Source of the DNA: Candidatus Woesearchaeota archaeon
Lineage (GTDB): Archaea > Nanobdellota > Nanobdellia > Woesearchaeales > SM23-78
Assembly (NCBI GenBank): GCA_016932315.1
Contig: JAFGDD010000004.1
Location: forward strand, 35,457 to 99,456
Length of the DNA stretch: 64,000 bases
Direction of reading: 5' to 3'
The stretch's first letter is position 1. Each line of letters begins with the position of its first letter. Below are positions 1 through 64,000 of this stretch, piece after piece. The position numbers and the translations under genes are program-made. The notes beneath the pieces were generated by a model. It worked only from the letters and a program-made list of their open reading frames with translations, searched no databases and was not told where the DNA came from.

Positions 1-122
1 AGCAGGAGCTATGGTTTATCTATCCATAGGCAAATATCCTTGCAAGCCGTTTAGAAGATAAATCAAAATTATTTTTTCATTTATTTTTTTAAACTTTTCA
101 TAGAATTGCAAACTTGTTTAAT

Positions 123-1250
123 CTATTCCTTCTTCTTTGCTTCTTCTATTGCTTTTTCTGCTCGCTCAATTTTTCTTTTCTTCCTTTCAGCAGCCCTTGC
201 TTTCATGGTTTCGAGCTCATTAGCCACTAGTTCATCGAGTGCGTTGTCGCAGAATTCTACTGCTCCGTCATAATACTGCTTGACAGGGTCCTTGTCGTTG
301 CTTATGAGCACATCAAGAATCTTATAGGCTCCATCAGCATCCCTTGCAAGGTGGATGAGTTGTTTTAGTTCTGACTTGTCAAAAACATCCTTTTCAGATT
401 TGTTGAGCATATCCAACTTGTCTTTTATCTTCCTCAATAATTCTATTGCAAGTATTCTTCTCTTGTCATGAGGCTGGTTCTTTAATTCATTAATCTCATT
501 GTAATGCTCGGCATCTATACGTATCTTCTTCCTTAGATTGTCTGAGCCGCCGTGGTGGGTGCTATAAACCCTGCCGATGACTGCGTTGATGGCTTTGGCT
601 TTGTCTTCTATGCTGCTGACAAAGCTCTTCAATCCTTCATCGTCCAGTCTGACTATGAATTTTTCTTCTACCTTTCCCTCCTTGACTTCTTCCTTCTTCA
701 CAGTCTTTTCTCTTCTAAGAATACTATAATGTATTGTGAGTATAGCCTCAAATAATAAGCCAAAGATTATGTTAACGCTGCTCAATAACTTGTAATCAAT
801 GCCTTCAAGAAGGTGGGCGAGCCCGAGCATGAAGAGTATGCCTGTGAATACAAAGGGAAATATCATTAAGAATCCTGATTCCAAGTGATATTTATCTACC
901 AGAATATAAGTTACTATTATTGTCAGTAAAACAGGAGATAACCCTACTAATGTGTAGAATGGGTCTGAGTTGGTTATTATGCTAAGGAAGACTATGAGCA
1001 CAAACCAGACTACCAAGGCGATTATGCACGTTGCCCTGAGCACTTTGTGAACAGTATCAGACGGTAATCCATGATGTTCTGTCTTTTTCTCGCTAGTTTT
1101 GGTTTCAATAGAAGTCTGAATTCCGCCTAGCTCATGCTCTTCAAAAGCAGGCAATTCATTGTCCTCTGCCTTTAGAAAACCCTCTTCCAGCTTATTCTGC
1201 TTCTTATCATAAGGAACCGGCGGAATAATGACTTCTTCCAACAAATACAC
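123..1250 (-). CDS. Hypothetical multi-pass membrane protein with long C-terminal K/E-rich coiled-coil tail
   Basis: 375-aa ORF. Three hydrophobic helices (CIIALVVWFVLIVFLSII, LLTIIVTYILV, IIFGLLFEAILTI) are followed by about 190 aa of charged helical sequence. No family motif recognised. Confidence 0.45.
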   Translation of the reverse strand: MYLLEEVIIPPVPYDKKQNKLEEGFLKAEDNELPAFEEHELGGIQTSIETKTSEKKTEHHGLPSDTVHKVLRATCIIALVVWFVLIVFLSIITNSDPFYTLVGLSPVLLTIIVTYILVDKYHLESGFLMIFPFVFTGILFMLGLAHLLEGIDYKLLSSVNIIFGLLFEAILTIHYSILRREKTVKKEEVKEGKVEEKFIVRLDDEGLKSFVSSIEDKAKAINAVIGRVYSTHHGGSDNLRKKIRIDAEHYNEINELKNQPHDKRRILAIELLRKIKDKLDMLNKSEKDVFDKSELKQLIHLARDADGAYKILDVLISNDKDPVKQYYDGAVEFCDNALDELVANELETMKARAAERKKRKIERAEKAIEEAKKKE

Positions 1251-1349
1251 CTCTTTTTAATTGATATTAATAAAAGGGTTATATAAGTTTTATGCTTTTT
1301 TGATAATGTAAGCAAAGATTTTTTAACTCCTCTCGATTCCTAATCATTC

Positions 1350-1874
1350 GTGAAAAAAACTAATATTCCGCTCATCGAGGTAAGGAAGGGCAGCATCACC
1401 ACAGTTCAGGTGGATGCCGTTGTTAATCCTGCGAATAGCTTTGGCTTTATGGGCGGAGGAGTGGCTGGAGTGTTGAAGGCTGTGGGCGGCCAGATCATTG
1501 AGGATGAGGCTGTTAATCAGTCTCCTGTGCAGGTCGGGGAAGCCATTATTACTTCTGCCGGTGACTTGGTCTGCCACAAAATAATCCACGCACCTACCAT
1601 GCACAATCCTGGCGAGAGGACTGATGCTCACAAGGTTTTTTGCGCAGCAAAGGCTGCTTTGGAGCTCGCTGATAATGAAGGCTTCAGGAGCATTGCAATT
1701 CCTGGCATGGGAACAGGAGTTGGAGGCTTAAACAAGCCCGAGGCTGCCAGTGCTATGATGAAAGCAATTAATGATATTAAGTTTCACAACATTGAAAAAA
1801 TCATGTTAATGGACATCGATGATGATATGGTGGATGCTTTTAACAAAGCTTTGATAAAACTCAAAAACAAATAA
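1350..1874 (+). CDS. Macro-domain protein (ADP-ribose binding / O-acetyl-ADP-ribose deacetylase family)
   Basis: The N-terminal motif VQVDAVVNPANSFGFMGGGVAGVL and the glycine-rich IPGMGTGVGG loop are characteristic of macro domains. 174 aa is a typical size. Confidence 0.8.
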   Translation: MKKTNIPLIEVRKGSITTVQVDAVVNPANSFGFMGGGVAGVLKAVGGQIIEDEAVNQSPVQVGEAIITSAGDLVCHKIIHAPTMHNPGERTDAHKVFCAAKAALELADNEGFRSIAIPGMGTGVGGLNKPEAASAMMKAINDIKFHNIEKIMLMDIDDDMVDAFNKALIKLKNK

Positions 1875-1889
1875 GTAAGGTGAAATCAA

Positions 1890-2720
1890 ATGGGCAGCTG
1901 GTCAAAAGGTATTTTTGGAAAAGAGTACATAGGAAGAACCGGGATTATCGTTGCCGGGACAATCAGCCCGTATTATGAAAAAAATATTCTTAAAATGTTC
2001 GAGAAAGTGCTTGATAAAAAAGACCAGGTTTATCATGCCTATGTTGTAAAAAAAGGAAAGAATATTCACCCGTTGGTTTTTAATGTATTAGGCGCGCCTG
2101 CTGCTATTGACTGCGTCAGCATACTTCATGACGGCGGATGCAGAAATCTTGTTTTCGTAGGATTCGCCTATGGATTCAAGAATAAAGTTGGTGACGCAGT
2201 GGTTCCTAATAAATCATATCATTTTGACGGAATTTATCATGCATTGAAGATAGATAAGGATTTTAGCCTGCCGGATTATGAGTTGAATGAAAAGCTTAAG
2301 CAAATTCTAAGAAAGGAAAAAAATGATTTTTTTGAAGGCATAAATATAAGTGTGCCCTCTGTCACGCTTCAGCCAAAACACAAAAATAAGGATTATGAAA
2401 GAATAAAACCCACTACCTTGGAAATGGAGTATGCTGCTTTTCTTTCGTGGACCCGAGAAATTGGGATTAGAAGCGCAGGGGTCATGATTATCAGCGACAC
2501 CAAGAATGACAGTATTGGCGACGAAGGCAGAAGAAAAATTCGAAGGGAGAAAAGGGAAAGCGTTATTGCATCCATTGTAAAGAACATTTCTGATTTTGAT
2601 TTAAAACCTCTTAAAAACTCAGAGAAATTTAGTTTGGACCAATGCCTTGCAGAAATAGTTGAAATTGATGATAAAACACTAAGCATTTACAGAAGGAATG
2701 ATAAAAAATTAAAATCCTAG
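1890..2720 (+). CDS. Nucleoside phosphorylase family protein (PNP/UDP phosphorylase family 1, DeoD-like)
   Basis: GAPAAIDCVSILHDGGCRNLVFVGFAYG and LEMEYAAFLSWTREIGIRSAGVMIISD align by eye to the DeoD motifs GIPS..I...EL...G...IRVGSCGA and VEMEAAG...A...G.....C.VSD. Confidence 0.6.
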   Translation: MGSWSKGIFGKEYIGRTGIIVAGTISPYYEKNILKMFEKVLDKKDQVYHAYVVKKGKNIHPLVFNVLGAPAAIDCVSILHDGGCRNLVFVGFAYGFKNKVGDAVVPNKSYHFDGIYHALKIDKDFSLPDYELNEKLKQILRKEKNDFFEGINISVPSVTLQPKHKNKDYERIKPTTLEMEYAAFLSWTREIGIRSAGVMIISDTKNDSIGDEGRRKIRREKRESVIASIVKNISDFDLKPLKNSEKFSLDQCLAEIVEIDDKTLSIYRRNDKKLKS

Positions 2721-3932
2721 CGCCTCGTCAGCTTCCTTTTTCATCCTGGCCTCGTACTCGTACTTCTTTTCTCCTTCTTTCTGCTCCTCGCTCATTAATT
2801 GGATGAGTTTTTTTATTGTGCACTCTTCTTTTTCTGAAAGGAATACGGGTGCTCTGCCAAGGTGCTTCTTGATAAGCTCTTCTTCCAGCTGCTCTGCTGA
2901 GCCAGAGCTGACATTCACTTCCTCCATTTCCTTTGATGAAAGCTGGGATGTGTTTCTCATGACAAAATATGTTGACTTGTTGTATAATTCCCTAAAAAAA
3001 TTCTTGAAATCAATATCGCTAGGCTTGCCACTCTTAAGCTTTCCGCCGACTTTTAAGAGAACAATGGTGTGGTTGAATTCTTTCTGTTGAATCTTTGCTT
3101 CAAGCTCATGGTTTATTACTTCAGGCGTCTTGTTGTCTGCGCTTACCTCAATCTTGTAGGTGTTCTTGATATTAAGAGGTATAAATTCTAATTTGTTCTT
3201 GCCCGTCTGGTTTGTATCATCATAAACATAGAATCCTCCTCTGCCAAGCTTCCATAACTCTGCAAAATTAGCAGGGAACACAGGACCAGGATAGACGAGG
3301 TTATGATAATCCTCAATATCCTTGTGCTCTACAATATGAACGTGTCCGCCTGCGTAATAATCAAATCCTCTGGGCATCTCTGACGCAGGCATTGACTCCA
3401 TCTTCTCCATTTCTTCTGGCTTAAGCTCATCAAGCGATGTGTGGAACATGAAAATCTTGAAACCCTGCTCTTCTTCCAAAGGCTTGACGTCAAGAAGCTC
3501 AAAATCCTTTTTCTCCAAGCTACCCCTTTTTCCTCTCACACCTGTAATCTTTGCTCCTGTCTTCTTATCAACAGTAAACATTAGCCTGAGCTTGTTGCCA
3601 ATAACCTCACCCTGCATGACATTCACGAGAAGCTCTGCTTCTTCGAGAACATCGATAATAGTCCTCCCGCCAGGGCTATAGTCATGGCTTCCCGGAACAA
3701 CATAAACAGGGATGTTCTGCTTCCTCAGCCTCTTAAGCAATCCTACTGTCTGCTTCAAATGCTCCAAAGAAGGCATTGGTGTGTTGAACAAATCGCCGGC
3801 AATCAGGACAAAATCAACATTCTTCTCAAGAATCATGTGGATGGCGCGCCTAAAAGCCTCAAGGTTCATGTTCTTAAGCGCAGGATCCCTCCATGCTCCA
3901 ATGTGCACGTCTGCCAAGTGGGCGAATCTCAT
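2709..3932 (-). CDS. mre11: Mre11-like metallophosphoesterase nuclease (DNA double-strand-break repair family)
   Basis: Likely start at internal ATG (MRFAHLADVHIGAW...). Phosphoesterase motifs I (ADVH), II (GDLFN), III (GSHD, Ser in place of the usual Asn) and V/VI (GGHVHIV) are present. Size is about 407 aa. The ORF track extends 31 codons upstream. Confidence 0.65.
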   Translation of the reverse strand: MRFAHLADVHIGAWRDPALKNMNLEAFRRAIHMILEKNVDFVLIAGDLFNTPMPSLEHLKQTVGLLKRLRKQNIPVYVVPGSHDYSPGGRTIIDVLEEAELLVNVMQGEVIGNKLRLMFTVDKKTGAKITGVRGKRGSLEKKDFELLDVKPLEEEQGFKIFMFHTSLDELKPEEMEKMESMPASEMPRGFDYYAGGHVHIVEHKDIEDYHNLVYPGPVFPANFAELWKLGRGGFYVYDDTNQTGKNKLEFIPLNIKNTYKIEVSADNKTPEVINHELEAKIQQKEFNHTIVLLKVGGKLKSGKPSDIDFKNFFRELYNKSTYFVMRNTSQLSSKEMEEVNVSSGSAEQLEEELIKKHLGRAPVFLSEKEECTIKKLIQLMSEEQKEGEKKYEYEARMKKEADEALGF

Positions 3933-4021
3933 GAAATGAAGGAGTTTTATTGTTCTTATAAAGGTTGTTAAAAGCAAAAAAGAATTAACCTGATTAAAAC
4001 ATTCATTAAGAGAATTTGGGC

Positions 4022-4372
4022 TCATATTTTAGCGCATATTGCATTAATCATTTCTTCAGCCGATAGTATTTTGTGTCTATCGTTTCTGCATTGATTCAGT
4101 GTTTGGATTGCCTGTCTAAACTGTTCATCAAATTGAGCCAATACGCGTTTATCACAACTATGATATAAGCTCTCCAATGCGTGCAACAAAGCCTCATAAC
4201 GTTTCTTAGCGCTTTCTGCTTGAGCCTTGGATTCTTGGCTTTTAATCGAAGCAGGATTTTTTTCTGGGTAAATCTTTATAGTGCGGTTATAATCTTTTAT
4301 TCTTTTTGATTCTAAGTCTATCAATGAAGCCAACATATCCTGAGTTTTACCTAATAAAGACACTCTTGCCAC
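4022..4372 (-). CDS. Hypothetical small helical protein
   Basis: 116-aa ORF with charged, helical composition and no recognisable motif. Confidence 0.3.
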   Translation of the reverse strand: MARVSLLGKTQDMLASLIDLESKRIKDYNRTIKIYPEKNPASIKSQESKAQAESAKKRYEALLHALESLYHSCDKRVLAQFDEQFRQAIQTLNQCRNDRHKILSAEEMINAICAKI

Positions 4373-4488
4373 CTTAAAATTAAAACAATAGCTTTTACAA
4401 AGATTATTATATTTAAAGCTTTTCTTTCCATAACCAAAAACATTTAAACCATTGCATTCATAAGGCTCTTTGCAAAGGAGGGTTTAAT

Positions 4489-5349
4489 ATGAGGCACAAG
4501 ATTATTGCTCTTTACAAGAAGGCTGACAAGGGAAAATATGCTATAGGCGCTTTTAATTTTTCGACTAATGAGATTCTTAAGGGAATATTCGATTCTGCAT
4601 TCAAATTGAAGGCTCCGGTGATTATTGCAACGAGCCAGGGCGAAAGGAATTTCTTTGGCTGCGAAGAAAGCGTGGCTGTCTACAAGGCTCTTTACAGGAA
4701 ATACCCAAACATCATTCTGCACGCTGATCACACCAAGTCTTTTGAGGAGATAAAAAAGATAGTTGATGCAGGCTATCCTTCTGTGCATTTTGATGGCTCT
4801 GAACTGGATTTTGAGACCAATTTGAGAGAGACCAAGAAGGCTGTTAAATATGCTCACAGGCACGGAGTGTTTATAGAAGGAGAGCTTGGCGGAATAAAAG
4901 GGGGCTCAACCACGCATAAGGATAAAAGTTTGAAAGATGTTTTGACTGCAGATATACTAACCAATCCTGAACAGGCGGTTGAGTTCGTTAAGAAGACAAA
5001 AGTGGATTCACTGGCTATTAGCGTGGGCAATGCCCATGGCTTGTGGAAGGATTATAAGGCTCTTGATTTTGATAGGATTAAGAAGATAAAGGATAGCACC
5101 CGCAAGTTCCTTGTATTGCACGGAGGCTCTGGGATTACTCCAGAGGATTTCAGGAAAGCAATAAGCCTCGGAATTAATAAGATAAACATCAATACAGAGA
5201 ACAGGATTGCTTTTGTCAATGCGCTAGCCAAGGGATTAAAGGAGAGAAAGGATGATGTTCCTTACAATTATTTGAAGGATGTCAGTGCTGCAATATCAGC
5301 AGTTGTTGATGATAAGATAAAGACTTTCATTTCTGATGGTAAGGTTTGA
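4489..5349 (+). CDS. fba: Class II fructose-bisphosphate / tagatose-bisphosphate aldolase
   Basis: IGAFNFST...PVIIATSQG, ILHADHT, LVLHGGSGIT and NINTE are conserved class II aldolase (Zn) motifs. Size is 286 aa. Confidence 0.85.
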   Translation: MRHKIIALYKKADKGKYAIGAFNFSTNEILKGIFDSAFKLKAPVIIATSQGERNFFGCEESVAVYKALYRKYPNIILHADHTKSFEEIKKIVDAGYPSVHFDGSELDFETNLRETKKAVKYAHRHGVFIEGELGGIKGGSTTHKDKSLKDVLTADILTNPEQAVEFVKKTKVDSLAISVGNAHGLWKDYKALDFDRIKKIKDSTRKFLVLHGGSGITPEDFRKAISLGINKININTENRIAFVNALAKGLKERKDDVPYNYLKDVSAAISAVVDDKIKTFISDGKV

Positions 5350-6235
5350 AAAAAATAAAATGACTCTGGTAATTGGAATTGATTTGGGCGGCAGCAAGAT
5401 TAAGGGTATTCTTGTTGATGAGAAAGGCAATGTTATGAACAACTATGAGCGACTGACAGAATCAGATAATCCGAGAAAAGAAATCCTTGCCAACATATTT
5501 GAGGTCATTGACAAGCTAATGGTGCATGGCGTTGAGGCAGTTGGGTTTTCGACGCCCGGGTTTGAGCTGCCTAATGGCAAGATGACTTGCATGCCTAATA
5601 TCAAGAAGCTCGAAGGAGTTAAGCTCAGGAAGGAATTAGAGAAGAAAACCAAACTGAGTGTTTTTCTTGAGAATGACGCCAACTGCTTTGCCCTTGCAGA
5701 GCAGAGACAGGGTGCTGCAAAGGGTTGCAAAAATGTTATTGGAGTGATAATCGGCACTGGAGTGGGCGGCGGCATTATTATTGAGAGGAAGATTTATCGC
5801 GGTGCAGTTGGCGGAGCAGGAGAAATAGGGCACACAAAATTATTAGTTAACAATAATAACAATAACAGCGAATTAAAGGAAATCGAAGAATTAATCTCTG
5901 GTCCTGACCTCATTCAGAGATACGAGCTTCTTAGTGGAAAAAGAGCAGATAGCCCTGCTGTCTTGCTTGACAAGAAGGATGAGTTCGCAAGAAAAGTTTA
6001 TGATGAGTTTGTCTTTTACACTGGCGTGTTTTTTGCAAACCTTATCAACACATTCAATCCTGATATGATTGTTGTGGGTGGCGGAGTGAGCAACCTTCCA
6101 TTTTACAAGGAAGTTGAAAAGATTGCTAAAAAATATGCTCATCCAGAGCTTGGCAGGGTTTGCCGGATTGTGAAGAACAAGCTAGGCGATGATTCTGGCA
6201 CAATAGGTGCTGCTGAACTGGCTTTGGACCATTAA
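5336..6235 (+). CDS. ROK-family sugar kinase (glucokinase-like)
   Basis: IGIDLGGSKIKG N-terminal ATP motif. Sugar-kinase motifs (IGTGVGGG around residue 140, GGGVS near the C-terminus) are present but the canonical ROK zinc CxCGxxGC motif is absent. The true start may be the second ATG (MTLVIGIDLGG, nt 5360). Contains an Asn6 low-complexity insertion (nt about 5821-5840). Confidence 0.8.
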   Translation: MVRFEKNKMTLVIGIDLGGSKIKGILVDEKGNVMNNYERLTESDNPRKEILANIFEVIDKLMVHGVEAVGFSTPGFELPNGKMTCMPNIKKLEGVKLRKELEKKTKLSVFLENDANCFALAEQRQGAAKGCKNVIGVIIGTGVGGGIIIERKIYRGAVGGAGEIGHTKLLVNNNNNNSELKEIEELISGPDLIQRYELLSGKRADSPAVLLDKKDEFARKVYDEFVFYTGVFFANLINTFNPDMIVVGGGVSNLPFYKEVEKIAKKYAHPELGRVCRIVKNKLGDDSGTIGAAELALDH

Positions 6236-6388
6236 ATTTTTGATTGTCGTTAAACATTTAGAAAAACATATAAAAGACTTCTAATATAAGTTGATTATAT
6301 TGTAGGATTAGAATTTTGATAGTTGGAATTATAGAAATTATAGGAATTGTGAAACTTATTAACTGATTATGATTTGGGTGAGTAAGAG

Positions 6389-8254
6389 GTGGACTGGTTA
6401 ACAACTGCAGCAAATTTTTTTCTTGAGCCTAATTGGCTTTATGAAGTTAATCTTATATTCATATTCATCCTCCTCTATCTTATCAGGCCTAAGCCAAAGC
6501 AAAAGGTTATTCCTTCTCTAATGTTCTTGTTTAAGGACTTGGGCAGGGATAAGAAGATGACTTTTTTCAGGAAGCTGGTGCAAAACCTGTTATTCTGGCT
6601 ACAATTCTTTGCCTTATTGCTCTTATTGCTGGCTGCTGCAAAGCCTTATGTGAGCGTAGCCAAGGAATCATTGTTCAAGAACACAGTAATAGTACTTGAT
6701 GTTAGCTCTAGCATGAAAGCAGATTACAAGGGAGAAACTCGGTTTGAGGATGCTGTTGAGATTGCCAAGAAAAATCTTGGCGTAATTAACACATTGGTGC
6801 TTGCAAAGAAGACTCCTGAGGTAGTGCTGATTGAGGAGAGCAGCAGCAAGGTGCGTGATTATCTTAACAAGCTAAAAGCCGCAGACACCCCTACCAACCT
6901 GTATGAAGCTATAAGCACTGCCGGCAGCTATGCAAGGAGCGAGGCTCGCGTGGTTGTAATCAGTGACTTCATTGACACAGAAACAGATACGGGGTTGAAC
7001 ACTGCAAAGAAGACTCTTGAAGCCCAGGGAATTAAAGTTGATTTCATCAAGGTTTTTGAGCCTGTGCCTAACATAGGCATTGTTGATCTGGTGATTGATA
7101 ATGAAAAAACCAGTGCAGTAGTCAGGAATTATAATGCAGAGCAGGTAAGCATCAGTATAAAAGTTAATTCATTGGAAGAATCACTAACCATCCCTCCAGA
7201 TTCCCAGGAATTATTCACCTTCTCAACACCGCCTGGCACGAGCAAGATAGAGCTTGAATTAAAAGGGATAAAAGATGGTTTCAAAGCAGACAATGTTGCC
7301 TATCTCAGCACGCCTAGTGACGTAAAGAAAAAGGTACTGCTCATCACCAATAACCCTAATTATCAGAAAACTTACCTGTTTAATGCTTTTGACGTCATGA
7401 AGAAGGTGGAAATTGAAACCGCTATTCCTCCTAAGATTCCTGACCTGAAGAATTATGATGTTTTCATATTCAAGGATATTAACCCTAATCTTATACTGCC
7501 AGGCACATTTACAGGCGTAAAAAAAGAGGTTGAGGAGAAGGGCAAAGCATCCATAATTGCTGCACAGACTGACTTGCTGAGCGTGAATTATTACAGCTTA
7601 ACGCCAATCTGGGCTAATGAAACTAAGGCCTTATCTACTAACATCATCACTGGCAGCAGCGAAAGCCTGACATCAAACATAGAGTTTGGGATTACCAAGA
7701 AGTATTTCAGCATTCATCCTAATTACGGAATAAACCTTATCATAATAGCAGCAGCAGAGGATAACACCCCTATCATAACATTCAATGCCCTTGGCAACGG
7801 CAAGCTCTTCTTTTATGGCATACTTGATGAGGACAAGCAGGCAGACACAATATTTGCAAAGAGTCCTGCTTATTTTGTTTTCTGGAAGAGGGTAGTGGAT
7901 TTCGCAACCAACACTCCATCTATCAAAAACCTAAACTATAAGACAGGAAGCGCTCTTCACTTCAGCGAGGAACAAAACATACAGACTCCTGATGGGAGAA
8001 TAACCACCAAAAGCTTAAGCCTTGATGATGCAGGGCTTTACACTTTGAATGATAGGACTATAGCAATTAACCTTCTTGATGACAAGGAATCTGATGTAAG
8101 TAAAGAGGCAAAGCTTGACCAGGCAGGATTTAGCCAATCAAGCGAAAGGTTCAAGGAAAAAGTGCCTTATGAGCTCACAGATTATTTTATAATACTCAGT
8201 ATCATACTCTTATTCGCAGAATTCATTTATATAAAATTCAGGGGTGACGTGTAA
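6389..8254 (+). CDS. Membrane-anchored von Willebrand factor A (vWA) domain protein, BatA-like
   Basis: GTG start. N-terminal TM pair, then vWA MIDAS motif (VIVLDVSSSM...ETRFEDA), a long extracellular region and a C-terminal TM. The arrangement is typical of Bat/MoxR-associated vWA proteins. Confidence 0.7.
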   Translation: MDWLTTAANFFLEPNWLYEVNLIFIFILLYLIRPKPKQKVIPSLMFLFKDLGRDKKMTFFRKLVQNLLFWLQFFALLLLLLAAAKPYVSVAKESLFKNTVIVLDVSSSMKADYKGETRFEDAVEIAKKNLGVINTLVLAKKTPEVVLIEESSSKVRDYLNKLKAADTPTNLYEAISTAGSYARSEARVVVISDFIDTETDTGLNTAKKTLEAQGIKVDFIKVFEPVPNIGIVDLVIDNEKTSAVVRNYNAEQVSISIKVNSLEESLTIPPDSQELFTFSTPPGTSKIELELKGIKDGFKADNVAYLSTPSDVKKKVLLITNNPNYQKTYLFNAFDVMKKVEIETAIPPKIPDLKNYDVFIFKDINPNLILPGTFTGVKKEVEEKGKASIIAAQTDLLSVNYYSLTPIWANETKALSTNIITGSSESLTSNIEFGITKKYFSIHPNYGINLIIIAAAEDNTPIITFNALGNGKLFFYGILDEDKQADTIFAKSPAYFVFWKRVVDFATNTPSIKNLNYKTGSALHFSEEQNIQTPDGRITTKSLSLDDAGLYTLNDRTIAINLLDDKESDVSKEAKLDQAGFSQSSERFKEKVPYELTDYFIILSIILLFAEFIYIKFRGDV

Positions 8255-10693
8255 TTGATTAGCAACCTACTCAGACCAGGAGCACTCGTCTGGCTCATAC
8301 CGGTAATTCTCCTGTTCTTATTCTTGCTTTTCAGGAATTTTATCCCTGATGTTTTCGGCGATAAAAAGGAAAAAAAGAGGTTCAAGCTCATAATCATGGT
8401 TTCAAGGCTTCTCATCTTTACCTTGCTCATAATAGCACTAGCCAAGCCTTTTGGTGAGGTCAGAACAACCACGCCTGGCAATCCAAAGCTCACCATCCTT
8501 GTGGACAATACCACCTCCATGAATGTTATGAATACTGATTTCATAGCTGAGCTCATGGAAAACTTGGAACAGGAAGTGCCTGTGAGCGTCAAAACTCTTA
8601 GTTCTGGCTCGCGCTCAAGCCTTGGCGATGACATACTAACGCACCTGGAAAAAGATACCAACTTATTGCTAATCACGGACGGGAATGTGAATGAGGGCAC
8701 TGAATTAGGGGATGTGGCTCTCCTCGCGGCTAATCTAAACAGCACTATAAGCGCTGTTGAGCTCGATGACAAAGAATTAGAGGCAAGCGTGTACATTACT
8801 GGTCCGGAGACAGTGGTGGCTGGAGTTGAAAATTCTTTTGACGTCCACGTTATTAGCCTTAACAATCAGCAAGCACACCTAAAAGTAAGTGTGGGCAATG
8901 AGATTGTTGTGAATGAGTTTGCTGCAAAAGAGGTTTATTCATTCCAGAAAAAATTCAGTCAAGGAGACCACACAATAATAGCAGAGGTAAGCGCTTCAAA
9001 GGATTATTTCAACCAGAATAATGTGTTTTACAAGGTTGTTAGCGTGGTGAAAAAACCCAAGATTCTTCTGGTGTCAAATGCAGCAGACCCAATAGAACAA
9101 ATACTTTATGAACTTTATGATGTGACAAAACTCAGCTATATTCCTGATAATGTTAATGATTATTATGCAATTATACTTAATGACGTGCCGGGCAATGTGC
9201 AGGGAGCAGACAAGCTTTCTGATTATCTGGTAGACAAGGAAGGAGGCTATTATGGCAATGGATTATTCGCCATCGGAGGGTTTGACAGCTTTGACAGAGG
9301 GAATTACAAGGGTTCATTGCTTGAATCATATCTCCCTGTAACTGTGGGCAAGGCTGCTAGGAACAGGGGCAGCAGCAACATTGTGTTAACGATTGACTTC
9401 TCAGGCACCACTGGAGTGATTTATGAATGCAGAAAACCAGATGGCAAGTGCAGCAGCGGAGAATGGACAAGGGTAACCTCAAATATTCAGGACGTCAACA
9501 AGGCCCTTGCAGTGAGCGTGATTAACAGCCTCGGTCCGGATAATGGTGTCGGAGCTACTATTTTCAGCGACAAGAGCGCTACTGTGAACGAGATCCAGCC
9601 ATTATTCCTTATAAAGAAAGATTTGATTGACAAAATTTCAAGAATTAATCAGACTGCAGGCCAATCATACTTCTACGTTGGCTTGAGCGGAGCATATTCA
9701 TTGCTAAAGGACAAGCCAGGCACCACCAATAATATTATTATAATAACTGATGGACAGACAGGAAGCAGCACAGTAATACAGCAAACCTTGGACACTGCAA
9801 AGACTATTAATGCTCGAGGTGTCAAGATTTATGTTGTTGGCACTGGAAGGAATGTGAATGAGGCATTCCTGAAAAACATTGCTTATAATGGCGGAGGCAT
9901 TTATTTCCCTGCTAACCAGGAGAATAAGCTTAAGATATTGTTCGGTGAACCTGAGGAGAGCAAGTTTGGGGAGCTCTTTGATTTGTTCATCATAAACCCT
10001 TACCATTTCATAACTCAGGGATTAGAGCTTGATGCTAGTCTTTACGGCTTTAACCAAGTGATTCCTAAAAGCAGCGCCCAACTTCTAGTCACAACTCAGC
10101 ACGGAGAACCTGCCCTTACGGTCTGGAATTATGGTCTGGGAAGAGTTGCCAGCCTGAATGTTTTCAGCGGCAATAATAATCTTGGAGACTTGCTTAACAA
10201 AAAGAATTCTGTGCTGCTCACCAGGATTACTAACTGGGTTATTGGCGACCCTCAGAGAAAAGAGCCTTATTATGTCATAATATCTGATACAAGAATTAAT
10301 GCTCCTTCAGAAATCATTGTTAAGAGCGACAAGTATCCGAGCGCTGAAGGGCTTACCTTTACCAGGACTGGCGAGAACCAGTACCAATCAGATTTCATTC
10401 CTACAGCCACTGGCTTTAATCAGGTGCTTGGCAAGAGCTTTGCTGTTAATTATGAGAAAGAATATCAGCAGTTAGGGCTTAATCCTGGATTGGAGAGCGT
10501 GGTGGCTCAGAGTGGAGGAAAACTTTTTAAGCCGACAGACTCCAAGGGCATTGCTAATTTTGTAAAGAGCATTTCCAAGAGGAGCAAAGTTGAGAGAACC
10601 ACTATTCTCTGGCCTTTCCTGCTCGCTGCAGCCATAATATTTTTAATAGAAATCACCATCAGAAAGATTAGAGAGAGAAGATTGAATTCATAA
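8255..10693 (+). CDS. Membrane-anchored double vWA-domain protein, BatB-like
   Basis: Starts immediately after the previous stop, suggesting translational coupling. Two MIDAS-like motifs (LTILVDNTTSM and IVLTIDFSGTTG/IIIITDGQTGSS), an N-terminal TM and a C-terminal TM. Confidence 0.65.
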   Translation: MISNLLRPGALVWLIPVILLFLFLLFRNFIPDVFGDKKEKKRFKLIIMVSRLLIFTLLIIALAKPFGEVRTTTPGNPKLTILVDNTTSMNVMNTDFIAELMENLEQEVPVSVKTLSSGSRSSLGDDILTHLEKDTNLLLITDGNVNEGTELGDVALLAANLNSTISAVELDDKELEASVYITGPETVVAGVENSFDVHVISLNNQQAHLKVSVGNEIVVNEFAAKEVYSFQKKFSQGDHTIIAEVSASKDYFNQNNVFYKVVSVVKKPKILLVSNAADPIEQILYELYDVTKLSYIPDNVNDYYAIILNDVPGNVQGADKLSDYLVDKEGGYYGNGLFAIGGFDSFDRGNYKGSLLESYLPVTVGKAARNRGSSNIVLTIDFSGTTGVIYECRKPDGKCSSGEWTRVTSNIQDVNKALAVSVINSLGPDNGVGATIFSDKSATVNEIQPLFLIKKDLIDKISRINQTAGQSYFYVGLSGAYSLLKDKPGTTNNIIIITDGQTGSSTVIQQTLDTAKTINARGVKIYVVGTGRNVNEAFLKNIAYNGGGIYFPANQENKLKILFGEPEESKFGELFDLFIINPYHFITQGLELDASLYGFNQVIPKSSAQLLVTTQHGEPALTVWNYGLGRVASLNVFSGNNNLGDLLNKKNSVLLTRITNWVIGDPQRKEPYYVIISDTRINAPSEIIVKSDKYPSAEGLTFTRTGENQYQSDFIPTATGFNQVLGKSFAVNYEKEYQQLGLNPGLESVVAQSGGKLFKPTDSKGIANFVKSISKRSKVERTTILWPFLLAAAIIFLIEITIRKIRERRLNS

Positions 10694-10756
10694 TTAAAAA
10701 AGAATATTTATGTTTCAAAAAAAATTAAATAAAAAAATTATTGAGGTGCTATCAAG

Positions 10757-11272
10757 ATGACTGGGTTTATGGGTAAAAAGGTTAATTTGTTCCTGTTATT
10801 GATGCTCATGCTGGTCTTGCTCGGCTTTGCCGGTGTGAGCGTGTATTACCAGTATACTTTCAAGAACTTGAATTCTCAGTTTGAGAATGTGAGCGGAGTG
10901 CTTGGTTATTGTGAACAAAACCTTAATCAGACCACCAACTCTTTTATGAGTGCGTTGAAGAATCTTAACAGCACAGAAACAGATATAAGAAAATATGATA
11001 AAATATTTGAAGACAAAGTCAGGGAGCTTGAGCAAAAAAAATCAGAGCTTGCCAGCACCCAAGCTGACCTGACAAGAGTAACCATGCAAAAAGAGGTTTA
11101 TAAGAAACAGATTGATGAAGCTTATGCCCAGCTCATTTCGTTGAACAAGACAGTGACTTCGCTTAATACTCAGGTTAACAGCTTGAACAGGGAAGTGGAC
11201 AGGCTTAACACCAGAGTTGCTTGTTTAAGAAATACTGATGACACAGAAGAAGCATCTGATTGTTTTAGCTAA
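10757..11272 (+). CDS. Membrane-anchored coiled-coil protein (hypothetical)
   Basis: N-terminal TM (LFLLLMLMLVLLGFAGV) followed by heptad-rich helical sequence. Confidence 0.4.
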   Translation: MTGFMGKKVNLFLLLMLMLVLLGFAGVSVYYQYTFKNLNSQFENVSGVLGYCEQNLNQTTNSFMSALKNLNSTETDIRKYDKIFEDKVRELEQKKSELASTQADLTRVTMQKEVYKKQIDEAYAQLISLNKTVTSLNTQVNSLNREVDRLNTRVACLRNTDDTEEASDCFS

Positions 11273-11294
11273 ATAAATAAATAGGAGGAATATT

Positions 11295-12095
11295 ATGCCG
11301 CCGCCTTTTATCAAGGCATTGTTTAATGAGGTAAAATTGGAGATGCTGAAAATAGCTCTTATCAGCACGTTCCTAGATACAATTATGGTTTTCTTTGTGG
11401 TTTATTTTGTGGTTTCATTCTTTAATATAAAATTCATGTACCTGCTGCTTATTCCTGGATTGATGGCAGTGATATTCTTTTTTGTAAGCATATTAGTAAG
11501 AATAAAGAGGCTGCGCCTTAAATCCATGGAGGACGCAAACCCTCAGATTAAGGAGATGCTCAGGACTGCCCATGATAACATGGATGCAGAAAACAACATA
11601 ATGGCTGCTGCTTTATTCGCAGAGCTGAAGGAAAAGATGAAGACTGTATCTTCTGGCAACCTTCTTGAATCCAAGAAAGTGGTGACCAGGATTATTAGTA
11701 CTGTAATCATAGTCTTCCTCATCATTACTGTGTCTGCATTTAATGTTAACCTGAAAAAGATTGATATCCCTTTTGAAAAATTAAGGTTTATGGTGCCTGG
11801 CGCGGGCCCTGGAGTGATAGAGGGTAACCTGACAACGCTAGTGTTCAATGAGACCGATGTGGTTTATGGCGATGCAAGCATTGCAAAGCTTGGCAACGAG
11901 GAGATTGATCTTAACATGAATCCTACGATAAGCGAAATAGATTTTAACAAGATAAGCGAGGCAGAGCAGAATGAGTTGCGCGAAGGAGGAGTTCCGCAAG
12001 AAATAGGGGTTACTCCAGATGCTTTTAACAATCAGCAAGTGCTTGATGAGGCAGAGCAGGCTGCTAATTATAGTCAGAGGATAAAGAATATTTAA
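11295..12095 (+). CDS. Hypothetical membrane protein
   Basis: Two or three TM helices and an acidic C-terminus. Strong GGAGG Shine-Dalgarno upstream. Confidence 0.4.
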   Translation: MPPPFIKALFNEVKLEMLKIALISTFLDTIMVFFVVYFVVSFFNIKFMYLLLIPGLMAVIFFFVSILVRIKRLRLKSMEDANPQIKEMLRTAHDNMDAENNIMAAALFAELKEKMKTVSSGNLLESKKVVTRIISTVIIVFLIITVSAFNVNLKKIDIPFEKLRFMVPGAGPGVIEGNLTTLVFNETDVVYGDASIAKLGNEEIDLNMNPTISEIDFNKISEAEQNELREGGVPQEIGVTPDAFNNQQVLDEAEQAANYSQRIKNI

Positions 12096-12165
12096 TGTTC
12101 ATGAAAGAATAAAAAAAATTGTTTATGTATTAAATAATAAAAAAGAATTTTAGGAGGCGATTAGC

Positions 12166-13122
12166 GTGGGAAAAGAGATGGAAAGCGTTAAGAACATTGA
12201 GAAGCTAAAGGAGACTTTTAGCAATGTCACAAAGGAGATAAGCAAGGTCATTGTGGGGCAGGAAGAGGTTATTGAGCAGATACTCGTCGCGATACTCTGC
12301 GACGCCAATGCCCTGCTTGAAAGTTACCCTGGGCTTGGAAAGACCACTATGGTCAAGACTATTGCAAATGTTCTGGATTTAAAATTCAGCAGAATACAGA
12401 ACACCCCTGACCTCATGCCGAGCGATATCATAGGCACTTATGTTATTGAGGAGGATAAGGGTAAAAAGGTTTTCAGGTTTCAGAAAGGACCTGTGTTTGC
12501 CAATGTAATACTTGCAGATGAGATTAACAGGGCTACTCCAAAGACTCAGTCAGCCTTATTAGAGGCTATGCAGGAAAAGCAGGTAACTGTGGGCAACCAG
12601 ACTTTTGAGCTTGAAAGGCCGTTCTTTGTATTAGCAACCCAGAACCCGATTGACATGGAAGGAACTTATCCTTTGCCAGAAGCACAGGTAGACAGGTTCT
12701 TGTTAAAGATACTTGTTGGCTATCCTAAGTTTGATGATGAAATGGAAATAATTAACAGGTACACCAAAGCAAGTGCTGATGCTGGCGTCAGAGTTTTGTT
12801 AAGCAAGGAATCATTAACCTTATTGCAAAATCTTACCAGGCAGGTGCCTATTGCTGATGACATAAAGAAGAGGGCTCTTGAGATTGTGGCTAAGACCAGG
12901 ACTGCAAAAGATTTAATAGAGTACGGGGCAAGCCCTAGAGCCAGTATTGGATTGATACTCGCAGCCAAAGCTAAGGCTCTTCTTGATGGCAGGAAGTATG
13001 TTAGTGCCAAGGATGTTGAAGACATGGCTTATCCGGTGCTCAGGCACAGATTAATACTTAATTTCAAAGCAGAAAGAGATGGCAAGACCCCTGATGACGT
13101 GATAAGGGAGATATTGAAGTAG
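12166..13122 (+). CDS. moxR: MoxR-family AAA+ ATPase
   Basis: Walker A (PGLGKTT), Walker B (LADEINRA) and the TQNP...EGTYPLPEAQ.DRF sensor region are diagnostic of MoxR/RavA-type ATPases. GGAGG RBS precedes the GTG/ATG start. Confidence 0.85.
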   Translation: MGKEMESVKNIEKLKETFSNVTKEISKVIVGQEEVIEQILVAILCDANALLESYPGLGKTTMVKTIANVLDLKFSRIQNTPDLMPSDIIGTYVIEEDKGKKVFRFQKGPVFANVILADEINRATPKTQSALLEAMQEKQVTVGNQTFELERPFFVLATQNPIDMEGTYPLPEAQVDRFLLKILVGYPKFDDEMEIINRYTKASADAGVRVLLSKESLTLLQNLTRQVPIADDIKKRALEIVAKTRTAKDLIEYGASPRASIGLILAAKAKALLDGRKYVSAKDVEDMAYPVLRHRLILNFKAERDGKTPDDVIREILK

Positions 13123-13587
13123 GATATTGTTGAGCCCGACACCGCCCCCAGGTGCAAACTTCTTTGGCAGAAGAAGTTAAGCGCGTTAATTGGGGGATGC
13201 CCAAGCAAAAGAGCAGGGCTCTTTTGATGTGCGAAGAAAACAAAGTTTTCTAGCACAACGAAACAAGTTTCGTTTGTCCCAAAAACAGAGTTTTTGTGAC
13301 CATCCGGGAAGATAGCGCCCAAGAAAAACAGAATCAAAAGTTTGCAAGGCGGTTGGGCGGAAAAAAAATATTTGTCGAAATAAGCCCTACTAGCTCCGCT
13401 CGTCTCGCCATGCAAATTTGCTAAAGTAAACTATCGAATAGTTTACTCAAAATTTATTTAGTCAAATAAATTTTGTTGCATTTGAAGGTGCTCAAAAACG
13501 AGTTTTTGGCACACCAAAAGCTTTGCTTTTGATTGCTTCGCCGGTCTTATTTCGACCTGAAGAAACAAAAAAAATTGAAAACAAAAA
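13123..13587. other. Atypical 465-bp intergenic element, hairpin-rich and locally GC-elevated, between moxR and the DUF58 gene
   Basis: At least six short perfect palindromes are present. These include AGAAAACaaaGTTTTCT, ACGAAACaaGTTTCGT, CAAAAACagaGTTTTTG, CAAAAACgaGTTTTTG, GTAAACTATcgaATAGTTTAC and CAAAATTTATTTagtcAAATAAATTTTG. The segment at about 13130-13420 is clearly GC-richer than its surroundings. Confidence 0.5.
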
Positions 13588-14442
13588 ATGGCAATTGATA
13601 TTGGATTCCTAAAAGAGCTGGACAGGTTTAACCTCGTTATAAAGAAGAGAGTATTATCAAGGTATCAGGGAGAAAGAGCCAGCCATGCAGAAGGGCAAGG
13701 ATTAGTGTTTGCTGATTACAAGGATTATGTGCCTGGAGATGACTTCAGGGCAGTTGACTGGAGGGTTTATGCCAGGACAGACAAGTTCTTCATCAAGAGG
13801 TTTGAGGAAGAAAGGAACATGACAGTGCACGTCATAGTTGATGCTAGTGCAAGCATGGATTATGGCAGGAAGATAACCAAGTTTGATTATGCAAGCATGA
13901 TAGGATTAGGATTTGCTTACATGGCATTGAAGAATAATGAGAAATTTAATTTTTCCACATTCTCAGAAGGGCTGAATTATCTCAAGGCAAGGAAGGGTTG
14001 GAACCAGTTAATGAATATATTATCAATACTTGAAAAGCTCAAAGTCACTGGTAAGTCTGCTTTTACAAAATCATTTGATGAGTACAAGAAGTACATGCGC
14101 AGCAAAAGCTTCATAGTAATAATATCTGACTTCCTATATGATATCGAGGAAATAAAAGCTGCTCTTTCAAGATTTACAAAGCATGAGGTGATTATCATCC
14201 AAGTGCTTGATCCTGAGGAGAGAAGGCTTGCTCTTTACGGCGACTGCGTGCTTGAAGACAGCGAGTTTCACACCAAGCTCAGAACCTTTATCAGCAACAG
14301 ATTGATAAGCAATTACAGGAATAAGATAGAAACCCATATCAGAGCCATCAAGGACACCTGCGAGCACATGGACTATGATTTCATAAGCGTCACCACAGAC
14401 ACACCGATATTCGATACTTTCTATGCTGCGCTGAGGACTTAG
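13588..14442 (+). CDS. DUF58-family protein (MoxR partner, vWA-like fold)
   Basis: VFADYKDYVPGDDFRAVDWRVYARTDKFFIKRFEEERN...HVIVDASASMDYG is the conserved DUF58 core. Confidence 0.8.
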   Translation: MAIDIGFLKELDRFNLVIKKRVLSRYQGERASHAEGQGLVFADYKDYVPGDDFRAVDWRVYARTDKFFIKRFEEERNMTVHVIVDASASMDYGRKITKFDYASMIGLGFAYMALKNNEKFNFSTFSEGLNYLKARKGWNQLMNILSILEKLKVTGKSAFTKSFDEYKKYMRSKSFIVIISDFLYDIEEIKAALSRFTKHEVIIIQVLDPEERRLALYGDCVLEDSEFHTKLRTFISNRLISNYRNKIETHIRAIKDTCEHMDYDFISVTTDTPIFDTFYAALRT

Positions 14443-14461
14443 AATAAGCGGTTTAATTAAA

Positions 14462-15001
14462 ATGGAAGTAAAACAAGTTATTGATTATACATTCCGAAAA
14501 ATACTCAAGCGAAAAGAGATATTCGAGCTTGCGGTTGACAGAGGGTTAGAAAAAGGAATGCAGATAGAAGAGTGGTTATTGATTGAAATGCTTGCTAATT
14601 TGAAAAAATTAAAACACAATAAAAAATTATCGGCTGTTGAGGGCGAGCATAGTTATCATAAAGGAAAAAGCAGATTAAAATGCGATCTGTGGTGGAAAAC
14701 AGAAGACAAAGAGTTTTGGCTCGAAGTGAAAACAATTGTGCTAGCAAAAGACATTGAAAGAGGTTCTCTACAAAACATATCTAATGACTTGGATAAAATG
14801 AGAGAAATTAGAAGTGAAGGTGAAAAATATCACTTATCAATTGTTTTCCCGGTTGGAACAGATGAAAAACTGAAGTATTGGAAAAAAGAAATTTCAATTA
14901 AGTATCGTGATAAGGGGTTATTAAAAGAAAATGTTTGGAAATCATATGTCAAGATAGAGAATAAAAAGGAAATAATACTTTTTCTTCTTTTTAGAGAATA
15001 A
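14462..15001 (+). CDS. Hypothetical protein with PD-(D/E)xK nuclease-like motif
   Basis: GEH...RLKCDLWWK...EFWLEVKT fits the E...hhhD...hhE.K pattern of the restriction-endonuclease fold. No partner gene is present. Confidence 0.35.
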   Translation: MEVKQVIDYTFRKILKRKEIFELAVDRGLEKGMQIEEWLLIEMLANLKKLKHNKKLSAVEGEHSYHKGKSRLKCDLWWKTEDKEFWLEVKTIVLAKDIERGSLQNISNDLDKMREIRSEGEKYHLSIVFPVGTDEKLKYWKKEISIKYRDKGLLKENVWKSYVKIENKKEIILFLLFRE

Positions 15002-15008
15002 TTTTCTA

Positions 15009-15740
15009 TTAGTTATTTTTTTTCTTCTTCGTAACGAACCAATACCAGATGACTAACAGTATTATTGTGAATGCTGCCCCTATTAAGAACCATAATGCAA
15101 TGTTGGTTGGCTGCGTCTGCTGTATTACATTAATGACTGGCTGAACAACAGGCTCTGTGATGTTCTCAGTAATGTTCTGTGCGGCTCCCACCACTCCTTC
15201 TGCTGCTGTTTTCATTAGTAAAGGAGCTGCTTCAGTGGCTTCTGGAACAGCGTTCTCAACCACATCTGCAGATCTTTGAGCTACATAATCAAATGTGGAC
15301 GGCGCTGCTGCCATTAATTTAGCGCTTCCCATTCCTAACATCAACTTGTTGAATAGTTGTATTACTCCGCCAACTGCAAGAACAATAATGCTTATGGGCA
15401 GGATTGCCTTTAACTTGTCCTTGAAGCTTTCTGTCTTAGCGCCTTTCGGAGCAATAATAATCAGCTTATTGGCAAGGGAATAATGATTGACTTCTTTTCC
15501 TTTTTCAGAATAATGGAATTCCTCGGATTTGACAAGGTTAGCCTTGACTAACGCCTGCAAATTATAATGAACAGTTGAAAGCGGCAATTTCAGCTCTTTT
15601 GCAATATCGGTTTCTGTGGCTGACTCTTTCTTGCTGAGCAAGTCAAGAATCTTCCTTGCAGTATCATTGCTAATAACCTGAGCAAGAGCTTTGCTCTCAT
15701 TCTCTTCCAATGAAACAAGTAAAAAAGGGTCTTTTGCCAT
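15009..15740 (-). CDS. Membrane-anchored winged-helix (ArsR-like) transcriptional regulator
   Basis: N-terminal HTH (ARKILDLLSKKESATETDIAKELKLPLSTVHYNLQALVKANLV), then two hydrophobic TM segments and a K-rich C-terminus. Confidence 0.55.
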   Translation of the reverse strand: MAKDPFLLVSLEENESKALAQVISNDTARKILDLLSKKESATETDIAKELKLPLSTVHYNLQALVKANLVKSEEFHYSEKGKEVNHYSLANKLIIIAPKGAKTESFKDKLKAILPISIIVLAVGGVIQLFNKLMLGMGSAKLMAAAPSTFDYVAQRSADVVENAVPEATEAAPLLMKTAAEGVVGAAQNITENITEPVVQPVINVIQQTQPTNIALWFLIGAAFTIILLVIWYWFVTKKKKNN

Positions 15741-15802
15741 AAAGAAAGGATAATATTAGCAGGTATTTAAATGTTGATATAGCTTCGAGACAGATTAAAG
15801 TC

Positions 15803-16207
15803 TTATTTATGTTTCCATTCATAAATCAAAATGCCTGGAGGTAATTTGTCATGTTGATAGAATCTTCCTAACCTAAAATACTTGCCCCATTCAGGACCTG
15901 GCTTTATGACAGGCATGTTATACTTGCTCATGCCAGGCACAATAACATCCTTATCAGTGCCAAACCTGCTTAAGTTCGGGAATGTTACGTCAGGCATTCC
16001 TTCAAGCATCATATAATCCTTGCCTGTTCTTTGCATGTATTTCTGCAATGAGAAATAAAAAGGTCCATATCCTCTTATTAATTGGTGATGCATTGGCTTA
16101 AGGTTGAATCTTAATCTGTGCTCAAGCCTTTCCTGAGAGCCAAAAACAGAGCCCATACTAACTGCAGAGCATAAAAGAATTAATGCAATATCTTTCTTGC
16201 GCAACAT
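15803..16207 (-). CDS. Small secreted hypothetical protein
   Basis: N-terminal signal-like hydrophobic segment (ALILLCSAVSMGSVFG). No family motif. Confidence 0.35.
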   Translation of the reverse strand: MLRKKDIALILLCSAVSMGSVFGSQERLEHRLRFNLKPMHHQLIRGYGPFYFSLQKYMQRTGKDYMMLEGMPDVTFPNLSRFGTDKDVIVPGMSKYNMPVIKPGPEWGKYFRLGRFYQHDKLPPGILIYEWKHK

Positions 16208-16251
16208 AACAAGCAGTAAGTCATAATCATTATAAAAACTTTTCTAGCAAT

Positions 16252-17598
16252 TTGGCGAGAGTAAAAAGTTTTTTAAATCCTAACTCTAAGATTAAAGAGG
16301 TGGAAGTAGAAAAACTGGTTGAGGAAATCAAATCTCTGGAAATTTCTCCTGAGAATTCTCTTGAGTGGTGGAATAATGAAAGAATATCGAGAATTGAAAG
16401 AATAATCAACAAAATAACCAGCATAGAAAGTTTAATATCGCAAGGAAACCCCAAGCAACACCTTGAAGAGTTGCACAATTTCTTAAGGATTTTACAACAC
16501 AGCTACAAGATGCATGACAAAAATATAAGGGTGCACATCAAGACTATATGCAGACAAAAAGGCATTTCAAGCATGAAAGAGCTTGACGACTGGATTGATG
16601 GTGTTTGCAACGAAATAAGGAACAATATAAAACAAAATCCAAAAATCAGCTTGGTCGTATCTATGTGGAATGGAAGCAATGATATCATAGAGATGACTGA
16701 AAACATGTTCTTTAACAGCGTGATAAGGAGCGGGCTTCCAGAAATGGAGATAATAATTGTTGATGATGGATCTCCGCCAGAGTTCCAGCAGAAAGCAAAG
16801 GAAATGATGCAGAGAATAATTCCTAGATTAGAAGCGAAAGGTCATCATGTGCTTTTTATTCAAAGTCCTGTCAACTTAGGGTACACACACTCTTATAATG
16901 CAGGGTTGAGAAGAGCCACAGGAGATGTTGTGTTTGTTTCTAACACCGATATTATGGTTTCTCAAGGAGCAATGCAGGAAATGTTAAAACTCTTAATGAA
17001 AGACCCTGAGGTGGTGCACAGAAATCCTGAAATTGCAAATTTGAATGTGGGAATTGTAGGTCCAATGCTTACTGGCGTAGCCAATTATGCTCCTCAACAA
17101 GCGACAAGAAGTCTTTTCATAAACTCTTATGAAAAAGATGAGATTGAAAGAGTTGAAAAATACACTGCCGAATTTAACAGGCTTAACGCCAATGCAAAAC
17201 CTGCCATTGTGAAAGTAGTCATGGGATCTTTTATGGTTTTCAAAAGAGAAGTATTCAGTAAAACAGGATTTTTTGATGAAAAATTCAAGCAGGGCTATGC
17301 TGAAGAAACAGATTTTTGCTATAAAGCGCAGAAAAAAGGCTTTAGTGTTATTGTTGCTAGGAACGTCTTTGTATATCATGGAGGGGTTAACAGAAGCAAG
17401 CTTTCAGAGCAGATGGATTTCTCAGGTCAGAGCACCTCAAAAAAATTTTCTCATTTTAAAAACCAGGTGAGAGCTATATTGAATGAGAGACATTTTCTCA
17501 GAAATCATGGAATAAAGGCTTGGATAGAAAAAACCAGACTCATGCGTAACCCTAAATCTCACAAAGGACTAGACCAACCAATTCTGCCTAAAAATTAA
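16252..17598 (+). CDS. Family 2 glycosyltransferase with N-terminal helical extension
   Basis: IIVDDGSPPE (DxD-type motif region) and the GT2 core (VVFVSNTDIMV...GGV) are present. Size is 448 aa. Confidence 0.7.
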   Translation: MARVKSFLNPNSKIKEVEVEKLVEEIKSLEISPENSLEWWNNERISRIERIINKITSIESLISQGNPKQHLEELHNFLRILQHSYKMHDKNIRVHIKTICRQKGISSMKELDDWIDGVCNEIRNNIKQNPKISLVVSMWNGSNDIIEMTENMFFNSVIRSGLPEMEIIIVDDGSPPEFQQKAKEMMQRIIPRLEAKGHHVLFIQSPVNLGYTHSYNAGLRRATGDVVFVSNTDIMVSQGAMQEMLKLLMKDPEVVHRNPEIANLNVGIVGPMLTGVANYAPQQATRSLFINSYEKDEIERVEKYTAEFNRLNANAKPAIVKVVMGSFMVFKREVFSKTGFFDEKFKQGYAEETDFCYKAQKKGFSVIVARNVFVYHGGVNRSKLSEQMDFSGQSTSKKFSHFKNQVRAILNERHFLRNHGIKAWIEKTRLMRNPKSHKGLDQPILPKN

Positions 17599-17711
17599 GC
17601 AGCGTCCGTTAGAAAAATCTTGCATAGCTTCAACTCAGCTTAAAGACTAAAACATATTTAAATACAAGCTTTGATATATCAACCAGATAACAGCATTGAG
17701 AGGTGTAATTC

Positions 17712-18377
17712 ATGAAAGCACAATGGATTATTATTGGGTTAATCATTTGCATTGCATTGATAGCAGGCTGCACAGCCAAGCCATTATCTAACGATGAAAA
17801 AACAAACAATGAACAATTAGTAGGCAATGATCGCGATGAGCACGGATGCATACCAAGCGCTGGCTACACTTGGTGCGAGGAAAAGCAGAAATGTCTGAGA
17901 ACATGGGAAGAAAGCTGCTCAGATAAAGATGATGATAGCACACAAATCGCGAACCCCGCATCACAGTATTGCGTTGAGCAAGGCGGAGAATCAAAGATAA
18001 TTACAGCAGAAGACGGTAGCCAGAGCGGAGTCTGCGTATTTGCGGATGGCTCGCAATGCGATGAATGGGCTTATTTCAGGGGAGAATGCCCAAAATGCCC
18101 TGTAGAGCAGGTTATATGCGTTGAAGGCTCGGAAGTTATAACTTATACTGGAGATAATGGCTGCAAGCATACAACTTGCAAAGCAAGGACTTATTGCAAG
18201 CCAGATCAGAGAGGAGAAAACATAGCCTGCACCATGGAGTACATGCCTGTGTGCGGCTGGTTCAACCAGAGCATACAATGCGTCAAGTATCCATGCGCAG
18301 CTACTTATGGCAACAAGTGCACTGCCTGCGCAGACTCAAAGGTTGCCTACTGGACAGAAGGCGAGTGCCCGGAATAG
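17712..18377 (+). CDS. Secreted Cys-rich lipoprotein-like protein with DUF333-like and Kazal-like modules
   Basis: Signal and lipobox-like LIAGC. NPASQYCVEQGG...C.F.DGSQCDEWAYFRGEC resembles DUF333. C..EYMPVCGW...KYPCAATYGNKCTAC resembles the Kazal PVCG...TY.N.C motif. Confidence 0.5.
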   Translation: MKAQWIIIGLIICIALIAGCTAKPLSNDEKTNNEQLVGNDRDEHGCIPSAGYTWCEEKQKCLRTWEESCSDKDDDSTQIANPASQYCVEQGGESKIITAEDGSQSGVCVFADGSQCDEWAYFRGECPKCPVEQVICVEGSEVITYTGDNGCKHTTCKARTYCKPDQRGENIACTMEYMPVCGWFNQSIQCVKYPCAATYGNKCTACADSKVAYWTEGECPE

Positions 18378-18431
18378 TGTGCTGAAAAATTCTGTGCCTA
18401 CTCGCTCGCAATATTGGAACTAATAATTTTT

Positions 18432-20870
18432 TTATTTTATCCCCGACTGCTTTTCCTTTTCTGCAATTTGGAAAGTTGTTTTAATAACCGTGTCGGGGTT
18501 CAGGCTCATGCTATGAATGCCTGCTTCAACAAGGAATTCTGCAAAGTCCGAGAAGTCTGATGGCGCCTGGCCGCATATACCAACGTACTTTCCTTTCTTA
18601 TTAGCTATTTCTATGACTTGCCTTATTAGTTTCTTGACAGCTTCGTTTCTTTCGTCATAAATGCTTCTCACAAGCTCAGAATCCCTGTCCAATCCTAGAG
18701 TCAGCTGAGTCAAATCATTGCTTCCTATTGAGAAGCCGTCAAATATGTTCAGGAATTCTTCGGCAAGCAATACATTGCTTGGTATTTCGCACATTGCATA
18801 AATCTCTAAGCCGTTCTGTCCTTGCACCAAGCCATTCTCTTTCATTACCTGCACTACCTGTCTTGCTTCTTCAAGCGTTCTGCAGAAAGGTATCATCACT
18901 TTAATGTTCGTCAAGCCGAACTCATTCCTTGCTTTTAGCAAAGCCTTGCACTCCAGTGCAAAGGCTGGTTTGTACTCGTTGCTGTAATACCTTGATGCTC
19001 CTCTAAATCCTATCATTGGATTATCTTCTTTTGGCTCAAACAAATGCCCACCAATAAGATTGGCGTACTCGTTGCTCTTGAAATCGCTTGTTCGAACAAT
19101 TACAGGCTTGGGATAAAATGCTGCTGCAATCTTTCCAACTCCTCTCGCTAATCTGTTGATGAAAAACTCTTCCTTATTGGCGTAGCCATTTGCAAGTTCA
19201 GATATTTTTGCCTTCAGCTTCCTGTCCTTTATCTCGTTAAACTTAAGAAGAGCCAGCGGATGAATCTGAATTTCTGAATTAATTATGAACTCCTCCCTTG
19301 CCAAGCCCACGCCATCATTAGGTATAAAGCTCTCCTTGAATGCCTCGTCAGGATTTGCTATGTTCATCATAATTTTAGTCTTAGGCTTGGGTAATGCTCC
19401 AAGGTCTTGCTCTTCCACATCAAACTTGATAATTCCTTGATATACCATTCCTTCTGAGCCTTGACTGCAATCAACAGTAACATCCTGTCCTGTCTTTAAT
19501 AGCTCTGTTGCTTTTTCAGTCCCAACAATGCAGGGAATGCCCAATTCTCTTGAAATGATTGCTGCGTGGCAAGTCCTGCCACCCCTATTAGTTATTATTG
19601 CGCTGGCTATCTTCATGATAGGCTCCCAGTCAGGGTCTGTCATGTCAGTAACCAAAACTTCATTCTCCTTGAAATGATGGATGTGGCTTGCTTCTGCAAT
19701 CACCCTTACTTTTCCGCTACCAATCTTGTTGCCCACAGACTGACCTTTGAGAAGAACATTGCCTTGACCTTTAAGCACATACTTGACCAGCTTACTCATG
19801 TCCTTTAATGAATGAATAGTCTCGGGTCTTGCCTGCACAATGAAAAGATGACCTGATAATCCGTCCTTTGCCCATTCCATGTCCATGGGCTTGTGATGGC
19901 CTGCTTTCTGGGAGTAATGATCCTCAATAATGCAAGCCCATCTTGCAAGCGTCAAGATTTCATCATCAGTAATAACAAATTTTTTCCTGTCAGCAGAAGC
20001 AACTTTTATGTTCTTAGTGCTCTTCTTGCTGTCCTTTGACAAGTCATAAATCATCTTTATTTCTTTAGAGCCAAGCTTCTTGCCTATTATTGGCCTGAAG
20101 CCCTGGTTAAGCATAGGCTTGAAAACCACAAACTCGTCAGGATTAACAGCTCCCTGAACCACATTCTCTCCCAATCCATAAGCACCATTAATGAGAACAG
20201 CATCCTTAAAACCTGATTCTGTGTCAATGCTGAACATTACGCCTGAGCATGCCTTGTCAGAACGAACCATCTTCTGCACCCCAATGCTCAAGCCTATCTT
20301 GAAATGGTCAAATCCTTTGTCGACGCGATAGCTTATTGCCCTGTTAGTGAACAAGCTTGCAAAGCATTTCTTACAAGCATCCAAAACCTGCTTGTCACCC
20401 CTTATATTAAGGAAAGTCTCTTGCTGGCCTGCAAAGCTGGCATCAGGCAAGTCCTCAGCAGTAGCCGAGCTCCTGACAGCAACATCAATATCTTTCCTCT
20501 CCTTATCATAAGCCCCGCAAAGGTTCCTGTAAGCCTCAAGAATTTCTTTTCTTAAATCAGCAGGGATTTCTGCATTCTTTATGAGATCTCTTATCTTATG
20601 ACCTCTCTCCTGCAAATCATGAATATCTGAGGTGTCAAGCCCAGAAAGAACTTCCTTTATCTTATCCCTGATGCCTGCCTTTTCTAGGATATAAAAATAA
20701 GCCTTTGCAGTAATGGCGAAGCCGTTAGGAACGCTAACACCCCTGCGAGTCAGATTGGTGTACATCTCTCCAAGGCTGGCGTTCTTGCCGCCAACAAAAG
20801 GCACATCCTCTATTCCAAGCTGGTCAAACCAGAGAATAAAAGCACTAGATTTATCCAACTCTCGCTTCAC
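18432..20870 (-). CDS. ppsA: Phosphoenolpyruvate synthase (pyruvate, water dikinase)
   Basis: 812 aa. N-terminal LWFDQLGIEDVPFVGGKNASLGEM is the PpsA nucleotide-binding signature. The central phospho-His region (GGRTCHAAIISRELGIPCIVG) and C-terminal PEP-utilising TIM barrel are present. Confidence 0.85.
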   Translation of the reverse strand: MKRELDKSSAFILWFDQLGIEDVPFVGGKNASLGEMYTNLTRRGVSVPNGFAITAKAYFYILEKAGIRDKIKEVLSGLDTSDIHDLQERGHKIRDLIKNAEIPADLRKEILEAYRNLCGAYDKERKDIDVAVRSSATAEDLPDASFAGQQETFLNIRGDKQVLDACKKCFASLFTNRAISYRVDKGFDHFKIGLSIGVQKMVRSDKACSGVMFSIDTESGFKDAVLINGAYGLGENVVQGAVNPDEFVVFKPMLNQGFRPIIGKKLGSKEIKMIYDLSKDSKKSTKNIKVASADRKKFVITDDEILTLARWACIIEDHYSQKAGHHKPMDMEWAKDGLSGHLFIVQARPETIHSLKDMSKLVKYVLKGQGNVLLKGQSVGNKIGSGKVRVIAEASHIHHFKENEVLVTDMTDPDWEPIMKIASAIITNRGGRTCHAAIISRELGIPCIVGTEKATELLKTGQDVTVDCSQGSEGMVYQGIIKFDVEEQDLGALPKPKTKIMMNIANPDEAFKESFIPNDGVGLAREEFIINSEIQIHPLALLKFNEIKDRKLKAKISELANGYANKEEFFINRLARGVGKIAAAFYPKPVIVRTSDFKSNEYANLIGGHLFEPKEDNPMIGFRGASRYYSNEYKPAFALECKALLKARNEFGLTNIKVMIPFCRTLEEARQVVQVMKENGLVQGQNGLEIYAMCEIPSNVLLAEEFLNIFDGFSIGSNDLTQLTLGLDRDSELVRSIYDERNEAVKKLIRQVIEIANKKGKYVGICGQAPSDFSDFAEFLVEAGIHSMSLNPDTVIKTTFQIAEKEKQSGIK

Positions 20871-20957
20871 CTCTTTTTTTATTAATCTAACTAGTTGAAT
20901 CTTTCTGTGTTTAGAGAGTATATAAATCTTTCTTAATATCTCTTTAAAATAAGAATA

Positions 20958-21632
20958 CTAAAAGCCAGAATCTATTTTTTGGCAAAGGAAAATATGACCT
21001 GGGTGCTTGTTTCTTTTCAGAGATATAAAATCAGGGCATTCATAATTTAATACCTTCAATCCTGCTTCGTTCAGCAAGCTCTCTAATTCATCTTTCTTAA
21101 AATTATGCGTCCTGAACCATTCTGAGCCGTCATCGCGTTTTACAATAACAGTTCCGTACTCGCCTGTCATTTTTGCATGTTCAAGATAATACTGGTCCGC
21201 ACCCGGAAACCAGCCGAATTCTGCTATCTGCAATACTCCTCTAGGTTTCAAAATCCTGTAACACTCCTGCAATATTCTCGTTCGGTGCTCGATTGACACA
21301 CAAGCCAAAACTGCCTGCGATACAATCCCGTCAAAAAAATCATTTGCGAAATTAGTATTCGACGCATCTTGAACACTAAAATGAACGCGATCTAGTTCAT
21401 TATTTCTTTTTGCCTCCTCAATGGCATTCTTATTAATGTCGATGCCATAAGTTTCATATCCTCTTAAGACAAACATCCTTGACAATCTACCAAAACCGCA
21501 TCCAATATCAAGAGCCTTGCTTTGATGTCTTAAGTAATCAAAAATCTTTTCTGAAAAGCCAGATGAGGCAGGCACATCTTTTGCATCTAGATTTATCCAA
21601 CAATCGTCAATCATGCCTTTTGGTAAACTCAT
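20958..21632 (-). CDS. SAM-dependent methyltransferase (class I)
   Basis: Motif I ALDIGCGFGRLS and acidic motif II GIDIN are present. Confidence 0.7.
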   Translation of the reverse strand: MSLPKGMIDDCWINLDAKDVPASSGFSEKIFDYLRHQSKALDIGCGFGRLSRMFVLRGYETYGIDINKNAIEEAKRNNELDRVHFSVQDASNTNFANDFFDGIVSQAVLACVSIEHRTRILQECYRILKPRGVLQIAEFGWFPGADQYYLEHAKMTGEYGTVIVKRDDGSEWFRTHNFKKDELESLLNEAGLKVLNYECPDFISLKRNKHPGHIFLCQKIDSGF

Positions 21633-21717
21633 ATTCCTTAAAAATGTTATGAAGTACTATCTGCTAATACGCATAATCTGAATTTATGATGCGAAAAACA
21701 TTTAAACATTAATCTTC

Positions 21718-22302
21718 ATGAATTTTTTTGCTATGTCAAAAGATATCTTTGAAATCAGGTTCCACGGCAGAGGTGGCCAGGGAGCCAAGACTGCTGCTGC
21801 GTTGCTTGCAGAGGCTGCGATGGAGCAGGGCAAGTATGTGCAAAGCTTTCCTGAATATGGTGCAGAAAGGCAGGGTGCTCCTGTTAAAGCCTTTACCCGC
21901 ATAAGTGATAAGAAGATTTATTCTCATGCAGGCGTCACCAACCCTAATGTTGTTGTCGTAGTTGACCAGACTCTTATCAAGAGCATTCCTGTGACAGAAG
22001 GACTGGATGATGATGGGTTATTGATTGTTAATACAACGCAGAGCGTTGATGAAATCAGAAAAATCATTGGCTTTAATGGCAAGATAGTGGTTATTGACGC
22101 TATCAAGATAGCTCTTGAAGAATTAGGCAAAGCAGTAACCAACACTACAATGCTGGGCACGATTGAGAAAGTAACCAACATTGTTAATTATGACAAGCTG
22201 AAAGAGAACTTGTTCAATCATTTTGTTCACGAACTAGGACAGGATATTGCAACCAAGAACGTGAACTGCTTTGTAAGGGCTTATAATGAGACCAAAGCAT
22301 GA
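21718..22302 (+). CDS. porG: Pyruvate:ferredoxin oxidoreductase gamma subunit
   Basis: IRFHGRGGQGAKTAAALLAEA is the PorG signature. Alternative start at MSKDIF (nt 21733). Confidence 0.8.
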   Translation: MNFFAMSKDIFEIRFHGRGGQGAKTAAALLAEAAMEQGKYVQSFPEYGAERQGAPVKAFTRISDKKIYSHAGVTNPNVVVVVDQTLIKSIPVTEGLDDDGLLIVNTTQSVDEIRKIIGFNGKIVVIDAIKIALEELGKAVTNTTMLGTIEKVTNIVNYDKLKENLFNHFVHELGQDIATKNVNCFVRAYNETKA

Positions 22303-22353
22303 TTATTATGAGCATAGTTAATATGACTATTGCACGGGCATGAGTGAAATAAT

Positions 22354-22710
22354 ATGGTAGAAGAAGAAAAACTCAAAGGATGGAAAGATGTTCCAATAGG
22401 TGGGAAAATATTGGAAGCAGGCAACAGCCGCAAGTACAAGACAGGCGACTGGAGAACCTTCAGGCCTGTTCACAAGCCAGAGCTTTGCACCAATTGCATG
22501 ATTTGCTGGATGGTATGCCCTGACTCCTGCATCAAAGTAGGCAAAGTTGATGATCCAAACAAAGGCAAGAAAGGAGTGAGCAATAATCCCAAGCTAGGAA
22601 ATTTCGGAGGATTTGACCTTGACTTTTGCAAAGGCTGCGGTATCTGCGCAGAAGAATGCCCATTCAAAGCAATAGAGATGCGGGAAGAGAAAGAGTTTAA
22701 GGAGGAGTAA
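22354..22710 (+). CDS. porD: Pyruvate:ferredoxin oxidoreductase delta subunit (2x[4Fe-4S] ferredoxin)
   Basis: Two CxxCxxCxxxCP motifs (CTNCMICWMVCP, CKGCGICAEECP). Confidence 0.85.
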   Translation: MVEEEKLKGWKDVPIGGKILEAGNSRKYKTGDWRTFRPVHKPELCTNCMICWMVCPDSCIKVGKVDDPNKGKKGVSNNPKLGNFGGFDLDFCKGCGICAEECPFKAIEMREEKEFKEE

Positions 22711-22830
22711 GTAAGGCGCGCCGCCGATTGAGGCGCCTAAAAAAAAATTTATTTTCAAAATTTTATAATTAAAAACAATAAAAAAAAGACTAACTAAAAA
22801 ATTTAGGCTCTGTGAGGCCGACTAAAAAAA

Positions 22831-24015
22831 ATGGCTCAAAAGACTAAGCGTGCAATGACTGGAGCAGAGTGTTCTGCAGAAGCCATGAGACAAGTTAACC
22901 CTGACGTGGTAGCTGCTTATCCTATTACTCCGCAGACTGACATCATGCATGCATTCGCCCAGTTTGTGGCAGATGGAACAGTGGACACTGACCTTATAAC
23001 AGTTGAGTCAGAGCACAGTGCAATGAGCGCCTGCGTAGGAGCAGGAGCTGCTGGCGCAAGAACCATGACTGCGACAAGCGCTAATGGATTAGCTTTGATG
23101 TGGGAAATAATTTATGTTGCTTCAGGATTAAGGATTCCCATGGTTATGAACGTGGTTAACCGCGCACTAAGCGGGCCTATTAATATTCACTGCGACCATT
23201 CAGACAGCATGGGGTGCAGGGATTCTGGCTGGATTCAACTATATTCTGAGAATGGAGAAGAAGCTTATGAGAATACATTAATGGCTGTAAAGATTAGCGA
23301 GCACCCTGATGTACTGCTGCCAGTAATGGTTTGCCAGGACGGATTCATAACAAGCCATTGCGTTGAAACAGCAGAAACAATAGATGATGAGACAATAAAG
23401 AATTTCATCGGAACATACAATCCACATTATCCTTTGCTCGATGTTGACAAGCCAGTGACTTATGGAGCATTAGACTTGTTTGATTATTATTTCGAGCACA
23501 AAAGGCAGCAACTGCTTGCAATTGAGAACTCCAAGCCTGTAATCAAAAAAGTATTTGAAGAATTCGGAAAAATATCAGGTAAGAATTATGATTTCTTTGA
23601 AAGCTACATGCTCGAAGATGCTGAGAGGGTTATTTTCTGCTCTAACAGCAGCGCAGGAAGCGCCCGTGTAGTTGTTGATGAGCTTCGCGCAAAAGGAGAG
23701 AAAGTTGGCCTTCTAAAGATGAGAGTCTTCAGGCCCTGGCTTAATGAAATGGTTGTTGAAAAGCTAAAGAATGCAAAAGCAGTTGCTGTGCTTGACAGGA
23801 GCGCGAGCTTTGGAGCAATTGGCGGGCCATTATTCATGGAAGTGAGGAGCAGCTTCCACGAGTCAGCTCATAAACCTAGTATTATCAATTATATTTATGG
23901 ACTTGGCGGCAGGGAATTAGATTTAGATCAAATAAGGAAAGTGTTTTCAGAACTTGAAGACGTTAAGAATGGCAATACTGGAGAACTATTAAAATACTTG
24001 GGAGTGAGGGAGTGA
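22831..24015 (+). CDS. porA: Pyruvate:ferredoxin oxidoreductase alpha subunit
   Basis: The N-terminus (MTGAECSAEAMRQVNPDVVAAYPITPQT) and overall similarity are typical of PorA. Size is 394 aa. Confidence 0.85.
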   Translation: MAQKTKRAMTGAECSAEAMRQVNPDVVAAYPITPQTDIMHAFAQFVADGTVDTDLITVESEHSAMSACVGAGAAGARTMTATSANGLALMWEIIYVASGLRIPMVMNVVNRALSGPINIHCDHSDSMGCRDSGWIQLYSENGEEAYENTLMAVKISEHPDVLLPVMVCQDGFITSHCVETAETIDDETIKNFIGTYNPHYPLLDVDKPVTYGALDLFDYYFEHKRQQLLAIENSKPVIKKVFEEFGKISGKNYDFFESYMLEDAERVIFCSNSSAGSARVVVDELRAKGEKVGLLKMRVFRPWLNEMVVEKLKNAKAVAVLDRSASFGAIGGPLFMEVRSSFHESAHKPSIINYIYGLGGRELDLDQIRKVFSELEDVKNGNTGELLKYLGVRE

Positions 24016-24143
24016 ATTAAGAGAGAATTAAACACAGCGAAAATGGTTAATTGCAAAAACAAAGTTTTTGAATCAACAAAATCGAAGATTTTGGGTGCTA
24101 AAAATAAATTTTTAAGCATTCCCAAATTTTCAAAGGTGAAAAT

Positions 24144-25070
24144 TTGGTAAACATTCGTGAACTAGCATTGGACGGCGAAAGATTAGTATCTGGCCACAGG
24201 CTTTGCCCTGGCTGCGGATTAAGCATAATAGCCAGAGCAGTGATGCGGGGAACAAAGGATCCTATAATAGTATCCAATGCAACAGGCTGCCTTGAAGTAA
24301 GCACCACAATTTATCCATTCACTGCGTGGGATGTTCCCTGGATACACAATGCTTTTGAGAATGCAGCAGCAACCATCTCAGGAGCAGAATCTGCTTATAA
24401 TGTGCTAAAGAAAAAAGGAAAAATCACAAAAAACATTAAGTTCCTTGCATTCGGCGGCGACGGAGGAACATATGACATTGGCCTCCAATCATTATCTGGC
24501 GCATTAGAGCGAGGACACACATTCGTTTATGTCTGCGTTGACAATGAAGGCTACATGAACACAGGAATACAGAGGAGCAGCAGCACACCAATGGGAGCTT
24601 GGACTAATACTAGCGCTGTCGGCAAGGCTCATCAAGGGAAAGAGCAGTACAAGAAAGACTTGACTGCAGTTGTTGCAGGCCACCACATACCTTATGTCGC
24701 CCAAGCCAGCCCTCATAATTACATGGACTTGGTGAGAAAAGCAGAGAAGGCATTCAACACAAAAGGACCAGCATTCATTAATGTTCTCAGCCCCTGCGTT
24801 CCAGGATGGAAATACCCTGCGCAGCTCACAATAAAAATGGCAAAGCTTGCAGTCGACACCTGCTTCTGGCCATTGTATGAGATAGAGAACGGAGTATGGA
24901 CTCTAAACTATAATCCTGGCCCTAACAAGAAGCCAATCACAGAGTGGCTCAAGACTCAAGGAAGATTCAGGCACCTGATGAAGCCGGAAAACGCCCACAT
25001 TGTAGAAGCAATACAGAAGAATATTGATGAGCGCTGGGAAGAATTAAAGAAGTGGTGCGGGAAGAATTAA
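24144..25070 (+). CDS. porB: Pyruvate:ferredoxin oxidoreductase beta subunit (TPP-binding)
   Basis: LCPGCG, the TPP motif GGDGGTYDIG...N and the downstream NNE.YMNTG region are present. Confidence 0.85.
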   Translation: MVNIRELALDGERLVSGHRLCPGCGLSIIARAVMRGTKDPIIVSNATGCLEVSTTIYPFTAWDVPWIHNAFENAAATISGAESAYNVLKKKGKITKNIKFLAFGGDGGTYDIGLQSLSGALERGHTFVYVCVDNEGYMNTGIQRSSSTPMGAWTNTSAVGKAHQGKEQYKKDLTAVVAGHHIPYVAQASPHNYMDLVRKAEKAFNTKGPAFINVLSPCVPGWKYPAQLTIKMAKLAVDTCFWPLYEIENGVWTLNYNPGPNKKPITEWLKTQGRFRHLMKPENAHIVEAIQKNIDERWEELKKWCGKN

Positions 25071-25092
25071 ATTTTAAAAAAATAAAATTTTC

Positions 25093-26274
25093 TTAATTTT
25101 TTTTCTCAACCAACTCTTTAGTTTCACGTGCTATTTGCAATTCCTCATTCGTTGGTATGATAAAAATCTTGACTTTTGAATTGTGCTTTGAAGCAATTAC
25201 AGGGTTGCTCTTGTTGGTTTTATCATCGAGCAAAATGCCTATTGGCACTAGGTGGTCGCATATGGCTTTTCTTATGAACCAGGCGTTCTCTCCTATGCCT
25301 GCTGAGAAAACAACAGCATCCAAGCCTCCAAGCAATGCCATGTAGCCGCCAATATAGAACGCTACTCTTCTAGCAAACATATCAAGTGCTAGTTTTGCTT
25401 TCTTGTTGCCTTTTACAGCTGCTGTGTGCAAGTCTCTAACATCCCTTGTCAATTCTGATATTCCTAGCAGTCCTGATTTCTTGTTAAAATAATCCTCCAT
25501 TTCATGAACCTTGAATCCTTTGTGGACAGCAAGATAAATAGGAATAGTCGGGTCCATGTTACCTGTTCTAGTTCCCATGATTAATCCTTCTAAGGGCGTA
25601 AAGCCCATGGTAGTGTCTATTGATTTTCCGTTCTTCACAGCAGCAAGTGATGCTCCGTTGCCGAGGTGACAGGTTATTATTTTGCTCTCCTTTTTTCCGA
25701 GCAATTTTATTGCGTGCTCGCTAATGTATTTGTGGCTTGGCCCGTGGAAGCCGTACTTCCTTATCTTGTGCTTCTCATAAAGCTCATAAGGCAAACCATA
25801 AAGATAAGCCTCTGGGCTGAGAGTCTGGTGGAATGCAGTGTCAAAAACAGCGACCTGAGGTATTTTGGGAAGAATTTTCTTGCAAGCCAATATGCCTGCA
25901 AGGTTGGGCGGGTTATGAAGAGGAGCAAGGTCGTAAAGATCATGTATTGTCTTTATTACTCTCGCATTGATAAGCACTGGCTGGGAATATTTTTCTCCAC
26001 CATGAACCACTCTGTGTCCGATTGCGTCAATCTCAGAATAATTCTTTACAATCCCTTTTTGCTTTAATGACTTGAAAGCCAGGAGAACTGCATCAACATG
26101 GTCTTTAACAGTAATGCTCTGCTCGTCTTTCTGACCTCCAATATTTAATTTCAGAGCACACCTATCCAATCCTATGCCATCAACATTGCCTGAGATGAGG
26201 GCTTTTTCATGCGTCATATCAAAGAATTTATACTTCAACGAGCTACTTCCAGAATTTAATACCAGAATTTTCAT
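25093..26274 (-). CDS. ackA: Acetate kinase
   Basis: MKILVLNSGSSSLKYKFF N-terminus, plus HLGNG and GHRVVHGG motifs. Size is 393 aa. Confidence 0.85.
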   Translation of the reverse strand: MKILVLNSGSSSLKYKFFDMTHEKALISGNVDGIGLDRCALKLNIGGQKDEQSITVKDHVDAVLLAFKSLKQKGIVKNYSEIDAIGHRVVHGGEKYSQPVLINARVIKTIHDLYDLAPLHNPPNLAGILACKKILPKIPQVAVFDTAFHQTLSPEAYLYGLPYELYEKHKIRKYGFHGPSHKYISEHAIKLLGKKESKIITCHLGNGASLAAVKNGKSIDTTMGFTPLEGLIMGTRTGNMDPTIPIYLAVHKGFKVHEMEDYFNKKSGLLGISELTRDVRDLHTAAVKGNKKAKLALDMFARRVAFYIGGYMALLGGLDAVVFSAGIGENAWFIRKAICDHLVPIGILLDDKTNKSNPVIASKHNSKVKIFIIPTNEELQIARETKELVEKKN

Positions 26275-26322
26275 GCCAACAATCCCTCTTATCTCACTTT
26301 CATATTTGTTTATATTGTTTGT

Positions 26323-27309
26323 CTAATTACCCTGAGCTTCAACTGCTGTTATTATTGCAACATCCACCATATCCTGGACAGAACAGCCTCGCGATAAATC
26401 ATTGACAGGCATCCTCAAACCTTGCAATATCGGGCCTACTGCATGAGCCTTGGCTAGCCTCTCAACAAGTTTGTAAGCAATATTGCCAGCGTTCAGGTCA
26501 GGGAATATTAATACATTAGCATCTCCTTGGATTGGGAAGCCTGCGCATTTCTTCTGAGCAACTTCTGGCACAAGAGCAGCATCAACTTGTATCTCTCCGT
26601 CAATAACCAACTCTGGCTTCCTGTACTTGGCTATCTTGGTAGCCTCAATAATCTTATCAACCAAGGCGTGCCTTGCAGAGCCGTGTGTTGAGAAAGAGAG
26701 AAAAGCAATTTTGGGCTCAACACCAAACTTCTTAGCAGTTTCTGCAGTGTCCAAGCCGATCTCTGCTAAATCTTTTGCATCAGGGTCAATGATTGTGGAG
26801 CAATCAGCAAAGAACATAAGCCTACCGTCACTAGGCCATATCATAAGGAACAAGCCGCTGACTTTATGGAAAGTCTCCTTTGTTCCTATTATTTCAAAAG
26901 AAGGAACAAAAGGTTTGGTTTCGCTGTTAAGGCCTGATACCATACCATCAGCATGTTTCATACGCATCATCATGGCTCCAAAGTAGTGAGGCAAAAGCAT
27001 CTTCTCCTTGGCCTGCTCTGATGTTACCCCTTTGCCTTTTCGCAGGTATAAGTATTCATCAATATATTTTTGAAGATTATCATCAAATTTGGGGTCTCGT
27101 ACTTCGACGCCAGAAAGATTCAATCCTAACTCTCCTGACCTCCTGTCAATAGCAGGTCTGTCACCAATAAGGTAGGGGACGCATATCCTTTCCCTAAGCA
27201 AGGCTTCTGCTGCTCTGAGTGTCTTTTCCTCATATGCCTCTGGAAAAACAATTCTTTGAGGATTAGCCCTTGCCTTTTCCTTTAGATTATCCAGAATAGT
27301 CCTCATCAA
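26323..27309 (-). CDS. pta: Phosphate acetyltransferase (short, single-domain form)
   Basis: 328 aa. RIVFPEAYEEKTLRAAE and DAALVPEVAQKK...GDANVLIFPDLNAGNI are Pta motifs. Confidence 0.8.
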   Translation of the reverse strand: MMRTILDNLKEKARANPQRIVFPEAYEEKTLRAAEALLRERICVPYLIGDRPAIDRRSGELGLNLSGVEVRDPKFDDNLQKYIDEYLYLRKGKGVTSEQAKEKMLLPHYFGAMMMRMKHADGMVSGLNSETKPFVPSFEIIGTKETFHKVSGLFLMIWPSDGRLMFFADCSTIIDPDAKDLAEIGLDTAETAKKFGVEPKIAFLSFSTHGSARHALVDKIIEATKIAKYRKPELVIDGEIQVDAALVPEVAQKKCAGFPIQGDANVLIFPDLNAGNIAYKLVERLAKAHAVGPILQGLRMPVNDLSRGCSVQDMVDVAIITAVEAQGN

Positions 27310-27383
27310 AACTCACCTCTTATAATGAATCTCTTTATTTGTTATTTTTTATATAAGTATAAAAAAGTTCCTGTGTTTGCTCT

Positions 27384-28667
27384 TTATTTCCGCTTCCAAC
27401 TGACTTTCAAGAAGTGCGCGCTGCAGGAAAAGCAAGGATCATAAGCTCGTATCAGCTTTTCAGTTTCCAGGATAATTTGCTCCTTGCTCTTCTTCTTTCC
27501 AAGCATCTGCTCTACTAACTGCTTCACATTAGCCTCAATAGCCCTTAAATTCTGGGCGGTCGGTGTTATTATGTTGCATTTCTCAACAAATCCTTTGTCA
27601 TTAATTGTGTAGTCGTGAAATAATATTCCTCTTGGAGCCTCAACTGCACTCACTCCGCGACCGGTTCTCGCAGTAATCATTGGCAAGCCTTCAAATTTGA
27701 AATGATAGTTTAACAAGGCATGACCTTGCTCTATCCAGTGCACGAGCTCAACAGCCTGGCAGAAATTGTTATAAAATGGGTTGGTAAGCGGCAGTTTTAG
27801 CTTTGCCTGCTCAAATATTTTCTTGGCTTTCTTGCTTAAGTTCTTGTAATTGTTGTTAACCCTTGCAATCGCTCCTGCGCAAAAGGTTTTGCCTTTGAGC
27901 TTTGAGAACTTACCTATGGAGTACGGCATTACTTCCTCATCAATATAATTGGTGTAATCAGCTGGCTTTATCTTTAGCCCACTAAGTGTAATAATCTCAC
28001 CAGATATCAGCGGGGCTTCTTTTTCAGGGTTCAAGCTGATAAAGTCCATATCAGTGACAAAGCCAGGCGGTTTTAATTTCATGAAAAGCATTGCAGTTGC
28101 AATTGCTTCTGGCAAAGCCTTTTTCAATTCTTTCCGCAAGTAATCAACTGTTTTCTTGTCAGGAACATGAGTGAATCCTCCGACCACAGAAGTGAAGGGG
28201 TGCATTTCCTTGCCACCAATCAACTGCACCATGTTGTTACCTAGCTTCATCAAGTGCAAAGCAGTAAGTACTTCTTTCTTATACTTGCCAGCCATTGCAA
28301 GGGCTGATTCAAAGCCAAGGTAATCAGGAAGAGAAAGAAAGTAAAGGTGAGTAGCGTGGCTTCTTATTCTCTCGGCAATACTAAGCAATTCTCTTAATCT
28401 GCGCGTCTGCTCAGAAACTTTTATTCCCATAGCATTCTCAATTGCTTGCAAGCAAGAGACTGTGTGAGCACATGAGCAAATCCCGCAGATACGGCTAGTA
28501 ATCTCTTGTATATCATCGTATCTTTTGCCTTTGACTAATCCTTCAAAGAATCTTGCTCCTTCAACCACTTTAAGCTCGCACCTTGTCAACTTGCTGCCAT
28601 TAATCTCGACGTGCAGGCTGCCGTGCCCTTCTACCTTACAAATGTGGTGTAAATCAATCGATGCCAT
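27384..28667 (-). CDS. hydA: [NiFe] hydrogenase large (alpha) subunit, group 3b / sulfhydrogenase-like
   Basis: N-terminal RICGICSCAH and C-terminal DPCFSCSAH Ni-binding motifs, with a short C-terminal extension for protease processing. Start taken at MASIDLHH (internal ATG; ORF track extends 15 codons). Confidence 0.8.
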   Translation of the reverse strand: MASIDLHHICKVEGHGSLHVEINGSKLTRCELKVVEGARFFEGLVKGKRYDDIQEITSRICGICSCAHTVSCLQAIENAMGIKVSEQTRRLRELLSIAERIRSHATHLYFLSLPDYLGFESALAMAGKYKKEVLTALHLMKLGNNMVQLIGGKEMHPFTSVVGGFTHVPDKKTVDYLRKELKKALPEAIATAMLFMKLKPPGFVTDMDFISLNPEKEAPLISGEIITLSGLKIKPADYTNYIDEEVMPYSIGKFSKLKGKTFCAGAIARVNNNYKNLSKKAKKIFEQAKLKLPLTNPFYNNFCQAVELVHWIEQGHALLNYHFKFEGLPMITARTGRGVSAVEAPRGILFHDYTINDKGFVEKCNIITPTAQNLRAIEANVKQLVEQMLGKKKSKEQIILETEKLIRAYDPCFSCSAHFLKVSWKRK

Positions 28668-28677
28668 TTTTATTTTG

Positions 28678-29535
28678 TTATTTTTTATTATTAATGTTTG
28701 TTTTTTCCTCAAACTCCTTGAACTGCAAACTATTATACTTCGTCATTCTCTTGATGATCAGATCAACATCAAATCCTTTATCCTTAAGCACTTGTTTGCC
28801 TGATTCTAAGTTAGCGTCATCAAGCAATCCTCTGCAGCCTGTGCAAGGATGGTTGAAGCTTGGGCACAAAGCCCGGCATCCGCCATTAATCAGTGGTCCC
28901 AAGCACTCAATGCCCTGGTCAAGCAGGCAATAGTTTTCCTTGAGAGAGCATTCATGGCACACTGCCTTGTCATAAACCCTTAATCTTCTGCCTTGCAAGA
29001 AATGCTTCAGAACTTGGATTATCTCCTGCTTATCAGGAGGGCAGCCAGGAATGTAAAAGTCAACCTTAACATATTTGTGAAGGGGAACTGAAGTAATTGG
29101 CTTTACTCGCGGATCAGAAGGAAATTTTGCATATGCTGCGCTCTCAACCTCTTTTTCATTCATTAAATGCTTCATTGACTGCATGCCACCGTGGCAGGCG
29201 CAAGCTCCGAGAGCAACCAGAGCCTTAGTTTTTTCTCTCCATTTTAAAAGATTATCAAGGTCTTCCTGCGAGCTCACGCTCCCCTCAACAAAAAGCACGT
29301 CATAGCCTTCTTCCTCGTTCTGCTCTTTTATCATGGGAGCAGCAACAAGATTAATCTTATCAAGCAAATCAAGCAGAACATCCTCAATAAAATAGATGCT
29401 TAGCTGGCAGCCTGCACAACCAGTGATGCTATGAATGCCGATTCGTGGTTTAGAAACTGCTTTTTTCTGATTAATTATTTTTTTTATTTTTTTCCCTTTC
29501 CTAACATGAACTTTCTTCTTGGTCATCTTACTCAT
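28678..29535 (-). CDS. hydD: [NiFe] hydrogenase small (delta) subunit with Lys-rich N-terminal extension
   Basis: IGIHSITGCAGCQLS and ACHGG Fe-S cluster motifs. Preceded by about 28 K-rich residues. Confidence 0.75.
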   Translation of the reverse strand: MSKMTKKKVHVRKGKKIKKIINQKKAVSKPRIGIHSITGCAGCQLSIYFIEDVLLDLLDKINLVAAPMIKEQNEEEGYDVLFVEGSVSSQEDLDNLLKWREKTKALVALGACACHGGMQSMKHLMNEKEVESAAYAKFPSDPRVKPITSVPLHKYVKVDFYIPGCPPDKQEIIQVLKHFLQGRRLRVYDKAVCHECSLKENYCLLDQGIECLGPLINGGCRALCPSFNHPCTGCRGLLDDANLESGKQVLKDKGFDVDLIIKRMTKYNSLQFKEFEEKTNINNKK

Positions 29536-30343
29536 GCAAATTCTTTATCTGATCGTACCTGAATACAGGACCGTCTTTGCAAACATAAACGCCTGATATC
29601 ATACAGTGGCCACACATTCCGACCCCGCACTTCATCCTGCGCTCATGACTAATATAAATCTGTTCGTGCGAAAAGCCCATCTTTTCCAGTGATTGTATTG
29701 TGAATTTTATCATGACTGGAGGGCCGCAGATTATAACAGCTTTGTTCTTGCTGTCAAGACCAGATTCATCAACAAGCTTCGTAATTAAACCAATCTTTCC
29801 CTTGTAATCAGCGCCTGCCTTGTCAACTGTGGTGCGCAAATCAAAAATCCTGTTCCACAACTCCATGTCTTTCTTAAAGAGCATCTCTTCTGGGCTCTTG
29901 AACCCGAATAGCAAGTGGACTCTGTCAAATTCTGCGCGATACTTCTCAACATACTTGATTACTCCTCTGAGCGGAGCCACTCCTGTTCCTCCGCCAATAA
30001 TAATCAGGCTCTTGCCATGCAAATCAATCATTGGATAATGAGTTCCATAAGGTCCTCTCACCCAGAGATTGTCGCCAACATTAAGCTTGATAAGTTCGTC
30101 TGTAACATCACCTAATGCTCTGATGTTAAACTCGATGTAATCGTCTGCGTATGAGCAGACAGAAATAGGAGCCTCTCCAAGCCCAGGAACATTGAGCTGA
30201 TAGAACTGACCAGGCTGGTAGCTCAGCTTTTCCTTGTTCTTGGATTTTCCAGCTTTTGCCTTCTCAGCCCTAAACAAGTAAATATCGCCAGTCATCTGCT
30301 CCTTCCGGGTTATTCTAAAAGGCTCTAAATTAAGCGACATCAT
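29528..30343 (-). CDS. hydG: Sulfhydrogenase gamma-like subunit (FAD/NAD-binding, 2Fe-2S)
   Basis: Ferredoxin-reductase-like FAD/NAD fold motifs (GGGTGVAP) and C-terminal CGVGMCGHC...C 2Fe-2S. Confidence 0.75.
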   Translation of the reverse strand: MMSLNLEPFRITRKEQMTGDIYLFRAEKAKAGKSKNKEKLSYQPGQFYQLNVPGLGEAPISVCSYADDYIEFNIRALGDVTDELIKLNVGDNLWVRGPYGTHYPMIDLHGKSLIIIGGGTGVAPLRGVIKYVEKYRAEFDRVHLLFGFKSPEEMLFKKDMELWNRIFDLRTTVDKAGADYKGKIGLITKLVDESGLDSKNKAVIICGPPVMIKFTIQSLEKMGFSHEQIYISHERRMKCGVGMCGHCMISGVYVCKDGPVFRYDQIKNLHE

Positions 30344-30389
30344 TAGTAACCTCTTCTGAATTGATTAACTTTATTTAAACTTGTTAGTT

Positions 30390-31349
30390 TCACCTGAACT
30401 TATTAATTACTTCTGTAAAATCAATCAGTCTCGGGCAGGCTTCTATGCACCTCCCGCATCCAGTGCACATATCCATGCCAAACTTTTCCCTGAAATACTG
30501 AAGTTTATGATAAATTCTGTGCTTGAACCTTGAAAGCCTGTCTTTCCTGAAAATCGCTCCGCCAGCGACCAATGTGAAGTTAAGGAACTGGCAGGAATCC
30601 CATTCTTTGAAGCGCTTGCCTTTTTTCAAGTCAACTTCGAGCTCGTCCATGACATCAAAACACAAACAGGTGGTGCAGTGAGAAGTGCACTTTCCGCAGC
30701 TCAGGCACTTATCATTCTCTGAATTCCATGCAGGATTATCATAGTATTGCGTCAAATCCTTCCTAAAAAGCTTTTTGTCACACTTAATCTCAGGCATTAC
30801 AAAATCATAATCCTCGAGAGTCATAATCAATGCTTCGCCCTTAGGACTGCCTGCTTCTATATAATATTTATTACCCATATCGTGAAGCATTAAATCATAA
30901 TATTTTTCCAATCCCATTGACTCGCAGAAGCAGTACTTGCTCGGAGCAGGCACGCAGTTAATGCCAATGAGCAGGGTGTTCTCTCTTGCTGCTTTGTAAT
31001 AATCATCCTGATACTCCTTGGAATTAAAGAGCTTGTCAAGCCTCAGAAGCCCGTTAAAGTCGCAAAGCCTAGCTCCAAAGATTACTCTAGGCTTGAACCT
31101 GGTTTTTTCTTCTTCAAAAGGCTTTTTCTTGTCAGCCAGGTTAAGCTTCAGCAAGTCGTGCTTTGCAGGAGAAAAGAATTTCTTGATAGAAAATAAAGGC
31201 CTGCCTTCAAGGCAAATGTCATCAAAATAATTAATATTTATAATCTCAAACCTTAAAGTGCCTCTCTTTACAGGGGCGATGAGCTCCTTGCCCTTAGAAA
31301 CCTTTCCGAGAAATTCCTTTAACCTCTTTTTATCAAGCACCTTTCCCAT
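30390..31349 (-). CDS. hydB: Sulfhydrogenase beta-like subunit (2x[4Fe-4S])
   Basis: CLSCGKCTSHC and CTGCGRCIEACP cluster motifs. Its position at the head of the beta-gamma-delta-alpha operon matches Pyrococcus-type sulfhydrogenase. Confidence 0.7.
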   Translation of the reverse strand: MGKVLDKKRLKEFLGKVSKGKELIAPVKRGTLRFEIININYFDDICLEGRPLFSIKKFFSPAKHDLLKLNLADKKKPFEEEKTRFKPRVIFGARLCDFNGLLRLDKLFNSKEYQDDYYKAARENTLLIGINCVPAPSKYCFCESMGLEKYYDLMLHDMGNKYYIEAGSPKGEALIMTLEDYDFVMPEIKCDKKLFRKDLTQYYDNPAWNSENDKCLSCGKCTSHCTTCLCFDVMDELEVDLKKGKRFKEWDSCQFLNFTLVAGGAIFRKDRLSRFKHRIYHKLQYFREKFGMDMCTGCGRCIEACPRLIDFTEVINKFR

Positions 31350-31382
31350 GATAAAAAAGAAGAAGAAAACAGGTATTTAAAC

Positions 31383-31763
31383 TTATTGAAAAACCTCTTT
31401 AATAATATCTTTTACTTCTCTTAGGGCGCTTTTCTCATCATAACTCTTCGGAATGCCTATAATGCGAGCTTTCTTCAGCTTGCCTGTCTCTTTTAGTAGC
31501 TTCAAGAAAAAACTTAGATCAAAGTCATGCAAGGAGAAGATGACAGAGAACTCTAAGCTATCAATATTATCAAATGCAGTTACTGCATTAATGCCTTTAG
31601 CAACGTCAAGCATGACTGAGTTATTCAAGTCGTGACTTAGCAAATCATCTGGCTTAGCGCAAATAATAGTCTCGAACCCTTTAATATTAAGCTTCTTACC
31701 TATCTTTATTGCAAGATTATCTTCTTTTAGGTAAGGATTGCCAAAAACCAGTATTTTTCTCAT
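31383..31763 (-). CDS. Hydrogenase maturation endopeptidase (HycI/HybD-like)
   Basis: 126 aa. MRKILVFGNPYLKEDNLAIKIG N-terminus, VMLDVAKG and SLHDFDLS resemble protease motifs. Position fits. Confidence 0.5.
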   Translation of the reverse strand: MRKILVFGNPYLKEDNLAIKIGKKLNIKGFETIICAKPDDLLSHDLNNSVMLDVAKGINAVTAFDNIDSLEFSVIFSLHDFDLSFFLKLLKETGKLKKARIIGIPKSYDEKSALREVKDIIKEVFQ

Positions 31764-31847
31764 ATCGCAATGTATTTATATGGGTGCTTATTTAAACCTT
31801 ATCATGAATAAAAAGGGTTATGGCTGGTTCTGGGGGCAGCAATAATA

Positions 31848-32015
31848 TCAGGAGCATCCATATTCATGAACAAGTTCGGGGTGACAGGAATTGACTCTTC
31901 TGTTTTCATATTTGCAAAGAACATTCTTGTGGCTGTTTTCCTTTTCTCCAGAATAATCAATAGTTGCAAAGCCCTTTTCGATCTTCACAACTTTACCAGG
32001 TATAGCTAGGCACAT
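31848..32015 (-). CDS. hypC: HypC-like hydrogenase assembly chaperone (short, possibly truncated)
   Basis: Internal start gives MCLAIPGKVVKIE, the HypC/HupF N-terminal MC(L/I)(A/G)(I/V)P signature. Only 55 aa and lacks the conserved C-terminal helix. Confidence 0.45.
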   Translation of the reverse strand: MCLAIPGKVVKIEKGFATIDYSGEKENSHKNVLCKYENRRVNSCHPELVHEYGCS

Positions 32016-32111
32016 AAAATAAGCCTCCTTGAAAAAGCATAGTGAAATGTAAACTGAAAAACAATGATAAATAGGACACATAAAAAAAAATTAAAAATCG
32101 GCATCCGCAAA

Positions 32112-33941
32112 TCAACAACTTCCTGATGCAGTTGATGAAGTCGCCCCTAAGTTGGTGCTGCACTCATTTGGAGCAGCATCATACTTCTCGCACAAGGCAG
32201 TCTTGTAATTCTCAGGTGTTCTGCCTCCGTTGTAGGCTTCACCGTCAATAAATACTGTTGGGCTGCCGCTCACACCAAGCTTATCACCAAGGGCTTTTTC
32301 TGCAGTTAGCAGAGCAACTGCTTCGTCTGCTTGGCATTTCTTTATTTTAGCTACGTCAAGCTTGAGTTTTGTAGCTACTGCTTCCCAGCAGGTGTCTGCG
32401 TTCTGATAAGTGCATTCTGAATTCATTGCAAGGGCAAACTCAAACCACTTGCCAATGCCCATGTGCTTGTTCACACATAACTCCCTAACGTCCTGGTTAA
32501 GCTCTTGGATACCATGCATCGAACATAACTTGCCACTATCAATGCAATAGTTAGCCCCGCCGCCACCATAATTTTCATAAATAACATATCGAGGGTTAAA
32601 GATAGCTTTATCCTTAAGCAGCTGATAGGCTGGCTCTATGCCCTCCTCTGCCTGGTTGCCATAAGGGCAGTAGCTCATGACAAAGAAGTCTATTTGCGGC
32701 TTGTTGTCGCCGAGTACAACGCCGATTGAGTCATAATAGGCTTTTCTCTTTTCCTCGCTAACAAAGTAAGAGGCGCCCGCGGCATCATCAAGAATCTTGT
32801 ACTTGTCATCTTTAAGCTCAAATACAGATTGCAAGTCCGTCCTTGCCTGCCAGGTGTTAGTCTGAGTTATTTCAGTTTCAAAGAGGAATGCAGGCACTAC
32901 TTCAATATTATACTTCTGCACAAGAGCTTTTCCTTCTGAACTGTCAACATCCACTATGCTAGGTTTTGCACCCAGGAATAGCTGCTGGAGTGCTGTAACA
33001 ATATTGGTGGTGTCGCAGGCACTTCCACACTTAGCAGATGTTAAAATTATATAATTAACCGGAACTGGTTCTCTGTATTCGCAAGCAGCGTTCTTCATCC
33101 CGGGATTAATGCAATAACCCTCCTTCCCTTCTTGCTCTGTGCAATCAGCATTGGTTGTGCACTTAGGAATTTCTGCACAGGCAGGTGAAGTTGATAACTG
33201 GCAGATTGCTCTTTGGAATGATGTTGAATCCCTCTGGCCTTGATAAGCAGAGTCTGCTATGTACATTGTAGGGCTGCCCCTTGCATTCCTTGCAGTGGCT
33301 CTTTGCATTGACTCTCTCAGCAATGTCTTGCCTTCCTCTCCTTCAAGACAAGTCTTAAGCTTATTAACATCCATGCCATTCTGCTGAGCACAACTAACCC
33401 AGTTAGTATCCACATTAGTTGCATCCTTGTTCTGGCACAGTATGAAGTCTATGTACTTATAATTTGTTGGGTAATACTTCATTGCGCATAACTGCACAAT
33501 GTTGCCTGTTACTTCCTTGGCTCCGTGCAGGCTCTGGAAAGTTCCTGGGCTGGTTTCTGACACAATAAAATCAAGGTGGAAGTCAACTGCATCACCCATG
33601 GATTTTAATACAGGAGCAATGGCGTTCTCTACCTGGGTTCCATAAGGGCACTGGCTCATCACATAGAATTCTACCTTAACCTTTTCCCCAGAAACAGGAG
33701 GCGTAGTTGGCATCTGCTTCCTCATCAGCATAAAAATTACTGCCAGCAGGATGATGATTAAAATGAATGCAGATATTAAGAGATAAGTGCTGCCTGGCAC
33801 TTTCTTATCAACAGCTTTTTCCTCTTTTTTATTAATAGCAGACTCTGCTGTCTTTGACTCGCGTTCATGTTGTTTGTGCTCAGAATGAGCCTCGTGTTGT
33901 TCATATGTATGCTTTCCTTTTGTTTTCAAGAGAAAACCACC
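32112..33941 (-). CDS. Secreted / membrane-anchored protein with two thioredoxin-like modules
   Basis: Two repeats are centred on F(Y/F)VMS(Q/Y)CPYG(T/N)Q(V/A)E. Single N-terminal TM (LLISAFILIIILLAVIFML). Probable TTG start with GGGAGGTGG RBS (nt about 33941). The ORF track extends to 34088 and overlaps the upstream permease. Many Cys. Confidence 0.4.
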   Translation of the reverse strand, partial: GGFLLKTKGKHTYEQHEAHSEHKQHERESKTAESAINKKEEKAVDKKVPGSTYLLISAFILIIILLAVIFMLMRKQMPTTPPVSGEKVKVEFYVMSQCPYGTQVENAIAPVLKSMGDAVDFHLDFIVSETSPGTFQSLHGAKEVTGNIVQLCAMKYYPTNYKYIDFILCQNKDATNVDTNWVSCAQQNGMDVNKLKTCLEGEEGKTLLRESMQRATARNARGSPTMYIADSAYQGQRDSTSFQRAICQLSTSPACAEIPKCTTNADCTEQEGKEGYCINPGMKNAACEYREPVPVNYIILTSAKCGSACDTTNIVTALQQLFLGAKPSIVDVDSSEGKALVQKYNIEVVPAFLFETEITQTNTWQARTDLQSVFELKDDKYKILDDAAGASYFVSEEKRKAYYDSIGVVLGDNKPQIDFFVMSYCPYGNQAEEGIEPAYQLLKDKAIFNPRYVIYENYGGGGANYCIDSGKLCSMHGIQELNQDVRELCVNKHMGIGKWFEFALAMNSECTYQNADTCWEAVATKLKLDVAKIKKCQADEAVALLTAEKALGDKLGVSGSPTVFIDGEAYNGGRTPENYKTALCEKYDAAPNECSTNLGATSSTASGSC

Positions 33942-34047
33942 TCCCAATTCATTTCCTAATAAAAATATATTTTTAGTCAATGTTAAAGGCTTGTATTTAA
34001 AAAGTTTATTAAAGAAACAAAAATAACGTGTTTTTATTATTTTTTTA

Positions 34048-36075
34048 TTATTCTTCTTGAGAGGGTTGTTTTTTCTCTTCCATTTCAATGTCTTCTGAGA
34101 GAACTTTCACAGTGTCTTTCCTATTGGCAGACTTTCTCAGCTTGGAAGCTAGTTTCTTTTCCTTTAGCTCCTTCTCAACCCAGTCTGCTATTTTATTCTC
34201 GTATTGCGTGACGTTATCTTCAAACTCTGAGCGCGTCATATCAGAAACTAATTTCAGCAGCTCTTGCTTGTTAGAAGCCTTTTTCTCTCCCACAACAAAA
34301 CCAGCTACGCCAGCTTTTGCATTGCCAGGTTCTCTTTTGGCTGAAGCTGAAATTTCAGAGTCCTGGTTTATTGCTTCATCCTGTTGTTTTGAGGCTTTCA
34401 CCTTTTTCTTGTTCCTCAAGCTGACACCAAAGATTATTAGTAAGAACATTATTAGAGCTGCTCCTCCTAGGGTTATTAATGTAAGAAGGGCTTCTGTCAT
34501 GATGTTGACGTTGAAGAGCAATGATTTTCTTAAAAGCTCAGATGCAAGAACATAAGGGTTATACTTTATTATGTTGGTAAGGGCGGGAGCAAGGCTTTCC
34601 AAAGGCACTACCAGGTTTGAGAGGAAGAGGAATATTGAACCTAGAACAATTGATGCCATAATTGCACCTTCCTGGGTTGAAAATAGGTAGCCTACTGCCA
34701 TTCCTAGAACAATAAAGAAAGCAGACGTCAGGATTACAAGTATGGCTGTGCAAAGAGCATTCTTGAATAAGGGTATTTGCATGAAATAATTAGCCAAGCC
34801 AAGTATGATTAGAGTTTGCATAACAATTACTATAAAGCTGGTAATAAAGGTAGTGAATACAAAGAATTCCTGCCTTATAGGGGTAATGTGATTCCTGAAA
34901 AATGATTTTGAGCTCTTCTCAAACATTACAAGTGTGCTTGAGAGCAACAATGCTACAAACATTATTACCAATACTAAGAGGAAGGGGAAGGTAAATGTTA
35001 GCTTGGATGTTTCAGACACAACAGGCTCAATCTTTGTATTAACAGGACTGACAATTGTTTCTACATTTGTAATATCAATGCTTTCCAGCTCTTGTCTTGT
35101 TTTTTCAAGATTGGTTTTGAGTCCCACAATATTGGTTTGTATGCTTGCAACTCTCGTCTTGGCAGAATCTATTAATTTCTGGTTTTCTGTGTTAAGCTGC
35201 CTGTTAGCTGCCAGGTCTGACTCCAGTTGCGTCAGCGAGTTGGACAAAACATTCAAATCATCTATCAACTCCTTTATTTGGTTGGGTGTAAGATTGTATA
35301 AGTTAAGAAGTTCATCTCTTAAAGCAGCGAATTCCTCTCTAATATTAGATACATTCTCATAAACCCCCAAGTCATCTATCCATTCATCTGTGCTGTTAAT
35401 CATTAAGCCGCCCTTTTCAATTATCATCATTATAGTATCATTCAGGGTAATGACAGAAGAGTTCAAGGCATTCAGGTCAACTTCTTGCAGTTCAAGCTTC
35501 ATTGATTCAGTATTAGCTTTTGCCTTTTGCAGGTCGAGCACTAAAAGGTTAAACTGAGGGTTCAGGTTGGCAACCAACACGCTTTCTTTGCTTAAATCCT
35601 TAACAGTTGAGTTAATCCTTGAAAGCAATGCTTGAGTTAAGGAGTAGCTAACCTCTTCAGACTTCAGGTCCAAAATCCCAGATACAGACTCTATTACTTT
35701 GTAAACAAGATTCATGCGGGAATAATCCACGAGGAATCTTAATTCACTGCTCTTTTCATTGCTAACCTGAAAGTTTTCAGGGAATATAATGCAAGTATGG
35801 ATTATTCCTTGTTCTACCTTTTTCACACAATCCTGCTCATTATTGAATTCCTGTACATAATAATGGCTTTGCTTCAGCGAATCCACAAAATTGTTTGTTA
35901 GATTAGTATGCTGCGACGCGTAATAGCCTAAACTTAGCTCATAACTTGCCTTGCCGCTAAAAGCCAACCCTACTAAAAGGATAACCAGCAGAGGACCTAT
36001 TAGCACAGTAAACGCAGATGCCTTGGCTCTTATTAAGAGCTTGAAATTCTTCTTTATTATCGAAAAAAGCTTCAT
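34048..36075 (-). CDS. ABC-2 type transporter permease with large extracytoplasmic coiled-coil domain (YhgE/Pip-like)
   Basis: One N-terminal TM, then an extracellular helical domain of about 330 aa, five C-terminal TMs and a charged C-terminal tail. Overlaps the upstream ATPase gene by 4 nt. Confidence 0.6.
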   Translation of the reverse strand: MKLFSIIKKNFKLLIRAKASAFTVLIGPLLVILLVGLAFSGKASYELSLGYYASQHTNLTNNFVDSLKQSHYYVQEFNNEQDCVKKVEQGIIHTCIIFPENFQVSNEKSSELRFLVDYSRMNLVYKVIESVSGILDLKSEEVSYSLTQALLSRINSTVKDLSKESVLVANLNPQFNLLVLDLQKAKANTESMKLELQEVDLNALNSSVITLNDTIMMIIEKGGLMINSTDEWIDDLGVYENVSNIREEFAALRDELLNLYNLTPNQIKELIDDLNVLSNSLTQLESDLAANRQLNTENQKLIDSAKTRVASIQTNIVGLKTNLEKTRQELESIDITNVETIVSPVNTKIEPVVSETSKLTFTFPFLLVLVIMFVALLLSSTLVMFEKSSKSFFRNHITPIRQEFFVFTTFITSFIVIVMQTLIILGLANYFMQIPLFKNALCTAILVILTSAFFIVLGMAVGYLFSTQEGAIMASIVLGSIFLFLSNLVVPLESLAPALTNIIKYNPYVLASELLRKSLLFNVNIMTEALLTLITLGGAALIMFLLIIFGVSLRNKKKVKASKQQDEAINQDSEISASAKREPGNAKAGVAGFVVGEKKASNKQELLKLVSDMTRSEFEDNVTQYENKIADWVEKELKEKKLASKLRKSANRKDTVKVLSEDIEMEEKKQPSQEE

Positions 36076-37070
36076 GGGTTTTTCTTTTCCTCTCCTGTTA
36101 TTTTCATGAACAATTCATCCAAGCCAGGCCTTGAAACATTAATATCAATGAGCTCCTCCTTAAGCACTTCTAGAGTGTGCAACAATTCGTGAATTACTGC
36201 TTGGGGCTGGTCAGAAAATATTATGAGCTCACTGCCCCTTATCTGAATATCAAAAACATTGCTACCAGGCCTCTTAATGGCTTTGGCAATATTGCTGTAA
36301 CGCCCAGGGTATGTTTGGATTCTTATTTCCTGGGATTCGGCATACTTGGTCTTAAGTCTAGCGGGGCTTGCAACATCAATTATTTTTCCATCTTTTATAA
36401 TGGCGAGGCGCGAGCAAAAATTCTCAACCTCAGAAAGATGATGGCTTGCAAGGATTATGGTCGTGCCTTTCTTGTTAATTTTCTGCACAAGACTCCATAT
36501 ATGGTCGCGAAGAATTGGGTCAAGGTCAGATGTTGGCTCATCAAGGATAAGCACTTCTGGGTCATGTATTAAGGCGCAGGCAATGTCCAGTCTTCGCTCC
36601 ATACCCCCTGATAAGTCACCGGCAAGAGTTTTTTCAGCATGCCTCAAATCCATTAATGAAAGCAGAATGTCAATATTTGAATCCAAGGCTTTCTTGTGCA
36701 TATTGTATAAAGAGCCAAAGTATTTGAGATTTTCCTTCACAGTAAGCTTTTGGTAAAATGATGGCTCCTGGCTTGCAAAACCAAAAAGATTCTTAGCTAA
36801 CCTTTGCTGCTTGAAAACAGAAGCATACATGGGCTTGCCGTCTTTGCTCTTCTTCTTGACAAAATAATCATACCTGAATTTCACATCACCTTCTTCTGGC
36901 GCCAGATAACCGATAAGGTTTTTGAGAAGCGTGGTTTTGCCGCTGCCACTGGAGCCTATCAACCCAAATATTTCTCCCTCATAAATATCAAGGCTTATGT
37001 TCTTGAGAACTTTCTTCTTCCCAAATCTCTTGCTAATGCGCTGAATCTTCAAGATGGGAGGGCGATCCAT
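36072..37070 (-). CDS. ABC transporter ATP-binding protein
   Basis: Walker A GSSGSGKTT, signature LSGGMERR, Walker B LILDEPTSDLD and H-loop. Confidence 0.85.
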   Translation of the reverse strand: MDRPPILKIQRISKRFGKKKVLKNISLDIYEGEIFGLIGSSGSGKTTLLKNLIGYLAPEEGDVKFRYDYFVKKKSKDGKPMYASVFKQQRLAKNLFGFASQEPSFYQKLTVKENLKYFGSLYNMHKKALDSNIDILLSLMDLRHAEKTLAGDLSGGMERRLDIACALIHDPEVLILDEPTSDLDPILRDHIWSLVQKINKKGTTIILASHHLSEVENFCSRLAIIKDGKIIDVASPARLKTKYAESQEIRIQTYPGRYSNIAKAIKRPGSNVFDIQIRGSELIIFSDQPQAVIHELLHTLEVLKEELIDINVSRPGLDELFMKITGEEKKNP

Positions 37071-37189
37071 GACAATCTATAACTAAAAGTCGAGATATAT
37101 AAAGTTTGCTAATGAAAATGAAATCAAATCACTATATTAATAAAATATTAAAAACAAACAAAGTTTCTCTTAACCAAAAAAAACGAAAA

Positions 37190-37591
37190 ATGAACTTTAT
37201 CATTAGCACCAATAAAAAGCAGGAATTAATTGACATCACAGACCAGGTTAATGCTCTTGTTGTAAAAAGCAGAGTAAAGGAGGGCTTGTGCCATGTATTT
37301 GTGAAGCACGCCACTGCAGCAGTAATCATAAATGAGAATGATGACCCGAATATATGTATTGACCTCATTAATGCGCTTAACAAGGCTTTCCCTGACAACG
37401 CAGGCTATTTGCACGACAGTATTGATGGCAATGCAGGCGCTCATATCAAAGCAGCAGTGCTTGGCCCCAGCGAAACAGTGCCTGTAACTAATGGAAGGCT
37501 TGATCTTGGAAGGTGGCAGGCAGTAATGCTTGTAGAGCTTGATGGCCCTAGACAAAGAGAGGTTTTTGTGAGCATTCTTAATAAGAAATAA
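37190..37591 (+). CDS. YjbQ/UPF0047 family protein (secondary thiamine-phosphate synthase-like)
   Basis: GLCHVFVKHATAAVIINENDDP...HIKAAVLGPSETVPV.NGRL.LGRWQAV.LVELDGPR.R is the conserved YjbQ core. Start taken at internal MNFIIS (ORF track starts 28 codons earlier). Confidence 0.75.
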   Translation: MNFIISTNKKQELIDITDQVNALVVKSRVKEGLCHVFVKHATAAVIINENDDPNICIDLINALNKAFPDNAGYLHDSIDGNAGAHIKAAVLGPSETVPVTNGRLDLGRWQAVMLVELDGPRQREVFVSILNKK

Positions 37592-37640
37592 GCTTTAATA
37601 AGCAAAAAATATTTTATATGATCGTCTTCTGGCTTTTAAT

Positions 37641-38138
37641 CTATTTTTTACAGATGTCAAGGGTGATTTCCATTTCGCCAGGATAAAGTGGCAGGAAAAC
37701 CCATCCTTGCTCCCTGTTTTTTATTTTAGAGGTGCAGTTCAAACTAATGAAAGTAAGGTTGGTTTTCTCAAGAGTGAGGTTGAAGCTTATACTCCAGTTA
37801 ATCAGGGTCTTGTCCAGTATCTTGATGAGGGTAAGATTAACCATTTGGCAGCTGGTGTATTCATTGCAAACATATGAGTGGTATGTTTTGGCGCAATCAG
37901 TTATGAGTTCTGACAAGGCAATGTTGTGGCATTCCTCGACGCTTGTTTTGGTCAGGCTTATCAGGAAGTTGGTTGCCATTTCCTTGTCAATGTAAATCTT
38001 CTGAATATTTTTGGCAGGGTTGCTAAGCTTGTACACCAGAAAAAAGAGCATTCCTGTAATTACTATTATTACAATAATAACCAGCCCTATAATTTCCATC
38101 TGGGCTTTTGAATTTTGATGCTGTATAATTTTGCTCAT
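37641..38138 (-). CDS. Type IV pilin-like protein (archaeal class III signal peptide)
   Basis: MSKIIQHQNSKA|QMEIIGLVIIVIIVITG has a charged n-region, [KR][AS]Q, then a hydrophobic helix, as in archaeal pilins with Q at +1. ORF track start is at 38177. Confidence 0.5.
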   Translation of the reverse strand: MSKIIQHQNSKAQMEIIGLVIIVIIVITGMLFFLVYKLSNPAKNIQKIYIDKEMATNFLISLTKTSVEECHNIALSELITDCAKTYHSYVCNEYTSCQMVNLTLIKILDKTLINWSISFNLTLEKTNLTFISLNCTSKIKNREQGWVFLPLYPGEMEITLDICKK

Positions 38139-38178
38139 AAATTCTTGCTCACATAATTCTCCCTGAGTCTCGCACAAC

Positions 38179-38712
38179 TTATTCGTATACTTGCAGTTCC
38201 ATAACTCCTAAGGCATATGCCTTGGTTAATGGATTGTAAAGGCTTACAGGCACGCGCACCATATCTGCAGTCTTGGTTTTGCCTGCGTTCTCCCATAAAA
38301 TCCAATAATCCGTGCCTAAAGTTCTTGAATCAGACGGGTAAATTTCTACTACACTTATCTTTGAGTTTCTTAGCAAGTCAAAATAATAGTTAAAGGAGTA
38401 AGAATTATCCTGTTTAGTCTGATTAATGAAGCTGCCAAGCACCATTAGCTTTGTAATGTCTAAACACATAAATTCTGAGGTTCCTATTTCTGAGCATTCG
38501 AGCTCTGGCCAGAAGCTAAGCCTGTGCGCAATTTCCACAACTCTTGCATTCCTAAGCTGCCTTTGCTTCTCCTTTATGCTTACCTCCTGGAATTTTGAAT
38601 AGAAGACAACACTGAGGACAATAATAATTATTATTATAAAAACTACAAATATCGTTTCAGTCATCTGAAGCTCTGCTTTCTTTGCAACTGTTGTTTTATT
38701 GTTTTTTCTCAT
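38179..38712 (-). CDS. Type IV pilin-like protein
   Basis: N-terminal VAKKAELQMTETIFVVFIIIIIIVLSV (charged, then long hydrophobic stretch). Stop abuts the next gene. Confidence 0.4.
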   Translation of the reverse strand: MRKNNKTTVAKKAELQMTETIFVVFIIIIIIVLSVVFYSKFQEVSIKEKQRQLRNARVVEIAHRLSFWPELECSEIGTSEFMCLDITKLMVLGSFINQTKQDNSYSFNYYFDLLRNSKISVVEIYPSDSRTLGTDYWILWENAGKTKTADMVRVPVSLYNPLTKAYALGVMELQVYE

Positions 38713-38784
38713 TTTCAGCTCATTAAAAAATTTATATACTTTTTTAATTCTTTAATCTTCTAATTCTTTAATCTTTTAATACTT

Positions 38785-39870
38785 TTAATATATTCTTGGG
38801 CAATTAGTTTTCTGTAACAAGTAATTGTTAAGAGTTCTCAAATCATTAACTGCCAAGAATAATGAATATATGTCGGGTAGCAGAGGTTCTTTTTTTCCAG
38901 AATATTCCTGAATATTTGCCAGGTAAAGGGCTGCGCTGTTCTCTGCCCCAATATAAGCATCTGAGCAGCTCTCAACTGTGTTTTCAGAGTAATAAATCAT
39001 TCTTTGCTGATAAAGCTGCGCTAGGAGTTCTAGGCGCAAAAGGCTTTTCTTAAAGTTGTGTTCATAAATGGTCTTGTCATGACTTATCACGCCGCCAAGT
39101 ATAGAATCCAAGCCTAAATACAGAGCTGCATCTGCGTTGTTGCCTACAAATCCTGCTTCAGGGGAGTAAGTAGAAAATATCATCTCGCCATAATCCAGCA
39201 ATACTCCTTGTGCTGGCTTTATGACGACTGCAAATAACCTTTTATCACCATTAACAAAATTTAGCTGACCGACTCCGAGAGGAGCATATTCATCATCAAA
39301 AATAAAAACTGTATGTTCATAATTATTATCTTCATAAACGGCAACTTCTGATGTGTCAATGAATTTCTTGGTTGCGTCCTCTGGCATGGCATCAAAAACA
39401 GCATTCAACAAAGGAGAATCTAATGAACCAACAAAAACATATTCTATATCTTTGTCAGTAATATAAACGAAAGGCATGATTTTGAAGGGGGCATTAAAGA
39501 TTCTGGTAAGAATAACCAGCTCGTCACTCTTAATCTCTGAAGGTGAAAAAATAACATTATAATCATACCGGCTTGACTTAAGAGCTCCTTCAACATAATA
39601 CTCTGACGTTACATCGGAGGTGAAGAATATTTTTTTGCCTGCTTTGTCAAAAAGAATGCTCCTTTGGGTGTTCTCTGAAGCAGAACTGATTTTTAGAAGG
39701 TTATCAAGCTCAAGCGTTGCTTCCTGCGCTGAGCTTTTATCAGCACTAGAGCTCTGGTTGGCTATCACGCTGAAGAAGAAACCTAAAAAGACTGCTCCTG
39801 CTATGAGCACAAATATCCAGTTGAACTGAAGAGTAAAACCCTTCCTATTAAAAAGCCTCTTTTTAAGCAT
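38785..39870 (-). CDS. Type IV pilin-like protein with bacterial-type G|FTLxQ motif
   Basis: MLKKRLFNRKG|FTLQFNWIFVLIAGAVFLGFFF resembles the prepilin G|FTLIE consensus, with Gln at +5. Confidence 0.45.
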   Translation of the reverse strand: MLKKRLFNRKGFTLQFNWIFVLIAGAVFLGFFFSVIANQSSSADKSSAQEATLELDNLLKISSASENTQRSILFDKAGKKIFFTSDVTSEYYVEGALKSSRYDYNVIFSPSEIKSDELVILTRIFNAPFKIMPFVYITDKDIEYVFVGSLDSPLLNAVFDAMPEDATKKFIDTSEVAVYEDNNYEHTVFIFDDEYAPLGVGQLNFVNGDKRLFAVVIKPAQGVLLDYGEMIFSTYSPEAGFVGNNADAALYLGLDSILGGVISHDKTIYEHNFKKSLLRLELLAQLYQQRMIYYSENTVESCSDAYIGAENSAALYLANIQEYSGKKEPLLPDIYSLFLAVNDLRTLNNYLLQKTNCPRIY

Positions 39871-39948
39871 TTCATCACCGCGTTCATCGCACTCCTCGCA
39901 CTTAGTGTGTGCCTTTGAAACTCTTTTTAACCTTTTTTTAACCTCTTT

Positions 39949-40464
39949 TTAATTCCAGCCAGATTCTATCTGAACTTTGCTGCCCAGCCCTGTGAAGACA
40001 AGCTTGAAGTTGCCATTTCTTGCTTTGAAGCATTCTAAATGCGAGGTTGTGGGAATGCTTATCTTTTGTGAAAATTTATTTACATTTTTCAATGGCTCTG
40101 TAAACTCTGCCTTGACAAAAATATTGGCTGTACATGCACTAAGATAGTTTCTAATTTCCACTTCAGCAGCAGGGAGACTGTCAATTGAAAACAATGAACT
40201 TTCTCTTGGGCAAAAATCAGAGTCTGCAAAACAAACCTCCTTAACATTGCAAGCCGCTTTAAGAGTTTCTTCGTGCACAGATCCTGCATCTGTGTATTCG
40301 TCAATAAAATTAAGGATAGAACGCTCAAAAACAATTCTTTGGTGTTCGCACTGCGCATTCATGATTGAGGATATGCCTTTGTAACCTACCACTATGAGCA
40401 CTCCAACAACCAGTAACACCATGATGTAAATGAAGACTTGGCTTATCTGAGCTCTTTTTTCCAT
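39949..40464 (-). CDS. Type IV pilin-like protein (class III signal peptide, Q at +1)
   Basis: MEKRA|QISQVFIYIMVLLVVGVLIVVG. Confidence 0.5.
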   Translation of the reverse strand: MEKRAQISQVFIYIMVLLVVGVLIVVGYKGISSIMNAQCEHQRIVFERSILNFIDEYTDAGSVHEETLKAACNVKEVCFADSDFCPRESSLFSIDSLPAAEVEIRNYLSACTANIFVKAEFTEPLKNVNKFSQKISIPTTSHLECFKARNGNFKLVFTGLGSKVQIESGWN

Positions 40465-40592
40465 AAAAAACCTCGCAGGAATTGTGATAATCGTTATAAG
40501 TTAGTATAAACATAATAAACATAATAAAATAGTATAAAATTATAATAAAATAAAGTATAATCATTAATGCTTCCTAATATGAGCGCATTATT

Positions 40593-42515
40593 TTATTTTT
40601 TTGAATCTTTTTTCTTCTTATATGAATCAGATAATGTCTTTAGCTTATCAAATGTGGCGCTCGAATCCTTTTTTGGCTGGCTAGCTTTCTCAGTTTTTTC
40701 TTCTTTTTGTTCCTTGGCCTGACCGGGCTTCTTGCCCAGCTCAGATAATGGTATGAAATCTTCTTCCTCCCCCTCTTTACCAACAGCCTTAGCTGCAATT
40801 GCAGCCCCAGCTCCTTTACTCTGCTCTGCAGGAATTCCTGACTTGACTTTTGTAGTATCAAATCCTTGCAGCAAAGCCTTTCTTTCTCCTTGTTTCTGGG
40901 CAATGGCAGGAGGTGTTAATCTTCTTGGCTGAATAAGCTGTTGTTGAGCTCTGGCTTGTGTAGGTCTCTGTACACCAGCACCTGCTGGCTGAGTTTTTTT
41001 CTGAGGCATTAATACCTTTCTGTAATAAACCAAGAACCCAGCACTGCCAAGCATTAAGAGTAATCCAATTATTAAAAGAATAATTTGTAATGTTCTGTTT
41101 TTTGAACCGCAGTCAGGAATCTCGCTTGTTGGATCGGTTTCTTCATAATACTCATCGAGATTAGTGCAGCCATCCTTGTCAGGGTTTTCATCAGCGTCAT
41201 CATTATCCTTGTCCAAACCATATTTGTCCTCCCACCAATCAGGCATGCCATCTCCGTCACTATCAAGTTCCTTGTCTACAACGCATATGCCTGCTTCGCA
41301 AATGCCTGAAGTGCAGTCATTGCCAGAAAGGCATTTTTGACCTGTTTCACATTTCTTGCTGCATCCTCCGCCACAGTCAATGTCAGTTTCGTCACCGTTT
41401 TGAAATTTGTCAGAACAACTAGCAACAGAACATTTTTTGGTTGTGGGATGACAGAAATTAGAAATACAATCATTGTCTCTGTTGCAACTCTTGTTTATAT
41501 CGCAGCCAGGGCAACTGGCGCCGCAATCCACATCACTCTCAAGACCATTCTGCAAGCCATCAGTGCAACTGGGGGCAGAGCATATTCCTGCTTTGCAATA
41601 GTATGATGCGCAGTCTTCATTAACAAAACACTTTTTGCCGTCAGCACAACCTAAACAACTGCCTCCGCAATCAACATCAGTTTCATCACCGTCTTTGATG
41701 CTGTCAAAACAGGAAGTATTAAAGCTTGAATTAGCGCCTACTATGCATGAGCTCGTGTCAAAGTGGCAATCAGCACTGCATTTCAAACTGCCTCCTATAA
41801 ATGCAGTGAAGCTTTTGCAGTCATTAATACTGCCCCAATCATTCTTGTCGCATAGTTCTGCATCATTCAACACATAATCACCACATTCTCCGCTCTCATT
41901 TACTGAGATGCAATTCCTAACGTTAAATGTGCAATTGCTGTTGCAGCTTAATGTGCCATTAATAAAAGCACCAATAGTCCTGCAACTTTGGCCATTAAGA
42001 TTGCTTGACTCGCATTCTTCTCCGGCGTCAATTCTCTTATTGCCACAACTCTCCAGCTTGCAATATGCGCTGCAGCCATCACCATCAATGTTGTTGCCAT
42101 CATCGCATTCTTCGCTTCGATTTACTTTCCTGTCACCACAACCAGCAGGATAGACTGGCTTGATTTCAAACATCTTAGAATCATTCCTTTTGTTACCGAC
42201 CCTGTCCTGAACCATGATGATGTAAGTATAAGTGCCTGCTGGCAAGGTGCTTCTGGTGGTAGTAACAAAAGTCTTGCCATTATTCAGAGTGTCGGTATCC
42301 AGACTAAAGCTCTGATTATTTGAATCTATTATTTTAGCACTCACCAAGCTTACAGACTCATTATAGGTGGCATTAATTCTCACACTCGTCGAATTAATGG
42401 TAATCCATTGCGAGCTGACTGCTTCAGCAGAAAAAAGGTTTATAAAAAAAAGAAAGCAAAAAAGCAACAATGACAATAGTATAACTCCTGAAAAAATACT
42501 TACTCCTTTACTCAT
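40593..42515 (-). CDS. Type I membrane surface protein with Myxococcus-type Cys-rich repeats, TSP3-like Ca-binding Asp repeats, a TM and a disordered cytoplasmic tail
   Basis: Sec signal (MSKGVSIFSGVILLSLLLFCFLFF...AEA). CGDRKVNRSEECDDGNNIDGDGCSAYCKLE matches the Myxo-disulfide repeat consensus. There are three copies of DGDETD(V/I)DCGG.C..C and a DSDGDGMPDWWED Asp-rich run. TM LQIILLIIGLLLMLGSAGFLVYY. The cytoplasmic tail of about 140 aa is K/Q/A/E-rich. Start taken at internal ATG 42515 (ORF track 42605). Confidence 0.6.
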   Translation of the reverse strand: MSKGVSIFSGVILLSLLLFCFLFFINLFSAEAVSSQWITINSTSVRINATYNESVSLVSAKIIDSNNQSFSLDTDTLNNGKTFVTTTRSTLPAGTYTYIIMVQDRVGNKRNDSKMFEIKPVYPAGCGDRKVNRSEECDDGNNIDGDGCSAYCKLESCGNKRIDAGEECESSNLNGQSCRTIGAFINGTLSCNSNCTFNVRNCISVNESGECGDYVLNDAELCDKNDWGSINDCKSFTAFIGGSLKCSADCHFDTSSCIVGANSSFNTSCFDSIKDGDETDVDCGGSCLGCADGKKCFVNEDCASYYCKAGICSAPSCTDGLQNGLESDVDCGASCPGCDINKSCNRDNDCISNFCHPTTKKCSVASCSDKFQNGDETDIDCGGGCSKKCETGQKCLSGNDCTSGICEAGICVVDKELDSDGDGMPDWWEDKYGLDKDNDDADENPDKDGCTNLDEYYEETDPTSEIPDCGSKNRTLQIILLIIGLLLMLGSAGFLVYYRKVLMPQKKTQPAGAGVQRPTQARAQQQLIQPRRLTPPAIAQKQGERKALLQGFDTTKVKSGIPAEQSKGAGAAIAAKAVGKEGEEEDFIPLSELGKKPGQAKEQKEEKTEKASQPKKDSSATFDKLKTLSDSYKKKKDSKK

Positions 42516-42683
42516 TCTAATAAGCCCAGCATGATTAAATTTAATATTATTAAATTTAATATTATTTTTTTTTATATTGCTAACCTTGTTGCTTTTCCCC
42601 TTCATAATATAAACCTCTTTTTTAATTCTGCTCTTAAAATTACCATCTCATCAATGTCAAGTTACATTAATTTTATGTGGTTG

Positions 42684-45600
42684 TTATCTGTTTGGCGCGA
42701 TAGTAATGATTGGCTCATCTGGTGGCTCAATATCATATAATATTCCTAGTAATGTGTTGCTGTAGGTGTTGCCTGCAAAGTCCTCTGCATAGAATAATAC
42801 ATCTGTAAAGTTGGTTCTGTTGCCAATATTAATACTAATTGCAAAGATGCCTGTATCGTTTGAGAAGCAGGGCTGCTTCTGACCTGTGAGTACACAATTA
42901 TTAATGCAACTGGCTTGGTTGTTTCTCGTGTTCTTAGCACAAACATATCTTGAGTCTGTTGAAGTAATGCCTTGCGCAGGAACAATCTGTAGATTAGTCG
43001 GGAAGTTTGAAGCATTAGACGGACTGGTCAGGTCAATGAATGGTTTTTCTGCATCCACTCTGATGGTAGTGTTCTTTACCTGCTCCAAGTTCTTTGCAGG
43101 GTCCTGGGAATAATAATAAATCTGATAACTCCCAGATACAGGCAGCTTCTTTGAGTATTCGCTGTTTCTTCCTAATTCATCAGGATAGCAATAATTGCTC
43201 GCACTGACTATGCAAAACGAGGTGTTAATAAGATTTGATGGATAATTATCAGTTGCAGTGTATTTAATATTAACAGTGGCTGGGTAAACTCCAAATCCTG
43301 AAGGAAGTATGGTTGTTGTTGGGCTGGAGAAGTCTGCCTCGCAGTAACGGTCTCCTATTGGGCAATCTCTTCCCGTATTGGTTATAAAGTTTATTGGATT
43401 ATTATCTGCATCTCTAAAGCAGTAAAGCCCTGTCCAATAGCATTTTCCTAGGCGCAATGAATCGCTGCTTGCAGGAGCGAGCTGATGAGTTCCGCCAACT
43501 CTTATAGTGTTATTATATGTCGCATCCACGTGCACTGGCTGTCCGCCTGTACAGTTCTGCTGAATAAGATAATCAAGGCAAGAGGCAGTGGATTGTTTTG
43601 AGCAGGATTGGGCGCTGATCAAAGAAGAAGTGCCCTGGTAATAACATGATCCAAATAATTTGCATACTTCTGGAGTGCAGCCAGGACTTAGCCAATTGTA
43701 TTGGCTAGAATCACAGAATTCACACTTATGCAATTGAGGATTAGTAGGTCTGCATAACCCCCCGAGGGCATGCTGATCTTCATTCAGCCACACCCATTCG
43801 CAAATCTTGTTCTTGGCGCAAGGGTCAGCAGGGTCAGTGCAAGCTGCTTCTGACTTATAATCATAACAACTGGCAATGTTAGCACAATAATCAAATGCAT
43901 TGAATAAGCTTAGAGTTCTGTCAATGTAACACCCTTCAATCAAGTCTCTTTCAGGGCGGCCATTTTCCTTGCAGAACTTGGTAACCCTATAACCGCCTTC
44001 TTCTACAGTAACATTAAGGTCCAGATGAGCAAACATACCAAACAAGCCATTGCAGCTATCGCAGATGCTTTGATTAACGCACTTAGTTTCACCATTATCA
44101 TTTGGTCCCATGCAGTGCTTGCCGCCAGGGGTGCAATCCTCTATTGTCTCAAGATTATTGTTGGCGCCACATTTTTTCCTGGCGTTATTCATGCAGAACT
44201 GCGGAGGATGAGATTCCATGCAATAATAATTTCCTGTGGAAGTGCATTTTATCTGGGAAGCTCCTACCTTGGAAGTGTCTGTTATGAAGTAAGCGTTCAG
44301 GTAGTAGCAGTACTCTGAGTTCTGGCTTAGAGGGCCGTCTGAATAAGTTGTAGTAAATTTAGGAATGCTTGCATCAATTGGATTGAATTGAGTGGGCGAA
44401 CTGCATGCAACAGTTGTATTTTTTTGGCAGCGAAATAATGAGTAACTTGATATACTTGGGGCACAAGCACTATGCGTACTCCAGGATAGATTTATTTTCT
44501 TTGATAGGGAGTCAAAATTTGAGGAAAGAACTGGCTTCATGGTTATGGCAGTACAATTTGCAGGCCCGCACATGCAATCCTCACATTCTACGCCATTAGG
44601 GCACATCATGCCTATTTCGCAGGCTTCTGTGGGTGCAAGAACAAGGTCTCCGCAGCCAGATATTCCTTTGCAATTGCAAGCCCCTATCTCACCAAGATTA
44701 GCGCAATCATTGGCAGAGCATAAGCTGAATTGTCCTGAACCAGCAAGAGTATCTTCGCACGTCTCATAAGGATAAGTAACTATTCCATCGCCACAAACAG
44801 GACTGTAAACATTGCAATCAGCATCATTGTCAGCAGTACAACCAAGCGGGCAAACACCATTTGGAGTTGATGAGCAAACACAATCAGAATCATAATTAAT
44901 GTCTTCTGGGTTTGAAGAGCAGGCAACAGGGCAGTCTGCATTGTTATCAATGCATATTATTGAACCACAGTCATCAGGGTCATCAGGTCCGCAATAGTTG
45001 CAATATTCAGCTTTATGTACCTCTACTGTAAGATCATAAAACTTCCATATTGAGTTAACGCAATAAGCATTTGCAGAGGCATTGCAGCTTTCATTTGTAC
45101 ATTGACAATTAAGCTGAATATTTATGTTGGATGCGTCTGACGCGAGGTTTGCAATGGTTATGTTAGATGGTGCGCATCCTGGCTTTGAAGCAGCCACGAT
45201 AACATTTGTTCCGCCATCTACATTGTTAAGAATGAAAGAGCCATCTATTTTTGAATAATTCGCCACCCCTTTTGCACTAACAAAAGCCCTGCTTATAGAA
45301 CTGCCTGATGTCGACTGAATACTTCCTGAAACTGAAAATCCTGCGCCTGAGCAACTGCATGGCGCACCAGGGGTAACTTGTGAAGGGAAAAAGGTGCTGG
45401 GGGGTTCACAAGAAATATTAATGCTTCCAACACTAGTACCTGCTGGTGGGCAACAACATCCTAGAGCACATTGGGAAACTTCAGTGGTACAAGATTTTTC
45501 ATCAAAATAAAGTACACTGCCGGTGTTACAATTGTCTTGAGATGCTACTGTTGAACACGACTTTGCTTGCAAATCAACGCAGCAACCAGTTGCCATGGCG

Positions 45601-45689
45601 AGGTCTGCAAATAAAAGACTGAAAATCATTCCTGACAGAAACAAAATGATAAATAATAATTTTTTTTCTTTGAGCATTATATTCACCAC
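42684..45689 (-). CDS. Giant secreted cysteine-rich surface protein (1001 aa)
   Basis: Sec signal. A carboxypeptidase-regulatory-like beta-sandwich segment (GSFILNNVDGGTNVIVAASKPG). Dense Cys spacing and many N-x-S/T sequons. No TM anchor. Confidence 0.55.
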   Translation of the reverse strand: MVNIMLKEKKLLFIILFLSGMIFSLLFADLAMATGCCVDLQAKSCSTVASQDNCNTGSVLYFDEKSCTTEVSQCALGCCCPPAGTSVGSINISCEPPSTFFPSQVTPGAPCSCSGAGFSVSGSIQSTSGSSISRAFVSAKGVANYSKIDGSFILNNVDGGTNVIVAASKPGCAPSNITIANLASDASNINIQLNCQCTNESCNASANAYCVNSIWKFYDLTVEVHKAEYCNYCGPDDPDDCGSIICIDNNADCPVACSSNPEDINYDSDCVCSSTPNGVCPLGCTADNDADCNVYSPVCGDGIVTYPYETCEDTLAGSGQFSLCSANDCANLGEIGACNCKGISGCGDLVLAPTEACEIGMMCPNGVECEDCMCGPANCTAITMKPVLSSNFDSLSKKINLSWSTHSACAPSISSYSLFRCQKNTTVACSSPTQFNPIDASIPKFTTTYSDGPLSQNSEYCYYLNAYFITDTSKVGASQIKCTSTGNYYCMESHPPQFCMNNARKKCGANNNLETIEDCTPGGKHCMGPNDNGETKCVNQSICDSCNGLFGMFAHLDLNVTVEEGGYRVTKFCKENGRPERDLIEGCYIDRTLSLFNAFDYCANIASCYDYKSEAACTDPADPCAKNKICEWVWLNEDQHALGGLCRPTNPQLHKCEFCDSSQYNWLSPGCTPEVCKLFGSCYYQGTSSLISAQSCSKQSTASCLDYLIQQNCTGGQPVHVDATYNNTIRVGGTHQLAPASSDSLRLGKCYWTGLYCFRDADNNPINFITNTGRDCPIGDRYCEADFSSPTTTILPSGFGVYPATVNIKYTATDNYPSNLINTSFCIVSASNYCYPDELGRNSEYSKKLPVSGSYQIYYYSQDPAKNLEQVKNTTIRVDAEKPFIDLTSPSNASNFPTNLQIVPAQGITSTDSRYVCAKNTRNNQASCINNCVLTGQKQPCFSNDTGIFAISINIGNRTNFTDVLFYAEDFAGNTYSNTLLGILYDIEPPDEPIITIAPNR

Positions 45690-45872
45690 CCTCTTTTCAT
45701 TTTGAAATCTTACTTAAAACTATATAAATGTTATTATTATGACACGATATTCCACTATTGACTTTTTTAACTTTTTTAACTCTTTATTCTTTTTAATTTG
45801 TTCTTTAATTTGCGTATATATCTATTTTATCTTAATTTATTTATTATCTTTTTCCTTTCATTTATTTTAAAT

Positions 45873-47900
45873 TTATTTTGTAATTATATATGCAGGTCGT
45901 GATACTTGACTTAATGAAGTATCATTATAACAGCTCTCGACAAAAGTATTGGTAACCGTGTCATTTTGTCTGACCCAAAAACAATCAGGCATTTTTCTTA
46001 TGCAAGTATTCTTGTCAGTAATGGAAAAGCAATCTCTGTGTGCTTGTGGGTCGCCAGAGTGCGTAATCGCATAAACACAACTCTGGCAGCTTCTTTTCTG
46101 TTCATTACCATTATCAGGATAGCAAGCCCAACCGACATAACTGTCAGGATCACAGAAACTACGGCATTGATTGGCTGCTGTCTTACACCAAGCACCTCTA
46201 CAGTCATGAGCAGGGTTCTCATTTGAACCTAATACTCCTGAAAAATCGCATTTAGAAATATCACAAGGATTATCATTGGCATCAGGTTTGCATTTGCCAT
46301 CGCCACATAAATTACATTGCTCTTTCTCTTTTGCATAATTGCAGCATGCTTCTAAGATGCATTCACCAATACAATTATCCTGGGGGGGATTATTTGTAGA
46401 AGAATCAGTTATGTTAATCCAGAACTGCTGATAATCAAATAGACCGTTATCGTCAAGAGCCAGTATGCCTACTGCATGAGTTCCTGAATCATATTGGTTG
46501 ATGGACGCCCAGAGTTCTGAGTAAGTCAAGCTGGCTTGTACTCGCATATCTGCTTCGCACCATCCTTGCCCTCCAGTAAGAATGGTAGTGCTAGAGCTTA
46601 TCTCTTCTGAAGGAATGATAAAAGTTCCCGAACCTTGGCATTCTGAACGACCAAAATTATAAGATAAAAAATAATAGGTGATTTTAGAGTCATCGGGGTC
46701 GTGAGCATTTAGTGGGATTTCTATTGTTTGAGTGTTTGCAACATCTATCTCCCTCCCTTCCATCCAATCCAGGGCTGGTCGCCTGTCTTTTATTGATATT
46801 CTAAACAACAAAGGCCTGCCATTAACAATTGATTTCCTATCGATTACTTCTAGAATATCATCATATTTGTAAGGCAAACTACAAGAGGTACACGGGTCTT
46901 TGACTCTTTTGACTTCTAACCCTGATTTCCAATATGGCGAACTTACAAATTCCTCTTCAATATCAAATTCTATATTTTTTGAATCCAAGGATAACAAATT
47001 ATAGATGAAGTTGTAAACCCTGCCAAGTCTAATGTTGGTTGTTGTCTGATAATCTGTTACCTTGGTTACTGGCTCCTTGTCAGGATAGGTTATCTTAATT
47101 GGATACTTTATGGCAAGCAGCATGTCTGAATCGTGTATGCTAAGTTCTGCTATTGGCGGCACCTCCGTGCTAAGCGTTGCTCCTGTTTTGTCTGAAAATT
47201 GAGTTAAGTCAACGCAAAGTGGGAGCTTCTTGATAATATAATCTTCTAGTTGCTTTTGTATTGTAAAGCCCACGTTTGCTCCTTTGGCAAATGGCTCGCA
47301 GCCAGAAGCTCTCATAGGGTGGCAGAGCTTGCTCATTACGTTTTCTCCGTAAAACCCATCATATGCAGCGTAGAATGAATTAAAGAGACAATTTTCATTA
47401 TAAATAACGTCAAGCTCAGAAAGAGAGGTGTTTGTGTAAGGATAATCTGGGCTTGCATAATTAATTTCAGAACAAAGGGCATTATCTTTTAATCCGTAAC
47501 TAACAAAATATGGTTTGGTAAGATGGGTGTAGTTAAGATAATCCGATCCAAGTGTTAAGTCCTTGAAAGGAATGTTTCCCCCTTCAAAATCATATATTGT
47601 GCCTCCATTGGCACTAATTTTTTCTAAGCCATCCATGGTTACTCTAAGAGCGCAATCAACAATATGGTTCTTTACTCTGCCTGTTTCGAGTTCGTTTAAT
47701 ATGTTCTGAGCAGTAACTGGCTTTGGCTTTATGCTTTGCCTCATCGCTAACATGATAATTACGAGTATTAATAGAACCAAACCTATTATGACGAAAAGCG
47801 TTATCTGGGATTTCTTTTGATGCTTTAGATAGTTCATCTTATAGCTAAGCTCATATGTATTGTATTTGACTAGTATGTGATTCGCACTAATCTTAGTCAT
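45873..47900 (-). CDS. Large surface protein (675 aa) with pilin-like N-terminus and C-terminal Cys-rich module shared with the 1530-aa protein
   Basis: N-terminal ...KHQKKS|QITLFVIIGLVLLILVIIM resembles the [KR][AS]Q class III signal of the adjacent pilins. The last 167 aa are a Cys-rich domain homologous to an internal segment of the 1530-aa protein. Confidence 0.55.
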   Translation of the reverse strand: MTKISANHILVKYNTYELSYKMNYLKHQKKSQITLFVIIGLVLLILVIIMLAMRQSIKPKPVTAQNILNELETGRVKNHIVDCALRVTMDGLEKISANGGTIYDFEGGNIPFKDLTLGSDYLNYTHLTKPYFVSYGLKDNALCSEINYASPDYPYTNTSLSELDVIYNENCLFNSFYAAYDGFYGENVMSKLCHPMRASGCEPFAKGANVGFTIQKQLEDYIIKKLPLCVDLTQFSDKTGATLSTEVPPIAELSIHDSDMLLAIKYPIKITYPDKEPVTKVTDYQTTTNIRLGRVYNFIYNLLSLDSKNIEFDIEEEFVSSPYWKSGLEVKRVKDPCTSCSLPYKYDDILEVIDRKSIVNGRPLLFRISIKDRRPALDWMEGREIDVANTQTIEIPLNAHDPDDSKITYYFLSYNFGRSECQGSGTFIIPSEEISSSTTILTGGQGWCEADMRVQASLTYSELWASINQYDSGTHAVGILALDDNGLFDYQQFWINITDSSTNNPPQDNCIGECILEACCNYAKEKEQCNLCGDGKCKPDANDNPCDISKCDFSGVLGSNENPAHDCRGAWCKTAANQCRSFCDPDSYVGWACYPDNGNEQKRSCQSCVYAITHSGDPQAHRDCFSITDKNTCIRKMPDCFWVRQNDTVTNTFVESCYNDTSLSQVSRPAYIITK

Positions 47901-47912
47901 ATCGTGTTCTTA

Positions 47913-48776
47913 TTATCTGAAGACAAGACATGCATAACTCACGCTGTTCGCGTAATCGTTAGTTAAGTCACCAGAGGTATAATACTGCTCCAAAGCAGCA
48001 TTTTTGAAGGTAATAGTTTTCAAAAGCAAAGTTATTGGAAGCTGACCACAAATGGTGGCTCCTGTTTTGTAAACATAATCAGCAAATTCATTTGCAGAGC
48101 CTTTTTTTATCAAATCAATGGCATCACTGTCTAGCTTGTAAATCCTCTGCTTGATATCAGTGGAAAAAGGCACGTAGCCATAATTCATGCCATAATGAGT
48201 GAAATCACTGCTCACAATAAAAGTAACCTTTCTTTTAAGCTCTGCAATCGCATCTTTTAAGTCAGATGCAACTTTGTCTAGGTCAATATCTTCGGAAACA
48301 AGAATGGGCAGAATCTTTATGTGGTCTGCTCTTTTTCCGAGTGAAAACTGAAGAAAAGGCAACTGAACCTCAATGCAATGCTCATTGGCGTGTAACTCAT
48401 CATTAATCTTTAAGCTGCCCTTTTTTGCCAAAAGCTTTGCCAACTCCTGGTCTACTCTGACAAAGCCAAAAGGAGTTTCAAAGGATTCTATTGCAATGCC
48501 AGAAGCACCTCCTCTGTGACTTGGGCCCAACATTATAAACACCTCTGGCAAAGGAGCCTCTGCTAATGCAGCAAACCCCCAGGCAGCAGCCATGCCGCTA
48601 TAAATATAACCTGCATGAGGGTTTATTATGGCTTTGATTGGCAGAGCATCTGGCTTGGTCTTGGTAACAGGCAAATCTCCTGGACCTCTAGAATCATTAA
48701 AGCAAGCCTCTATTTGCTTGGTTAAAGCATTAACTGTTTTAGGATAGAATGACCCTGCATATGCTGGCTTTCTCAT
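47913..48776 (-). CDS. Memo-family protein (MEMO1 / AmmeMemoRadiSam system protein B-like)
   Basis: MRKPAYAGSFYP, INPHAGYIYSG and the conserved His/Asp/Cys positions are typical of the Memo/extradiol-dioxygenase-like fold. Size is 287 aa. Confidence 0.8.
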   Translation of the reverse strand: MRKPAYAGSFYPKTVNALTKQIEACFNDSRGPGDLPVTKTKPDALPIKAIINPHAGYIYSGMAAAWGFAALAEAPLPEVFIMLGPSHRGGASGIAIESFETPFGFVRVDQELAKLLAKKGSLKINDELHANEHCIEVQLPFLQFSLGKRADHIKILPILVSEDIDLDKVASDLKDAIAELKRKVTFIVSSDFTHYGMNYGYVPFSTDIKQRIYKLDSDAIDLIKKGSANEFADYVYKTGATICGQLPITLLLKTITFKNAALEQYYTSGDLTNDYANSVSYACLVFR

Positions 48777-48913
48777 AACACCACCTTATTATCTTGTATT
48801 TTTTCATTTTAAATGTTAGGTTTTAAATATTAAAAAAATAAATGACATTTTAAAAAATTCAGGTATTTGCTTAGCTAATTAGCTAATAGTTTAATACAAC
48901 TTTTACTATTTTA

Positions 48914-51900
48914 CTATTCTTCTGGGTTTCTGAGAAGTGTTAGCGTATTCCAAGCGCCTGCTGGCGGATTCTTAAGTGAGACGCTAACAACATTGGCTTG
49001 TGATGATTCGCTAATGTTCAAAAAGCTCAGCTCAGAAACTGAAAATCCTGTGTAGTTGAAAGAGTAGAACCATGCTGGCTGGGCAGAAGCTTTGCAAGCA
49101 TTCTCTCCTACTCCAAATATCTTCTTGTTATTCAGATTGGTTGCATACAGCTTATTAAAGAGCTGAAGCCCCTCTAGATTGCTTTGAAGAGAAGCGGGTT
49201 TTGGGCAAAGCCAGCCCATCCAGCTCAGCCAAGAAGGCAAGCTAGAGCAAACACCATTCCATAATGAAGGAGTTAATTCATTAATTTTTTGATCACTAAA
49301 AACAATCATTTTTGATTTGCTGTCATAATAGAGCTTCAGATAAGCATTATCTACGCACAAAGTAAAGCCGGGCTCGTTCAAACATTCAGGCTTAAAGTTA
49401 AATTTAGCTCCAGGATATGATTGGAGGAAATTTTGCTCAACAGTTGTTATGAAATCAGTGTGATTAGTAGCATTGTAAAACTGCTGATTAATGGTTGTGC
49501 CTATTATTCTTTGACCATTGAGGTTTAAGACACAATAATTATTGGTTTTGCCGGCTGCAAAAGGCAAGTCAATCAGCACATCCTCCTTTGTTCCGCACGT
49601 TAAAGTGAATTTGTCTGTGTTTTTTGTCAGAGAAACGAGTTCCATTGCCAAAAGCTTAGTTCTGCTCGTCCAATTTCCGCTCTGGCAAAGACTGTCTTTA
49701 ATGTATTGGGTGTTATTGATGCATTGCGGGTTGCCATCGACGTTGCCGTTATCAGCGGGATTGCCTGCGATATTATACAAGCATTGCGTGGCATTGGAAC
49801 AGAAGCCAGCATAACAGCCATTAGGCGTCTTCTGACCAGCACCCATTATATTAACCCACATTCCTTGCAAACACTTATAGATTGCGGTCTCATTAACCTT
49901 ATACTGAGCATTATAGGCTAATTGCTCAGCAATACAAGCACCGATCCCGCCGCCAGCAGTCGGATCCCAGCACTGATTAGGCAAGCAACAACTAGCATTT
50001 CTCAAGTTATTATTGCTGGTTACATTCTTGAAATAATCCATCAAAGGCTTCGGGACCTCTGATTTGTGGGATAAGTTCTCATAAGTTTGAGTCCAAGCGC
50101 CACTAACATAAGAGCAATAATAATCCCCCCTAGGGGTGTTTAATATAGTGCAATAATCAGAACGCTCAATCAAAGCTCCTTTTGCAGTTAAACCTCTGCC
50201 TGTTCCGGGGTCTGGCCAATCAGTAACAGCCTTTAGGCATTGCCTGCTCAGACGCTGGCTATAATCGCAGAAATCATTGGCGTGAGTGATAGGAGAGACG
50301 CATTGCCTGCACTCGCTAGGCCTATCTTTATCAGCCTTATAACAGGTAACTCCTACGTATTGGTCTTCTTTACAAACATCGCTACAGAATTCCCTTGCTG
50401 CAGCGCACCATGCATTTTCACAATCCTTATAAGGATTAGCATCGGACGACAATGGCAAGAAGAAATTGCATTTTGAAGCGTCACAACCAGGATTGTCTGG
50501 TTCACAATTATTAATGCATTGAGGCTGGCAACCCCACTTATCTGGTTCACAAGCATAGCTAGAGCAAGCCTCAATAATGCATTCCTTCACACAATTGCTC
50601 ATCTCAGTAGGACCAACAATAGGCTCGTCACGAGGATCTTCCTCGAATGCTGCTCCAGTTATCTCAATTAAGTTATTATTAATATATTCGGGTAATGATG
50701 AGGATTGAGATGAAGAAAAAGTAACAGGATCTAAACCGCAACCATAGAACTTGCCGTTCTGAACATAAACTTCATTATAAGTATAGGCTGTGCCACTGCT
50801 TCCTTTGTAGAGCAAGAAGTTATTGTTAGGCTGGAACTGACCCTTAAAACAGGCACCTGATGTGCTGCCATAATCATTATATGACTCATTACCCCAAGGT
50901 GTAAAATCCTCTTTTTCAGAGCAGCAATAAGTTCCAGTGGCCTTTAAACCGGCTTTGGTACAAGCATTCTGCAAAGTAGGGCCGTCAAGATTAGAACTAA
51001 AAGTCCCATCATCCAAACAATAAAGAGTTTTATTATTCATTACAATATACTGGCCGGGATTAAGTGTTTTAGTCACACTAGAATCCCTGCTTCCAGGAAT
51101 ATCGGTGCATCCCTTAATTCCACAGCAAATGGCAATCTTGGCTCGCGAGGAGTCTAATCCTGGTTTTTTTGTTTGGCTGTAATCAGTATAACATATATAA
51201 TTATGATCACTAACATTGCCCATGATTGAACCATTAGCAATCACGTAGTCTAAAGCGTATAACCCTGCTTGCCAACCATCGTCCTGCTGACCTGGTACGC
51301 AAAGCTGGGCATGAGTTAATCCATCCATCGCGCCATATACATAAATGCCATGAGCATTAGGTGAAGGAGAAATGAGTTTTTTGCCAGGGCAAGGGATAAG
51401 AGCGTCATTCACCACGCTCACATCACGCCCACTTTTGTACTCCTCCCATTCCAGAATTGGCGCCGGGCAAAAAGCACTCGAATCTGTTCCTTTTGTAAAT
51501 TCCATGTTCTTAAAAGACAAGCCTCTGGCTCCTGTACTTATGAGACTTGCAAAACCAAAAGGACTATCGCCAGTACAAACAAGATAACCGCCAAGAGAAG
51601 CAGTATTGAAACGATTACTATCAGTAGTAGCGTGCAAACCACAACCAGGCTCTAAAGCCGCACCCACAACAGAGCCATGAACTCTCACAGAAGCGCCCTG
51701 ATAATAACCAGCAGGGCAAGAGTACTGCCAGCTGCCTGTTGACTTCCAAGTAGTGCTGCCCTCCGAAGCACCACCATAAGCAAGTACTTTTGTAAGAATC
51801 TCAGGATTCCTGTTAGGATCAACTTCAAATAATTTTAAACATCCATCAGTGTCATAATCAACAATGTGGGTAATGTAGTCATCATACTTGTCCTCATCAA

Positions 51901-53506
51901 TGCACTTAACAAATTCGCCGCCCATATTAACTATTGGGAAAGAGTTAAAGCAGCCTGCAGTTTTGAAAACCTCGCCTGATTTAGTCTCATCAGAAGCCAA
52001 GTGCCAGCTTGTTCCATCACAAATCTTAGTGGTATCACAAACAGCTTTGCCATCAGAACGGCATTTATTATTGCCGCAACAACCAACCCCTTCTGTAAAG
52101 GTTCCTCCTGCAGCAGCGCAGGCAATAGGGTTAGTGTCAACAGCATCATAAGAGAAAGCAGGAGTATAACCAGCAGCCTCAATATTGGCCTTGCAACCAG
52201 TAGCAGGATCACAAGTTACATCATAAGGCTGATAATAAGGATTAGTGTTAGAATGCAAGTCCCTATAAGCTTTTGCAGAATCAGCAGCGCCATCATTATT
52301 AATCCCAACACAAACCTTATTCACGCAAAAAGGAGTGTCTGCCTTACAGAATCCTCCTTCTGTTCCAGTAAAGTACTTGTGAGTGCCACCATCAGTAAAT
52401 CCACAGCCACCGCAATTAAAAGGGTCAATGGTCTTATCAACACAAGTATTTCCAAAGGTTACCGTCCCCACGCCCTCAATGGCAACCGCAGAAGTGGTTG
52501 AAACTGTGACTTCTTGATTAGGCAATACATAAGGATAAACAGAGCCATCAGGCATTAAAGGAACAGGGCACCAAGCACAATTGGAAGCAGCTCCTTCTAT
52601 AGTGCAAAGTTCAGGAGTATCACGCAAATTACAAGGAGGCGAGCAAGTATCTGTGTAATTTACACAAAGAGTCACGCCTTTGAAACCATTAATTCCGTCT
52701 TTCAATATTATTGATGAGCTACCAGTATCATAAGTAAATGTTTGTTTAACAAAGCCATCAGGACACTTTAAATCACACATAGGGATGAGTCCCACGAAAG
52801 GGCATGTATCCGATAATAAAGTTACATTATTCACACCTTTATTTCCTGTTTTCGTGCTGCAAAAACGATAACAAATATTGGAATAGCCTATTGATCCTTC
52901 CTCATCCCAACCTGAAACGCCAGAAGGATTACAAGAAGGAGCGTTACAGGTGCCTCCATTAGGATACGGGTTCCAAGTTAATTTTAGGTCCTTCATTTCG
53001 TTCTGATAACCCTTCTTATAACAAATTCGCCATTGATTAACATCATCTGAACTTCCCGCGTCTATCCACCCCTCAGGACAAGAAGTTGTAAACATATGAA
53101 TATCATTAATACAACCAAAAGAAGATGCTGGCGGGGTTTCTGAAGATGGGCAACAGGCATTACAATCTCCATCTGCGACACTAGAGCAAGCTTTTTCTGT
53201 GAATGTTTCGTCTGATTTAGTACAACAAACCATATCTATATTACATACAGGATTACAATTACCCCCTGGATTCCATCCATTTTTAACATCGCAAGCAATT
53301 TGGCATTGTGCTTGCTCATCAGAATAGTAATCACAACACTTTGCACAATCGCCGGAATTATCCAAACAACCGCCACAAACAAAGGAGTTTGTTCCAGAAC
53401 ACGTTCCTAACACTAAATCAATAGATGTTAATAGCAATGCTGATGCAAAAACAAAAAAAAGTAAAGAAAAAAATTTCTTGTTACTATTGAAAATCATGAA
53501 CTCCAC
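48914..53506 (-). CDS. Giant secreted cysteine-rich surface protein (1530 aa)
   Basis: Sec signal (FFSLLFFVFASALLLTSIDLVLG). Well over 100 Cys in irregular spacing and numerous glycosylation sequons. Carries an internal module of about 125 aa homologous to the C-terminus of the 675-aa protein. No TM anchor. Confidence 0.55.
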   Translation of the reverse strand: MEFMIFNSNKKFFSLLFFVFASALLLTSIDLVLGTCSGTNSFVCGGCLDNSGDCAKCCDYYSDEQAQCQIACDVKNGWNPGGNCNPVCNIDMVCCTKSDETFTEKACSSVADGDCNACCPSSETPPASSFGCINDIHMFTTSCPEGWIDAGSSDDVNQWRICYKKGYQNEMKDLKLTWNPYPNGGTCNAPSCNPSGVSGWDEEGSIGYSNICYRFCSTKTGNKGVNNVTLLSDTCPFVGLIPMCDLKCPDGFVKQTFTYDTGSSSIILKDGINGFKGVTLCVNYTDTCSPPCNLRDTPELCTIEGAASNCAWCPVPLMPDGSVYPYVLPNQEVTVSTTSAVAIEGVGTVTFGNTCVDKTIDPFNCGGCGFTDGGTHKYFTGTEGGFCKADTPFCVNKVCVGINNDGAADSAKAYRDLHSNTNPYYQPYDVTCDPATGCKANIEAAGYTPAFSYDAVDTNPIACAAAGGTFTEGVGCCGNNKCRSDGKAVCDTTKICDGTSWHLASDETKSGEVFKTAGCFNSFPIVNMGGEFVKCIDEDKYDDYITHIVDYDTDGCLKLFEVDPNRNPEILTKVLAYGGASEGSTTWKSTGSWQYSCPAGYYQGASVRVHGSVVGAALEPGCGLHATTDSNRFNTASLGGYLVCTGDSPFGFASLISTGARGLSFKNMEFTKGTDSSAFCPAPILEWEEYKSGRDVSVVNDALIPCPGKKLISPSPNAHGIYVYGAMDGLTHAQLCVPGQQDDGWQAGLYALDYVIANGSIMGNVSDHNYICYTDYSQTKKPGLDSSRAKIAICCGIKGCTDIPGSRDSSVTKTLNPGQYIVMNNKTLYCLDDGTFSSNLDGPTLQNACTKAGLKATGTYCCSEKEDFTPWGNESYNDYGSTSGACFKGQFQPNNNFLLYKGSSGTAYTYNEVYVQNGKFYGCGLDPVTFSSSQSSSLPEYINNNLIEITGAAFEEDPRDEPIVGPTEMSNCVKECIIEACSSYACEPDKWGCQPQCINNCEPDNPGCDASKCNFFLPLSSDANPYKDCENAWCAAAREFCSDVCKEDQYVGVTCYKADKDRPSECRQCVSPITHANDFCDYSQRLSRQCLKAVTDWPDPGTGRGLTAKGALIERSDYCTILNTPRGDYYCSYVSGAWTQTYENLSHKSEVPKPLMDYFKNVTSNNNLRNASCCLPNQCWDPTAGGGIGACIAEQLAYNAQYKVNETAIYKCLQGMWVNIMGAGQKTPNGCYAGFCSNATQCLYNIAGNPADNGNVDGNPQCINNTQYIKDSLCQSGNWTSRTKLLAMELVSLTKNTDKFTLTCGTKEDVLIDLPFAAGKTNNYCVLNLNGQRIIGTTINQQFYNATNHTDFITTVEQNFLQSYPGAKFNFKPECLNEPGFTLCVDNAYLKLYYDSKSKMIVFSDQKINELTPSLWNGVCSSLPSWLSWMGWLCPKPASLQSNLEGLQLFNKLYATNLNNKKIFGVGENACKASAQPAWFYSFNYTGFSVSELSFLNISESSQANVVSVSLKNPPAGAWNTLTLLRNPEE

Positions 53507-53589
53507 CCTCTCTTTTAGTTTATTTTATAGCTTCTTGATAGTCACGCTTATTTATATTTTTCTACTTTAAAGAAAATCATAAGAAAATA

Positions 53590-54420
53590 TTATTTAATCA
53601 ATAGATATTTCTTCATTTCATCCTGAATTTCTTCCTCTGAGAATGCTATCAGGGGCATTAATATGAACATATTAATAGGGTGTTGCTTTATGTTGGTGAG
53701 TGTGTCTGAGGTAATGATTGCTTTGCAGTCAAGTTTCTTTGCTATTTCGTCTATTTCAGGAATTTTTTTTATTTTATGAAGAATTAATTTATAAGGGCAA
53801 AATTCTTGTAATAAGGAATAATTTGTGTCTGAAGAAGCCACTAATTCAACTGCGCATCCTCTCCTCATAATCAGGAGCGCTGCTAGGATTGACTTCTCAT
53901 CAGAAACTAACGCTAACACCTTGCCTTCAACGCCCGCGGGCAATCCTCCAAAGCAATTAATGGTTTTTGTGAATAAGAATGCTTCATCATCAATTATTTC
54001 AACACATATATCAAGATCTGGCTTTTCCAAGTCCACTTTCCAGCCTTTCTTCTGCACTATAAATGCTCCTATTTGCTTGTTAAGCTCCAAGGAGGAAGAG
54101 AAGCGTTCTTTGGTTAGTCTTCTGGCACTTATCTTGAAACTGGTGGTTTTCTCGTGGTTTTCAGCTTGTTTTAAGGCTTCTGAACAAATTGCTTTAATCT
54201 CAGCGCTGGTTTTGGTGCAGGGGCTGTAGGAAACATTTCCAAAAACTCTGCGAAAATCAAGCTCATGCTCTGCTTCAACTAATAATCTGCCTGGAAGCTG
54301 TTTTATTCTTGGCTTGAAAGCTGAAAGCTGGCTTCGGATGTTAGTCATGAGCCTTTTCTCAAACTCTGACCTATTCTTGCCTTTCAGTGCAATTTCTGCG
54401 TATCGCACAAGGTAAATCAT
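53590..54420 (-). CDS. ThiI-like THUMP-domain protein with degenerate PP-loop
   Basis: The N-terminus (YLVRYAEIALKGKNRSEFEKRL) matches the ThiI ferredoxin-like/THUMP region. Where ThiI has SGGIDS, this protein has LALVSDEKS. The protein is about 110 aa shorter than ThiI. Confidence 0.5.
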   Translation of the reverse strand: MIYLVRYAEIALKGKNRSEFEKRLMTNIRSQLSAFKPRIKQLPGRLLVEAEHELDFRRVFGNVSYSPCTKTSAEIKAICSEALKQAENHEKTTSFKISARRLTKERFSSSLELNKQIGAFIVQKKGWKVDLEKPDLDICVEIIDDEAFLFTKTINCFGGLPAGVEGKVLALVSDEKSILAALLIMRRGCAVELVASSDTNYSLLQEFCPYKLILHKIKKIPEIDEIAKKLDCKAIITSDTLTNIKQHPINMFILMPLIAFSEEEIQDEMKKYLLIK

Positions 54421-54510
54421 TTTTCAAAGCAAGAAAAAAAATTGTGTTTATTAATTTATTTAAAATTTTTAACAAAAAAAACTAGAGAGCTTCAAAAATT
54501 GAAATAAAGC

Positions 54511-54562
54511 CCGTTATAACGTGTTATAACGCATTATAACGCCCGTTATAACGTGTTATAAT
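54511..54562. repeat. Tandem array (5 copies, 10/10/12/10-bp phasing) of the palindromic octamer GTTATAAC
   Basis: GTTATAAC at 54513, 54523 and 54545. One-mismatch copies ATTATAAC at 54533 and GTTATAAT at 54555. Lies about 90-140 bp upstream of the ThiI-like start and 14 bp past the stop of the wHTH regulator gene. Confidence 0.8.
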
Positions 54563-54575
54563 GTTTAGAATTTTT

Positions 54576-55256
54576 TTAGAGGTTATAAAGTTTTTTAACT
54601 TTGGCTTTGTGTCTGAGGCTAAAAAGTTTAACGCCGTTTGGAAGAGTGCTTTCATCAATAAAACCTTTGAATTTGAGCTGGTTCATATAGACGCGAATAG
54701 TGCTCAAAGTCTTTCCAGTGCGTTCTGCTATCTGATTATATGACAAAGGGTTTTCTGCATTGAATAAAACCCCTACAAGCCATTTCTCTGGATTAGAGAG
54801 GGTATCATAAAAAGGCTCAGGCATTATGGCTTTAACATTATTAACATTAGAAATATTAGTTTCCTTGGGTTTTTGCCTTGTTTCATTCATAAAAACCTCG
54901 ACTTCCTTTAAAATCTCTTTTTTTATGGTCTGAGCATCCTTAATGTTCTTGGTATATGCCTCTTTGAAGAGGTTGAGAGAGGCTGTACTTAAAGCTTCAA
55001 ACTCTTCATCCAGTTTCTTCTCTAAAACCTTCAGGTCCTGATCCAACCGTCTAATTGAACCATCAAAGTGTTTTATCCAGTCAGCAATTCTTTGGTGATT
55101 AAGAAAAGTTGTCTGCTTAAAACCATGATGATTTATGTAAAGCTCTTCCAAAAGCTTTTTTTGCGACGAGAAATCTTCCCTTATCTTGGCAAATGCATCT
55201 GTTAGTCCTGAGTTCATCTGCTCGAGCCTAATTCTCTTTCTAATCCAACCCAACAT
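54576..55256 (-). CDS. Coiled-coil / winged-helix DNA-binding protein (putative transcription regulator)
   Basis: Helical N-terminal two-thirds. C-terminal HTH (SYNQIAERTGKTLSTIRVYMNQLKFKGFID). Confidence 0.45.
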   Translation of the reverse strand: MLGWIRKRIRLEQMNSGLTDAFAKIREDFSSQKKLLEELYINHHGFKQTTFLNHQRIADWIKHFDGSIRRLDQDLKVLEKKLDEEFEALSTASLNLFKEAYTKNIKDAQTIKKEILKEVEVFMNETRQKPKETNISNVNNVKAIMPEPFYDTLSNPEKWLVGVLFNAENPLSYNQIAERTGKTLSTIRVYMNQLKFKGFIDESTLPNGVKLFSLRHKAKVKKLYNL

Positions 55257-55514
55257 CCTCTTTTCCTCGTTTCCTGTTTTATTTTTTTCTTTGTGTATTT
55301 ATAAATTTTTTTAAGTCACAAAAACTACTCAAACAAAAAAAACAAGCAAAAAAAAGGTTAAAATGAGCTTTTCTCCAGTGGAAATGATGGGGTGTGCCGT
55401 GAATTAAGACTTTTCAATCTTGGTTCAACACGTTCAGAAGCCTTAAAAAAAAGGTTTTCAAAGGAAATCAAGGAGGCTTATGTTCTGAAACATAATCTTT
55501 GCAGGATAAAAGCA

Positions 55515-55560
55515 TTTATAAATAGCTTATAATTCCGTCCTTTATAAATGGTTTATAAAG
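55515..55560 (+). promoter_or_regulatory. Cluster of four TATA-like boxes upstream of tbp
   Basis: TTTATAAAT (55515), CTTATAATT (55527), TTTATAAAT (55541) and TTTATAAAG (55552). The last is about 35 nt upstream of the ATG, which is preceded by a GGGGGA Shine-Dalgarno sequence. Confidence 0.5.
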
Positions 55561-55591
55561 TTCTCGACTAAGAGGACAAAGGGGGATTCAT

Positions 55592-56299
55592 ATGGCAAAG
55601 AAGAAAGTAAAAGCAACGAAGAAAAAAATTCTCAAGAAAACAATAAAGAAAAAAATTAAGACGGCGCCTAGAATAAAAAAAGTAAAGAAAATTAGGGACG
55701 CCAAGAAGAAAAAGCTTGTAAGTAAGGCTATTAAAACTAGCCCTGAGAAATATGCTGATGCTGGCCCGAGAGATATTCGTGTAGTTAATATTGTTGTATC
55801 AACTAGTTTGGAACATGATATCCCTTTAGAAAAAATGGCTGCTACTCTAAGCAATACTGAATACAACCCAGAACAATTCCCTGGTTTGGTTATCAGGATT
55901 AAGGATCCTAAGACCTCTGCATTAATCTTTAGCTCTGGCAAGGTGGTTTGCACAGGAGCTAGGAGCATGGAAAAAGTGCATGAGAGCATTGAGAGAATTA
56001 TTGAAAGCCTGAAGAAAATAGGAATAAAGATTACTATTACACCAAAAATTAATATTCAAAATATTGTGGCGAGCGGCAACATAGGCATGGACCTGAACCT
56101 TAATGTTTTAGCCATGAAACTTGACAATACAGAGTATGAGCCAGAACAATTTCCGGGCTTAGTTTACAAACTAATGGAAGCCAAGGCAACATTCTTGTTG
56201 TTCAGCAACGGAAAGGTAGTATGCACAGGCACCAAGTCAGAGCAAGAAGTGCATGCTGCTCTGGATAAACTAGTGGAAACCCTGAAAGCAGTAAAATAA
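55592..56299 (+). CDS. tbp: TATA-box binding protein with 58-aa Lys-rich N-terminal extension
   Basis: Two direct repeats of the TBP fold (NIVVSTSLEHDIPLEKMA..EYNPEQFPGLVIRI and NIVASGNIGMDLNLNVLA..EYEPEQFPGLVYKL). The N-terminal residues MAKKKVKATKKKILKKTIKKKIK... are about 45% Lys. Confidence 0.9.
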   Translation: MAKKKVKATKKKILKKTIKKKIKTAPRIKKVKKIRDAKKKKLVSKAIKTSPEKYADAGPRDIRVVNIVVSTSLEHDIPLEKMAATLSNTEYNPEQFPGLVIRIKDPKTSALIFSSGKVVCTGARSMEKVHESIERIIESLKKIGIKITITPKINIQNIVASGNIGMDLNLNVLAMKLDNTEYEPEQFPGLVYKLMEAKATFLLFSNGKVVCTGTKSEQEVHAALDKLVETLKAVK

Positions 56300-56344
56300 C
56301 AAAAACTCGCTGCTCGCGCTCGTCCCTATCCTGAAGGGAGGATA

Positions 56345-56374
56345 TTGCGGCACTCGCTTAACCGCAAGTTTTTG
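56345..56374 (+). terminator. Hairpin followed by T-run downstream of tbp
   Basis: TTGCGG cactcgcttaa CCGCAA GTTTTTG. Confidence 0.4.
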
Positions 56375-56376
56375 AA

Positions 56377-56397
56377 TTGACAAGCTTCGCTTGTCAA
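56377..56397. promoter_or_regulatory. Perfect 9-bp inverted repeat TTGACAAGC ttc GCTTGTCAA between tbp and mcm
   Basis: Seen directly. Followed by an AT-rich stretch leading into the mcm promoter. Confidence 0.5.
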
Positions 56398-56457
56398 TAA
56401 ATTTTTATTAATTTTTTATTAGTTCGCATAATCGTAATATATTGTGGGTGGTGTTTT

Positions 56458-58473
56458 TTGGAGGTTTCAGAACAAATAAACCTGTTTTACAAGCTTATAG
56501 AATCAGAGTACTATAAGGAACTTATCAAGCAGGTGAGTAAAGGGCAAAAATTCTTGAAAATAAACTTTAATGCTTTATCAAAATATAGCCCTGAGCTTGC
56601 AGAAATGCTTCTTGAAGAGCCAGAAGAAGTGATAAAAGCAGCTGAATTAGCCATTGACAGCTTTGACATAGAAGGAGATACAAAAAACTTTAAGGTCAGG
56701 TTCTTTAACCTCCCTAAGTCCCAAAAAATTCAGATCCGCAATATCAGAAGCCAACACATTGGCAAATTCCTTGAAATACAAGGCTTGGTCAGACAAAAAA
56801 GTGATGTCAGACCTCAAGTAACGAGTGCCAGGTTTGAATGCCCTAGCTGCGGCAACATAATTAATGTTCTTCAACTAGACACTGCGTTTCGTGAACCCAG
56901 CAGGTGCAGTTGCGGAAGGCGTGGCAAGTTCAAGCTCATATCAAAAGAACTTGTTGATGCCCAAAAAATAGTTTTAGAAGAAGCACCTGAAGATTTAGAA
57001 GGAGGGGAACAACCTAAGCGACTAAGTGTTTTCTTAAAAAGCGATTTGGTAAGCCCTATAAGCGACAAGAGGACTAACCCTGGAAGCAAAATCCTGGTGA
57101 GCGGCATTATAAAGGAGATTTCTCTTGAAGAAAGAGGAATAAAAACAACCAGGTATGATTTGTTCAGCGATGCCAACTATGTGGAGCCAATTCAAGAAGA
57201 CTTCTATGAGATAACCATAACTGAAGAAGAAGAAGAAAGGATTAAAGAGCTTGCAGATGACAAAAGGGTTTTTGAAAAACTTACTGCTGTGCTGGCACCA
57301 AGCATTTACGGCCATGAAAAAGTCAAAGAAGCCATTCTGCTCCAGATGTTTGGCGGCGTAGTAAAAAAAAGAAGTAAAGGAGACATCACAAGAGGTGACA
57401 TTCACATACTCTTAGTTGGCGACCCTGGCAGTGGAAAATCTCAGTTATTAAAGAGAGTGAGCGAGGTTGCACCAAAGAGCAGGTATGTGAGCGGAAAAGG
57501 AGCCACAGGAGCCGGCCTCACAGCAACTGTTGTAAAAGACGAATTCATAAGAGGGTGGGCTTTAGAAGCAGGAGCTCTAGTTCTAACAAACAAAGGCATT
57601 TGCTGCATAGACGAGTTAGACAAGATGACGCCTGAAGACCAGAGCGCAATGCACGAAGGACTAGAGCAACAAACCATTACTATCAGCAAAGCCAATATCC
57701 AAGCAACCTTAAGGGCAGAAACCACTGTACTTGCAGCAGCCAACCCTAAGTTTGGTAGATTTGACCCTTTTGAACTGATTGCAAAACAAATAGAAATTCC
57801 AACAACCCTTCTGACTCGTTTTGACCTTATATTCCCTGTTCGCGACTTGCCTAACAAGGAAAAAGATGAGAAGATGGCTGATTTCATCCTTAAACTTCAC
57901 CAAAGCGCAGAAAAAAAAGAAACTCCCATACCTGATGATGTCATAAAAAAATATCTTTCCTATGCAAGAAGAAACATTACTCCTAAACTTACTGATGCTG
58001 CTCTTAAGGAAATCAAGGACTTCTTCGTAAGCATGCGAAATGCCAGTGAAACAGATGAGGCCATAAAGACCATACCCATCACTCCTAGACAGCTAGAAGC
58101 ACTTGTCAGATTAAGTGAGGCGAGCGCGCGAGCAGAGCTGCGAGATAAGGTAATAAAAAAGGATGCTCAACGAGCCATCGAACTAGTCCATTATTGCTTG
58201 TCACAGATAGGGTTTGATCCTGCAACAGGCAAGATTGATATAGATACTTTAACTACAGGTATTAGTGCCTCACAGAGAAGTGAAATCAGCGTGATTAGAG
58301 AACTGGTAAATGAGCTTGAGAAAGTGCTCGGAAAGGAAATACCGATTGAGGATGTGCTAAGAGAAGCAGAGATTAGAGGCATTCAAAAAGATAAAGCAGA
58401 AGAGATTATTGAGAAGTTAAAGAGAACTGGTGACTTATTCAGCCCCAGGCACGGAACCATATCTAAAATCTAG
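56458..58473 (+). CDS. mcm: MCM replicative helicase
   Basis: C4 zinc finger (CPSCGN...CSCG), Walker A GDPGSGKSQLL, Walker B CCIDELDKM, arginine finger SRFDLIF and C-terminal winged helix. 671 aa with no intein. Confidence 0.9.
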   Translation: MEVSEQINLFYKLIESEYYKELIKQVSKGQKFLKINFNALSKYSPELAEMLLEEPEEVIKAAELAIDSFDIEGDTKNFKVRFFNLPKSQKIQIRNIRSQHIGKFLEIQGLVRQKSDVRPQVTSARFECPSCGNIINVLQLDTAFREPSRCSCGRRGKFKLISKELVDAQKIVLEEAPEDLEGGEQPKRLSVFLKSDLVSPISDKRTNPGSKILVSGIIKEISLEERGIKTTRYDLFSDANYVEPIQEDFYEITITEEEEERIKELADDKRVFEKLTAVLAPSIYGHEKVKEAILLQMFGGVVKKRSKGDITRGDIHILLVGDPGSGKSQLLKRVSEVAPKSRYVSGKGATGAGLTATVVKDEFIRGWALEAGALVLTNKGICCIDELDKMTPEDQSAMHEGLEQQTITISKANIQATLRAETTVLAAANPKFGRFDPFELIAKQIEIPTTLLTRFDLIFPVRDLPNKEKDEKMADFILKLHQSAEKKETPIPDDVIKKYLSYARRNITPKLTDAALKEIKDFFVSMRNASETDEAIKTIPITPRQLEALVRLSEASARAELRDKVIKKDAQRAIELVHYCLSQIGFDPATGKIDIDTLTTGISASQRSEISVIRELVNELEKVLGKEIPIEDVLREAEIRGIQKDKAEEIIEKLKRTGDLFSPRHGTISKI

Positions 58474-58493
58474 AAAATAGAGTAAAAAACAAT

Positions 58494-59105
58494 ATGGCAC
58501 AGATAAAGAGAGAAACCGCAACAATATGCAAAGTTAATGACTTGCTTCAGGGAAGCTTTGTCAAGACAGAGGGGTGGGAACCTAGTTATTTTGAAACTGA
58601 TTTAGGAGAAATATCCAGAGTTAATGTTGTTGGTGTAGTCATCAATAAAGATTCTACAGGAAGCATCCTCCTGGATGACGGCAGTGGAAGAATCCTCCTA
58701 AGAAGCTTTGAAGGGGATAAATTTACCACAGTGGATACAGGGGATTTGGTAATGATTATAGGAAGACCTAGAGTTTACAATGAGCAAAAATATGTTCTTC
58801 CTGAGATTATAAAGAAAATTGATCCTAAATGGGGAGAATACAGACAAATACAGCTTCAAATCCTGAGAAAAAAAATAATTCCTGTAAAAAGAGAAGCAAG
58901 AATCACAATAGAAGAAGATACGCCTATTAATTATTTCCAAAAAATCATGAATTATATCAAGGATTTGGATACTGGAAGCGGAGCAGACGTTGAAGAGGTA
59001 ATAAAGCGGAGCGAAAGCCCAAAAGCTGAAGAACTAATAAGAAAGCTAATTGAAGAAGGAGAACTCTTTGAGCTCAAGCCCGGCAAATTAAAAGTATTAG
59101 AATGA
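58494..59105 (+). CDS. OB-fold plus winged-helix protein, RPA32/Stn1-like (possible replication accessory factor)
   Basis: Central OB-fold-like beta-rich segment (VNVVGVVINKD...GDLVMIIGRPRVY). C-terminal wH-like ADVEEVIKRSESPKAEELIRKLIEEGELFELKPG. Located 20 nt downstream of mcm. Confidence 0.4.
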   Translation: MAQIKRETATICKVNDLLQGSFVKTEGWEPSYFETDLGEISRVNVVGVVINKDSTGSILLDDGSGRILLRSFEGDKFTTVDTGDLVMIIGRPRVYNEQKYVLPEIIKKIDPKWGEYRQIQLQILRKKIIPVKREARITIEEDTPINYFQKIMNYIKDLDTGSGADVEEVIKRSESPKAEELIRKLIEEGELFELKPGKLKVLE

Positions 59106-59155
59106 AAAAACATAGTACTTAAACATTTAATAATTTAATATTTACGCACCTTATT

Positions 59156-60016
59156 CTAGCCAAAAACTATGGGAGTAACAAACACTTCTAGCAAAGCAGC
59201 CACGAATAACACGCCTAAGCTTAATAAAAGCAAATCCGCAGAATCAAGAAGTATGTGTTCAAATTTGGTGGAGCCAAAATCATGCCTTATAACTGCTATA
59301 CCTATTATGCCCCCTGCCAAACCACCTATGAAATAAGCCAATATTTCAGGTATTCCGTGAATAGAGTACCTTAGCAACCCTATGCTTATGATTTGAAAGT
59401 AATGAGCAACCTTGTCAAAGCCAACAAAATTAGCCACTCTTGCCAATTCACTCCTCATAAAATTGCCGATTGCTGTGCCGATAACTGAAGCATTCCATAT
59501 AAGAATGAAAATAGCTCCTGCTCCATAAACAAATGAGAATAATATGCAGAATATTAAAACCTTGACGTTGTTCAAAAATATCTTTGAGAAGAAAGCCATG
59601 TTGCCGTTAAACCCGAAATGACCTGTGATTCGGCCATTAATTGCATTAATGGTGCTTGACTGGGATTGAAAAAGAACACTCACTGTGCTGGTTGAGAGAA
59701 GAACATACCAGAAGGCGTAAGCTACTGTGGCCCCTAAAAACAAGAAAATAAAGGCCCGCAAAGCCTTAGTGTGCTCTTTTAAAAGCCATTTTTCCTCCAT
59801 CCCCTCCAAATCCTTTTCCTCCTCCATAATTATTGTATTATAAACTAAAGGAAGGGCCGCCATGGCGGTTAGAAAAACCATTACCAGGCTTGATTGAGAC
59901 TTAAAAATCCAGAGGCTAAGAAAGATGGCTACTGTACAAAAAACTACTCCTAGAAAGAACAGTCTTCCTGGTCTTTGCTCTGCTTTGAATGGGGTAACTA
60001 ACGCCTCAAGGACCAT
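59156..60016 (-). CDS. Multi-pass membrane protein (SpoIIM/DUF95-like)
   Basis: Six or seven TM helices. Weak resemblance to stage-II-sporulation-M-like archaeal membrane proteins. Confidence 0.35.
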   Translation of the reverse strand: MVLEALVTPFKAEQRPGRLFFLGVVFCTVAIFLSLWIFKSQSSLVMVFLTAMAALPLVYNTIIMEEEKDLEGMEEKWLLKEHTKALRAFIFLFLGATVAYAFWYVLLSTSTVSVLFQSQSSTINAINGRITGHFGFNGNMAFFSKIFLNNVKVLIFCILFSFVYGAGAIFILIWNASVIGTAIGNFMRSELARVANFVGFDKVAHYFQIISIGLLRYSIHGIPEILAYFIGGLAGGIIGIAVIRHDFGSTKFEHILLDSADLLLLSLGVLFVAALLEVFVTPIVFG

Positions 60017-60060
60017 GAAATAATTCTCTTATTTATTTCTTTATAAACCTTTTGGCTGAC

Positions 60061-60113
60061 ATTACATTTCATTACATTTTGAGGCCCTCTGCTAAAAAAC
60101 AAAGAGTTTATAT
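60061..60113 (+). promoter_or_regulatory. Divergent promoter region with tandem 10-mer (ATTACATTTC ATTACATTTT) and TATA box TTTATATA about 30 nt upstream of the aIF2-beta ATG
   Basis: Seen directly. The TATA centre at about 60110 and the ATG at 60140 imply a leaderless or near-leaderless mRNA. Confidence 0.4.
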
Positions 60114-60139
60114 AACCTGCTTTTTTTCTAAAAATAAAA

Positions 60140-60550
60140 ATGGATGCGTATGAGGAATTATTGGAACGAGGAAAAAATGCCCTTCCTGAGACAACTCAAC
60201 TAAGAGAACGATTTGAAGTACCTAAAATCAGAGGGCATATACAAGGTAATAAAACTGTTCTAAGTAACTTCCTCCAGATCGCAGAGCATTTTGGCAGGAG
60301 ACCAGAACACGTCTTGAAGTTCATTCTAAAGGAGTTGGCGACGCCAGGAGAGATAAAAAAGCAGTTTGTTATACTCGGAACTAAAGTTCCTGCTGGGCGC
60401 GTAAATGAAAAGATACAGCAATACGCAGATACCTTTGTTATCTGTAGGGAATGCGGAAAACCAGACAGTAAAATGACCAAAGAAGGTGATGTTTATTTTA
60501 TAAAGTGTCAAGCCTGCGGAGCTAAGTACTCTGTTTATTCAAAAATTTAA
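60140..60550 (+). CDS. eif2b: Translation initiation factor 2 beta subunit (aIF2-beta)
   Basis: Conserved central helix and C-terminal C4 zinc ribbon (CRECGKPDS...CQACG). 136 aa. Confidence 0.85.
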   Translation: MDAYEELLERGKNALPETTQLRERFEVPKIRGHIQGNKTVLSNFLQIAEHFGRRPEHVLKFILKELATPGEIKKQFVILGTKVPAGRVNEKIQQYADTFVICRECGKPDSKMTKEGDVYFIKCQACGAKYSVYSKI

Positions 60551-60557
60551 GCATCAT

Positions 60558-63500
60558 TTAAGCACTAAGCCAAGCTCCCAACATTTCCTGCCTCTCTTTT
60601 TCCTTGCCAAAAACACTTTCTACCCTTTGTTTCAAAAGCTCCAAGCTTTGGCGCATATAAACAGGCACATGATATTTCTCAGCTAATCTCATGCTGAGCT
60701 CAAGGTATTTTACCACGAAACCTTCTGAAACAGTAAATATTATCTTCCCGTTACATTCTGAACATTTGCCGTTTAAAGGCGGGCGTCTGAACTTCTCATT
60801 ACAATCAACACACCTGAACTCTTGTTGCGAAAATTTTCTTAAGTTGCCCTTTGTGTCCTTCATAAAGTGCTTATCAATTACCAGCCTCGCAACATCAGAG
60901 ACATCAACTGCCCTTATCTTCTCTGCGATCTCCATCTGACCCTTTAGCTTTTCCTCCATGCTCGGGAGCATTTTGTAGGCTGAAAGCAGGACTCCTTGGT
61001 TCATGTCATTCGTGTCGTGTGTAAAACCCATGCCTTCGTATTGTGCTGGTGTTCCTAGTAAGGGCTTGACTTGCCTGACCTTAACTTCGCCCGGGGCTTT
61101 ATACTCTTTGCAGGCTTTATAAAATTCCAAAGGATACCTCCAAGCCACATCCATATTAAACACCATATCATCTACTTCCATGGGATTAAGCAAATAAGTC
61201 AGGACGAGAGGCGCATCCATTGTGCTGCCTCTGCTCTCAGGCAAATATTTTTTTGAAAAATTAAGTAAAGCATCCATGAGCAATAGCATGCATCCCTCGT
61301 CACCGTCACAGTCGCGCCTCATAGCGGCATGAATGTATGGGTGGGCCACAAAGCCTTGAGTCTTAGAAAAGCCTATTATTCTGCATAAAATACCTGCTGA
61401 GGTGTGAGGAGCTAGCCCAATCACTAAATGACCTATAAGATCTTCCTTCGATCTAAGATTATAGTATGGTTTGAGGTCATAAAGTTTTTCCAATAATTCA
61501 TCAACAAAAGCAGCTGCTCTAAATAAAACCTCATCAGCAGGTTCTTCAGGAGCTCCTGGACTGCAAGGAAGCAGGATATCCTGCGGCTTTAACTCAAGGA
61601 TTTGCTCCTCTGATTTTAATTCTGCTCCTTTTATATCCTTTCCATATCCTAACTCTTTAAGCTTGGTCACAGAAGTGTTTATTTCCTTGGGTTTAAAATG
61701 AGTGAGAGGAATTTCTGAGCAGTCATACCTTATGGTGCCATCTTTATTAACATAAACCCTGTGCTTAGCTCTTAGTATGCCTTTACTTAAATGTTCAGGT
61801 ATGTGCTCTTTGTTGCTCGTACCTTTTACTCCTTTGATTAAGTCTGGAAATATGCTTGTGTTAAGTTTTTTTAGAATGGCATTAAGAGTTTCACCGATAT
61901 TAATAGTCATCACCTTATATGGGAGGGGCTCGTGAGGACAATCCTTGACAAGTCCGCATTCTTTACAAAAATTTAGTTTTTCAGTGGGTTTATCACACAA
62001 CTCACAAATGCTTAGCGCAGTTTCCCTTTTGCATCTTTTGCAATAGAATGGAGCAAACTGCGCTGTTATTTTTCCTTGTTCAAGCGCAGACTGAATTGAG
62101 CGGAACTTTCCTCCTTCCTTTCCCACTGGAAATAAAAGATGAGGGCTGCCTGTTAATTTTCTCATCTTTGCTTTTTCAGGCCTGCCCATCCTGGCGCCGA
62201 TAAAGGTTCCGCATTTATCCCTTATTTCAATATCAGCAAGCAAATTTATTAATTCCAAAGAGGAGGTGTTTTTTCCAGCGACCTCATACTCTTTTAACTT
62301 CTCTTTGAGATGATTTAGATGCCTAACAAGATCTCTTCTCTCTTTTGAGTCTATGTTGCCCAAAAGTGCTTTTGCAATATCTTTCTCAATTACTACAAAC
62401 TCTTTGTTAATAAGAGAATGAGGCAAGCCGATAAGCTCCAAATAGCGCTTTTCCTCGCTGAATGGAATAATGATCTTGATTATATTATCCTTATCTTCTT
62501 CTTTAACTATTTCTGCCTTGTCAGAAAGCCATTTTAATAGTTCCTGAAGCTGCTCTGGAGTGATGCTGTTCCAATAAAATATGTGGTTTGGATGCAAAGG
62601 TATTTTCAATCTCTTGCTGAGCTGGTATGCGGCATCAAAAGATATTTTTGTTGTGAGTGGCTTTTCAAATAATACACTAAGTTTTTCTTCATCAATGTCA
62701 ACGAGCTCTGAAAGCTTTTCATTAGAAAATGAACCAAACAATTCAATACATGCTTTCTCAAGTTCAAGAATCCATTCTTCAGGAACATAGCCAGCAGGCA
62801 CTAAAGGATGAGCCCTGTCAAAAAAATCTCCATAATTGATTAGAACATCCCCGAGGTAAAGTATTTCTTCAATATCATTTCTTATTTGTTTGGCTTGCTT
62901 ATCATTTTCTAAATAAACAACAGATCCATCACGAAGCTTAACGATTGGGCCGTCGACAGTATCGCAAGAGGTGAAAGCTGCTGCTTTTCCTGGGCGTTCG
63001 ACCTTTAATTGAGTGGCAATAGCTATGAAATCATTCAGTACTTGCATAGTAGCTGGGTGAATGGCTTGAGCAGAATAGCCAGACGTCCTTGCCCTTCCAT
63101 ATCTCAGTCGAAAAGCGCCATTAGATAATGGGTGACCAAAAACAGGTCTGCCTGCTACAAGGTCTGAGATAAATGTAAAGTCTGGTTTGATTTTGACAAT
63201 TCCTTTTTTCTCCTCAGACTGGGCATCCTTTTTCTGATTAAGGCTCTCCCTTGCCTTAACTGTTTTTTGTATTTTAAGGAACTCATCCAAGAATCCCCAG
63301 TGACTTAGTTCCATGTCTGCCCCCCATTTGCTGAGTTTAGACCATACTTTGGGTGCTTTTAACGGAAGACATGCACTGTAAATCAGGCAATAGCCGCTCC
63401 TTATCTTATTGGTGTTTACTCGCGGCAAGTCTTTTAGTGTAACGTTTGAAATTTCAAAGTCTTCAGAGGGGTCTCCTGATATCTCAACAGGCATGTGCGC

Positions 63501-63938
63501 AACTAAGAAATCAAGTTCTTCTTTTGAAGGAAAATACTGAAGATTAGTAACAAACTCATGATAATCAGATATTTCTGCATGAGCCCTCCTAGTCTCCTTA
63601 TCATCAGGGTCATAGGGGGCATAGCCTGTTTTTTTTCTTACATAATCTGCTATTAGTACGCACACTGCTGCAGCAGTACCTCCTGCTGCTCTCACAGGGC
63701 CTGCAAAATAAAGACAGAAATATTCCCCCTCACCATCATTTCTCTTCTTAATCTCAAGTTTTGTGAATCCTTCAAGTGGAGCAGATACTGCCCCTAAAGT
63801 TACATAAGCAAACCCCGTCCTTATTCCAACCTCCATAGCTTCTTTTTTATCATTAAATTTACAGAATTTCTCCTGAGCAATCTCCAGGGCAATTTGAAAA
63901 GCCACTCTCCAATCTAAAACACCGTATTGTTTTTCCAA
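60558..63938 (-). CDS. DNA polymerase D (Pol II) large catalytic subunit DP2
   Basis: 1126 aa. Catalytic double-psi-barrel motif RRDCDGDEGCMLLLMDALLNF and zinc-finger clusters (CKRCKRE...CELC, CKECG). Size and organisation are typical of DP2. No intein. Confidence 0.85.
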   Translation of the reverse strand: MEKQYGVLDWRVAFQIALEIAQEKFCKFNDKKEAMEVGIRTGFAYVTLGAVSAPLEGFTKLEIKKRNDGEGEYFCLYFAGPVRAAGGTAAAVCVLIADYVRKKTGYAPYDPDDKETRRAHAEISDYHEFVTNLQYFPSKEELDFLVAHMPVEISGDPSEDFEISNVTLKDLPRVNTNKIRSGYCLIYSACLPLKAPKVWSKLSKWGADMELSHWGFLDEFLKIQKTVKARESLNQKKDAQSEEKKGIVKIKPDFTFISDLVAGRPVFGHPLSNGAFRLRYGRARTSGYSAQAIHPATMQVLNDFIAIATQLKVERPGKAAAFTSCDTVDGPIVKLRDGSVVYLENDKQAKQIRNDIEEILYLGDVLINYGDFFDRAHPLVPAGYVPEEWILELEKACIELFGSFSNEKLSELVDIDEEKLSVLFEKPLTTKISFDAAYQLSKRLKIPLHPNHIFYWNSITPEQLQELLKWLSDKAEIVKEEDKDNIIKIIIPFSEEKRYLELIGLPHSLINKEFVVIEKDIAKALLGNIDSKERRDLVRHLNHLKEKLKEYEVAGKNTSSLELINLLADIEIRDKCGTFIGARMGRPEKAKMRKLTGSPHLLFPVGKEGGKFRSIQSALEQGKITAQFAPFYCKRCKRETALSICELCDKPTEKLNFCKECGLVKDCPHEPLPYKVMTINIGETLNAILKKLNTSIFPDLIKGVKGTSNKEHIPEHLSKGILRAKHRVYVNKDGTIRYDCSEIPLTHFKPKEINTSVTKLKELGYGKDIKGAELKSEEQILELKPQDILLPCSPGAPEEPADEVLFRAAAFVDELLEKLYDLKPYYNLRSKEDLIGHLVIGLAPHTSAGILCRIIGFSKTQGFVAHPYIHAAMRRDCDGDEGCMLLLMDALLNFSKKYLPESRGSTMDAPLVLTYLLNPMEVDDMVFNMDVAWRYPLEFYKACKEYKAPGEVKVRQVKPLLGTPAQYEGMGFTHDTNDMNQGVLLSAYKMLPSMEEKLKGQMEIAEKIRAVDVSDVARLVIDKHFMKDTKGNLRKFSQQEFRCVDCNEKFRRPPLNGKCSECNGKIIFTVSEGFVVKYLELSMRLAEKYHVPVYMRQSLELLKQRVESVFGKEKERQEMLGAWLSA

Positions 63939-64000
63939 ATCTTCTATACGTTTTATAGCACCTGACCCTTGAAGTTGAGGAGCTACAACACTAATGAGAC

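Follow-up and report, generated by a model that had tools for sequence, protein, structure and literature searches.

A probable MITE-like foldback repeat in the spacer between moxR and DUF58 of a Woesearchaeota archaeon

Introduction

Named prokaryotic MITEs include Correia/NEMIS in Neisseria, RUP and BOX in Streptococcus, ERIC/IRU in enterobacteria, Sulfolobus SM and the haloarchaeal MITEs. A published census of prokaryotic MITEs counts a Woesearchaeal genome, with 105 MITEs per Mb, as one of the densest in archaea (PMC11602168). REPs are defined as 20–40-bp imperfect palindromes with a conserved GTAG or CGTC end tag (PMC3733652).

Here we analyze a 465-bp spacer in a 64-kb stretch of DNA (the whole stretch is called the window) whose host is a member of the Woesearchaeota, a DPANN archaeon. 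PorB and a DUF4215 protein from the window have their best matches in Candidatus Woesearchaeota, and by exact sequence the window corresponds to locus tags JW756_01270 to JW756_01515 (proteins MBN2052107–MBN2052158) on a 290,509-bp contig of an NCBI metagenome-assembled genome. The spacer probably consists of a MITE-like foldback repeat, bounded by terminal inverted repeats, in two copies placed head to head. MITEs are a known kind of element; new, in a modest way, are the family described here and its presence within operons of DPANN archaea.

Results

A long, palindrome-dense spacer separates moxR from DUF58

Five co-directional genes, encoding a VWA protein, a coiled-coil protein, DUF7502, MoxR and DUF58, are arranged in a row. 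The 465-bp gap at 13123–13587 that separates moxR from DUF58, reported earlier from the letters alone, is confirmed and is the longest spacer in the window (median 72 bp). Its flanking genes and perfect palindromes are as follows.

12166..13122, + strand: moxR (AAA_3 ATPase), upstream flank, outside the element; Pfam AAA_3 (8.8e-63) and AAA_lid_2
13157–13178: palindrome AACTTCTTtggcagAAGAAGTT
13206–13226: palindrome CAAAAGAGCaggGCTCTTTTG
13235–13251: palindrome AGAAAACaaaGTTTTCT
13257–13274: palindrome (A)ACGAAACaaGTTTCGT(T), equal to AACGAAACaaGTTTCGTT, inside the left repeat copy (UL)
13280–13296: palindrome CAAAAACagaGTTTTTG
13425–13447: palindrome (A)GTAAACTATcgaATAGTTTAC(T)
13448–13475: palindrome CAAAATTTATTTagtcAAATAAATTTTG
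13493–13508: palindrome CAAAAACgaGTTTTTG
13515–13531: palindrome CAAAAGCtttGCTTTTG
13588..14442, + strand: DUF58 gene, downstream flank, outside the element; Pfam DUF58 (2.4e-40)

Counting a palindrome as perfect when its stem is at least 7 and its loop 2–7, the spacer holds nine, against a mean of 0.50 in dinucleotide shuffles, none of which (0/1,000) reaches nine; the rest of the window carries 0.33 per 465 bp. Six of these palindromes had been named in the sequence-only reading and all were found in place, with AACTTCTTtggcagAAGAAGTT, CAAAAGAGCaggGCTCTTTTG and CAAAAGCtttGCTTTTG added here. The same reading placed four palindromes built on an AAAAC/GTTTT half-site in the spacer; AAAAC-N2-4-GTTTT is enriched, occurring four times in the window against 0.72 expected, and three of the four lie inside the spacer. 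Folding z-scores relative to shuffles are −5.4 for the + strand and −6.3 for the − strand, and none of the other spacers longer than 110 bp in the window comes near them. The first 300 bp, described earlier as visibly GC-rich, reach 45.7% GC, well above the 26.9% of other intergenic DNA but only a little above the window mean (40.1%) and coding DNA (40.9%); 8% of 300-bp windows have a GC content as high. The palindrome counts, spacer length, GC content and folding together establish that the observation is real and not due to chance.

The spacer has little coding capacity, with ORFs wholly inside it encoding only 41–42 aa, and Pfam recognizes nothing in an overlapping minus-strand ORF of 128 aa. 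A simple scan for sigma-70 promoters and intrinsic terminators, which is ill-suited to archaea, gave counts no higher than in shuffles and marks one terminator-like site in the spacer, at 13500–13523.

Architecture of the two inverted repeat copies

The spacer resolves into a complete right copy (U1), an inverted and diverged left copy (UL), a left segment and a short native leader, arranged as follows.

13123..13184, no strand assigned: left segment, with hairpin AACTTCTTtggcagAAGAAGTT (13157–13178) nested in CCCCCA (13145–13150) and TGGGGG (13190–13195)
13185..13373, − strand: left copy UL, inverted, diverged and probably truncated; homology to U1 over 13203–13361
13206–13226: hairpin A' of UL
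13229–13256: hairpin B' of UL (GTGC..GCAC)
13257–13274: hairpin AACGAAACaaGTTTCGTT of UL
13276–13300: hairpin GTCCCAAAAACagaGTTTTTGTGAC of UL
13374..13556, + strand: right copy U1, a complete unit of 183 bp with a terminal inverted repeat at either end, homologous to a unit in the related genome L088
13374..13387, + strand: left terminal inverted repeat GTCGAAATAAGCCC, in inverted pair I3 (93% complementary), its position homologous to that of AGTCCTAAATGCCC in L088
13425..13475, no strand assigned: two perfect palindromes, AGTAAACTATcgaATAGTTTACT and CAAAATTTATTTagtcAAATAAATTTTG, in the variable centre of U1
13488..13512, no strand assigned: hairpin B, GTGC(T)CAAAAACgaGTTTTTGGCAC, the most conserved module, near-identical in L088 (GGTGCCAAAAACtttGTTTTTGAGCACC)
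13515..13531, no strand assigned: hairpin A, CAAAAGCtttGCTTTTG
13543..13556, + strand: right terminal inverted repeat GGTCTTATTTCGAC, in inverted pair I3
13557..13587, + strand: A-rich residual native leader of DUF58, outside the terminal repeats, similar in composition to the short spacers of relatives

The 14-bp terminal inverted repeats of U1 pair at 13 of 14 positions (13374–13387 with 13543–13556). They are the real ends of the unit and replace the weak repeats previously proposed near 13158 and 13516. In the DNA fold of U1 (z = −7.0), the terminal repeats form a closing stem with branch hairpins within. Hairpin A has counterparts in L088 (CAAAAAGCaaaaaGCTTTTTG), in UL (CAAAAGAGCaggGCTCTTTTG) and in the spacer between porA and porB (CAAAATCgaaGATTTTG); the loop of hairpin B is followed by a T5 run on either strand. 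Both strands of CAAAATTTATTTagtcAAATAAATTTTG carry a TATA-box-like TTTATTTA, a candidate promoter only. Inspection by eye of both complete units revealed no target-site duplication, the flanks reading ATATTT and CTGAAG in the window and AAGTAA and AAGCTA in L088. The original target of U1 is obscured because its left flank is another copy.

Alignment of 13394–13538 with the reverse complement of 13203–13361 yields a local score of 61 (shuffle mean 25.8, z = 8.5). This inverted homology between UL and U1 accounts for the inverted pairs I2, I5, I7, I11 and I15 and for the inner stem 13338–13361/13394–13420. The two copies share only ~65% identity; UL is therefore an older or independently inserted member of the family and did not arise by recent duplication or as an artefact of amplification. 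An ATGCCC motif like that of the L088 repeat is kept at its outer end, and its inner end adjoins the left terminal repeat of U1. The leftmost 62 bp of the spacer (13123–13184) show only weak similarity to the repeat family (z ~2.6, p ~0.02).

A second assembly reproduces the outer parts of the spacer

An independent assembly of SRR13394437 provides two Logan contigs that match the window at 100% identity, one running from 4 kb upstream of its start to 13227 and the other beginning at 13451. They reproduce 105 bp and 137 bp at the outer edges of the spacer exactly, contiguous with the correct flanking genes, confirming the outer parts of the element and its junctions with moxR and DUF58. The 223-bp core (13228–13450) is on neither contig, which leaves a single assembly in support of it. 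Each contig breaks off at a palindrome, one of them (L001) starting at 13451 inside the second palindrome of the U1 centre, CAAAATTTATTTagtcAAATAAATTTTG; such breaks are expected of repeated or polymorphic DNA.

The orthologous site is empty in relatives

A protein-guided metagenome scan with DUF58 provided a graded series of relatives. The moxR–DUF58 spacer spans −2 to 102 bp in all 17 close relatives (17/17; DUF58 73–95% identical, moxR on the same contig), none of which carries the element at the orthologous site. In the closest, L082 (DUF58 95%, MoxR 93%), the flanking coding DNA aligns and the 58-bp spacer is unlike the element.

More distant genomes show other arrangements at this position. 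L104–L107 contain a 44–50-aa ORF of TFIIB zinc-ribbon type, and L002 and L005 have structured spacers of 360–380 bp with no sequence in common with the element. Within L005, the moxR–DUF58 spacer (4237–4294) matches the DUF7502–moxR spacer (2872–2815, minus strand) over 58 nt at 81% identity (E = 7e-9); L005 thus has a repeat of its own, and hairpin repeats particular to the lineage are therefore found between the genes of this operon in several Woesearchaeota. An internal repeat was not found in the L002 spacers.

Scans for known RNAs gave no match. Rfam models reported nothing at gathering score across the whole 64-kb window. Over 13000–13700, the only matches at E ≤ 10 are chance miRNA/sRNA hairpins of at most 20 bits, far below their thresholds, with no SRP, RNase P or C/D RNA among them; a resemblance to SRP helix 8 suggested earlier thus finds no support. 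At E ≤ 10, the element also lacks matches to riboswitches and ribozymes, the L002 spacer matches none of these families nor SRP, RNase P or C/D RNA, and a tRNA/tmRNA scan of the window found none.

A homologous unit occupies another spacer of the same operon in L088

The related genome L088 carries a 178-bp unit (1790–1967) directly 3' of the DUF7502 stop codon, closed by perfect terminal inverted repeats AGTCCTAAATGCCC/GGGCATTTAGGACT (1790–1803 with 1954–1967, 14/14). By blastn, window positions 13477–13544 align to the minus strand of L088 at 1874–1802, with 82% identity across 73 nt (E = 2e-10). nhmmer links U1 to the L088 unit at E ~5e-6, and a local alignment that extends from repeat to repeat reaches a score of 95, where shuffles average 25 (z = 15.8). 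The terminal repeats of the two units occupy homologous positions. Relative to the same-strand genes, the L088 unit is opposite in orientation to U1. Their ssDNA folds are alike, each composed of a terminal-repeat closing stem around 3–4 short hairpins (z = −7.0 for U1 and −8.5 for the L088 unit).

Comparison of the two genomes reveals reciprocal filled and empty sites. In the window, the DUF7502–moxR spacer is empty (70 bp) and the moxR–DUF58 spacer filled (465 bp); in L088, the former is filled (239 bp, versus 46–76 bp in most relatives) and the latter empty (15 bp). Beyond the 178-bp unit, the L088 spacer is homologous to the native DUF7502–moxR spacer of another relative, L087.

Two full copies, one degenerate and one partial were found in ~0.95 Mb of clade DNA, the window alone accounting for one complete, one degenerate and one partial copy. 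Further copies were absent from 4 kb more of the source genome, 22 kb of the closest relative and ~0.9 Mb of relatives besides L088, and the terminal repeats have no other copy in the window or in the clade DNA examined, nor was a longer element with these ends seen. A second structured region in the window, at 56300–56400, shows no significant similarity to the repeat family. No transposase, RAYT/IS200-like enzymes included, is encoded among the ~25 window ORFs scanned against Pfam. Searches of phage and plasmid collections with the element (blastn) gave no match, and pattern scans of IMG/VR gave 0 matches both for hairpin B and for the L088 terminal-repeat pair. A 16-mer had 50 matches in IMG/VR, none homologous by nhmmer; these are due to chance.

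A diverged hairpin cluster lies between porA and porB

A second cluster of hairpins separates the genes for two subunits of pyruvate:ferredoxin oxidoreductase.

22831–24015: porA
24046..24147, − strand: diverged and incomplete relative of the module, with hairpins A, A', B and C, between porA and porB
24144–25070: porB

The porA–porB spacer measures 128 bp, compared with 24 or 49 bp in relatives. The cluster has its hairpins and linkers in the order found in the reverse complement of U1, with compensatory stem changes; by sequence alone, its similarity to the family is not significant (nhmmer E = 0.41). The TTG start of porB (24144) lies inside the last hairpin of the cluster, whose loop contains a Shine-Dalgarno-like AGGTGA, and an ATG in the ancestral context is kept at 24043. 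A possible direct repeat, GAAAATGGTTAAT/GAAAATTTGGTAAAC, is seen around the por-spacer fragment only.

All four copies share one module order, composed of hairpin A (CAAAAxC-loop-GxTTTTG), a GTGC linker, hairpin B, AGCAC and a variable hairpin C. Hairpin B consists of CAAAAAC-loop-GTTTTTG closed by GTGC/GCAC, with one bulged base. Eight of the 12 perfect palindromes in the two clusters have the outer CAAAA...TTTTG stem in common and inner stems that differ in a compensatory way. Paired stem changes include AAGC/GCTT versus AATC/GATT and, in the por copy, C-G versus T-A at both ends of hairpin B. This covariation, drawn from four sequences, is suggestive only, and palindromic DNA can give such changes without selection on RNA. 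MAFFT misaligns the unequal stems of hairpin A.

Discussion

Most likely, the moxR–DUF58 spacer arose by a MITE-like insertion specific to its lineage, which would make it ordinary selfish DNA and not a conserved RNA gene. Such an insertion had been listed as an alternative in the sequence-only reading, and it gains support here with boundaries and terminal repeats that differ from those first proposed. Both complete units are short (183 and 178 bp, below ~600 bp), non-coding and bounded by terminal inverted repeats, and they define filled and empty sites; neither is flanked by a target-site duplication.

In the mechanism that we propose, non-autonomous foldback repeats inserted into the normally tiny moxR–DUF58 spacer of this Woesearchaeota lineage. 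The complete 183-bp unit (13374–13556) would adjoin an older copy (~13185–13373), inverted and partly truncated. With the two copies head to head, the long-range pairing and the density of hairpins are accounted for. As ssDNA or RNA, on either strand, the unit is predicted to fold into a terminal-repeat closing stem around 3–4 A/T-rich hairpins of the form CAAAA-x-loop-x'-TTTTG. A transposase encoded elsewhere would recognize the 14-bp ends and move the units in trans, and the insertion would be selfish and roughly neutral. Read-through from moxR would add a multi-hairpin RNA with T5 runs, which may partly terminate or insulate transcription. DUF58 expression might then depend on read-through or on the promoter-like AT palindrome within the element.

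A structured RNA gene, the leading idea of the sequence-only reading, fails all tests run, namely Rfam, conservation and strand preference. The very strong folding z-scores and a GC content of 45.7% against 26.9% in other spacers would suit a novel structured ncRNA gene or a cis-regulatory DUF58 leader absent from Rfam, as would the structured 360–380-bp spacers at the same position in the distant L002 and L005. Those two spacers, however, have no sequence in common with it, Rfam gives no match even at E ≤ 10, the element is missing at this site in 17/17 close relatives, and the L088 homologue sits at another site in the opposite orientation. The two strands also fold equally well, as expected of palindromic DNA and not of a strand-specific RNA, which leaves such a gene or leader very unlikely. 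We regard as similarly improbable a cluster of hairpins and T-tracts that evolved in place, without mobility, as a terminator or insulator that uncouples DUF58 from moxR. In archaea, transcription termination is signalled by oligo-T, each CAAAAAC..GTTTTTG palindrome has a T5 run on both strands, one terminator-like site lies at 13500–13523, and AT palindromes occur at other gene ends in the window (e.g., 25069–25090 and 27345–27366). This account leaves unexplained the terminal inverted repeats and the L088 homology at a different site; terminator-like sites are no more numerous than in shuffles, and the module also splits porA from porB, whose products are subunits of one enzyme and between which termination would do harm. 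A multi-site operator array for a dimeric DNA-binding regulator, another early suggestion, is a misfit and can be given hardly any credence: the AAAAC/GTTTT half-site is common to four palindromes and an ArsR/TrmB-like HTH gene lies 1.4 kb downstream, but relatives retain that gene without the palindromes, the stems (7–12 bp, loops 2–6) have variable inner sequences with compensatory changes, and the palindromes belong to a terminal-repeat-bounded unit found elsewhere. Equally hard to credit is an artefact of assembly, for instance an inverted chimera or a mis-join. The inverted-duplication architecture and the failure of the Logan assembly to span 13228–13450 would fit one; its arms, however, are ~65% alike and not identical as in an amplification chimera, the outer 105 bp and 137 bp recur exactly in the second assembly beside the correct flanking genes, and a homologous unit exists in an unrelated sample.

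Selection or mobility may instead reside in the hairpins themselves. Hairpins A–B–C would then be the mobile or selected unit, spread like repetitive extragenic palindromes; a Y1 (RAYT/IS200-like) enzyme might act on single-stranded hairpins, in place of a DDE transposase acting on terminal repeats, and the module might have a role at mRNA ends or in mRNA stability. The por spacer holds the module without terminal repeats, 8/12 palindromes combine a common outer stem with compensatory inner stems, the clusters lie inside operons as BIMEs do, and the absence of a target-site duplication also fits Y1-type insertion. The head-to-head doublet resembles REPINs (PMC3116915). Although it is the main variant of our reading, we consider a REP/BIME-like origin unlikely: both complete units are bounded at homologous positions by 14-bp terminal inverted repeats, a feature missing from REPs, the palindromes end in CAAAA...TTTTG and miss the conserved GTAG or CGTC tag, the window ORFs scanned include no RAYT or IS200-like gene, and copy number looks low. 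It is also doubtful that the three-hairpin module is an archaeal counterpart of REP/BIME, a structure-selected, hairpin-mobilized DPANN repeat colonizing the moxR–DUF58, porA–porB and DUF7502–moxR spacers. If it were, the module would work as a terminator in both directions, as an element of RNA stability or even as a source of translation starts.

The meaning of the MITE-like repeat is mainly cautionary. A GC-rich, strongly folding island in an AT-rich archaeal genome resembles an ncRNA gene and can be a mobile foldback repeat, and comparison with close relatives decides where folding scores cannot. Very small Woesearchaeota genomes tolerate insertions in tightly coupled operons, here moxR–DUF58 and the four-subunit pyruvate:ferredoxin oxidoreductase, which poses the question how expression of the downstream genes is maintained. 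Should the family prove abundant, its units would make useful strain markers and would cause breaks in the assembly of DPANN genomes from metagenomes.

Three kinds of known system invite comparison. Like archaeal SRP (7S) RNA and other GC-rich ncRNA islands, the element extends over ~300 nt, has a GC content well above that of neighbouring spacers and has strong predicted structure; unlike them, it shows no covariance-model match, positional conservation or strand preference, and it has an inverted repeat copy elsewhere. With REP/BIME and REPIN elements it shares clusters of short palindromes between co-transcribed genes, compensatory stems, a head-to-head doublet and the lack of a flanking duplication, but it differs in its terminal inverted repeats, missing tag, archaeal host and apparently low copy number, with no RAYT seen. 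Compared with MITEs, the element has no detectable target-site duplication, no known cognate IS and few copies seen, and its interior is composed of several short A/T-rich perfect palindromes instead of one long stem. Like MITEs, it is ~180 bp long, non-coding and intergenic, with 14-bp terminal inverted repeats and a long branched hairpin fold, it is present or absent per site among close relatives and occurs in either orientation, and by analogy it may sit inside operons and be co-transcribed.

Sequences occupying the moxR-DUF58 and adjoining spacers in relatives

The interval between moxR and DUF58 carries a zinc-ribbon reading frame in one clade of relatives. A TFIIB-type ORF of 44-50 aa, matching Pfam Zn_Ribbon_TF at 2.4e-10, lies between the two genes on contig L104 (2861-2996) and also on L105, L106 and L107; the spacer therefore houses a small gene elsewhere. 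What fills the long moxR-DUF58 gap of a distant relative (L052, 4999-5365; roughly 415 bp) is a small ORF (MDEEKIHEAQFMQLVMSMQ...) rather than repeats. In L107 (283-2832) and L105, moxR itself is split by an intein, which in L107 contains the Pfam domains Intein_splicing and LAGLIDADG_3; intein domains are also present in several PorB homologues (P0006, P0014).

Another Nanoarchaeota MAG harbors a 58-nt hairpin-containing repeat in two neighbouring spacers of one operon (L005, 4237-4294 and 2815-2872), the copies sharing 81% identity in opposite orientation. This repeat is a separate family of its own. Upstream of moxR, the relatives L087 and L088 conserve a small hairpin, GGTCGC-loop-GCGAC, positioned about 25-45 nt before the start codon and shortly upstream of the Shine-Dalgarno sequence; this hairpin may be a native regulatory one.

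The porA-porB spacer

The spacer between porA and porB (window 24016-24150 region) measures 128 bp, compared with 24-49 bp in relatives, and contains four perfect palindromes. An ATG at 24043 retains the ancestral start context and opens an out-of-frame reading frame of 35 codons ending at 24150, while the porB start codon, a TTG at 24144, is located within the last hairpin, the loop of which displays a Shine-Dalgarno-like AGGTGA.

Other palindromic and structured sequences in the window

Between the TBP and MCM genes (window 56300-56400), CAAAAACT...AGTTTTTG close a GC-rich segment about 60 nt long, after which comes the perfect palindrome ATTGACAAGCttcGCTTGTCAAT. On the minus strand this region folds with a z of -4.2; the region has no match in Rfam, and its similarity to the repeat family of the moxR-DUF58 element is not significant.

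The palindromic octamer GTTATAAC occurs five times at 54512-54561, one copy reading ATTATAAC, with a period of 10-12 bp. This arrangement resembles an array of operator sites or iterons. Of the two minus-strand genes beside it, a winged-helix gene (54576-55256) has the octamers 15 nt downstream, and a ThiI/THUMP gene (53590-54420) has them about 90-140 nt upstream. A long AT-only palindrome or tandem, ATTAAATTTAATAtTATTAAATTTAAT, spans 42534-42566 upstream of the NCBI-called start of a DUF4215-like gene, whose product is 540 aa by that call versus 670 aa by the longest ORF.

Assembly breaks at the element core

The independent Logan assembly of run SRR13394437 is interrupted to the left and to the right of the element core (window 13228-13450), where contigs L170 and L001 end, and the breaks fall at the palindromes 13206-13226 and 13448-13475. 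Repeats of this kind are likely to break contigs in DPANN MAGs generally.

Follow-up and report, generated by a model that had tools for sequence, protein, structure and literature searches.

INTRODUCTION

Type IV pilins are characteristically best conserved at the N-terminus, in the cleavage-site motif and the hydrophobic helix behind it, and such proteins are usually linked to one another through their N-termini only. Complexes of minor pilins that prime a filament or form its tip have, to our knowledge, so far been understood only in bacteria. Sets such as GspH-I-J-K, PilI-J-K and FimU-PilVWX with PilY1/PilC there comprise three to four co-encoded minor pilins, one of them much larger than the rest, with genes for large non-pilin adhesins adjoining and with a proposed priming or tip role (PMC13533445). 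In the Epd-type system 1 of Methanococcus maripaludis and its relatives, Q is found at position +1 after a K/R-G/A cleavage site (bioRxiv 10.64898/2026.04.22.720090; PMC3875500), several minor pilins go together with adhesin-like proteins, some of the pilin genes lie apart from the machinery, and one ATPase gene is accompanied by two platform genes. The Thermoproteales T4P loci (clades 4D/4E/4G, Makarova et al. 2016) encode small minor pilins, a large protein that has conserved cysteines and is anchored by a C-terminal TM, and a second large protein, with a signal peptide, called 'adhesin or minor pilin' (PMC4858521). Modular pilins, exemplified by PilB and PilC of Streptococcus sanguinis, carry a pilin-type N-terminus on adhesive modules (PMC8179133).

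Here we analyzed a gene block from a MAG of Candidatus Woesearchaeota, a tiny DPANN archaeon, located within a stretch of 64 000 nucleotides (the window), which shares each of these arrangements in part. All of the listed Epd-type features recur, the set of one ATPase and two platform genes being that of a locus in a MAG named SM23-78. Unlike the Epd-type system, however, the block has no sequence family in common with it (Class_IIIsignal/DUF361 and every other pilin model gave no match), its quartet of pilin-like genes always lies >10 kb from the machinery and is tied to giant Cys-rich proteins, and a dedicated peptidase was not seen here. Its likeness to GspHIJK/PilIJK, with g3, of 361 aa and bearing an additional helical domain, as the larger member, is one of organization only: no relation in sequence or fold was detected, neither Pfam, NCBIfam, PDB-profile nor structural searches gave a match to GspI/J/K (T2SSI/J/K), a conserved E5 is lacking, the evidence for C-terminal strand docking is weak, and the archaeon has no outer membrane. 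Modular pilins are paralleled by g7 and by giants carrying a g4-type head in other lineages, although g7 has Ig/cadherin-like and novel Cys-rich modules instead of vWA or lectin domains, and a Pro-rich break parts its head from the globular part. The Thermoproteales loci comprise other arCOGs and, in contrast to the block, contain the genes for ATPase and platform, whereas the Cys content of the block proteins is far higher (6–8%) and the host lineage is DPANN. That the block was not a described system, as stated in the preliminary description, was thus too strong a claim, since archaeal type IV filament loci with several minor pilins, a large Cys-containing protein anchored at its C-terminus and a large secreted 'adhesin or minor pilin' are known in outline (PMC4858521; bioRxiv 10.64898/2026.04.22.720090). 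In the literature we came across no account of these very families or of this arrangement, and the block is most likely a widespread, unannotated variant of known machinery and not a wholly new system.

RESULTS

Extent and integrity of the gene block

Nine consecutive ORFs, all on the minus strand and none interrupted, span positions 37641–53506 of the window, as follows.

37641..38177, minus strand: g1, pilin-like protein with the class-III-like N-terminus NSKA↓QMEIIG (SKA↓QMEIIGLVII; the arrow marks the predicted cleavage site)
38179..38712, minus strand: g2, pilin-like protein of 177 aa with the N-terminal motif KKA↓ELQMTETIF
38785..39870, minus strand: g3, pilin-like protein of 361 aa with the N-terminus RKG↓FTLQFNW (RKG↓FTLQFNWIFVLIAG)
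39949..40464, minus strand: g4, pilin-like protein of 171 aa with the class-III-like N-terminus MEKRA↓QISQVFIY
40593..42605, minus strand: g5, type-I membrane protein of 670 aa with signal peptide, TM and Myxococcus-type Cys-rich repeats
42684..45689, minus strand: g6, secreted giant of 1001 aa with a Sec-type signal and 80 Cys, without anchor
45873..47900, minus strand: g7, pilin-headed modular protein of 675 aa with the head KKS↓QITLFVIIG
47913..48776, minus strand: Memo-family / AmmeMemoRadiSam protein B homologue (PF01875, E = 4e-62)
48914..53506, minus strand: g9, secreted giant of 1530 aa with a Sec-type signal and 102 Cys, without anchor

This bore out the layout of nine co-oriented genes that had been proposed earlier, with intergenic gaps of 1, 72, 78, 128, 78, 183, 12 and 137 bp, that is 1–183 bp compared to the previously given 0–180 bp. 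All nine products had also been taken as exported, which holds for eight of them, as the Memo homologue has neither signal peptide nor TM. A reading of the block as decayed pseudogenes was rejected, with all ORFs intact and the lengths of orthologues matching. TATA-like boxes in AT-rich intergenic stretches were found 5′ of g9, Memo, g6, g5, g4 and g2, and one single operon can therefore not be claimed. The only Pfam or NCBIfam matches among the nine proteins were Memo, the Myxococcus repeat and sub-threshold Ig and CarboxypepD_reg hits, with no pilin model matched, and scans for tRNA, Rfam families and tandem repeats gave nothing relevant within the block. Sequence divergence is faster in the block than in the genes beside it, with median identities of 41–54% versus 82% for MCM, 95% for TBP and 69% for the ABC ATPase.

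Pilin-like N-termini of g1–g4 and g7

With a class III signal defined as a short leader of positive charge, with [KR][GA(S)] as its last residues and a hydrophobic stretch of about 20 residues after it, g1–g4 and g7 all begin with a conserved [KR][GAS]↓[Q/F] motif (E at +1 in this g2) and then a hydrophobic helix. The leaders are 5–13 aa long with corrected starts, the true start of g1 probably being the ATG at 38138 (MSKII..., giving 165 aa) and that of g7 probably M22. The FlaFind-type core [KR][GA][ALIFQMVED][ILMVTAS] is fitted by g1 (KAQM), g2 (KAEL), g3 (KGFT) and g4 (RAQI), while g7 reads KSQI, with S at –1, and its orthologue consensus KAQI. A FlaFind-style scan of all ORFs in the window, a check that had been suggested earlier, found class-III-like N-termini in the block, in TM1 of the ABC-2 permease and in one unrelated ORF only. 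The four motifs previously assigned to the small proteins (three of [KR][AS]↓Q type and one KG↓FTLQ) were thus found again, except that g2 in this genome has E at +1 (KKA↓ELQM), where eight of nine copies have Q.

The motif is maintained among orthologues as [KR]A↓Q in 8/9 g1 and 9/9 g4, as [KR][AS]↓Q in 8/9 g2, as [KR][GA]↓F in 51/79 g3 and as [KR][ASG]↓Q in 46/58 g7 sequences, the exceptions in g7 being mostly truncated gene calls. The best-conserved 15-aa window consisted of the cleavage motif and the start of the helix in g1 (0.67, mean 0.34), g3 (0.81, mean 0.31) and g4 (0.51, mean 0.31), and the corresponding window was tied for the top in g2 and second in g7. In profile comparisons with hhalign, the N-terminus was the sole region linking the pilin-like families. 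This conservation across tens of orthologues upholds the earlier view that the four small proteins and the 675-aa protein are pilin-like, and g1–g4 are, as judged from their sequences, most likely minor pilins whose signals would be cleaved. The g3 family counts 2161 representatives at 50% clustering and has no Pfam model. A pilin fold is an alpha1 helix of ~50 residues packed on a beta-sheet. In the predicted structure of g3 (pLDDT 91.6), an N-terminal helix of 56 residues leads into a beta-sheet domain, and a helical bundle makes up the C-terminal part; structure searches gave no match to pilins. Neither sequence nor profile searches of the PDB yielded matches for g3, g7, g6 or g9.

The modular protein g7 and the giant Cys-rich proteins

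Both the pilin-type head and the Cys-rich end proposed earlier for the 675-aa protein were seen in g7, where 20 of the 30 Cys fall in residues 500–675, the C-terminal module. Its model (pLDDT 87.8) added a novel alpha/beta domain at about residues 64–340 and an adhesin-type, Ig/cadherin-like domain at about 380–500. Residues 459–617 of g7 align to residues 909–1078 of g9 (35% identity, E = 3e-24), in agreement with the suggestion that the two large proteins flanking Memo share a homologous module. In the model, a Pro-rich linker at residues 58–63 breaks the N-terminal helix, which a plain membrane anchor would fit too. We regard g7 as a candidate modular pilin or adhesin.

The receptor-like topology and Myxococcus-type repeat proposed for the 670-aa protein agreed with what we found in g5, having an N-terminal signal, a single TM at residues 503–529 and, on the cytoplasmic side, a tail of about 140 aa rich in K and E, with TIGR02232 (Myxococcus Cys-rich repeat) matching residues 156–185 at 40.6 bits versus a cut-off of 20.8. 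Its other features are an Ig-like domain, three CGGxC modules and an Asp-rich TSP3-like motif, and Pfam DUF4215 scored 23.7 bits, which is under the cut-off of 27.

The two giants g6 and g9 have an N-terminal hydrophobic segment only and hence no anchor, and N-glycosylation sequons are present in both, as claimed in the preliminary description, numbering 18 in g6 and 17 in g9; the 'hundreds of Cys' given there were in fact 80 (8.0%) and 102 (6.7%). Their true starts are probably internal as well, other gene callers placing the start codons four (g6) and three (g9) codons further in. The length of g6 is steady, at 968–1007 aa in 12 relatives, and the protein gave sub-threshold CarboxypepD_reg and Ig-like matches. 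Orthologues of g9 range from 663 to 1905 aa, the gene is missing from one relative, and g9 had no match in Pfam, NCBIfam or PDB, its best-conserved part being the C-terminal ~400 aa. A PilY1-type docking of the giants by a C-terminal strand was considered in view of the conserved terminal motifs of g9 (...W.xLtLLRNpE) and g7 (PAYII), and found to be unsupported, because the C-termini of g6, g7 and g9 reach only the 66th–94th percentile of conservation and are thus not exceptionally conserved.

A five-gene core in distant lineages

Within close relatives the synteny covers all nine genes. The MCM, TBP, wHTH and ThiI genes and the ABC/DsbA/hydrogenase flanks are however equally collinear there, which makes nine-gene synteny alone weak evidence of functional linkage, and we rejected it as proof of function. 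Distant relatives, with 25–28% identity in g3, keep a gene order in which g4, g3, g2 and g1 come after a giant, Cys-rich membrane protein of type I, with flanks entirely different from those of the close clade. Among 20 non-redundant distant loci, 17 have g4 immediately before g3, 17 have g2 after g3, and 15 have g1 after g2. Directly upstream of g4, 15 of the 17 loci with the g4-g3 pair encode a protein of 500 aa or more on the same strand, 14 of these 15 having 26–242 Cys. The g5-like proteins of distant lineages vary from 501 to 3133 aa, the Cys count reaching 317 in one of them, and 16/20 keep a single C-terminal TM with a tail of 120–220 aa. The conserved core is hence g5-g4-g3-g2-g1 and not the nine-gene block, so that of the synteny proposed earlier the five-gene order stood and the nine-gene order, Memo included, did not.

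A short pilin of 85–139 aa, K[GA]↓QG[LI]S[LI]N.III, is encoded directly after g1 in 11 of the 20 distant loci, linking the core to major pilins, and runs of 8–12 further class-III-like ORFs come next in eight of the 20. The present window holds no major pilin. In some lineages (L020/L021) the g4 head is joined to a Cys-rich giant of 1138–1241 aa.

Separation from the pilus machinery

No pilus ATPase, platform or peptidase domain, and no Peptidase_A24 gene, was found in a Pfam scan of 47 window ORFs, comprising nearly all of those of at least 120 aa outside the block. Searches by tblastn, for which one ATPase and two platform proteins from DPANN were taken from the locus of one distant g7-head relative (L018), likewise gave nothing in the window, and nothing in 104 fetched loci (~1.1 Mb) except L018 itself. 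No ATPase or platform gene thus lies <10 kb from any block-carrying locus, in line with the earlier statement that the block lacks assembly ATPase, platform and peptidase. That the machinery is encoded elsewhere, as also stated, agrees with the MAG named SM23-78, where T2SSE, two T2SSF genes and three pilins of the type KRG↓QAALEFL share a contig other than that of the block; SM23-78 also names the record of a locus with the full block (L008), although this is one binned MAG and the same genome is not proven. The pilins beside this ATPase have the same Q+1 site type as the block proteins, and the ATPase family shows 65–70% conservation across Woesearchaeota and Nanoarchaeota. One distant protein with a g7-type head (P0050) is encoded 1.4 kb from a T2SSE/T2SSF locus.

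DISCUSSION

A proposed accessory and adhesin island

We consider it probable, at roughly 0.6, that the block is an accessory-subunit and adhesin island of a Woesearchaeota type IV pilus-like filament (TFF). A class III signal peptidase would cut g1–g4 after the G/A/S next to K/R, leaving an N-terminal Q (or F), and the g4-g3-g2-g1 quartet might form a priming or tip complex of the filament, by analogy with the bacterial minor-pilin sets. An ATPase and a split platform, with genes at other sites in the genome, would polymerize the filament itself from short major pilins, which are likewise presumed to be encoded elsewhere in this lineage. As a modular pilin, g7 would present Ig/cadherin-like and disulfide-rich modules on its pilin-type head. 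The Cys-rich proteins, with g5 predicted to be membrane-anchored with a cytoplasmic tail and g6 and g9 to be secreted, may serve as fast-evolving, disulfide-stabilized and glycosylated adhesins or envelope partners giving specificity to the filament or contact site.

Several other explanations need to be weighed. The hydrophobic N-termini may be uncleaved signal anchors of an envelope or contact complex (an S-layer-like or cell-wall scaffold) independent of any pilus machinery, with g5 as its type-I anchor and g6 and g9 as disulfide-rich wall proteins. This unlikely alternative draws on the absence of ATPase and platform genes from the fetched loci other than L018, on the lack of pilin matches in the structure searches, on the interrupted helix of g7, and on the C-terminal TM and tail of g5, which recall the S-layer-like proteins in T4P loci (PMC4858521). 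It would however leave the pattern of conservation unaccounted for, as plain anchors seldom conserve sequence and the K/R-small-Q motif with its helix is the best-conserved segment; moreover, canonical short pilins adjoin the quartet in distant lineages, and the site type is that of the pilins beside the T4P ATPase in the MAG named like the full-block record. DPANN archaea rely on their hosts for building blocks, and a type IV filament acting as a short pseudopilus, for secretion or for uptake of DNA or nutrients from the host in the manner of T2SS pseudopili or Com pili and not as an adhesive pilus, would suit such dependence. Four minor pilins with one larger also mirror the GspH-K and ComGD-GG sets (PMC8727766; PMC13533445). 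Yet homology to Gsp or Com pilins is absent, genes for DNA binding or translocation are absent nearby, and the linked proteins are adhesin-like, with Ig/cadherin-like, Cys-rich repeat and TSP3-like domains, for which reasons we regard a pseudopilus as rather improbable.

It is very improbable, finally, that these are unrelated surface genes held together by the close kinship of the genomes compared. Such an explanation would accommodate the collinear housekeeping and ABC/DsbA/hydrogenase flanks, the linkage of Memo and the ABC genes in the close clade only, and the several internal promoter-like AT-rich spacers, but for the core it is largely refuted by the preservation of g5-like, g4, g3, g2 and g1 genes at 25–28% identity within different flanks. 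Included in it was a bindosome-like role together with the neighbouring ABC transporter, which was rejected: that transporter is of the ABC-2 exporter type, has no substrate-binding protein and is found in the close clade only, whereas the Sulfolobus bindosome has substrate-binding proteins with class III signals and an importer-type permease, and no SBP domain was detected in any block protein using Pfam and NCBIfam.

Returning to the filament-associated island, the five-gene core of one giant type-I Cys-rich protein and four pilin-like proteins provides testable candidates for an attachment apparatus, new protein families to annotate and a possible archaeal example of a minor-pilin priming or tip complex. 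Woesearchaeota and related Nanoarchaeia are abundant, uncultured and thought to live attached to other cells. Images of ultrasmall cells with their hosts have shown pili-like appendages between the two (PMC7906910). A bolder and more doubtful proposal, which we offer tentatively, is that g4-g3-g2-g1 may be the first recognizable archaeal pilus tip or initiation complex, arisen independently of GspHIJK/PilIJK and present in thousands of DPANN lineages, and that it presents the giant, rapidly diversifying, disulfide-rich g5, g6, g7 and g9 that would set the host-cell choice of an episymbiotic Woesearchaeon. If true, the tip complex and giant-adhesin block would be the organelle by which a major uncultured group of archaea recognizes its hosts.

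Memo and the neighbours in the close clade

The Memo-family assignment was confirmed by the match to PF01875 and by TIGR04336 at 221 bits, with the gene located between g9 and g7. Its earlier inclusion as a member of the module was not sustained, as g9-like and g7-like genes adjoin without Memo between them in three distant loci (L053, L071 and L072). AMMECR1 and radical-SAM genes were not found among the Pfam-scanned window ORFs, so that a Memo homologue is present and the three-gene Memo/AmmeMemoRadiSam system is not. Being cytoplasmic, limited to the close clade and without its partner genes, Memo was rejected as a working part of the system.

Three further genes neighbour the block in the close clade.

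36072-37070, minus strand: ABC ATPase
34048-36075, minus strand: ABC-2 permease with a coiled-coil outer loop of ~310 aa
32112-34088, minus strand: membrane-anchored double DsbA/GILT thioredoxin-fold protein of 658 aa

Of 29 metagenomic loci, only 7 have them near the block, each of these from a close relative. Like Memo, the ABC-2 transporter and the DsbA-like protein are thus lineage-specific neighbours outside the core, and possibly helpers, with the extracytoplasmic thioredoxin fold of the latter making it a plausible helper for oxidative folding. The three genes (32112..37070) overlap by 4 and 41 nt.

Integrity and composition of the gene block

The window is archaeal, with the region flanked by MCM, TBP and PolD genes, and NCBI entries identical to two of its proteins were found (JW756_01480 for g7 and JW756_01460 for g3). 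On re-examination most of the statements made about the block in the preliminary description held. Its nine ORFs, separated by gaps of 1-183 bp, are without interruption, and a reading of the block as pseudogenes was ruled out because many relatives hold orthologues of matching length. The features referred to below are as follows, with the small pilin-like genes g3 and g4 lying between g2 and g5 and the Memo gene between g7 and g9.

37641-53506, minus strand: the whole block of nine ORFs
37641-38177, minus strand: g1, small pilin-like protein
38179-38712, minus strand: g2, small pilin-like protein
g5, minus strand: large protein of 670 aa
g6, minus strand: large protein of 1001 aa
g7, minus strand: large protein of 675 aa with a pilin-like N-terminus
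g9, minus strand: large protein of 1530 aa

Hydropathy analysis gave one N-terminal hydrophobic segment each in g1-g4, g6, g7 and g9, and in g5 such a segment together with a transmembrane helix at 503-529, in agreement with the proposed export of these proteins; no hydrophobic segment was found in Memo, which had also been listed as exported. Its family assignment was confirmed (PF01875, E = 4e-62; also TIGR04336), as was the module common to g7 and g9 (35% identity over ~170 aa, E = 3e-24). The large proteins are indeed Cys-rich, with 43 (g5), 80 (g6), 30 (g7) and 102 (g9) cysteines, which in g6 and g9 is not the 'hundreds' first suggested; in g7, 20 of the 30 fall within residues 500-675. 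As a type-I membrane protein, g5 has an Ig-like domain, a K/E-rich cytoplasmic tail, an Asp-rich TSP3-like motif and both CGGxC Cys-rich and Myxococcus-type repeats, the latter scoring above the model's cut-off. Sec-type signals and no anchor were found in g6 and g9, for which no relatives of known function were detectable. When the C-termini of the large proteins were inspected for a PilY1-like docking strand, conserved motifs were present, yet these were not outliers in conservation.

Pilin-like N-termini

After start correction, g1-g4 and g7 have leaders of 5-13 residues ending in K/R-A/G/S, followed by ~20 hydrophobic residues after the +1 position (the residue after the predicted class III cleavage site, marked by a bar), which is Q in g1, g4 and g7, E in g2 and F in g3. 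The motif was nearly invariant across orthologues, reading [KR]A|Q in 8/9 orthologues of g1 and 9/9 of g4, [KR][AS]|Q in 8/9 copies of g2, [KR][GA]|F in 51/79 orthologues of g3 and [KR][ASG]|Q in 46/58 of g7, where the exceptions were mostly truncated gene calls. Should the peptidase require Q, processing of g2 could be affected in the window genome, which has E at +1 (KKA|ELQM) versus the Q of the other copies. A FlaFind-style scan of the window found such N-termini in the block only, barring TM1 of one permease and one unrelated ORF.

Conservation in close relatives

Thirteen close loci keep the order MCM-TBP-wHTH-ThiI-g9-Memo-g7-g6-g5-g4-g3-g2-g1-(YjbQ)-ABC ATPase-ABC-2 permease. Because the MCM and TBP flanks are likewise collinear and highly identical (76-93% and 88-99%, respectively), the nine-gene order in this clade reads as general collinearity, which alone says little about function. 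The block evolves faster than its flanks, as seen from median identities of 41-54% compared with 82% for MCM, 95% for TBP and 69% for the ABC ATPase. Lengths also vary, from 560 to 2280 aa in g5 and from 663 to 1905 aa in g9, the latter missing in one locus (L007). One relative has a ~6.5-kb insert between Memo and g7 (L004, 3383-9937), containing a toxin-antitoxin-like nucleotidyltransferase/DUF8150 pair, a 444-aa protein and one more Cys-rich giant (1033 aa, 82 Cys; MopE and CarboxypepD_reg matches); the block therefore accepts new giant genes. Four loci equivalent to that of the window (L008, L012, L013 and L014) are labelled 'Euryarchaeota archaeon SM23-78', 'Methanobacteriota archaeon' or 'uncultured Methanosarcinales archaeon', and MCM, which is present in L012-L014, is 79-83% identical to that of the Woesearchaeota window; these labels look wrong or outdated.

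A conserved core in distant relatives

The g3 family gave 75 word-indexed matches, down to 23% identity. Searched exhaustively by HMM, it has 2161 representatives at 50% clustering (1114 at E <= 1e-30), all of them ~325-385 aa and none with a Pfam model. A metagenome scan yielded 80 loci, with a distant set of 20 non-redundant loci of at least 8 kb each. Here g4 preceded g3 in 17/20, g2 followed g3 in 17/20 and g1 followed g2 in 15/20, and in 15 of the 17 loci with g4 in place the gene before it encodes, on the same strand, a protein of 500 aa or more, with 26-242 Cys in 14/15. Of the g5-like proteins, 16/20 keep a single C-terminal TM and a 120-220-aa tail. Directly after g1, distant lineages have one or two short canonical archaeal pilins (85-139 aa; K[GA]|QG[LI]S[LI]N.III), followed in eight loci by a run of 8-12 more class-III-like ORFs. 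Because the distant loci retain these genes, with pilins following, the conserved core as judged from gene order is a g5-like giant, g4, g3, g2 and g1, set within pilin islands.

Other members are more variable. Several of the distant loci also have g9-like and g7-like genes, which adjoin each other with no Memo between them (L053, L071 and L072), and giants similar to g6 are retained in others. It is in the window's clade only (at most 7/29 loci) that the core is joined by Memo, the ABC-2 transporter and the DsbA-like protein. Cys-rich giants of 1138-1241 aa in two loci (L020, 3502-7227, minus strand; L021, 3396-6812, minus strand) carry a fused g4-type head, KKRG|QLEGEFF. These fused giants have 69-104 Cys and MopE-like matches, adjoin a small 'Heavy_Cys_CGP' protein and lie on the strand opposite to g3-g2-g1.

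Pilus machinery

As first described for the block, no pilus ATPase, platform or peptidase domains were found among the window ORFs scanned. With one DPANN T2SSE (assembly ATPase) and two T2SSF (platform protein) queries, tblastn gave no match in the window, and within the ~1.1 Mb of fetched loci it matched only L018, from which the queries themselves derived. In a protein search this T2SSE family was 65-70% conserved across Woesearchaeota and Nanoarchaeota (>7900 matches). One match, AYK26_00120, is listed under 'Euryarchaeota archaeon SM23-78', which is also the MAG name of the full-block locus L008. On contigs of other assemblies with exactly this ATPase, the T2SSE gene is accompanied by genes for a 484-aa TPR-like protein, two T2SSF proteins and three pilins (153-158 aa), two reading KRG|QAALEFLTTYGWAF and one RKA|QAAFEYLTTYGWAV, and the Q+1 site type is common to these pilins and the block proteins. 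The arrangement is that of 'system 1' (Epd-type), as reported for methanogens and DPANN (bioRxiv 10.64898/2026.04.22.720090). P0050, a distant protein whose head is of the g7 type, lies 1.4 kb from a T2SSE/T2SSF-type machinery locus. The links between block and machinery are supportive but depend on the MAG bin SM23-78 and on this one distant homologue. A radical-SAM gene ~9 kb upstream of the T2SSE/T2SSF/pilin locus in the SM23-78-type genome (L102, 1-1070), noted since Memo belongs to the AmmeMemoRadiSam family, is probably coincidental.

Interpretation of the block

We favor, at a probability of roughly 0.6, the reading of the block as an island of minor pilins and adhesins belonging to a type IV filament. 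It would comprise four co-inherited minor pilins, one modular pilin and giants that are disulfide-rich, glycosylated, fast-evolving surface proteins, and the ATPase, platform and peptidase would be encoded elsewhere, as would the major pilin in the window's lineage. Were the N-termini instead uncleaved anchors, the products could form an envelope complex that needs no pilus machinery; we find this unlikely. No other stretch of g1, g3 or g4 is as well conserved as the site and helix start, which share the top conservation in g2 and rank second in g7, and the g1-g4 and g7 families and the short pilins are related to each other through the N-terminal segment only. Pilin alpha1-N helices keep N-terminal conservation of this kind, whereas simple membrane anchors do not.

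A pseudopilus for secretion or uptake, in place of an adhesive pilus, seems rather improbable to us. That the block genes are merely collinear, as the close clade by itself might suggest, is hardly credible, and for the core this reading is refuted by the distant loci. On the favored reading, of a minor-pilin and adhesin island, the block would resemble in function, with no sequence membership, bacterial minor-pilin/PilY1 operons (PMC13533445) and modular pilins (PMC8179133). It also resembles, again with no sequence membership, archaeal T4P loci having a Cys-containing C-terminally anchored large protein and a large 'adhesin or minor pilin' (Makarova et al., PMC4858521). Divergent pilin islands have been mentioned in general terms for DPANN genomes (PMC6393860); no published account of these families or of their arrangement was found. 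Concrete candidates for a host-contact apparatus are hereby named, of value to DPANN biology.

Neighboring genes in the window

A clade-specific gene (32112-34088, minus strand), whose first 41 nt lie within the ABC-2 permease gene, encodes a membrane-anchored protein of 658 aa (TM 96-128) in which two domains have the DsbA/GILT thioredoxin fold, with CPYG at the active-site position and no CxxC; it is a plausible oxidative-folding helper for the Cys-rich proteins. The permease (34048-36075, minus strand) has YhgE/Pip-like topology: TM1 and TM2 are joined by an extracellular loop of ~310 aa, which is coiled-coil and rich in sequons, and the C-terminal tail is K/E-rich. The genes at 27384-31763 (minus strand), for a four-subunit, sulfhydrogenase-like NiFe hydrogenase (large, small, FAD/NAD and 4Fe-4S subunits) and a small HycI-like protein, are in close relatives collinear with the ABC and DsbA genes. 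A cluster at 6389-14442 (plus strand), encoding a BatA/VWA/DUF7406-7408 protein (621 aa), a VWA protein (812 aa), a coiled-coil protein, DUF7502, a MoxR-type AAA_3 ATPase and DUF58, corresponds to what Makarova et al. 2015 (PMC5898192) describe as an 'arCOG01314-type predicted secretion or membrane-remodelling complex'. Finally, in the spacer between the winged-helix gene (54576-55256, minus strand) and the ThiI/THUMP gene (53590-54420, minus strand), the palindromic unit CGTTATAACG is repeated ~4.8 times in tandem (54512-54561), a candidate operator array.

What the first reader, a model, noticed from the sequence alone, without database searches (positions are those of the whole stretch)
46002..46376. 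A Cys-rich module of about 125 aa shared between the 675-aa pilin-headed protein and the 1530-aa giant (second copy at about 50221-50596)
The two segments align by eye at roughly 45% identity with conserved Cys spacing: NCIGECILEACCNYAKEKEQCNLCGDGKCKPD...PCDISKCDF...ENPAHDCRGAWCKTAANQCRSFCDPDSYVGWACY...SCQSCVYAITHSGD versus NCVKECIIEACSSYACEPDKWGCQPQCINNCEPD...GCDASKCNF...ANPYKDCENAWCAAAREFCSDVCKEDQYVGVTCY...ECRQCVSPITHAND. The module is C-terminal in one protein and internal in the other. The two genes flank the Memo gene. A shared disulfide-rich domain suggests a common binding function or domain shuffling between surface proteins.
Basis: seen in the sequence. Interest (0 to 1): 0.55.

Follow-up and report, generated by a model that had tools for sequence, protein, structure and literature searches.

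The report
Shared disulfide-rich module in Woesearchaeota surface proteins
Two neighbouring surface-protein genes of a Woesearchaeota (DPANN) archaeon share a real, previously undescribed cysteine-rich domain of about 108 residues, which most likely forms the outward-facing binding head of a pilus-type adhesin and was copied into a giant secreted protein.

Summary
The 675-aa protein (residues 509-617) and the 1530-aa protein (971-1078) share one significant segment: BLASTP E=2e-19, 39% identity over 136 aa and 43% over the core. The score is z=23 above composition shuffles, and z=13.6 with the Cys positions held fixed.

The segment is a discrete domain with no Pfam, PDB-sequence or Foldseek match, although the AlphaFold model is confident (pLDDT 89). 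An exhaustive HMMER scan of 1.84 billion proteins found it only in these two Woesearchaeota families.

Every one of 19 copies has an even Cys count (12, 14 or 16), and cysteines are gained and lost in pairs. This points to a scaffold of three disulfide-linked helices carrying hypervariable loops.

The core of the domain is universal in the roughly 47 orthologues of the 675-aa protein. That protein has a class III (pilin-type) signal peptide, an N-terminal domain and two cadherin-like domains, followed by this module and a tail. In the giants the module is patchy (3 of 10 lineages) and always sits at the same insertion hotspot. The giant copies nest within one pilin-protein subtype, so the copy is old and went from the pilin protein to the giant. 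It is not a recent duplication (58.6% nucleotide identity).

A second, unrelated module is shared in other genomes. A binding function is inferred, not shown. Interest is moderate.

The parts
46050..46376 (-). Module copy A: residues 509-617 of the 675-aa pilin-type protein (NCIGEC...ITHSGD), 16 Cys. The model shows three helices at about 508-520, 564-576 and 600-613, joined by variable loops at 523-566 and 584-604.
   Evidence: BLASTP E=2e-19. Shuffle z=23 and z=13.6. AlphaFold models with pLDDT 88-89. Family alignments.
50273..50596 (-). Module copy B: residues 971-1078 of the 1530-aa giant (NCVKEC...ITHAND), 16 Cys.
   Evidence: The module occupies the same position in giant orthologues P0052 and P0054.
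50273..50644 (-). Segment of the giant (about residues 955-1078, linker EEDPRDEPIVGPTEMS plus the module) that is absent from the closest orthologue (L002/P0056, 1360 aa, 72% identical over the 932 ungapped alignment columns). It marks the insertion/deletion hotspot between FYGCG and C-x8-10-CL..V.DWPDPG.
   Evidence: MAFFT alignment of giants. Sequences of module-less giants. Hotspot lengths of 63-69 aa against 200-353 aa.
45876..46049 (-). C-terminal tail of the 675-aa protein (residues 618-675: H.DC..I..K..CI..MPDCFWV...F.ESCYND...PAYIIT). It has 4 conserved Cys and a beta-hairpin. It is conserved in all orthologues and is not shared with the giant.
   Evidence: Alignments A3 and A5. Model. 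hhalign against the giants' post-hotspot segment gives probability 0.07.
45873..47900 (-). Gene for the 675-aa pilin-type surface protein (NCBI JW756_01480, 'hypothetical'). Architecture: class III-like signal peptide, conserved N-terminal domain, two cadherin/Ig-like beta-sandwich domains (DPDD motif), module, tail.
47727..47822 (-). N-terminal KKSQITLFVIIGLVLLILVII... segment (residues about 27-58): a basic residue, a small residue, then Q-I-T and a hydrophobic helix of about 25 residues. This is a class III (prepilin-type) signal peptide motif.
   Evidence: Conserved as [KR]-[SAGT]-Q-I-[TS] in 40+ orthologues. Hydrophobic segment 28-59. Predicted helix 32-55. Cleavage was not tested.
48914..53506 (-). 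Gene for the 1530-aa giant secreted Cys-rich protein (102 Cys), with an N-terminal hydrophobic signal segment at residues 11-37. NCBI (JW756_01490) starts it at M92 and so omits the signal segment.
   Evidence: The orthologue alignment supports the long N-terminus.
47913..48776 (-). Memo-family gene lying between the two module-bearing genes. It stands directly upstream of the pilin-type protein gene in every related locus examined.
   Evidence: Pfam Memo E=4e-62. Synteny in L002, L003, L004, L006, L011 and L012.
37641..40464 (-). Four small genes (171, 361, 177 and 178 aa) with class III-like N-termini (KRAQIS..., RKGFTLQ..., KKAELQ..., SKAQME... followed by hydrophobic stretches). They are presumed pilins of the same conserved cluster.
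   Evidence: Translations. Genes of the same sizes in the same order in L002, L003, L004, L011 and L012. No Pfam match.
32112..34088 (-). Membrane-anchored protein with two DsbA/GILT/thioredoxin-like domains. It is a plausible extracytoplasmic disulfide oxidoreductase for the Cys-rich surface proteins.
   Evidence: Pfam GILT 1.5e-17, DSBA 3e-16, Thioredoxin_4 4e-13.

Best explanation
The shared segment is an autonomous extracellular domain of about 108 residues that belongs to no described family and is so far seen only in Woesearchaeota-type DPANN archaea. It is built from three helices carrying invariant cysteines (C-x3-C-x4-C on helix 1; C-x3-W-C on helix 2, followed by C-x3-C just after it; C-x2-C on helix 3). 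These are cross-linked by 6-8 disulfides, and two long loops vary strongly in sequence and length.

Its ancestral home is the C-terminal end of a conserved pilin-type protein. That protein has a class III signal peptide, an N-terminal domain and two cadherin-like domains, followed by this module and a short tail. The gene sits in a conserved cluster with four small pilin-like genes.

One subtype of the module ('type I', with the YVGWxCY motif and an extra Cys29-Cys85 pair) was copied long ago into a fixed insertion hotspot of a giant secreted Cys-rich protein, which in most of the genomes examined is encoded two genes upstream. It has since been lost from some giants, including the closest relative of this one.

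Inferred mechanism: the disulfide-stapled helices are a rigid scaffold that presents the variable loops at the distal end of the protein. There they act as the recognition and adhesion surface for a partner cell or substrate. The giant protein uses the same head for the same class of ligand.

Shown: homology, domain boundaries, distribution, Cys pairing behaviour, confident helical model, hotspot, age.
Inferred: direction of transfer, loss in the sister lineage, extracellular disulfide state, binding function.
For: - Homology beyond composition.
- Restricted distribution: an exhaustive profile search of 1.84e9 representative proteins returned 7 hits, all orthologues of the 675-aa protein or giants. 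The word-indexed search of 5.8e9 proteins found 1 hit. Scans of GTDB genomes and JGI metagenomes found only the same lineages.
- No known family or fold: Pfam, PDB sequences, Foldseek against PDB with best E=0.94 and TM<0.2, and BFVD. This is despite pLDDT 88.9 and pTM 0.73, with the same helices in the whole-protein model.
- Disulfides: all 19 modules have 12, 14 or 16 Cys. Columns 12+24, 29+85 and 51'+56' appear and disappear together. The whole proteins have 30 and 102 Cys. A membrane-anchored DsbA/GILT-like protein lies 12 kb away.
- Scaffold plus variable loops: the two loops show 14-17% mean pairwise identity and a length range of 0-44 residues, against 40-51% for helices 2 and 3 and 45-49% for the other domains.
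- Distal position: the module follows the pilin-type N-terminus and two cadherin/Ig-like domains (Foldseek E about 1e-5, probability up to 1.0).
- Direction and age: the core is present in about 47 orthologues but in 3 of 10 giant lineages, always at the same site. The giant copies fall inside the type I clade (70% bootstrap). The window's pilin-protein module pairs with P0003 (99%). Nucleotide identity is 58.6%.
- Loss in the sister lineage: P0056 keeps the pre-module linker INISMLNISGKMF but lacks the module.
- Repeated exchange between the two families: a second shared module, E=9e-30.
- Context from the literature: surface proteins and type IV pilus components are the fast-evolving, host-interaction candidates in Nanoarchaeota (PMC6142677). 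Large class III signal-peptide proteins in archaeal pilus loci have been proposed as tip adhesins (PMC4858521).
Against: - No experiment or ligand is known, and binding is inferred only from position and variability.
- Monophyly of the giant copies is weakly supported (22% bootstrap). One gain followed by losses cannot be separated from two gains. The 70% support for nesting in type I is moderate and comes from a short alignment (about 100 columns, NJ).
- No pilus assembly ATPase, platform protein or prepilin peptidase lies in the window, and no Pfam pilin model matches. The 'pilin' label rests on the N-terminal motif and the gene cluster.
- The organism looks like an anaerobic fermenter (PFOR, acetate kinase, NiFe hydrogenase), where extracellular disulfides are less expected.
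Confidence: 0.55

Rival explanations
1. Docking module. The two copies bind each other (homotypic or heterotypic, in the manner of cohesin-dockerin), so that the giant protein is attached to the tip of the pilus-like fibre.
For: The two genes are neighbours in a conserved locus. The same two families share a second module as well. The giant has a signal segment but no membrane anchor, so it needs some means of retention.
Against: Presence in the two proteins is not coupled. The closest relative has the module in the pilin-type protein but not in its giant. L004 and L011 have no giant at the locus. The L012 giant lacks both modules, although its pilin-type protein carries module 2. P0054 carries the module at a different genomic location. 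Seven of ten giant lineages lack it.
Confidence: 0.12
2. Purely structural element. The module is a protease- and stress-resistant, disulfide-stapled cap or spacer with no ligand of its own. Its loops vary because they are unconstrained.
For: The helices and cysteines are conserved while the loops drift and can be deleted entirely, down to a minimal 8-Cys form in several orthologues. Giants function without it in most lineages.
Against: A neutral spacer would not be expected to be retained at the terminus of about 47 orthologues. Nor would it be expected to be transplanted and kept for a long time (43% identity, all subtype-specific cysteines preserved) at an exposed hotspot of a second protein.
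Confidence: 0.2
3. Metal-binding or redox domain. The cysteines (with the conserved His of TH(S/A)xD and the C-x2-C at a helix start) coordinate Zn, Fe-S or another metal, or act as a thiol-disulfide redox centre, in an anoxic habitat.
For: The genome context is anaerobic. There is a C-x2-C at the N-terminus of helix 3 and a nearly invariant His. There are weak, non-significant similarities to Vanabin-2 (3 of 35 members, E>=1.6), metallothionein (1 of 35) and the Tim10 zinc-finger family (1 of 35).
Against: Cys counts are always even and cysteines are gained or lost strictly in pairs, which fits disulfides and not metal sites. The His is replaced in more distant orthologues (N, S, Y). None of the Pfam similarities approaches significance. 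A DsbA-like oxidase is encoded nearby.
Confidence: 0.07
4. Chance or compositional resemblance between two Cys-rich low-complexity regions, or a recent intragenomic duplication or gene-conversion tract.
For: Both proteins are Cys-rich throughout (4.4% and 6.7% Cys).
Against: E=2e-19 with composition-based statistics. z=13.6 even with cysteines fixed. Orthologous copies exist in other genomes at the same sites. Against recent conversion: 58.6% nucleotide identity, longest shared word 9 nt, and the module tree.
Confidence: 0.01

Closest known systems
Large class III signal-peptide (pilin-like) proteins and PilY1-type tip adhesins of type IV pilus loci (archaeal examples discussed in Makarova et al. 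2016, PMC4858521)
   Same: The N-terminus has a basic residue, a small residue and a hydrophobic helix. The gene sits among several small pilin-like genes. Large extracellular domains lie C-terminal to the pilin helix. Binding is proposed to occur at the distal end.
   Different: No sequence or profile match to any pilin or PilY1/DUF2341 family. No assembly genes lie in the window. The distal domain is a new Cys-rich helical module, not a beta-propeller or vWA domain.
Disulfide-stapled helical mini-domains: twin-CX3C/CX9C helical hairpins (small Tim/CHCH proteins, plant alpha-hairpinins), Vanabin-2 (four helices, nine disulfides) and nemertine neurotoxin B-IV. The structural descriptions come from my own knowledge of these families.
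   Same: All are all-alpha and small, with cysteines spaced one helical turn apart on neighbouring helices and every cysteine oxidised. Helix 1 carries a C-x3-C.
   Different: There are only non-significant sequence hits (Vanabin-2 E>=1.6; Tim10 E=1; B-IV E=1.8) and no Foldseek match. This module has three helices plus 20-45-residue Cys-containing loops. It is extracellular, and it is embedded in multi-domain archaeal proteins.
Modular cadherin/Ig-like bacterial adhesins with a distal ligand-binding region (for example SraP, PDB 4m00-4m03; RTX adhesins, 6xi1)
   Same: The middle of the 675-aa protein matches tandem cadherin/Ig-like beta-sandwiches (Foldseek E about 1e-5, probability up to 1.0). 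The architecture is 'stalk of beta-sandwich domains plus a terminal head'.
   Different: The matches cover only the stalk domains. The head (this module) has no counterpart in those structures. Anchoring is by a pilin-type N-terminus rather than LPXTG or a type I secretion signal.
Domain swapping between receptor-binding proteins (phage tail fibres; mosaic surface proteins of episymbionts)
   Same: The same module occurs in two otherwise unrelated proteins, at defined insertion points. Its presence is patchy among close relatives, and a second module behaves the same way.
   Different: No sign of recent or frequent exchange (43% amino-acid and 58.6% nucleotide identity). No flanking repeats or mobile-element genes were looked for or seen. 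The timescale is that of genus- or family-level divergence.

Membership tests
Archaeal type IV pilin-like proteins (class III signal peptide substrates of A24 prepilin peptidases) | Short positively charged N-region, then a small residue (G/A/S) at -1, then a hydrophobic stretch of about 20 residues that stays on the mature protein | tested here: met
   HQKKS|QITLFVIIGLVLLILVII in the window protein. [KR]-[SAGT]-Q-I-[TS] plus a hydrophobic stretch is conserved across 40+ orthologues. Hydrophobic segment at 28-59. Helix 32-55 in the model.
Archaeal type IV pilin-like proteins (class III signal peptide substrates of A24 prepilin peptidases) | Match to a curated pilin/archaellin N-terminal profile | tested here: not met
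   Pfam scan at E<=1 gives only DUF6524 (E=9e-4, below its cut-off) and FtsH_ext over the N-terminus.
Archaeal type IV pilin-like proteins (class III signal peptide substrates of A24 prepilin peptidases) | Cleavage by a prepilin peptidase and incorporation into a filament | not testable with these tools
   No peptidase, ATPase or platform gene was found in the window. A Peptidase_A24 gene lies near the giant orthologue in L005.
Twin-CX3C / CHCH / Tim10-like helical hairpins | Two CX3C (or CX9C) motifs on two antiparallel helices, and a profile match | tested here: not met
   Helix 1 has C-x3-C. Helix 2 carries C-x4-C (C-x3-WC), followed just after the helix by C-x3-C. Pfam zf-Tim10_DDP matched 1 of 35 members at E=1.
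Vanabin-2 (Pfam PF11437) | Significant profile match; four-helix, nine-disulfide bundle | tested here: not met
   3 of 35 members, best E=1.6. No Foldseek hit to any PDB chain with E<0.9.
Known extracellular Cys-rich repeats (EGF, furin-like, TNFR, PSI/plexin, DUF4215 of the neighbouring 670-aa protein) | Profile match at or near the Pfam gathering threshold | tested here: not met
   Furin-like matched 1 of 35 members at E=0.0075. No PSI, EGF, TNFR or DUF4215 hit at E<=10 for any of the 35 module-plus-tail sequences. The neighbouring 670-aa and 1001-aa proteins do not match the module HMM.
Cadherin/Ig-like beta-sandwich domains (for the stalk of the 675-aa protein, not the module) | Fold-level match to tandem cadherin/Ig domains | tested here: met
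   Foldseek against PDB found 60 hits with E<=1e-3. The top hits are LI-cadherin, protocadherins and SraP (probability up to 1.0). A DPDD motif is conserved. Calcium binding was not tested.
Disulfide-bonded extracellular domain (general class) | All cysteines paired: even Cys number, and co-variation of the presence of partner cysteines | tested here: met
   12, 14 or 16 Cys in all 19 modules. Three pairs of columns appear and disappear together. Direct chemical evidence is not available.

The most novel reading that the evidence does not exclude
The two families form a cassette system. Defined hotspots in a pilus-tip protein and in a giant secreted protein accept interchangeable recognition modules (module 1 types I and II, module 2, and further Cys-rich inserts such as the one in P0014/P0019). 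This would give Woesearchaeota a combinatorial way of changing the partner-cell specificity of their attachment apparatus, an archaeal counterpart of receptor-binding-domain swapping in phage tail fibres. The module itself would be a new disulfide-stapled helical fold.
Probability: 0.15. Interest if true: 0.65.

Novelty: new variant of a known kind. Interest (0 to 1): 0.4.

Why it matters
How DPANN archaea recognise and hold on to their partner cells is largely unknown, and most of their large surface proteins are unannotated.

This finding defines a concrete unit that can be cloned and tested. It is a domain of about 108 residues with a confident model and no described relative, sitting at the distal end of a pilin-type protein conserved across Woesearchaeota and reused in a giant secreted protein.

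Three features make it a reasonable first target for binding studies and structure determination: the hypervariable loops on a rigid scaffold, the two subtypes, and the patchy reuse. It could also serve as a marker for comparing attachment specificity between lineages.

It does not change any established concept, because shuffling of Cys-rich extracellular modules among surface proteins is a familiar theme.

Tried and rejected
1. Extended homology. I suspected that the giants' native segment after the hotspot (C-x8-10-CL..V.DWPDPG...DYC...YCSYNN.W) was homologous to the pilin-type protein's tail (C-x8-CI..MPDCFWV...SCYND). hhalign of the two family alignments gave probability 0.07, so this was rejected. 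The shared unit ends at TH(S/A)xD.
2. Recent duplication or gene conversion within this genome. Rejected by the module tree and the DNA comparison.
3. Obligatory co-occurrence of the module in both proteins of a genome. Rejected by the loci L002, L004, L011 and L012.
4. Third copies, or module 2, in the window. None found.
5. Known families. Pfam on whole proteins and on 35 module sequences, PDB sequence searches with a single sequence and with a profile, and Foldseek against PDB and BFVD gave nothing significant.
6. PSI/plexin-like reading of the tail, recalled from the C...C...C.W pattern. No Pfam support, so it is not claimed.
The 6-sequence version used only the YVG[WV]xCY pattern, so it could find type I copies only.
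10. Literature searches found no description of this module or gene cluster.
Full report
**1. What is in the window.**

The region is a run of minus-strand genes:
- a THUMP/ThiI-like gene (53590-54420);
- a 1530-aa ORF (48914-53506);
- a Memo-family gene (47913-48776; Pfam E=4e-62);
- a 675-aa ORF (45873-47900);
- a 1001-aa and a 670-aa Cys-rich ORF;
- four small ORFs (37641-40464);
- an ABC transporter.

The 675-aa protein is identical to NCBI 'hypothetical protein JW756_01480 [Candidatus Woesearchaeota archaeon]'. The giant corresponds to JW756_01490. A TATA-binding protein, MCM and the PolD large subunit lie nearby, so the window is archaeal.

**2.

BLASTP of the two proteins gives a single significant HSP: 675-aa residues 495-617 against giant residues 947-1078, 39% identity, E=2e-19. 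The core (509-617 against 971-1078) is 43-44% identical.

The alignment score of 235 compares with 44 +/- 8 for composition-preserving shuffles (z=23). It compares with 59 +/- 13 when all cysteines of one copy are held in place and only the other residues are shuffled (z=13.6). The similarity is therefore neither compositional nor a by-product of Cys spacing.

A six-frame HMM scan and an all-vs-all BLASTP found no further copy in the window. The copies are old: DNA identity is 58.6% and the longest shared word is 9 nt.

**3. Boundaries.**

In the closest giant orthologue (L002/P0056, 1360 aa, 72% identical over 932 ungapped alignment columns) the module is cleanly missing. The window has ...INNNLIEITGAAF-[EEDPRDEPIVGPTEMS + module]-DFCDYSQRLSRQCLKAVTDWPDP. 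L002 has ...INISMLNISGKMF-YENCTNLSAKLSDQCLASVRDWPDP. This fixes the unit at about residues 955-1078 of the giant.

What follows the module is not shared. I tested the idea that the pilin-type protein's tail is homologous to the giants' post-hotspot segment, and hhalign gave probability 0.07.

**4. Distribution.**

A profile of three modules was searched exhaustively against 1.84 billion representative proteins. It returned seven proteins: five relatives of the 675-aa protein and two giants, P0052 (1902 aa) and P0054 (1569 aa). The word-indexed search of 5.8 billion proteins gave one hit. Pattern scans of GTDB genomes and JGI metagenomes recovered only the same lineages.

The 675-aa protein has about 47 orthologues in Woesearchaeota/Nanoarchaeota metagenome bins, at 34-72% identity and mostly full length. 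All of them keep the second half of the module (C..WC..AAN.C...C ... C..CV.PI.HS.D) and the tail. Sixteen of them (including the window protein and two fragments) keep the full-length module.

The full-length modules fall into two subtypes. Type I has YVGWxCY and NPYKDC and carries 14-16 Cys. Type II has C.NA..W..GEPY..HY.C and carries 12 Cys. The split has 84% bootstrap support.

**5. The giant family and the hotspot.**

The giants are alignable over most of their length. Ten lineages were examined. Three carry the module, always between FYGCG and C-x8-10-CL..V.DWP(D/N)PG: the window giant, P0052 (also seen as the L003 giant, and at L006, L007 and L009), and P0054 (L005; the same 1569-aa giant in the same context at L010). 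Seven lack it: P0056, P0057, P0058, P0059, P0060, P0061 and the L012 giant.

On a tree from 932 ungapped columns, the window giant pairs with module-less P0056 (100%). P0052 and P0054 group with module-less P0057 (95%). Presence is therefore patchy. P0056 retains the linker that precedes the module in its sister, so loss is the simpler reading there.

In the module tree the three giant copies fall inside the type I clade of the pilin-type protein (70%). P0052 and P0054 pair at 86%, but monophyly of all three giant copies has only 22% support. The window's own pilin-protein module pairs with its orthologue P0003 (99%).

The core is universal in the pilin-type family and sporadic in the giants. 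Together with the nesting, this favours transfer from the pilin-type protein to the giant. Support is moderate, and the number of gains is unresolved.

**6. A second shared module.**

In other genomes a different segment of about 140 aa (GITGFGV..PWNDGPTCE..GWGW...) is shared between pilin-type orthologues P0010/P0012 and giant P0052, at 50% identity and E=9e-30. It is absent from the window. In P0052 it sits immediately upstream of module 1, at the same hotspot. In P0010/P0012 it sits in the linker between the two beta-sandwich domains. P0014 and P0019 carry yet another Cys-rich insert there. The two families have thus exchanged modules more than once.

**7. Structure.**

AlphaFold2 was run on residues 497-675 with a 35-sequence alignment. 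It gave pLDDT 88.9 and pTM 0.73, with helices at model positions 12-25, 68-80 and 104-117, followed by a beta-hairpin tail. The 675-residue model (pLDDT 88.0, pTM 0.80) shows the same elements.

Each helix carries two invariant cysteines: C-x3-C, C-x4-C and C-x2-C. Foldseek found nothing in the PDB (best E=0.94, TM<0.2) or in BFVD. Other fold libraries were unavailable.

The whole-protein model matched only tandem cadherin/Ig-like domains, at E about 1e-5, through its middle part. A conserved DPDD motif lies there.

**8. Disulfides rather than metal sites.**

All 19 full-length modules have an even number of cysteines (12, 14 or 16). Eleven Cys columns are invariant. The others come and go in pairs: columns 12+24 occur only in P0002/P0003, columns 29+85 occur in exactly the same ten type I sequences, and two further columns occur only in P0052/P0054. 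The window giant has its own extra pair.

The whole proteins have 30 and 102 Cys. A membrane-anchored protein with two DsbA/GILT-type thioredoxin domains is encoded at 32112-34088. The weak Pfam similarities (Vanabin-2, Tim10, metallothionein, furin-like) are all non-significant.

**9. Variability.**

Among 42 full-length orthologues the two module loops are the least conserved parts of the protein. Mean pairwise identity is 16.6% and 14.2%, and loop 1 ranges from 0 to 44 residues. Helices 2 and 3 are at 51% and 40%, and the N-terminal and beta-sandwich domains are at 45-49%.

**10. Context.**

The N-terminus (HQKKSQITLFVIIGLVLLILVII) and its orthologues ([KR]-[SAGT]-Q-I-[TS] plus a hydrophobic helix) fit the class III signal-peptide pattern (pattern as reviewed in PMC4858521). 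The four small downstream genes have similar N-termini.

The whole gene order is conserved in six related loci: TBP, wHTH, ThiI-like, variable giant, Memo, pilin-type protein, a protein of about 1000 aa, a protein of about 650-1300 aa, four small genes, then YjbQ or ABC. The giant is absent from two of these loci (L004, L011). In one lineage (P0054; L005 and L010) it is encoded elsewhere, near a Peptidase_A24 gene.

No assembly ATPase, platform protein or peptidase was found among the window ORFs scanned.

**11. Interpretation.**

These data support a discrete, disulfide-stapled, three-helix domain with hypervariable loops. It is ancestral to the distal end of a conserved pilin-type surface protein and is reused at an exposed hotspot of a giant secreted protein.

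I consider a recognition or adhesion role the most likely function, at roughly even odds, for four reasons:
- its distal position after a cadherin-like stalk;
- its scaffold-plus-variable-loop design;
- its mosaic distribution;
- by analogy, surface proteins and pilus components are the fastest-changing genes in Nanoarchaeota (PMC6142677), and type IV pili mediate episymbiont attachment in Saccharibacteria (PMC9894109).

A docking role between the two proteins is disfavoured by the uncoupled presence and absence of the module (section 5). A metal-binding role is disfavoured by the Cys parity. A purely structural role cannot be excluded.

**12. Novelty and score.**

The domain itself is undescribed: the carriers are annotated 'hypothetical', and there is no Pfam, PDB or Foldseek relative. 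It is confined to one DPANN lineage. The phenomenon, a Cys-rich extracellular module shared between surface proteins, is familiar. I rate it a new variant of a known kind, with interest 0.4.

Noticed in passing
L003:3122-8818, L006:10001-15709 (giant P0052 residues about 1157-1297); P0012 residues 459-613; P0010: A second, unrelated module of about 140 aa (GITGFGV..PWNDGPTCE..GWGW..) is shared between some orthologues of the 675-aa protein and some giants (50% identity, E=9e-30). It is absent from the window.
   Followed up: partly
window 48914-53506 (start region 53233-53506): The NCBI model of the giant (1439 aa) starts at M92 and omits a conserved N-terminal hydrophobic signal segment (residues 11-37). 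Orthologues support the longer ORF (GTG at 53506 or ATG at 53497).
   Followed up: partly
window 32112-34088 (-): A 658-aa membrane-anchored protein with two DsbA/GILT/thioredoxin-like domains. It is a candidate extracytoplasmic disulfide oxidoreductase in an apparently anaerobic DPANN archaeon, close to a cluster of very Cys-rich surface proteins.
   Followed up: partly
window 37641-40464 (-): Four small genes (171, 361, 177 and 178 aa) with class III signal-peptide-like N-termini and no Pfam match. They are conserved in size and order downstream of the large surface-protein genes in all related loci, and probably form a pilin set.
   Followed up: partly
window 47913-48776 (-); L002, L003, L004, L006, L011, L012: A Memo-family gene is always immediately upstream of the pilin-type protein gene, whether or not a giant gene is present. 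The reason for this tight linkage is unexplained.
   Followed up: no
L003:3122-8818, L006:10001-15709, L012:498-4850: Some giant orthologues carry a Hint/PT-HINT (intein-like autoprocessing) domain in their N-terminal part. The window's giant and L002's do not.
   Followed up: no
window 40593-42605 (-) and 42684-45689 (-): Two further large Cys-rich surface proteins. The 670-aa protein has a weak DUF4215 hit (E=6e-5, below Pfam's cut-off), visibly repetitive Cys-rich sequence, a C-terminal hydrophobic segment and a long Lys/Gln-rich tail. The 1001-aa protein has a weak CarboxypepD_reg-like domain. Neither contains the module.
   Followed up: partly
L005:8509-9399: In the lineage where the module-bearing giant (P0054) lies outside the usual locus, a Peptidase_A24 (prepilin peptidase) gene sits about 2.3 kb downstream.
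   Followed up: no
window 6389-10693 (+): A BatA/VWA/DUF58-type gene pair (621 and 812 aa, with DUF7406/7407/7408 domains): another probable surface or aerotolerance-like system.
   Followed up: no
P0014 residues about 420-690; P0019: Two orthologues of the 675-aa protein carry a Cys-rich insert of about 250 aa in the linker between the beta-sandwich domains. This is a third insertable element at the same site as module 2.
   Followed up: no
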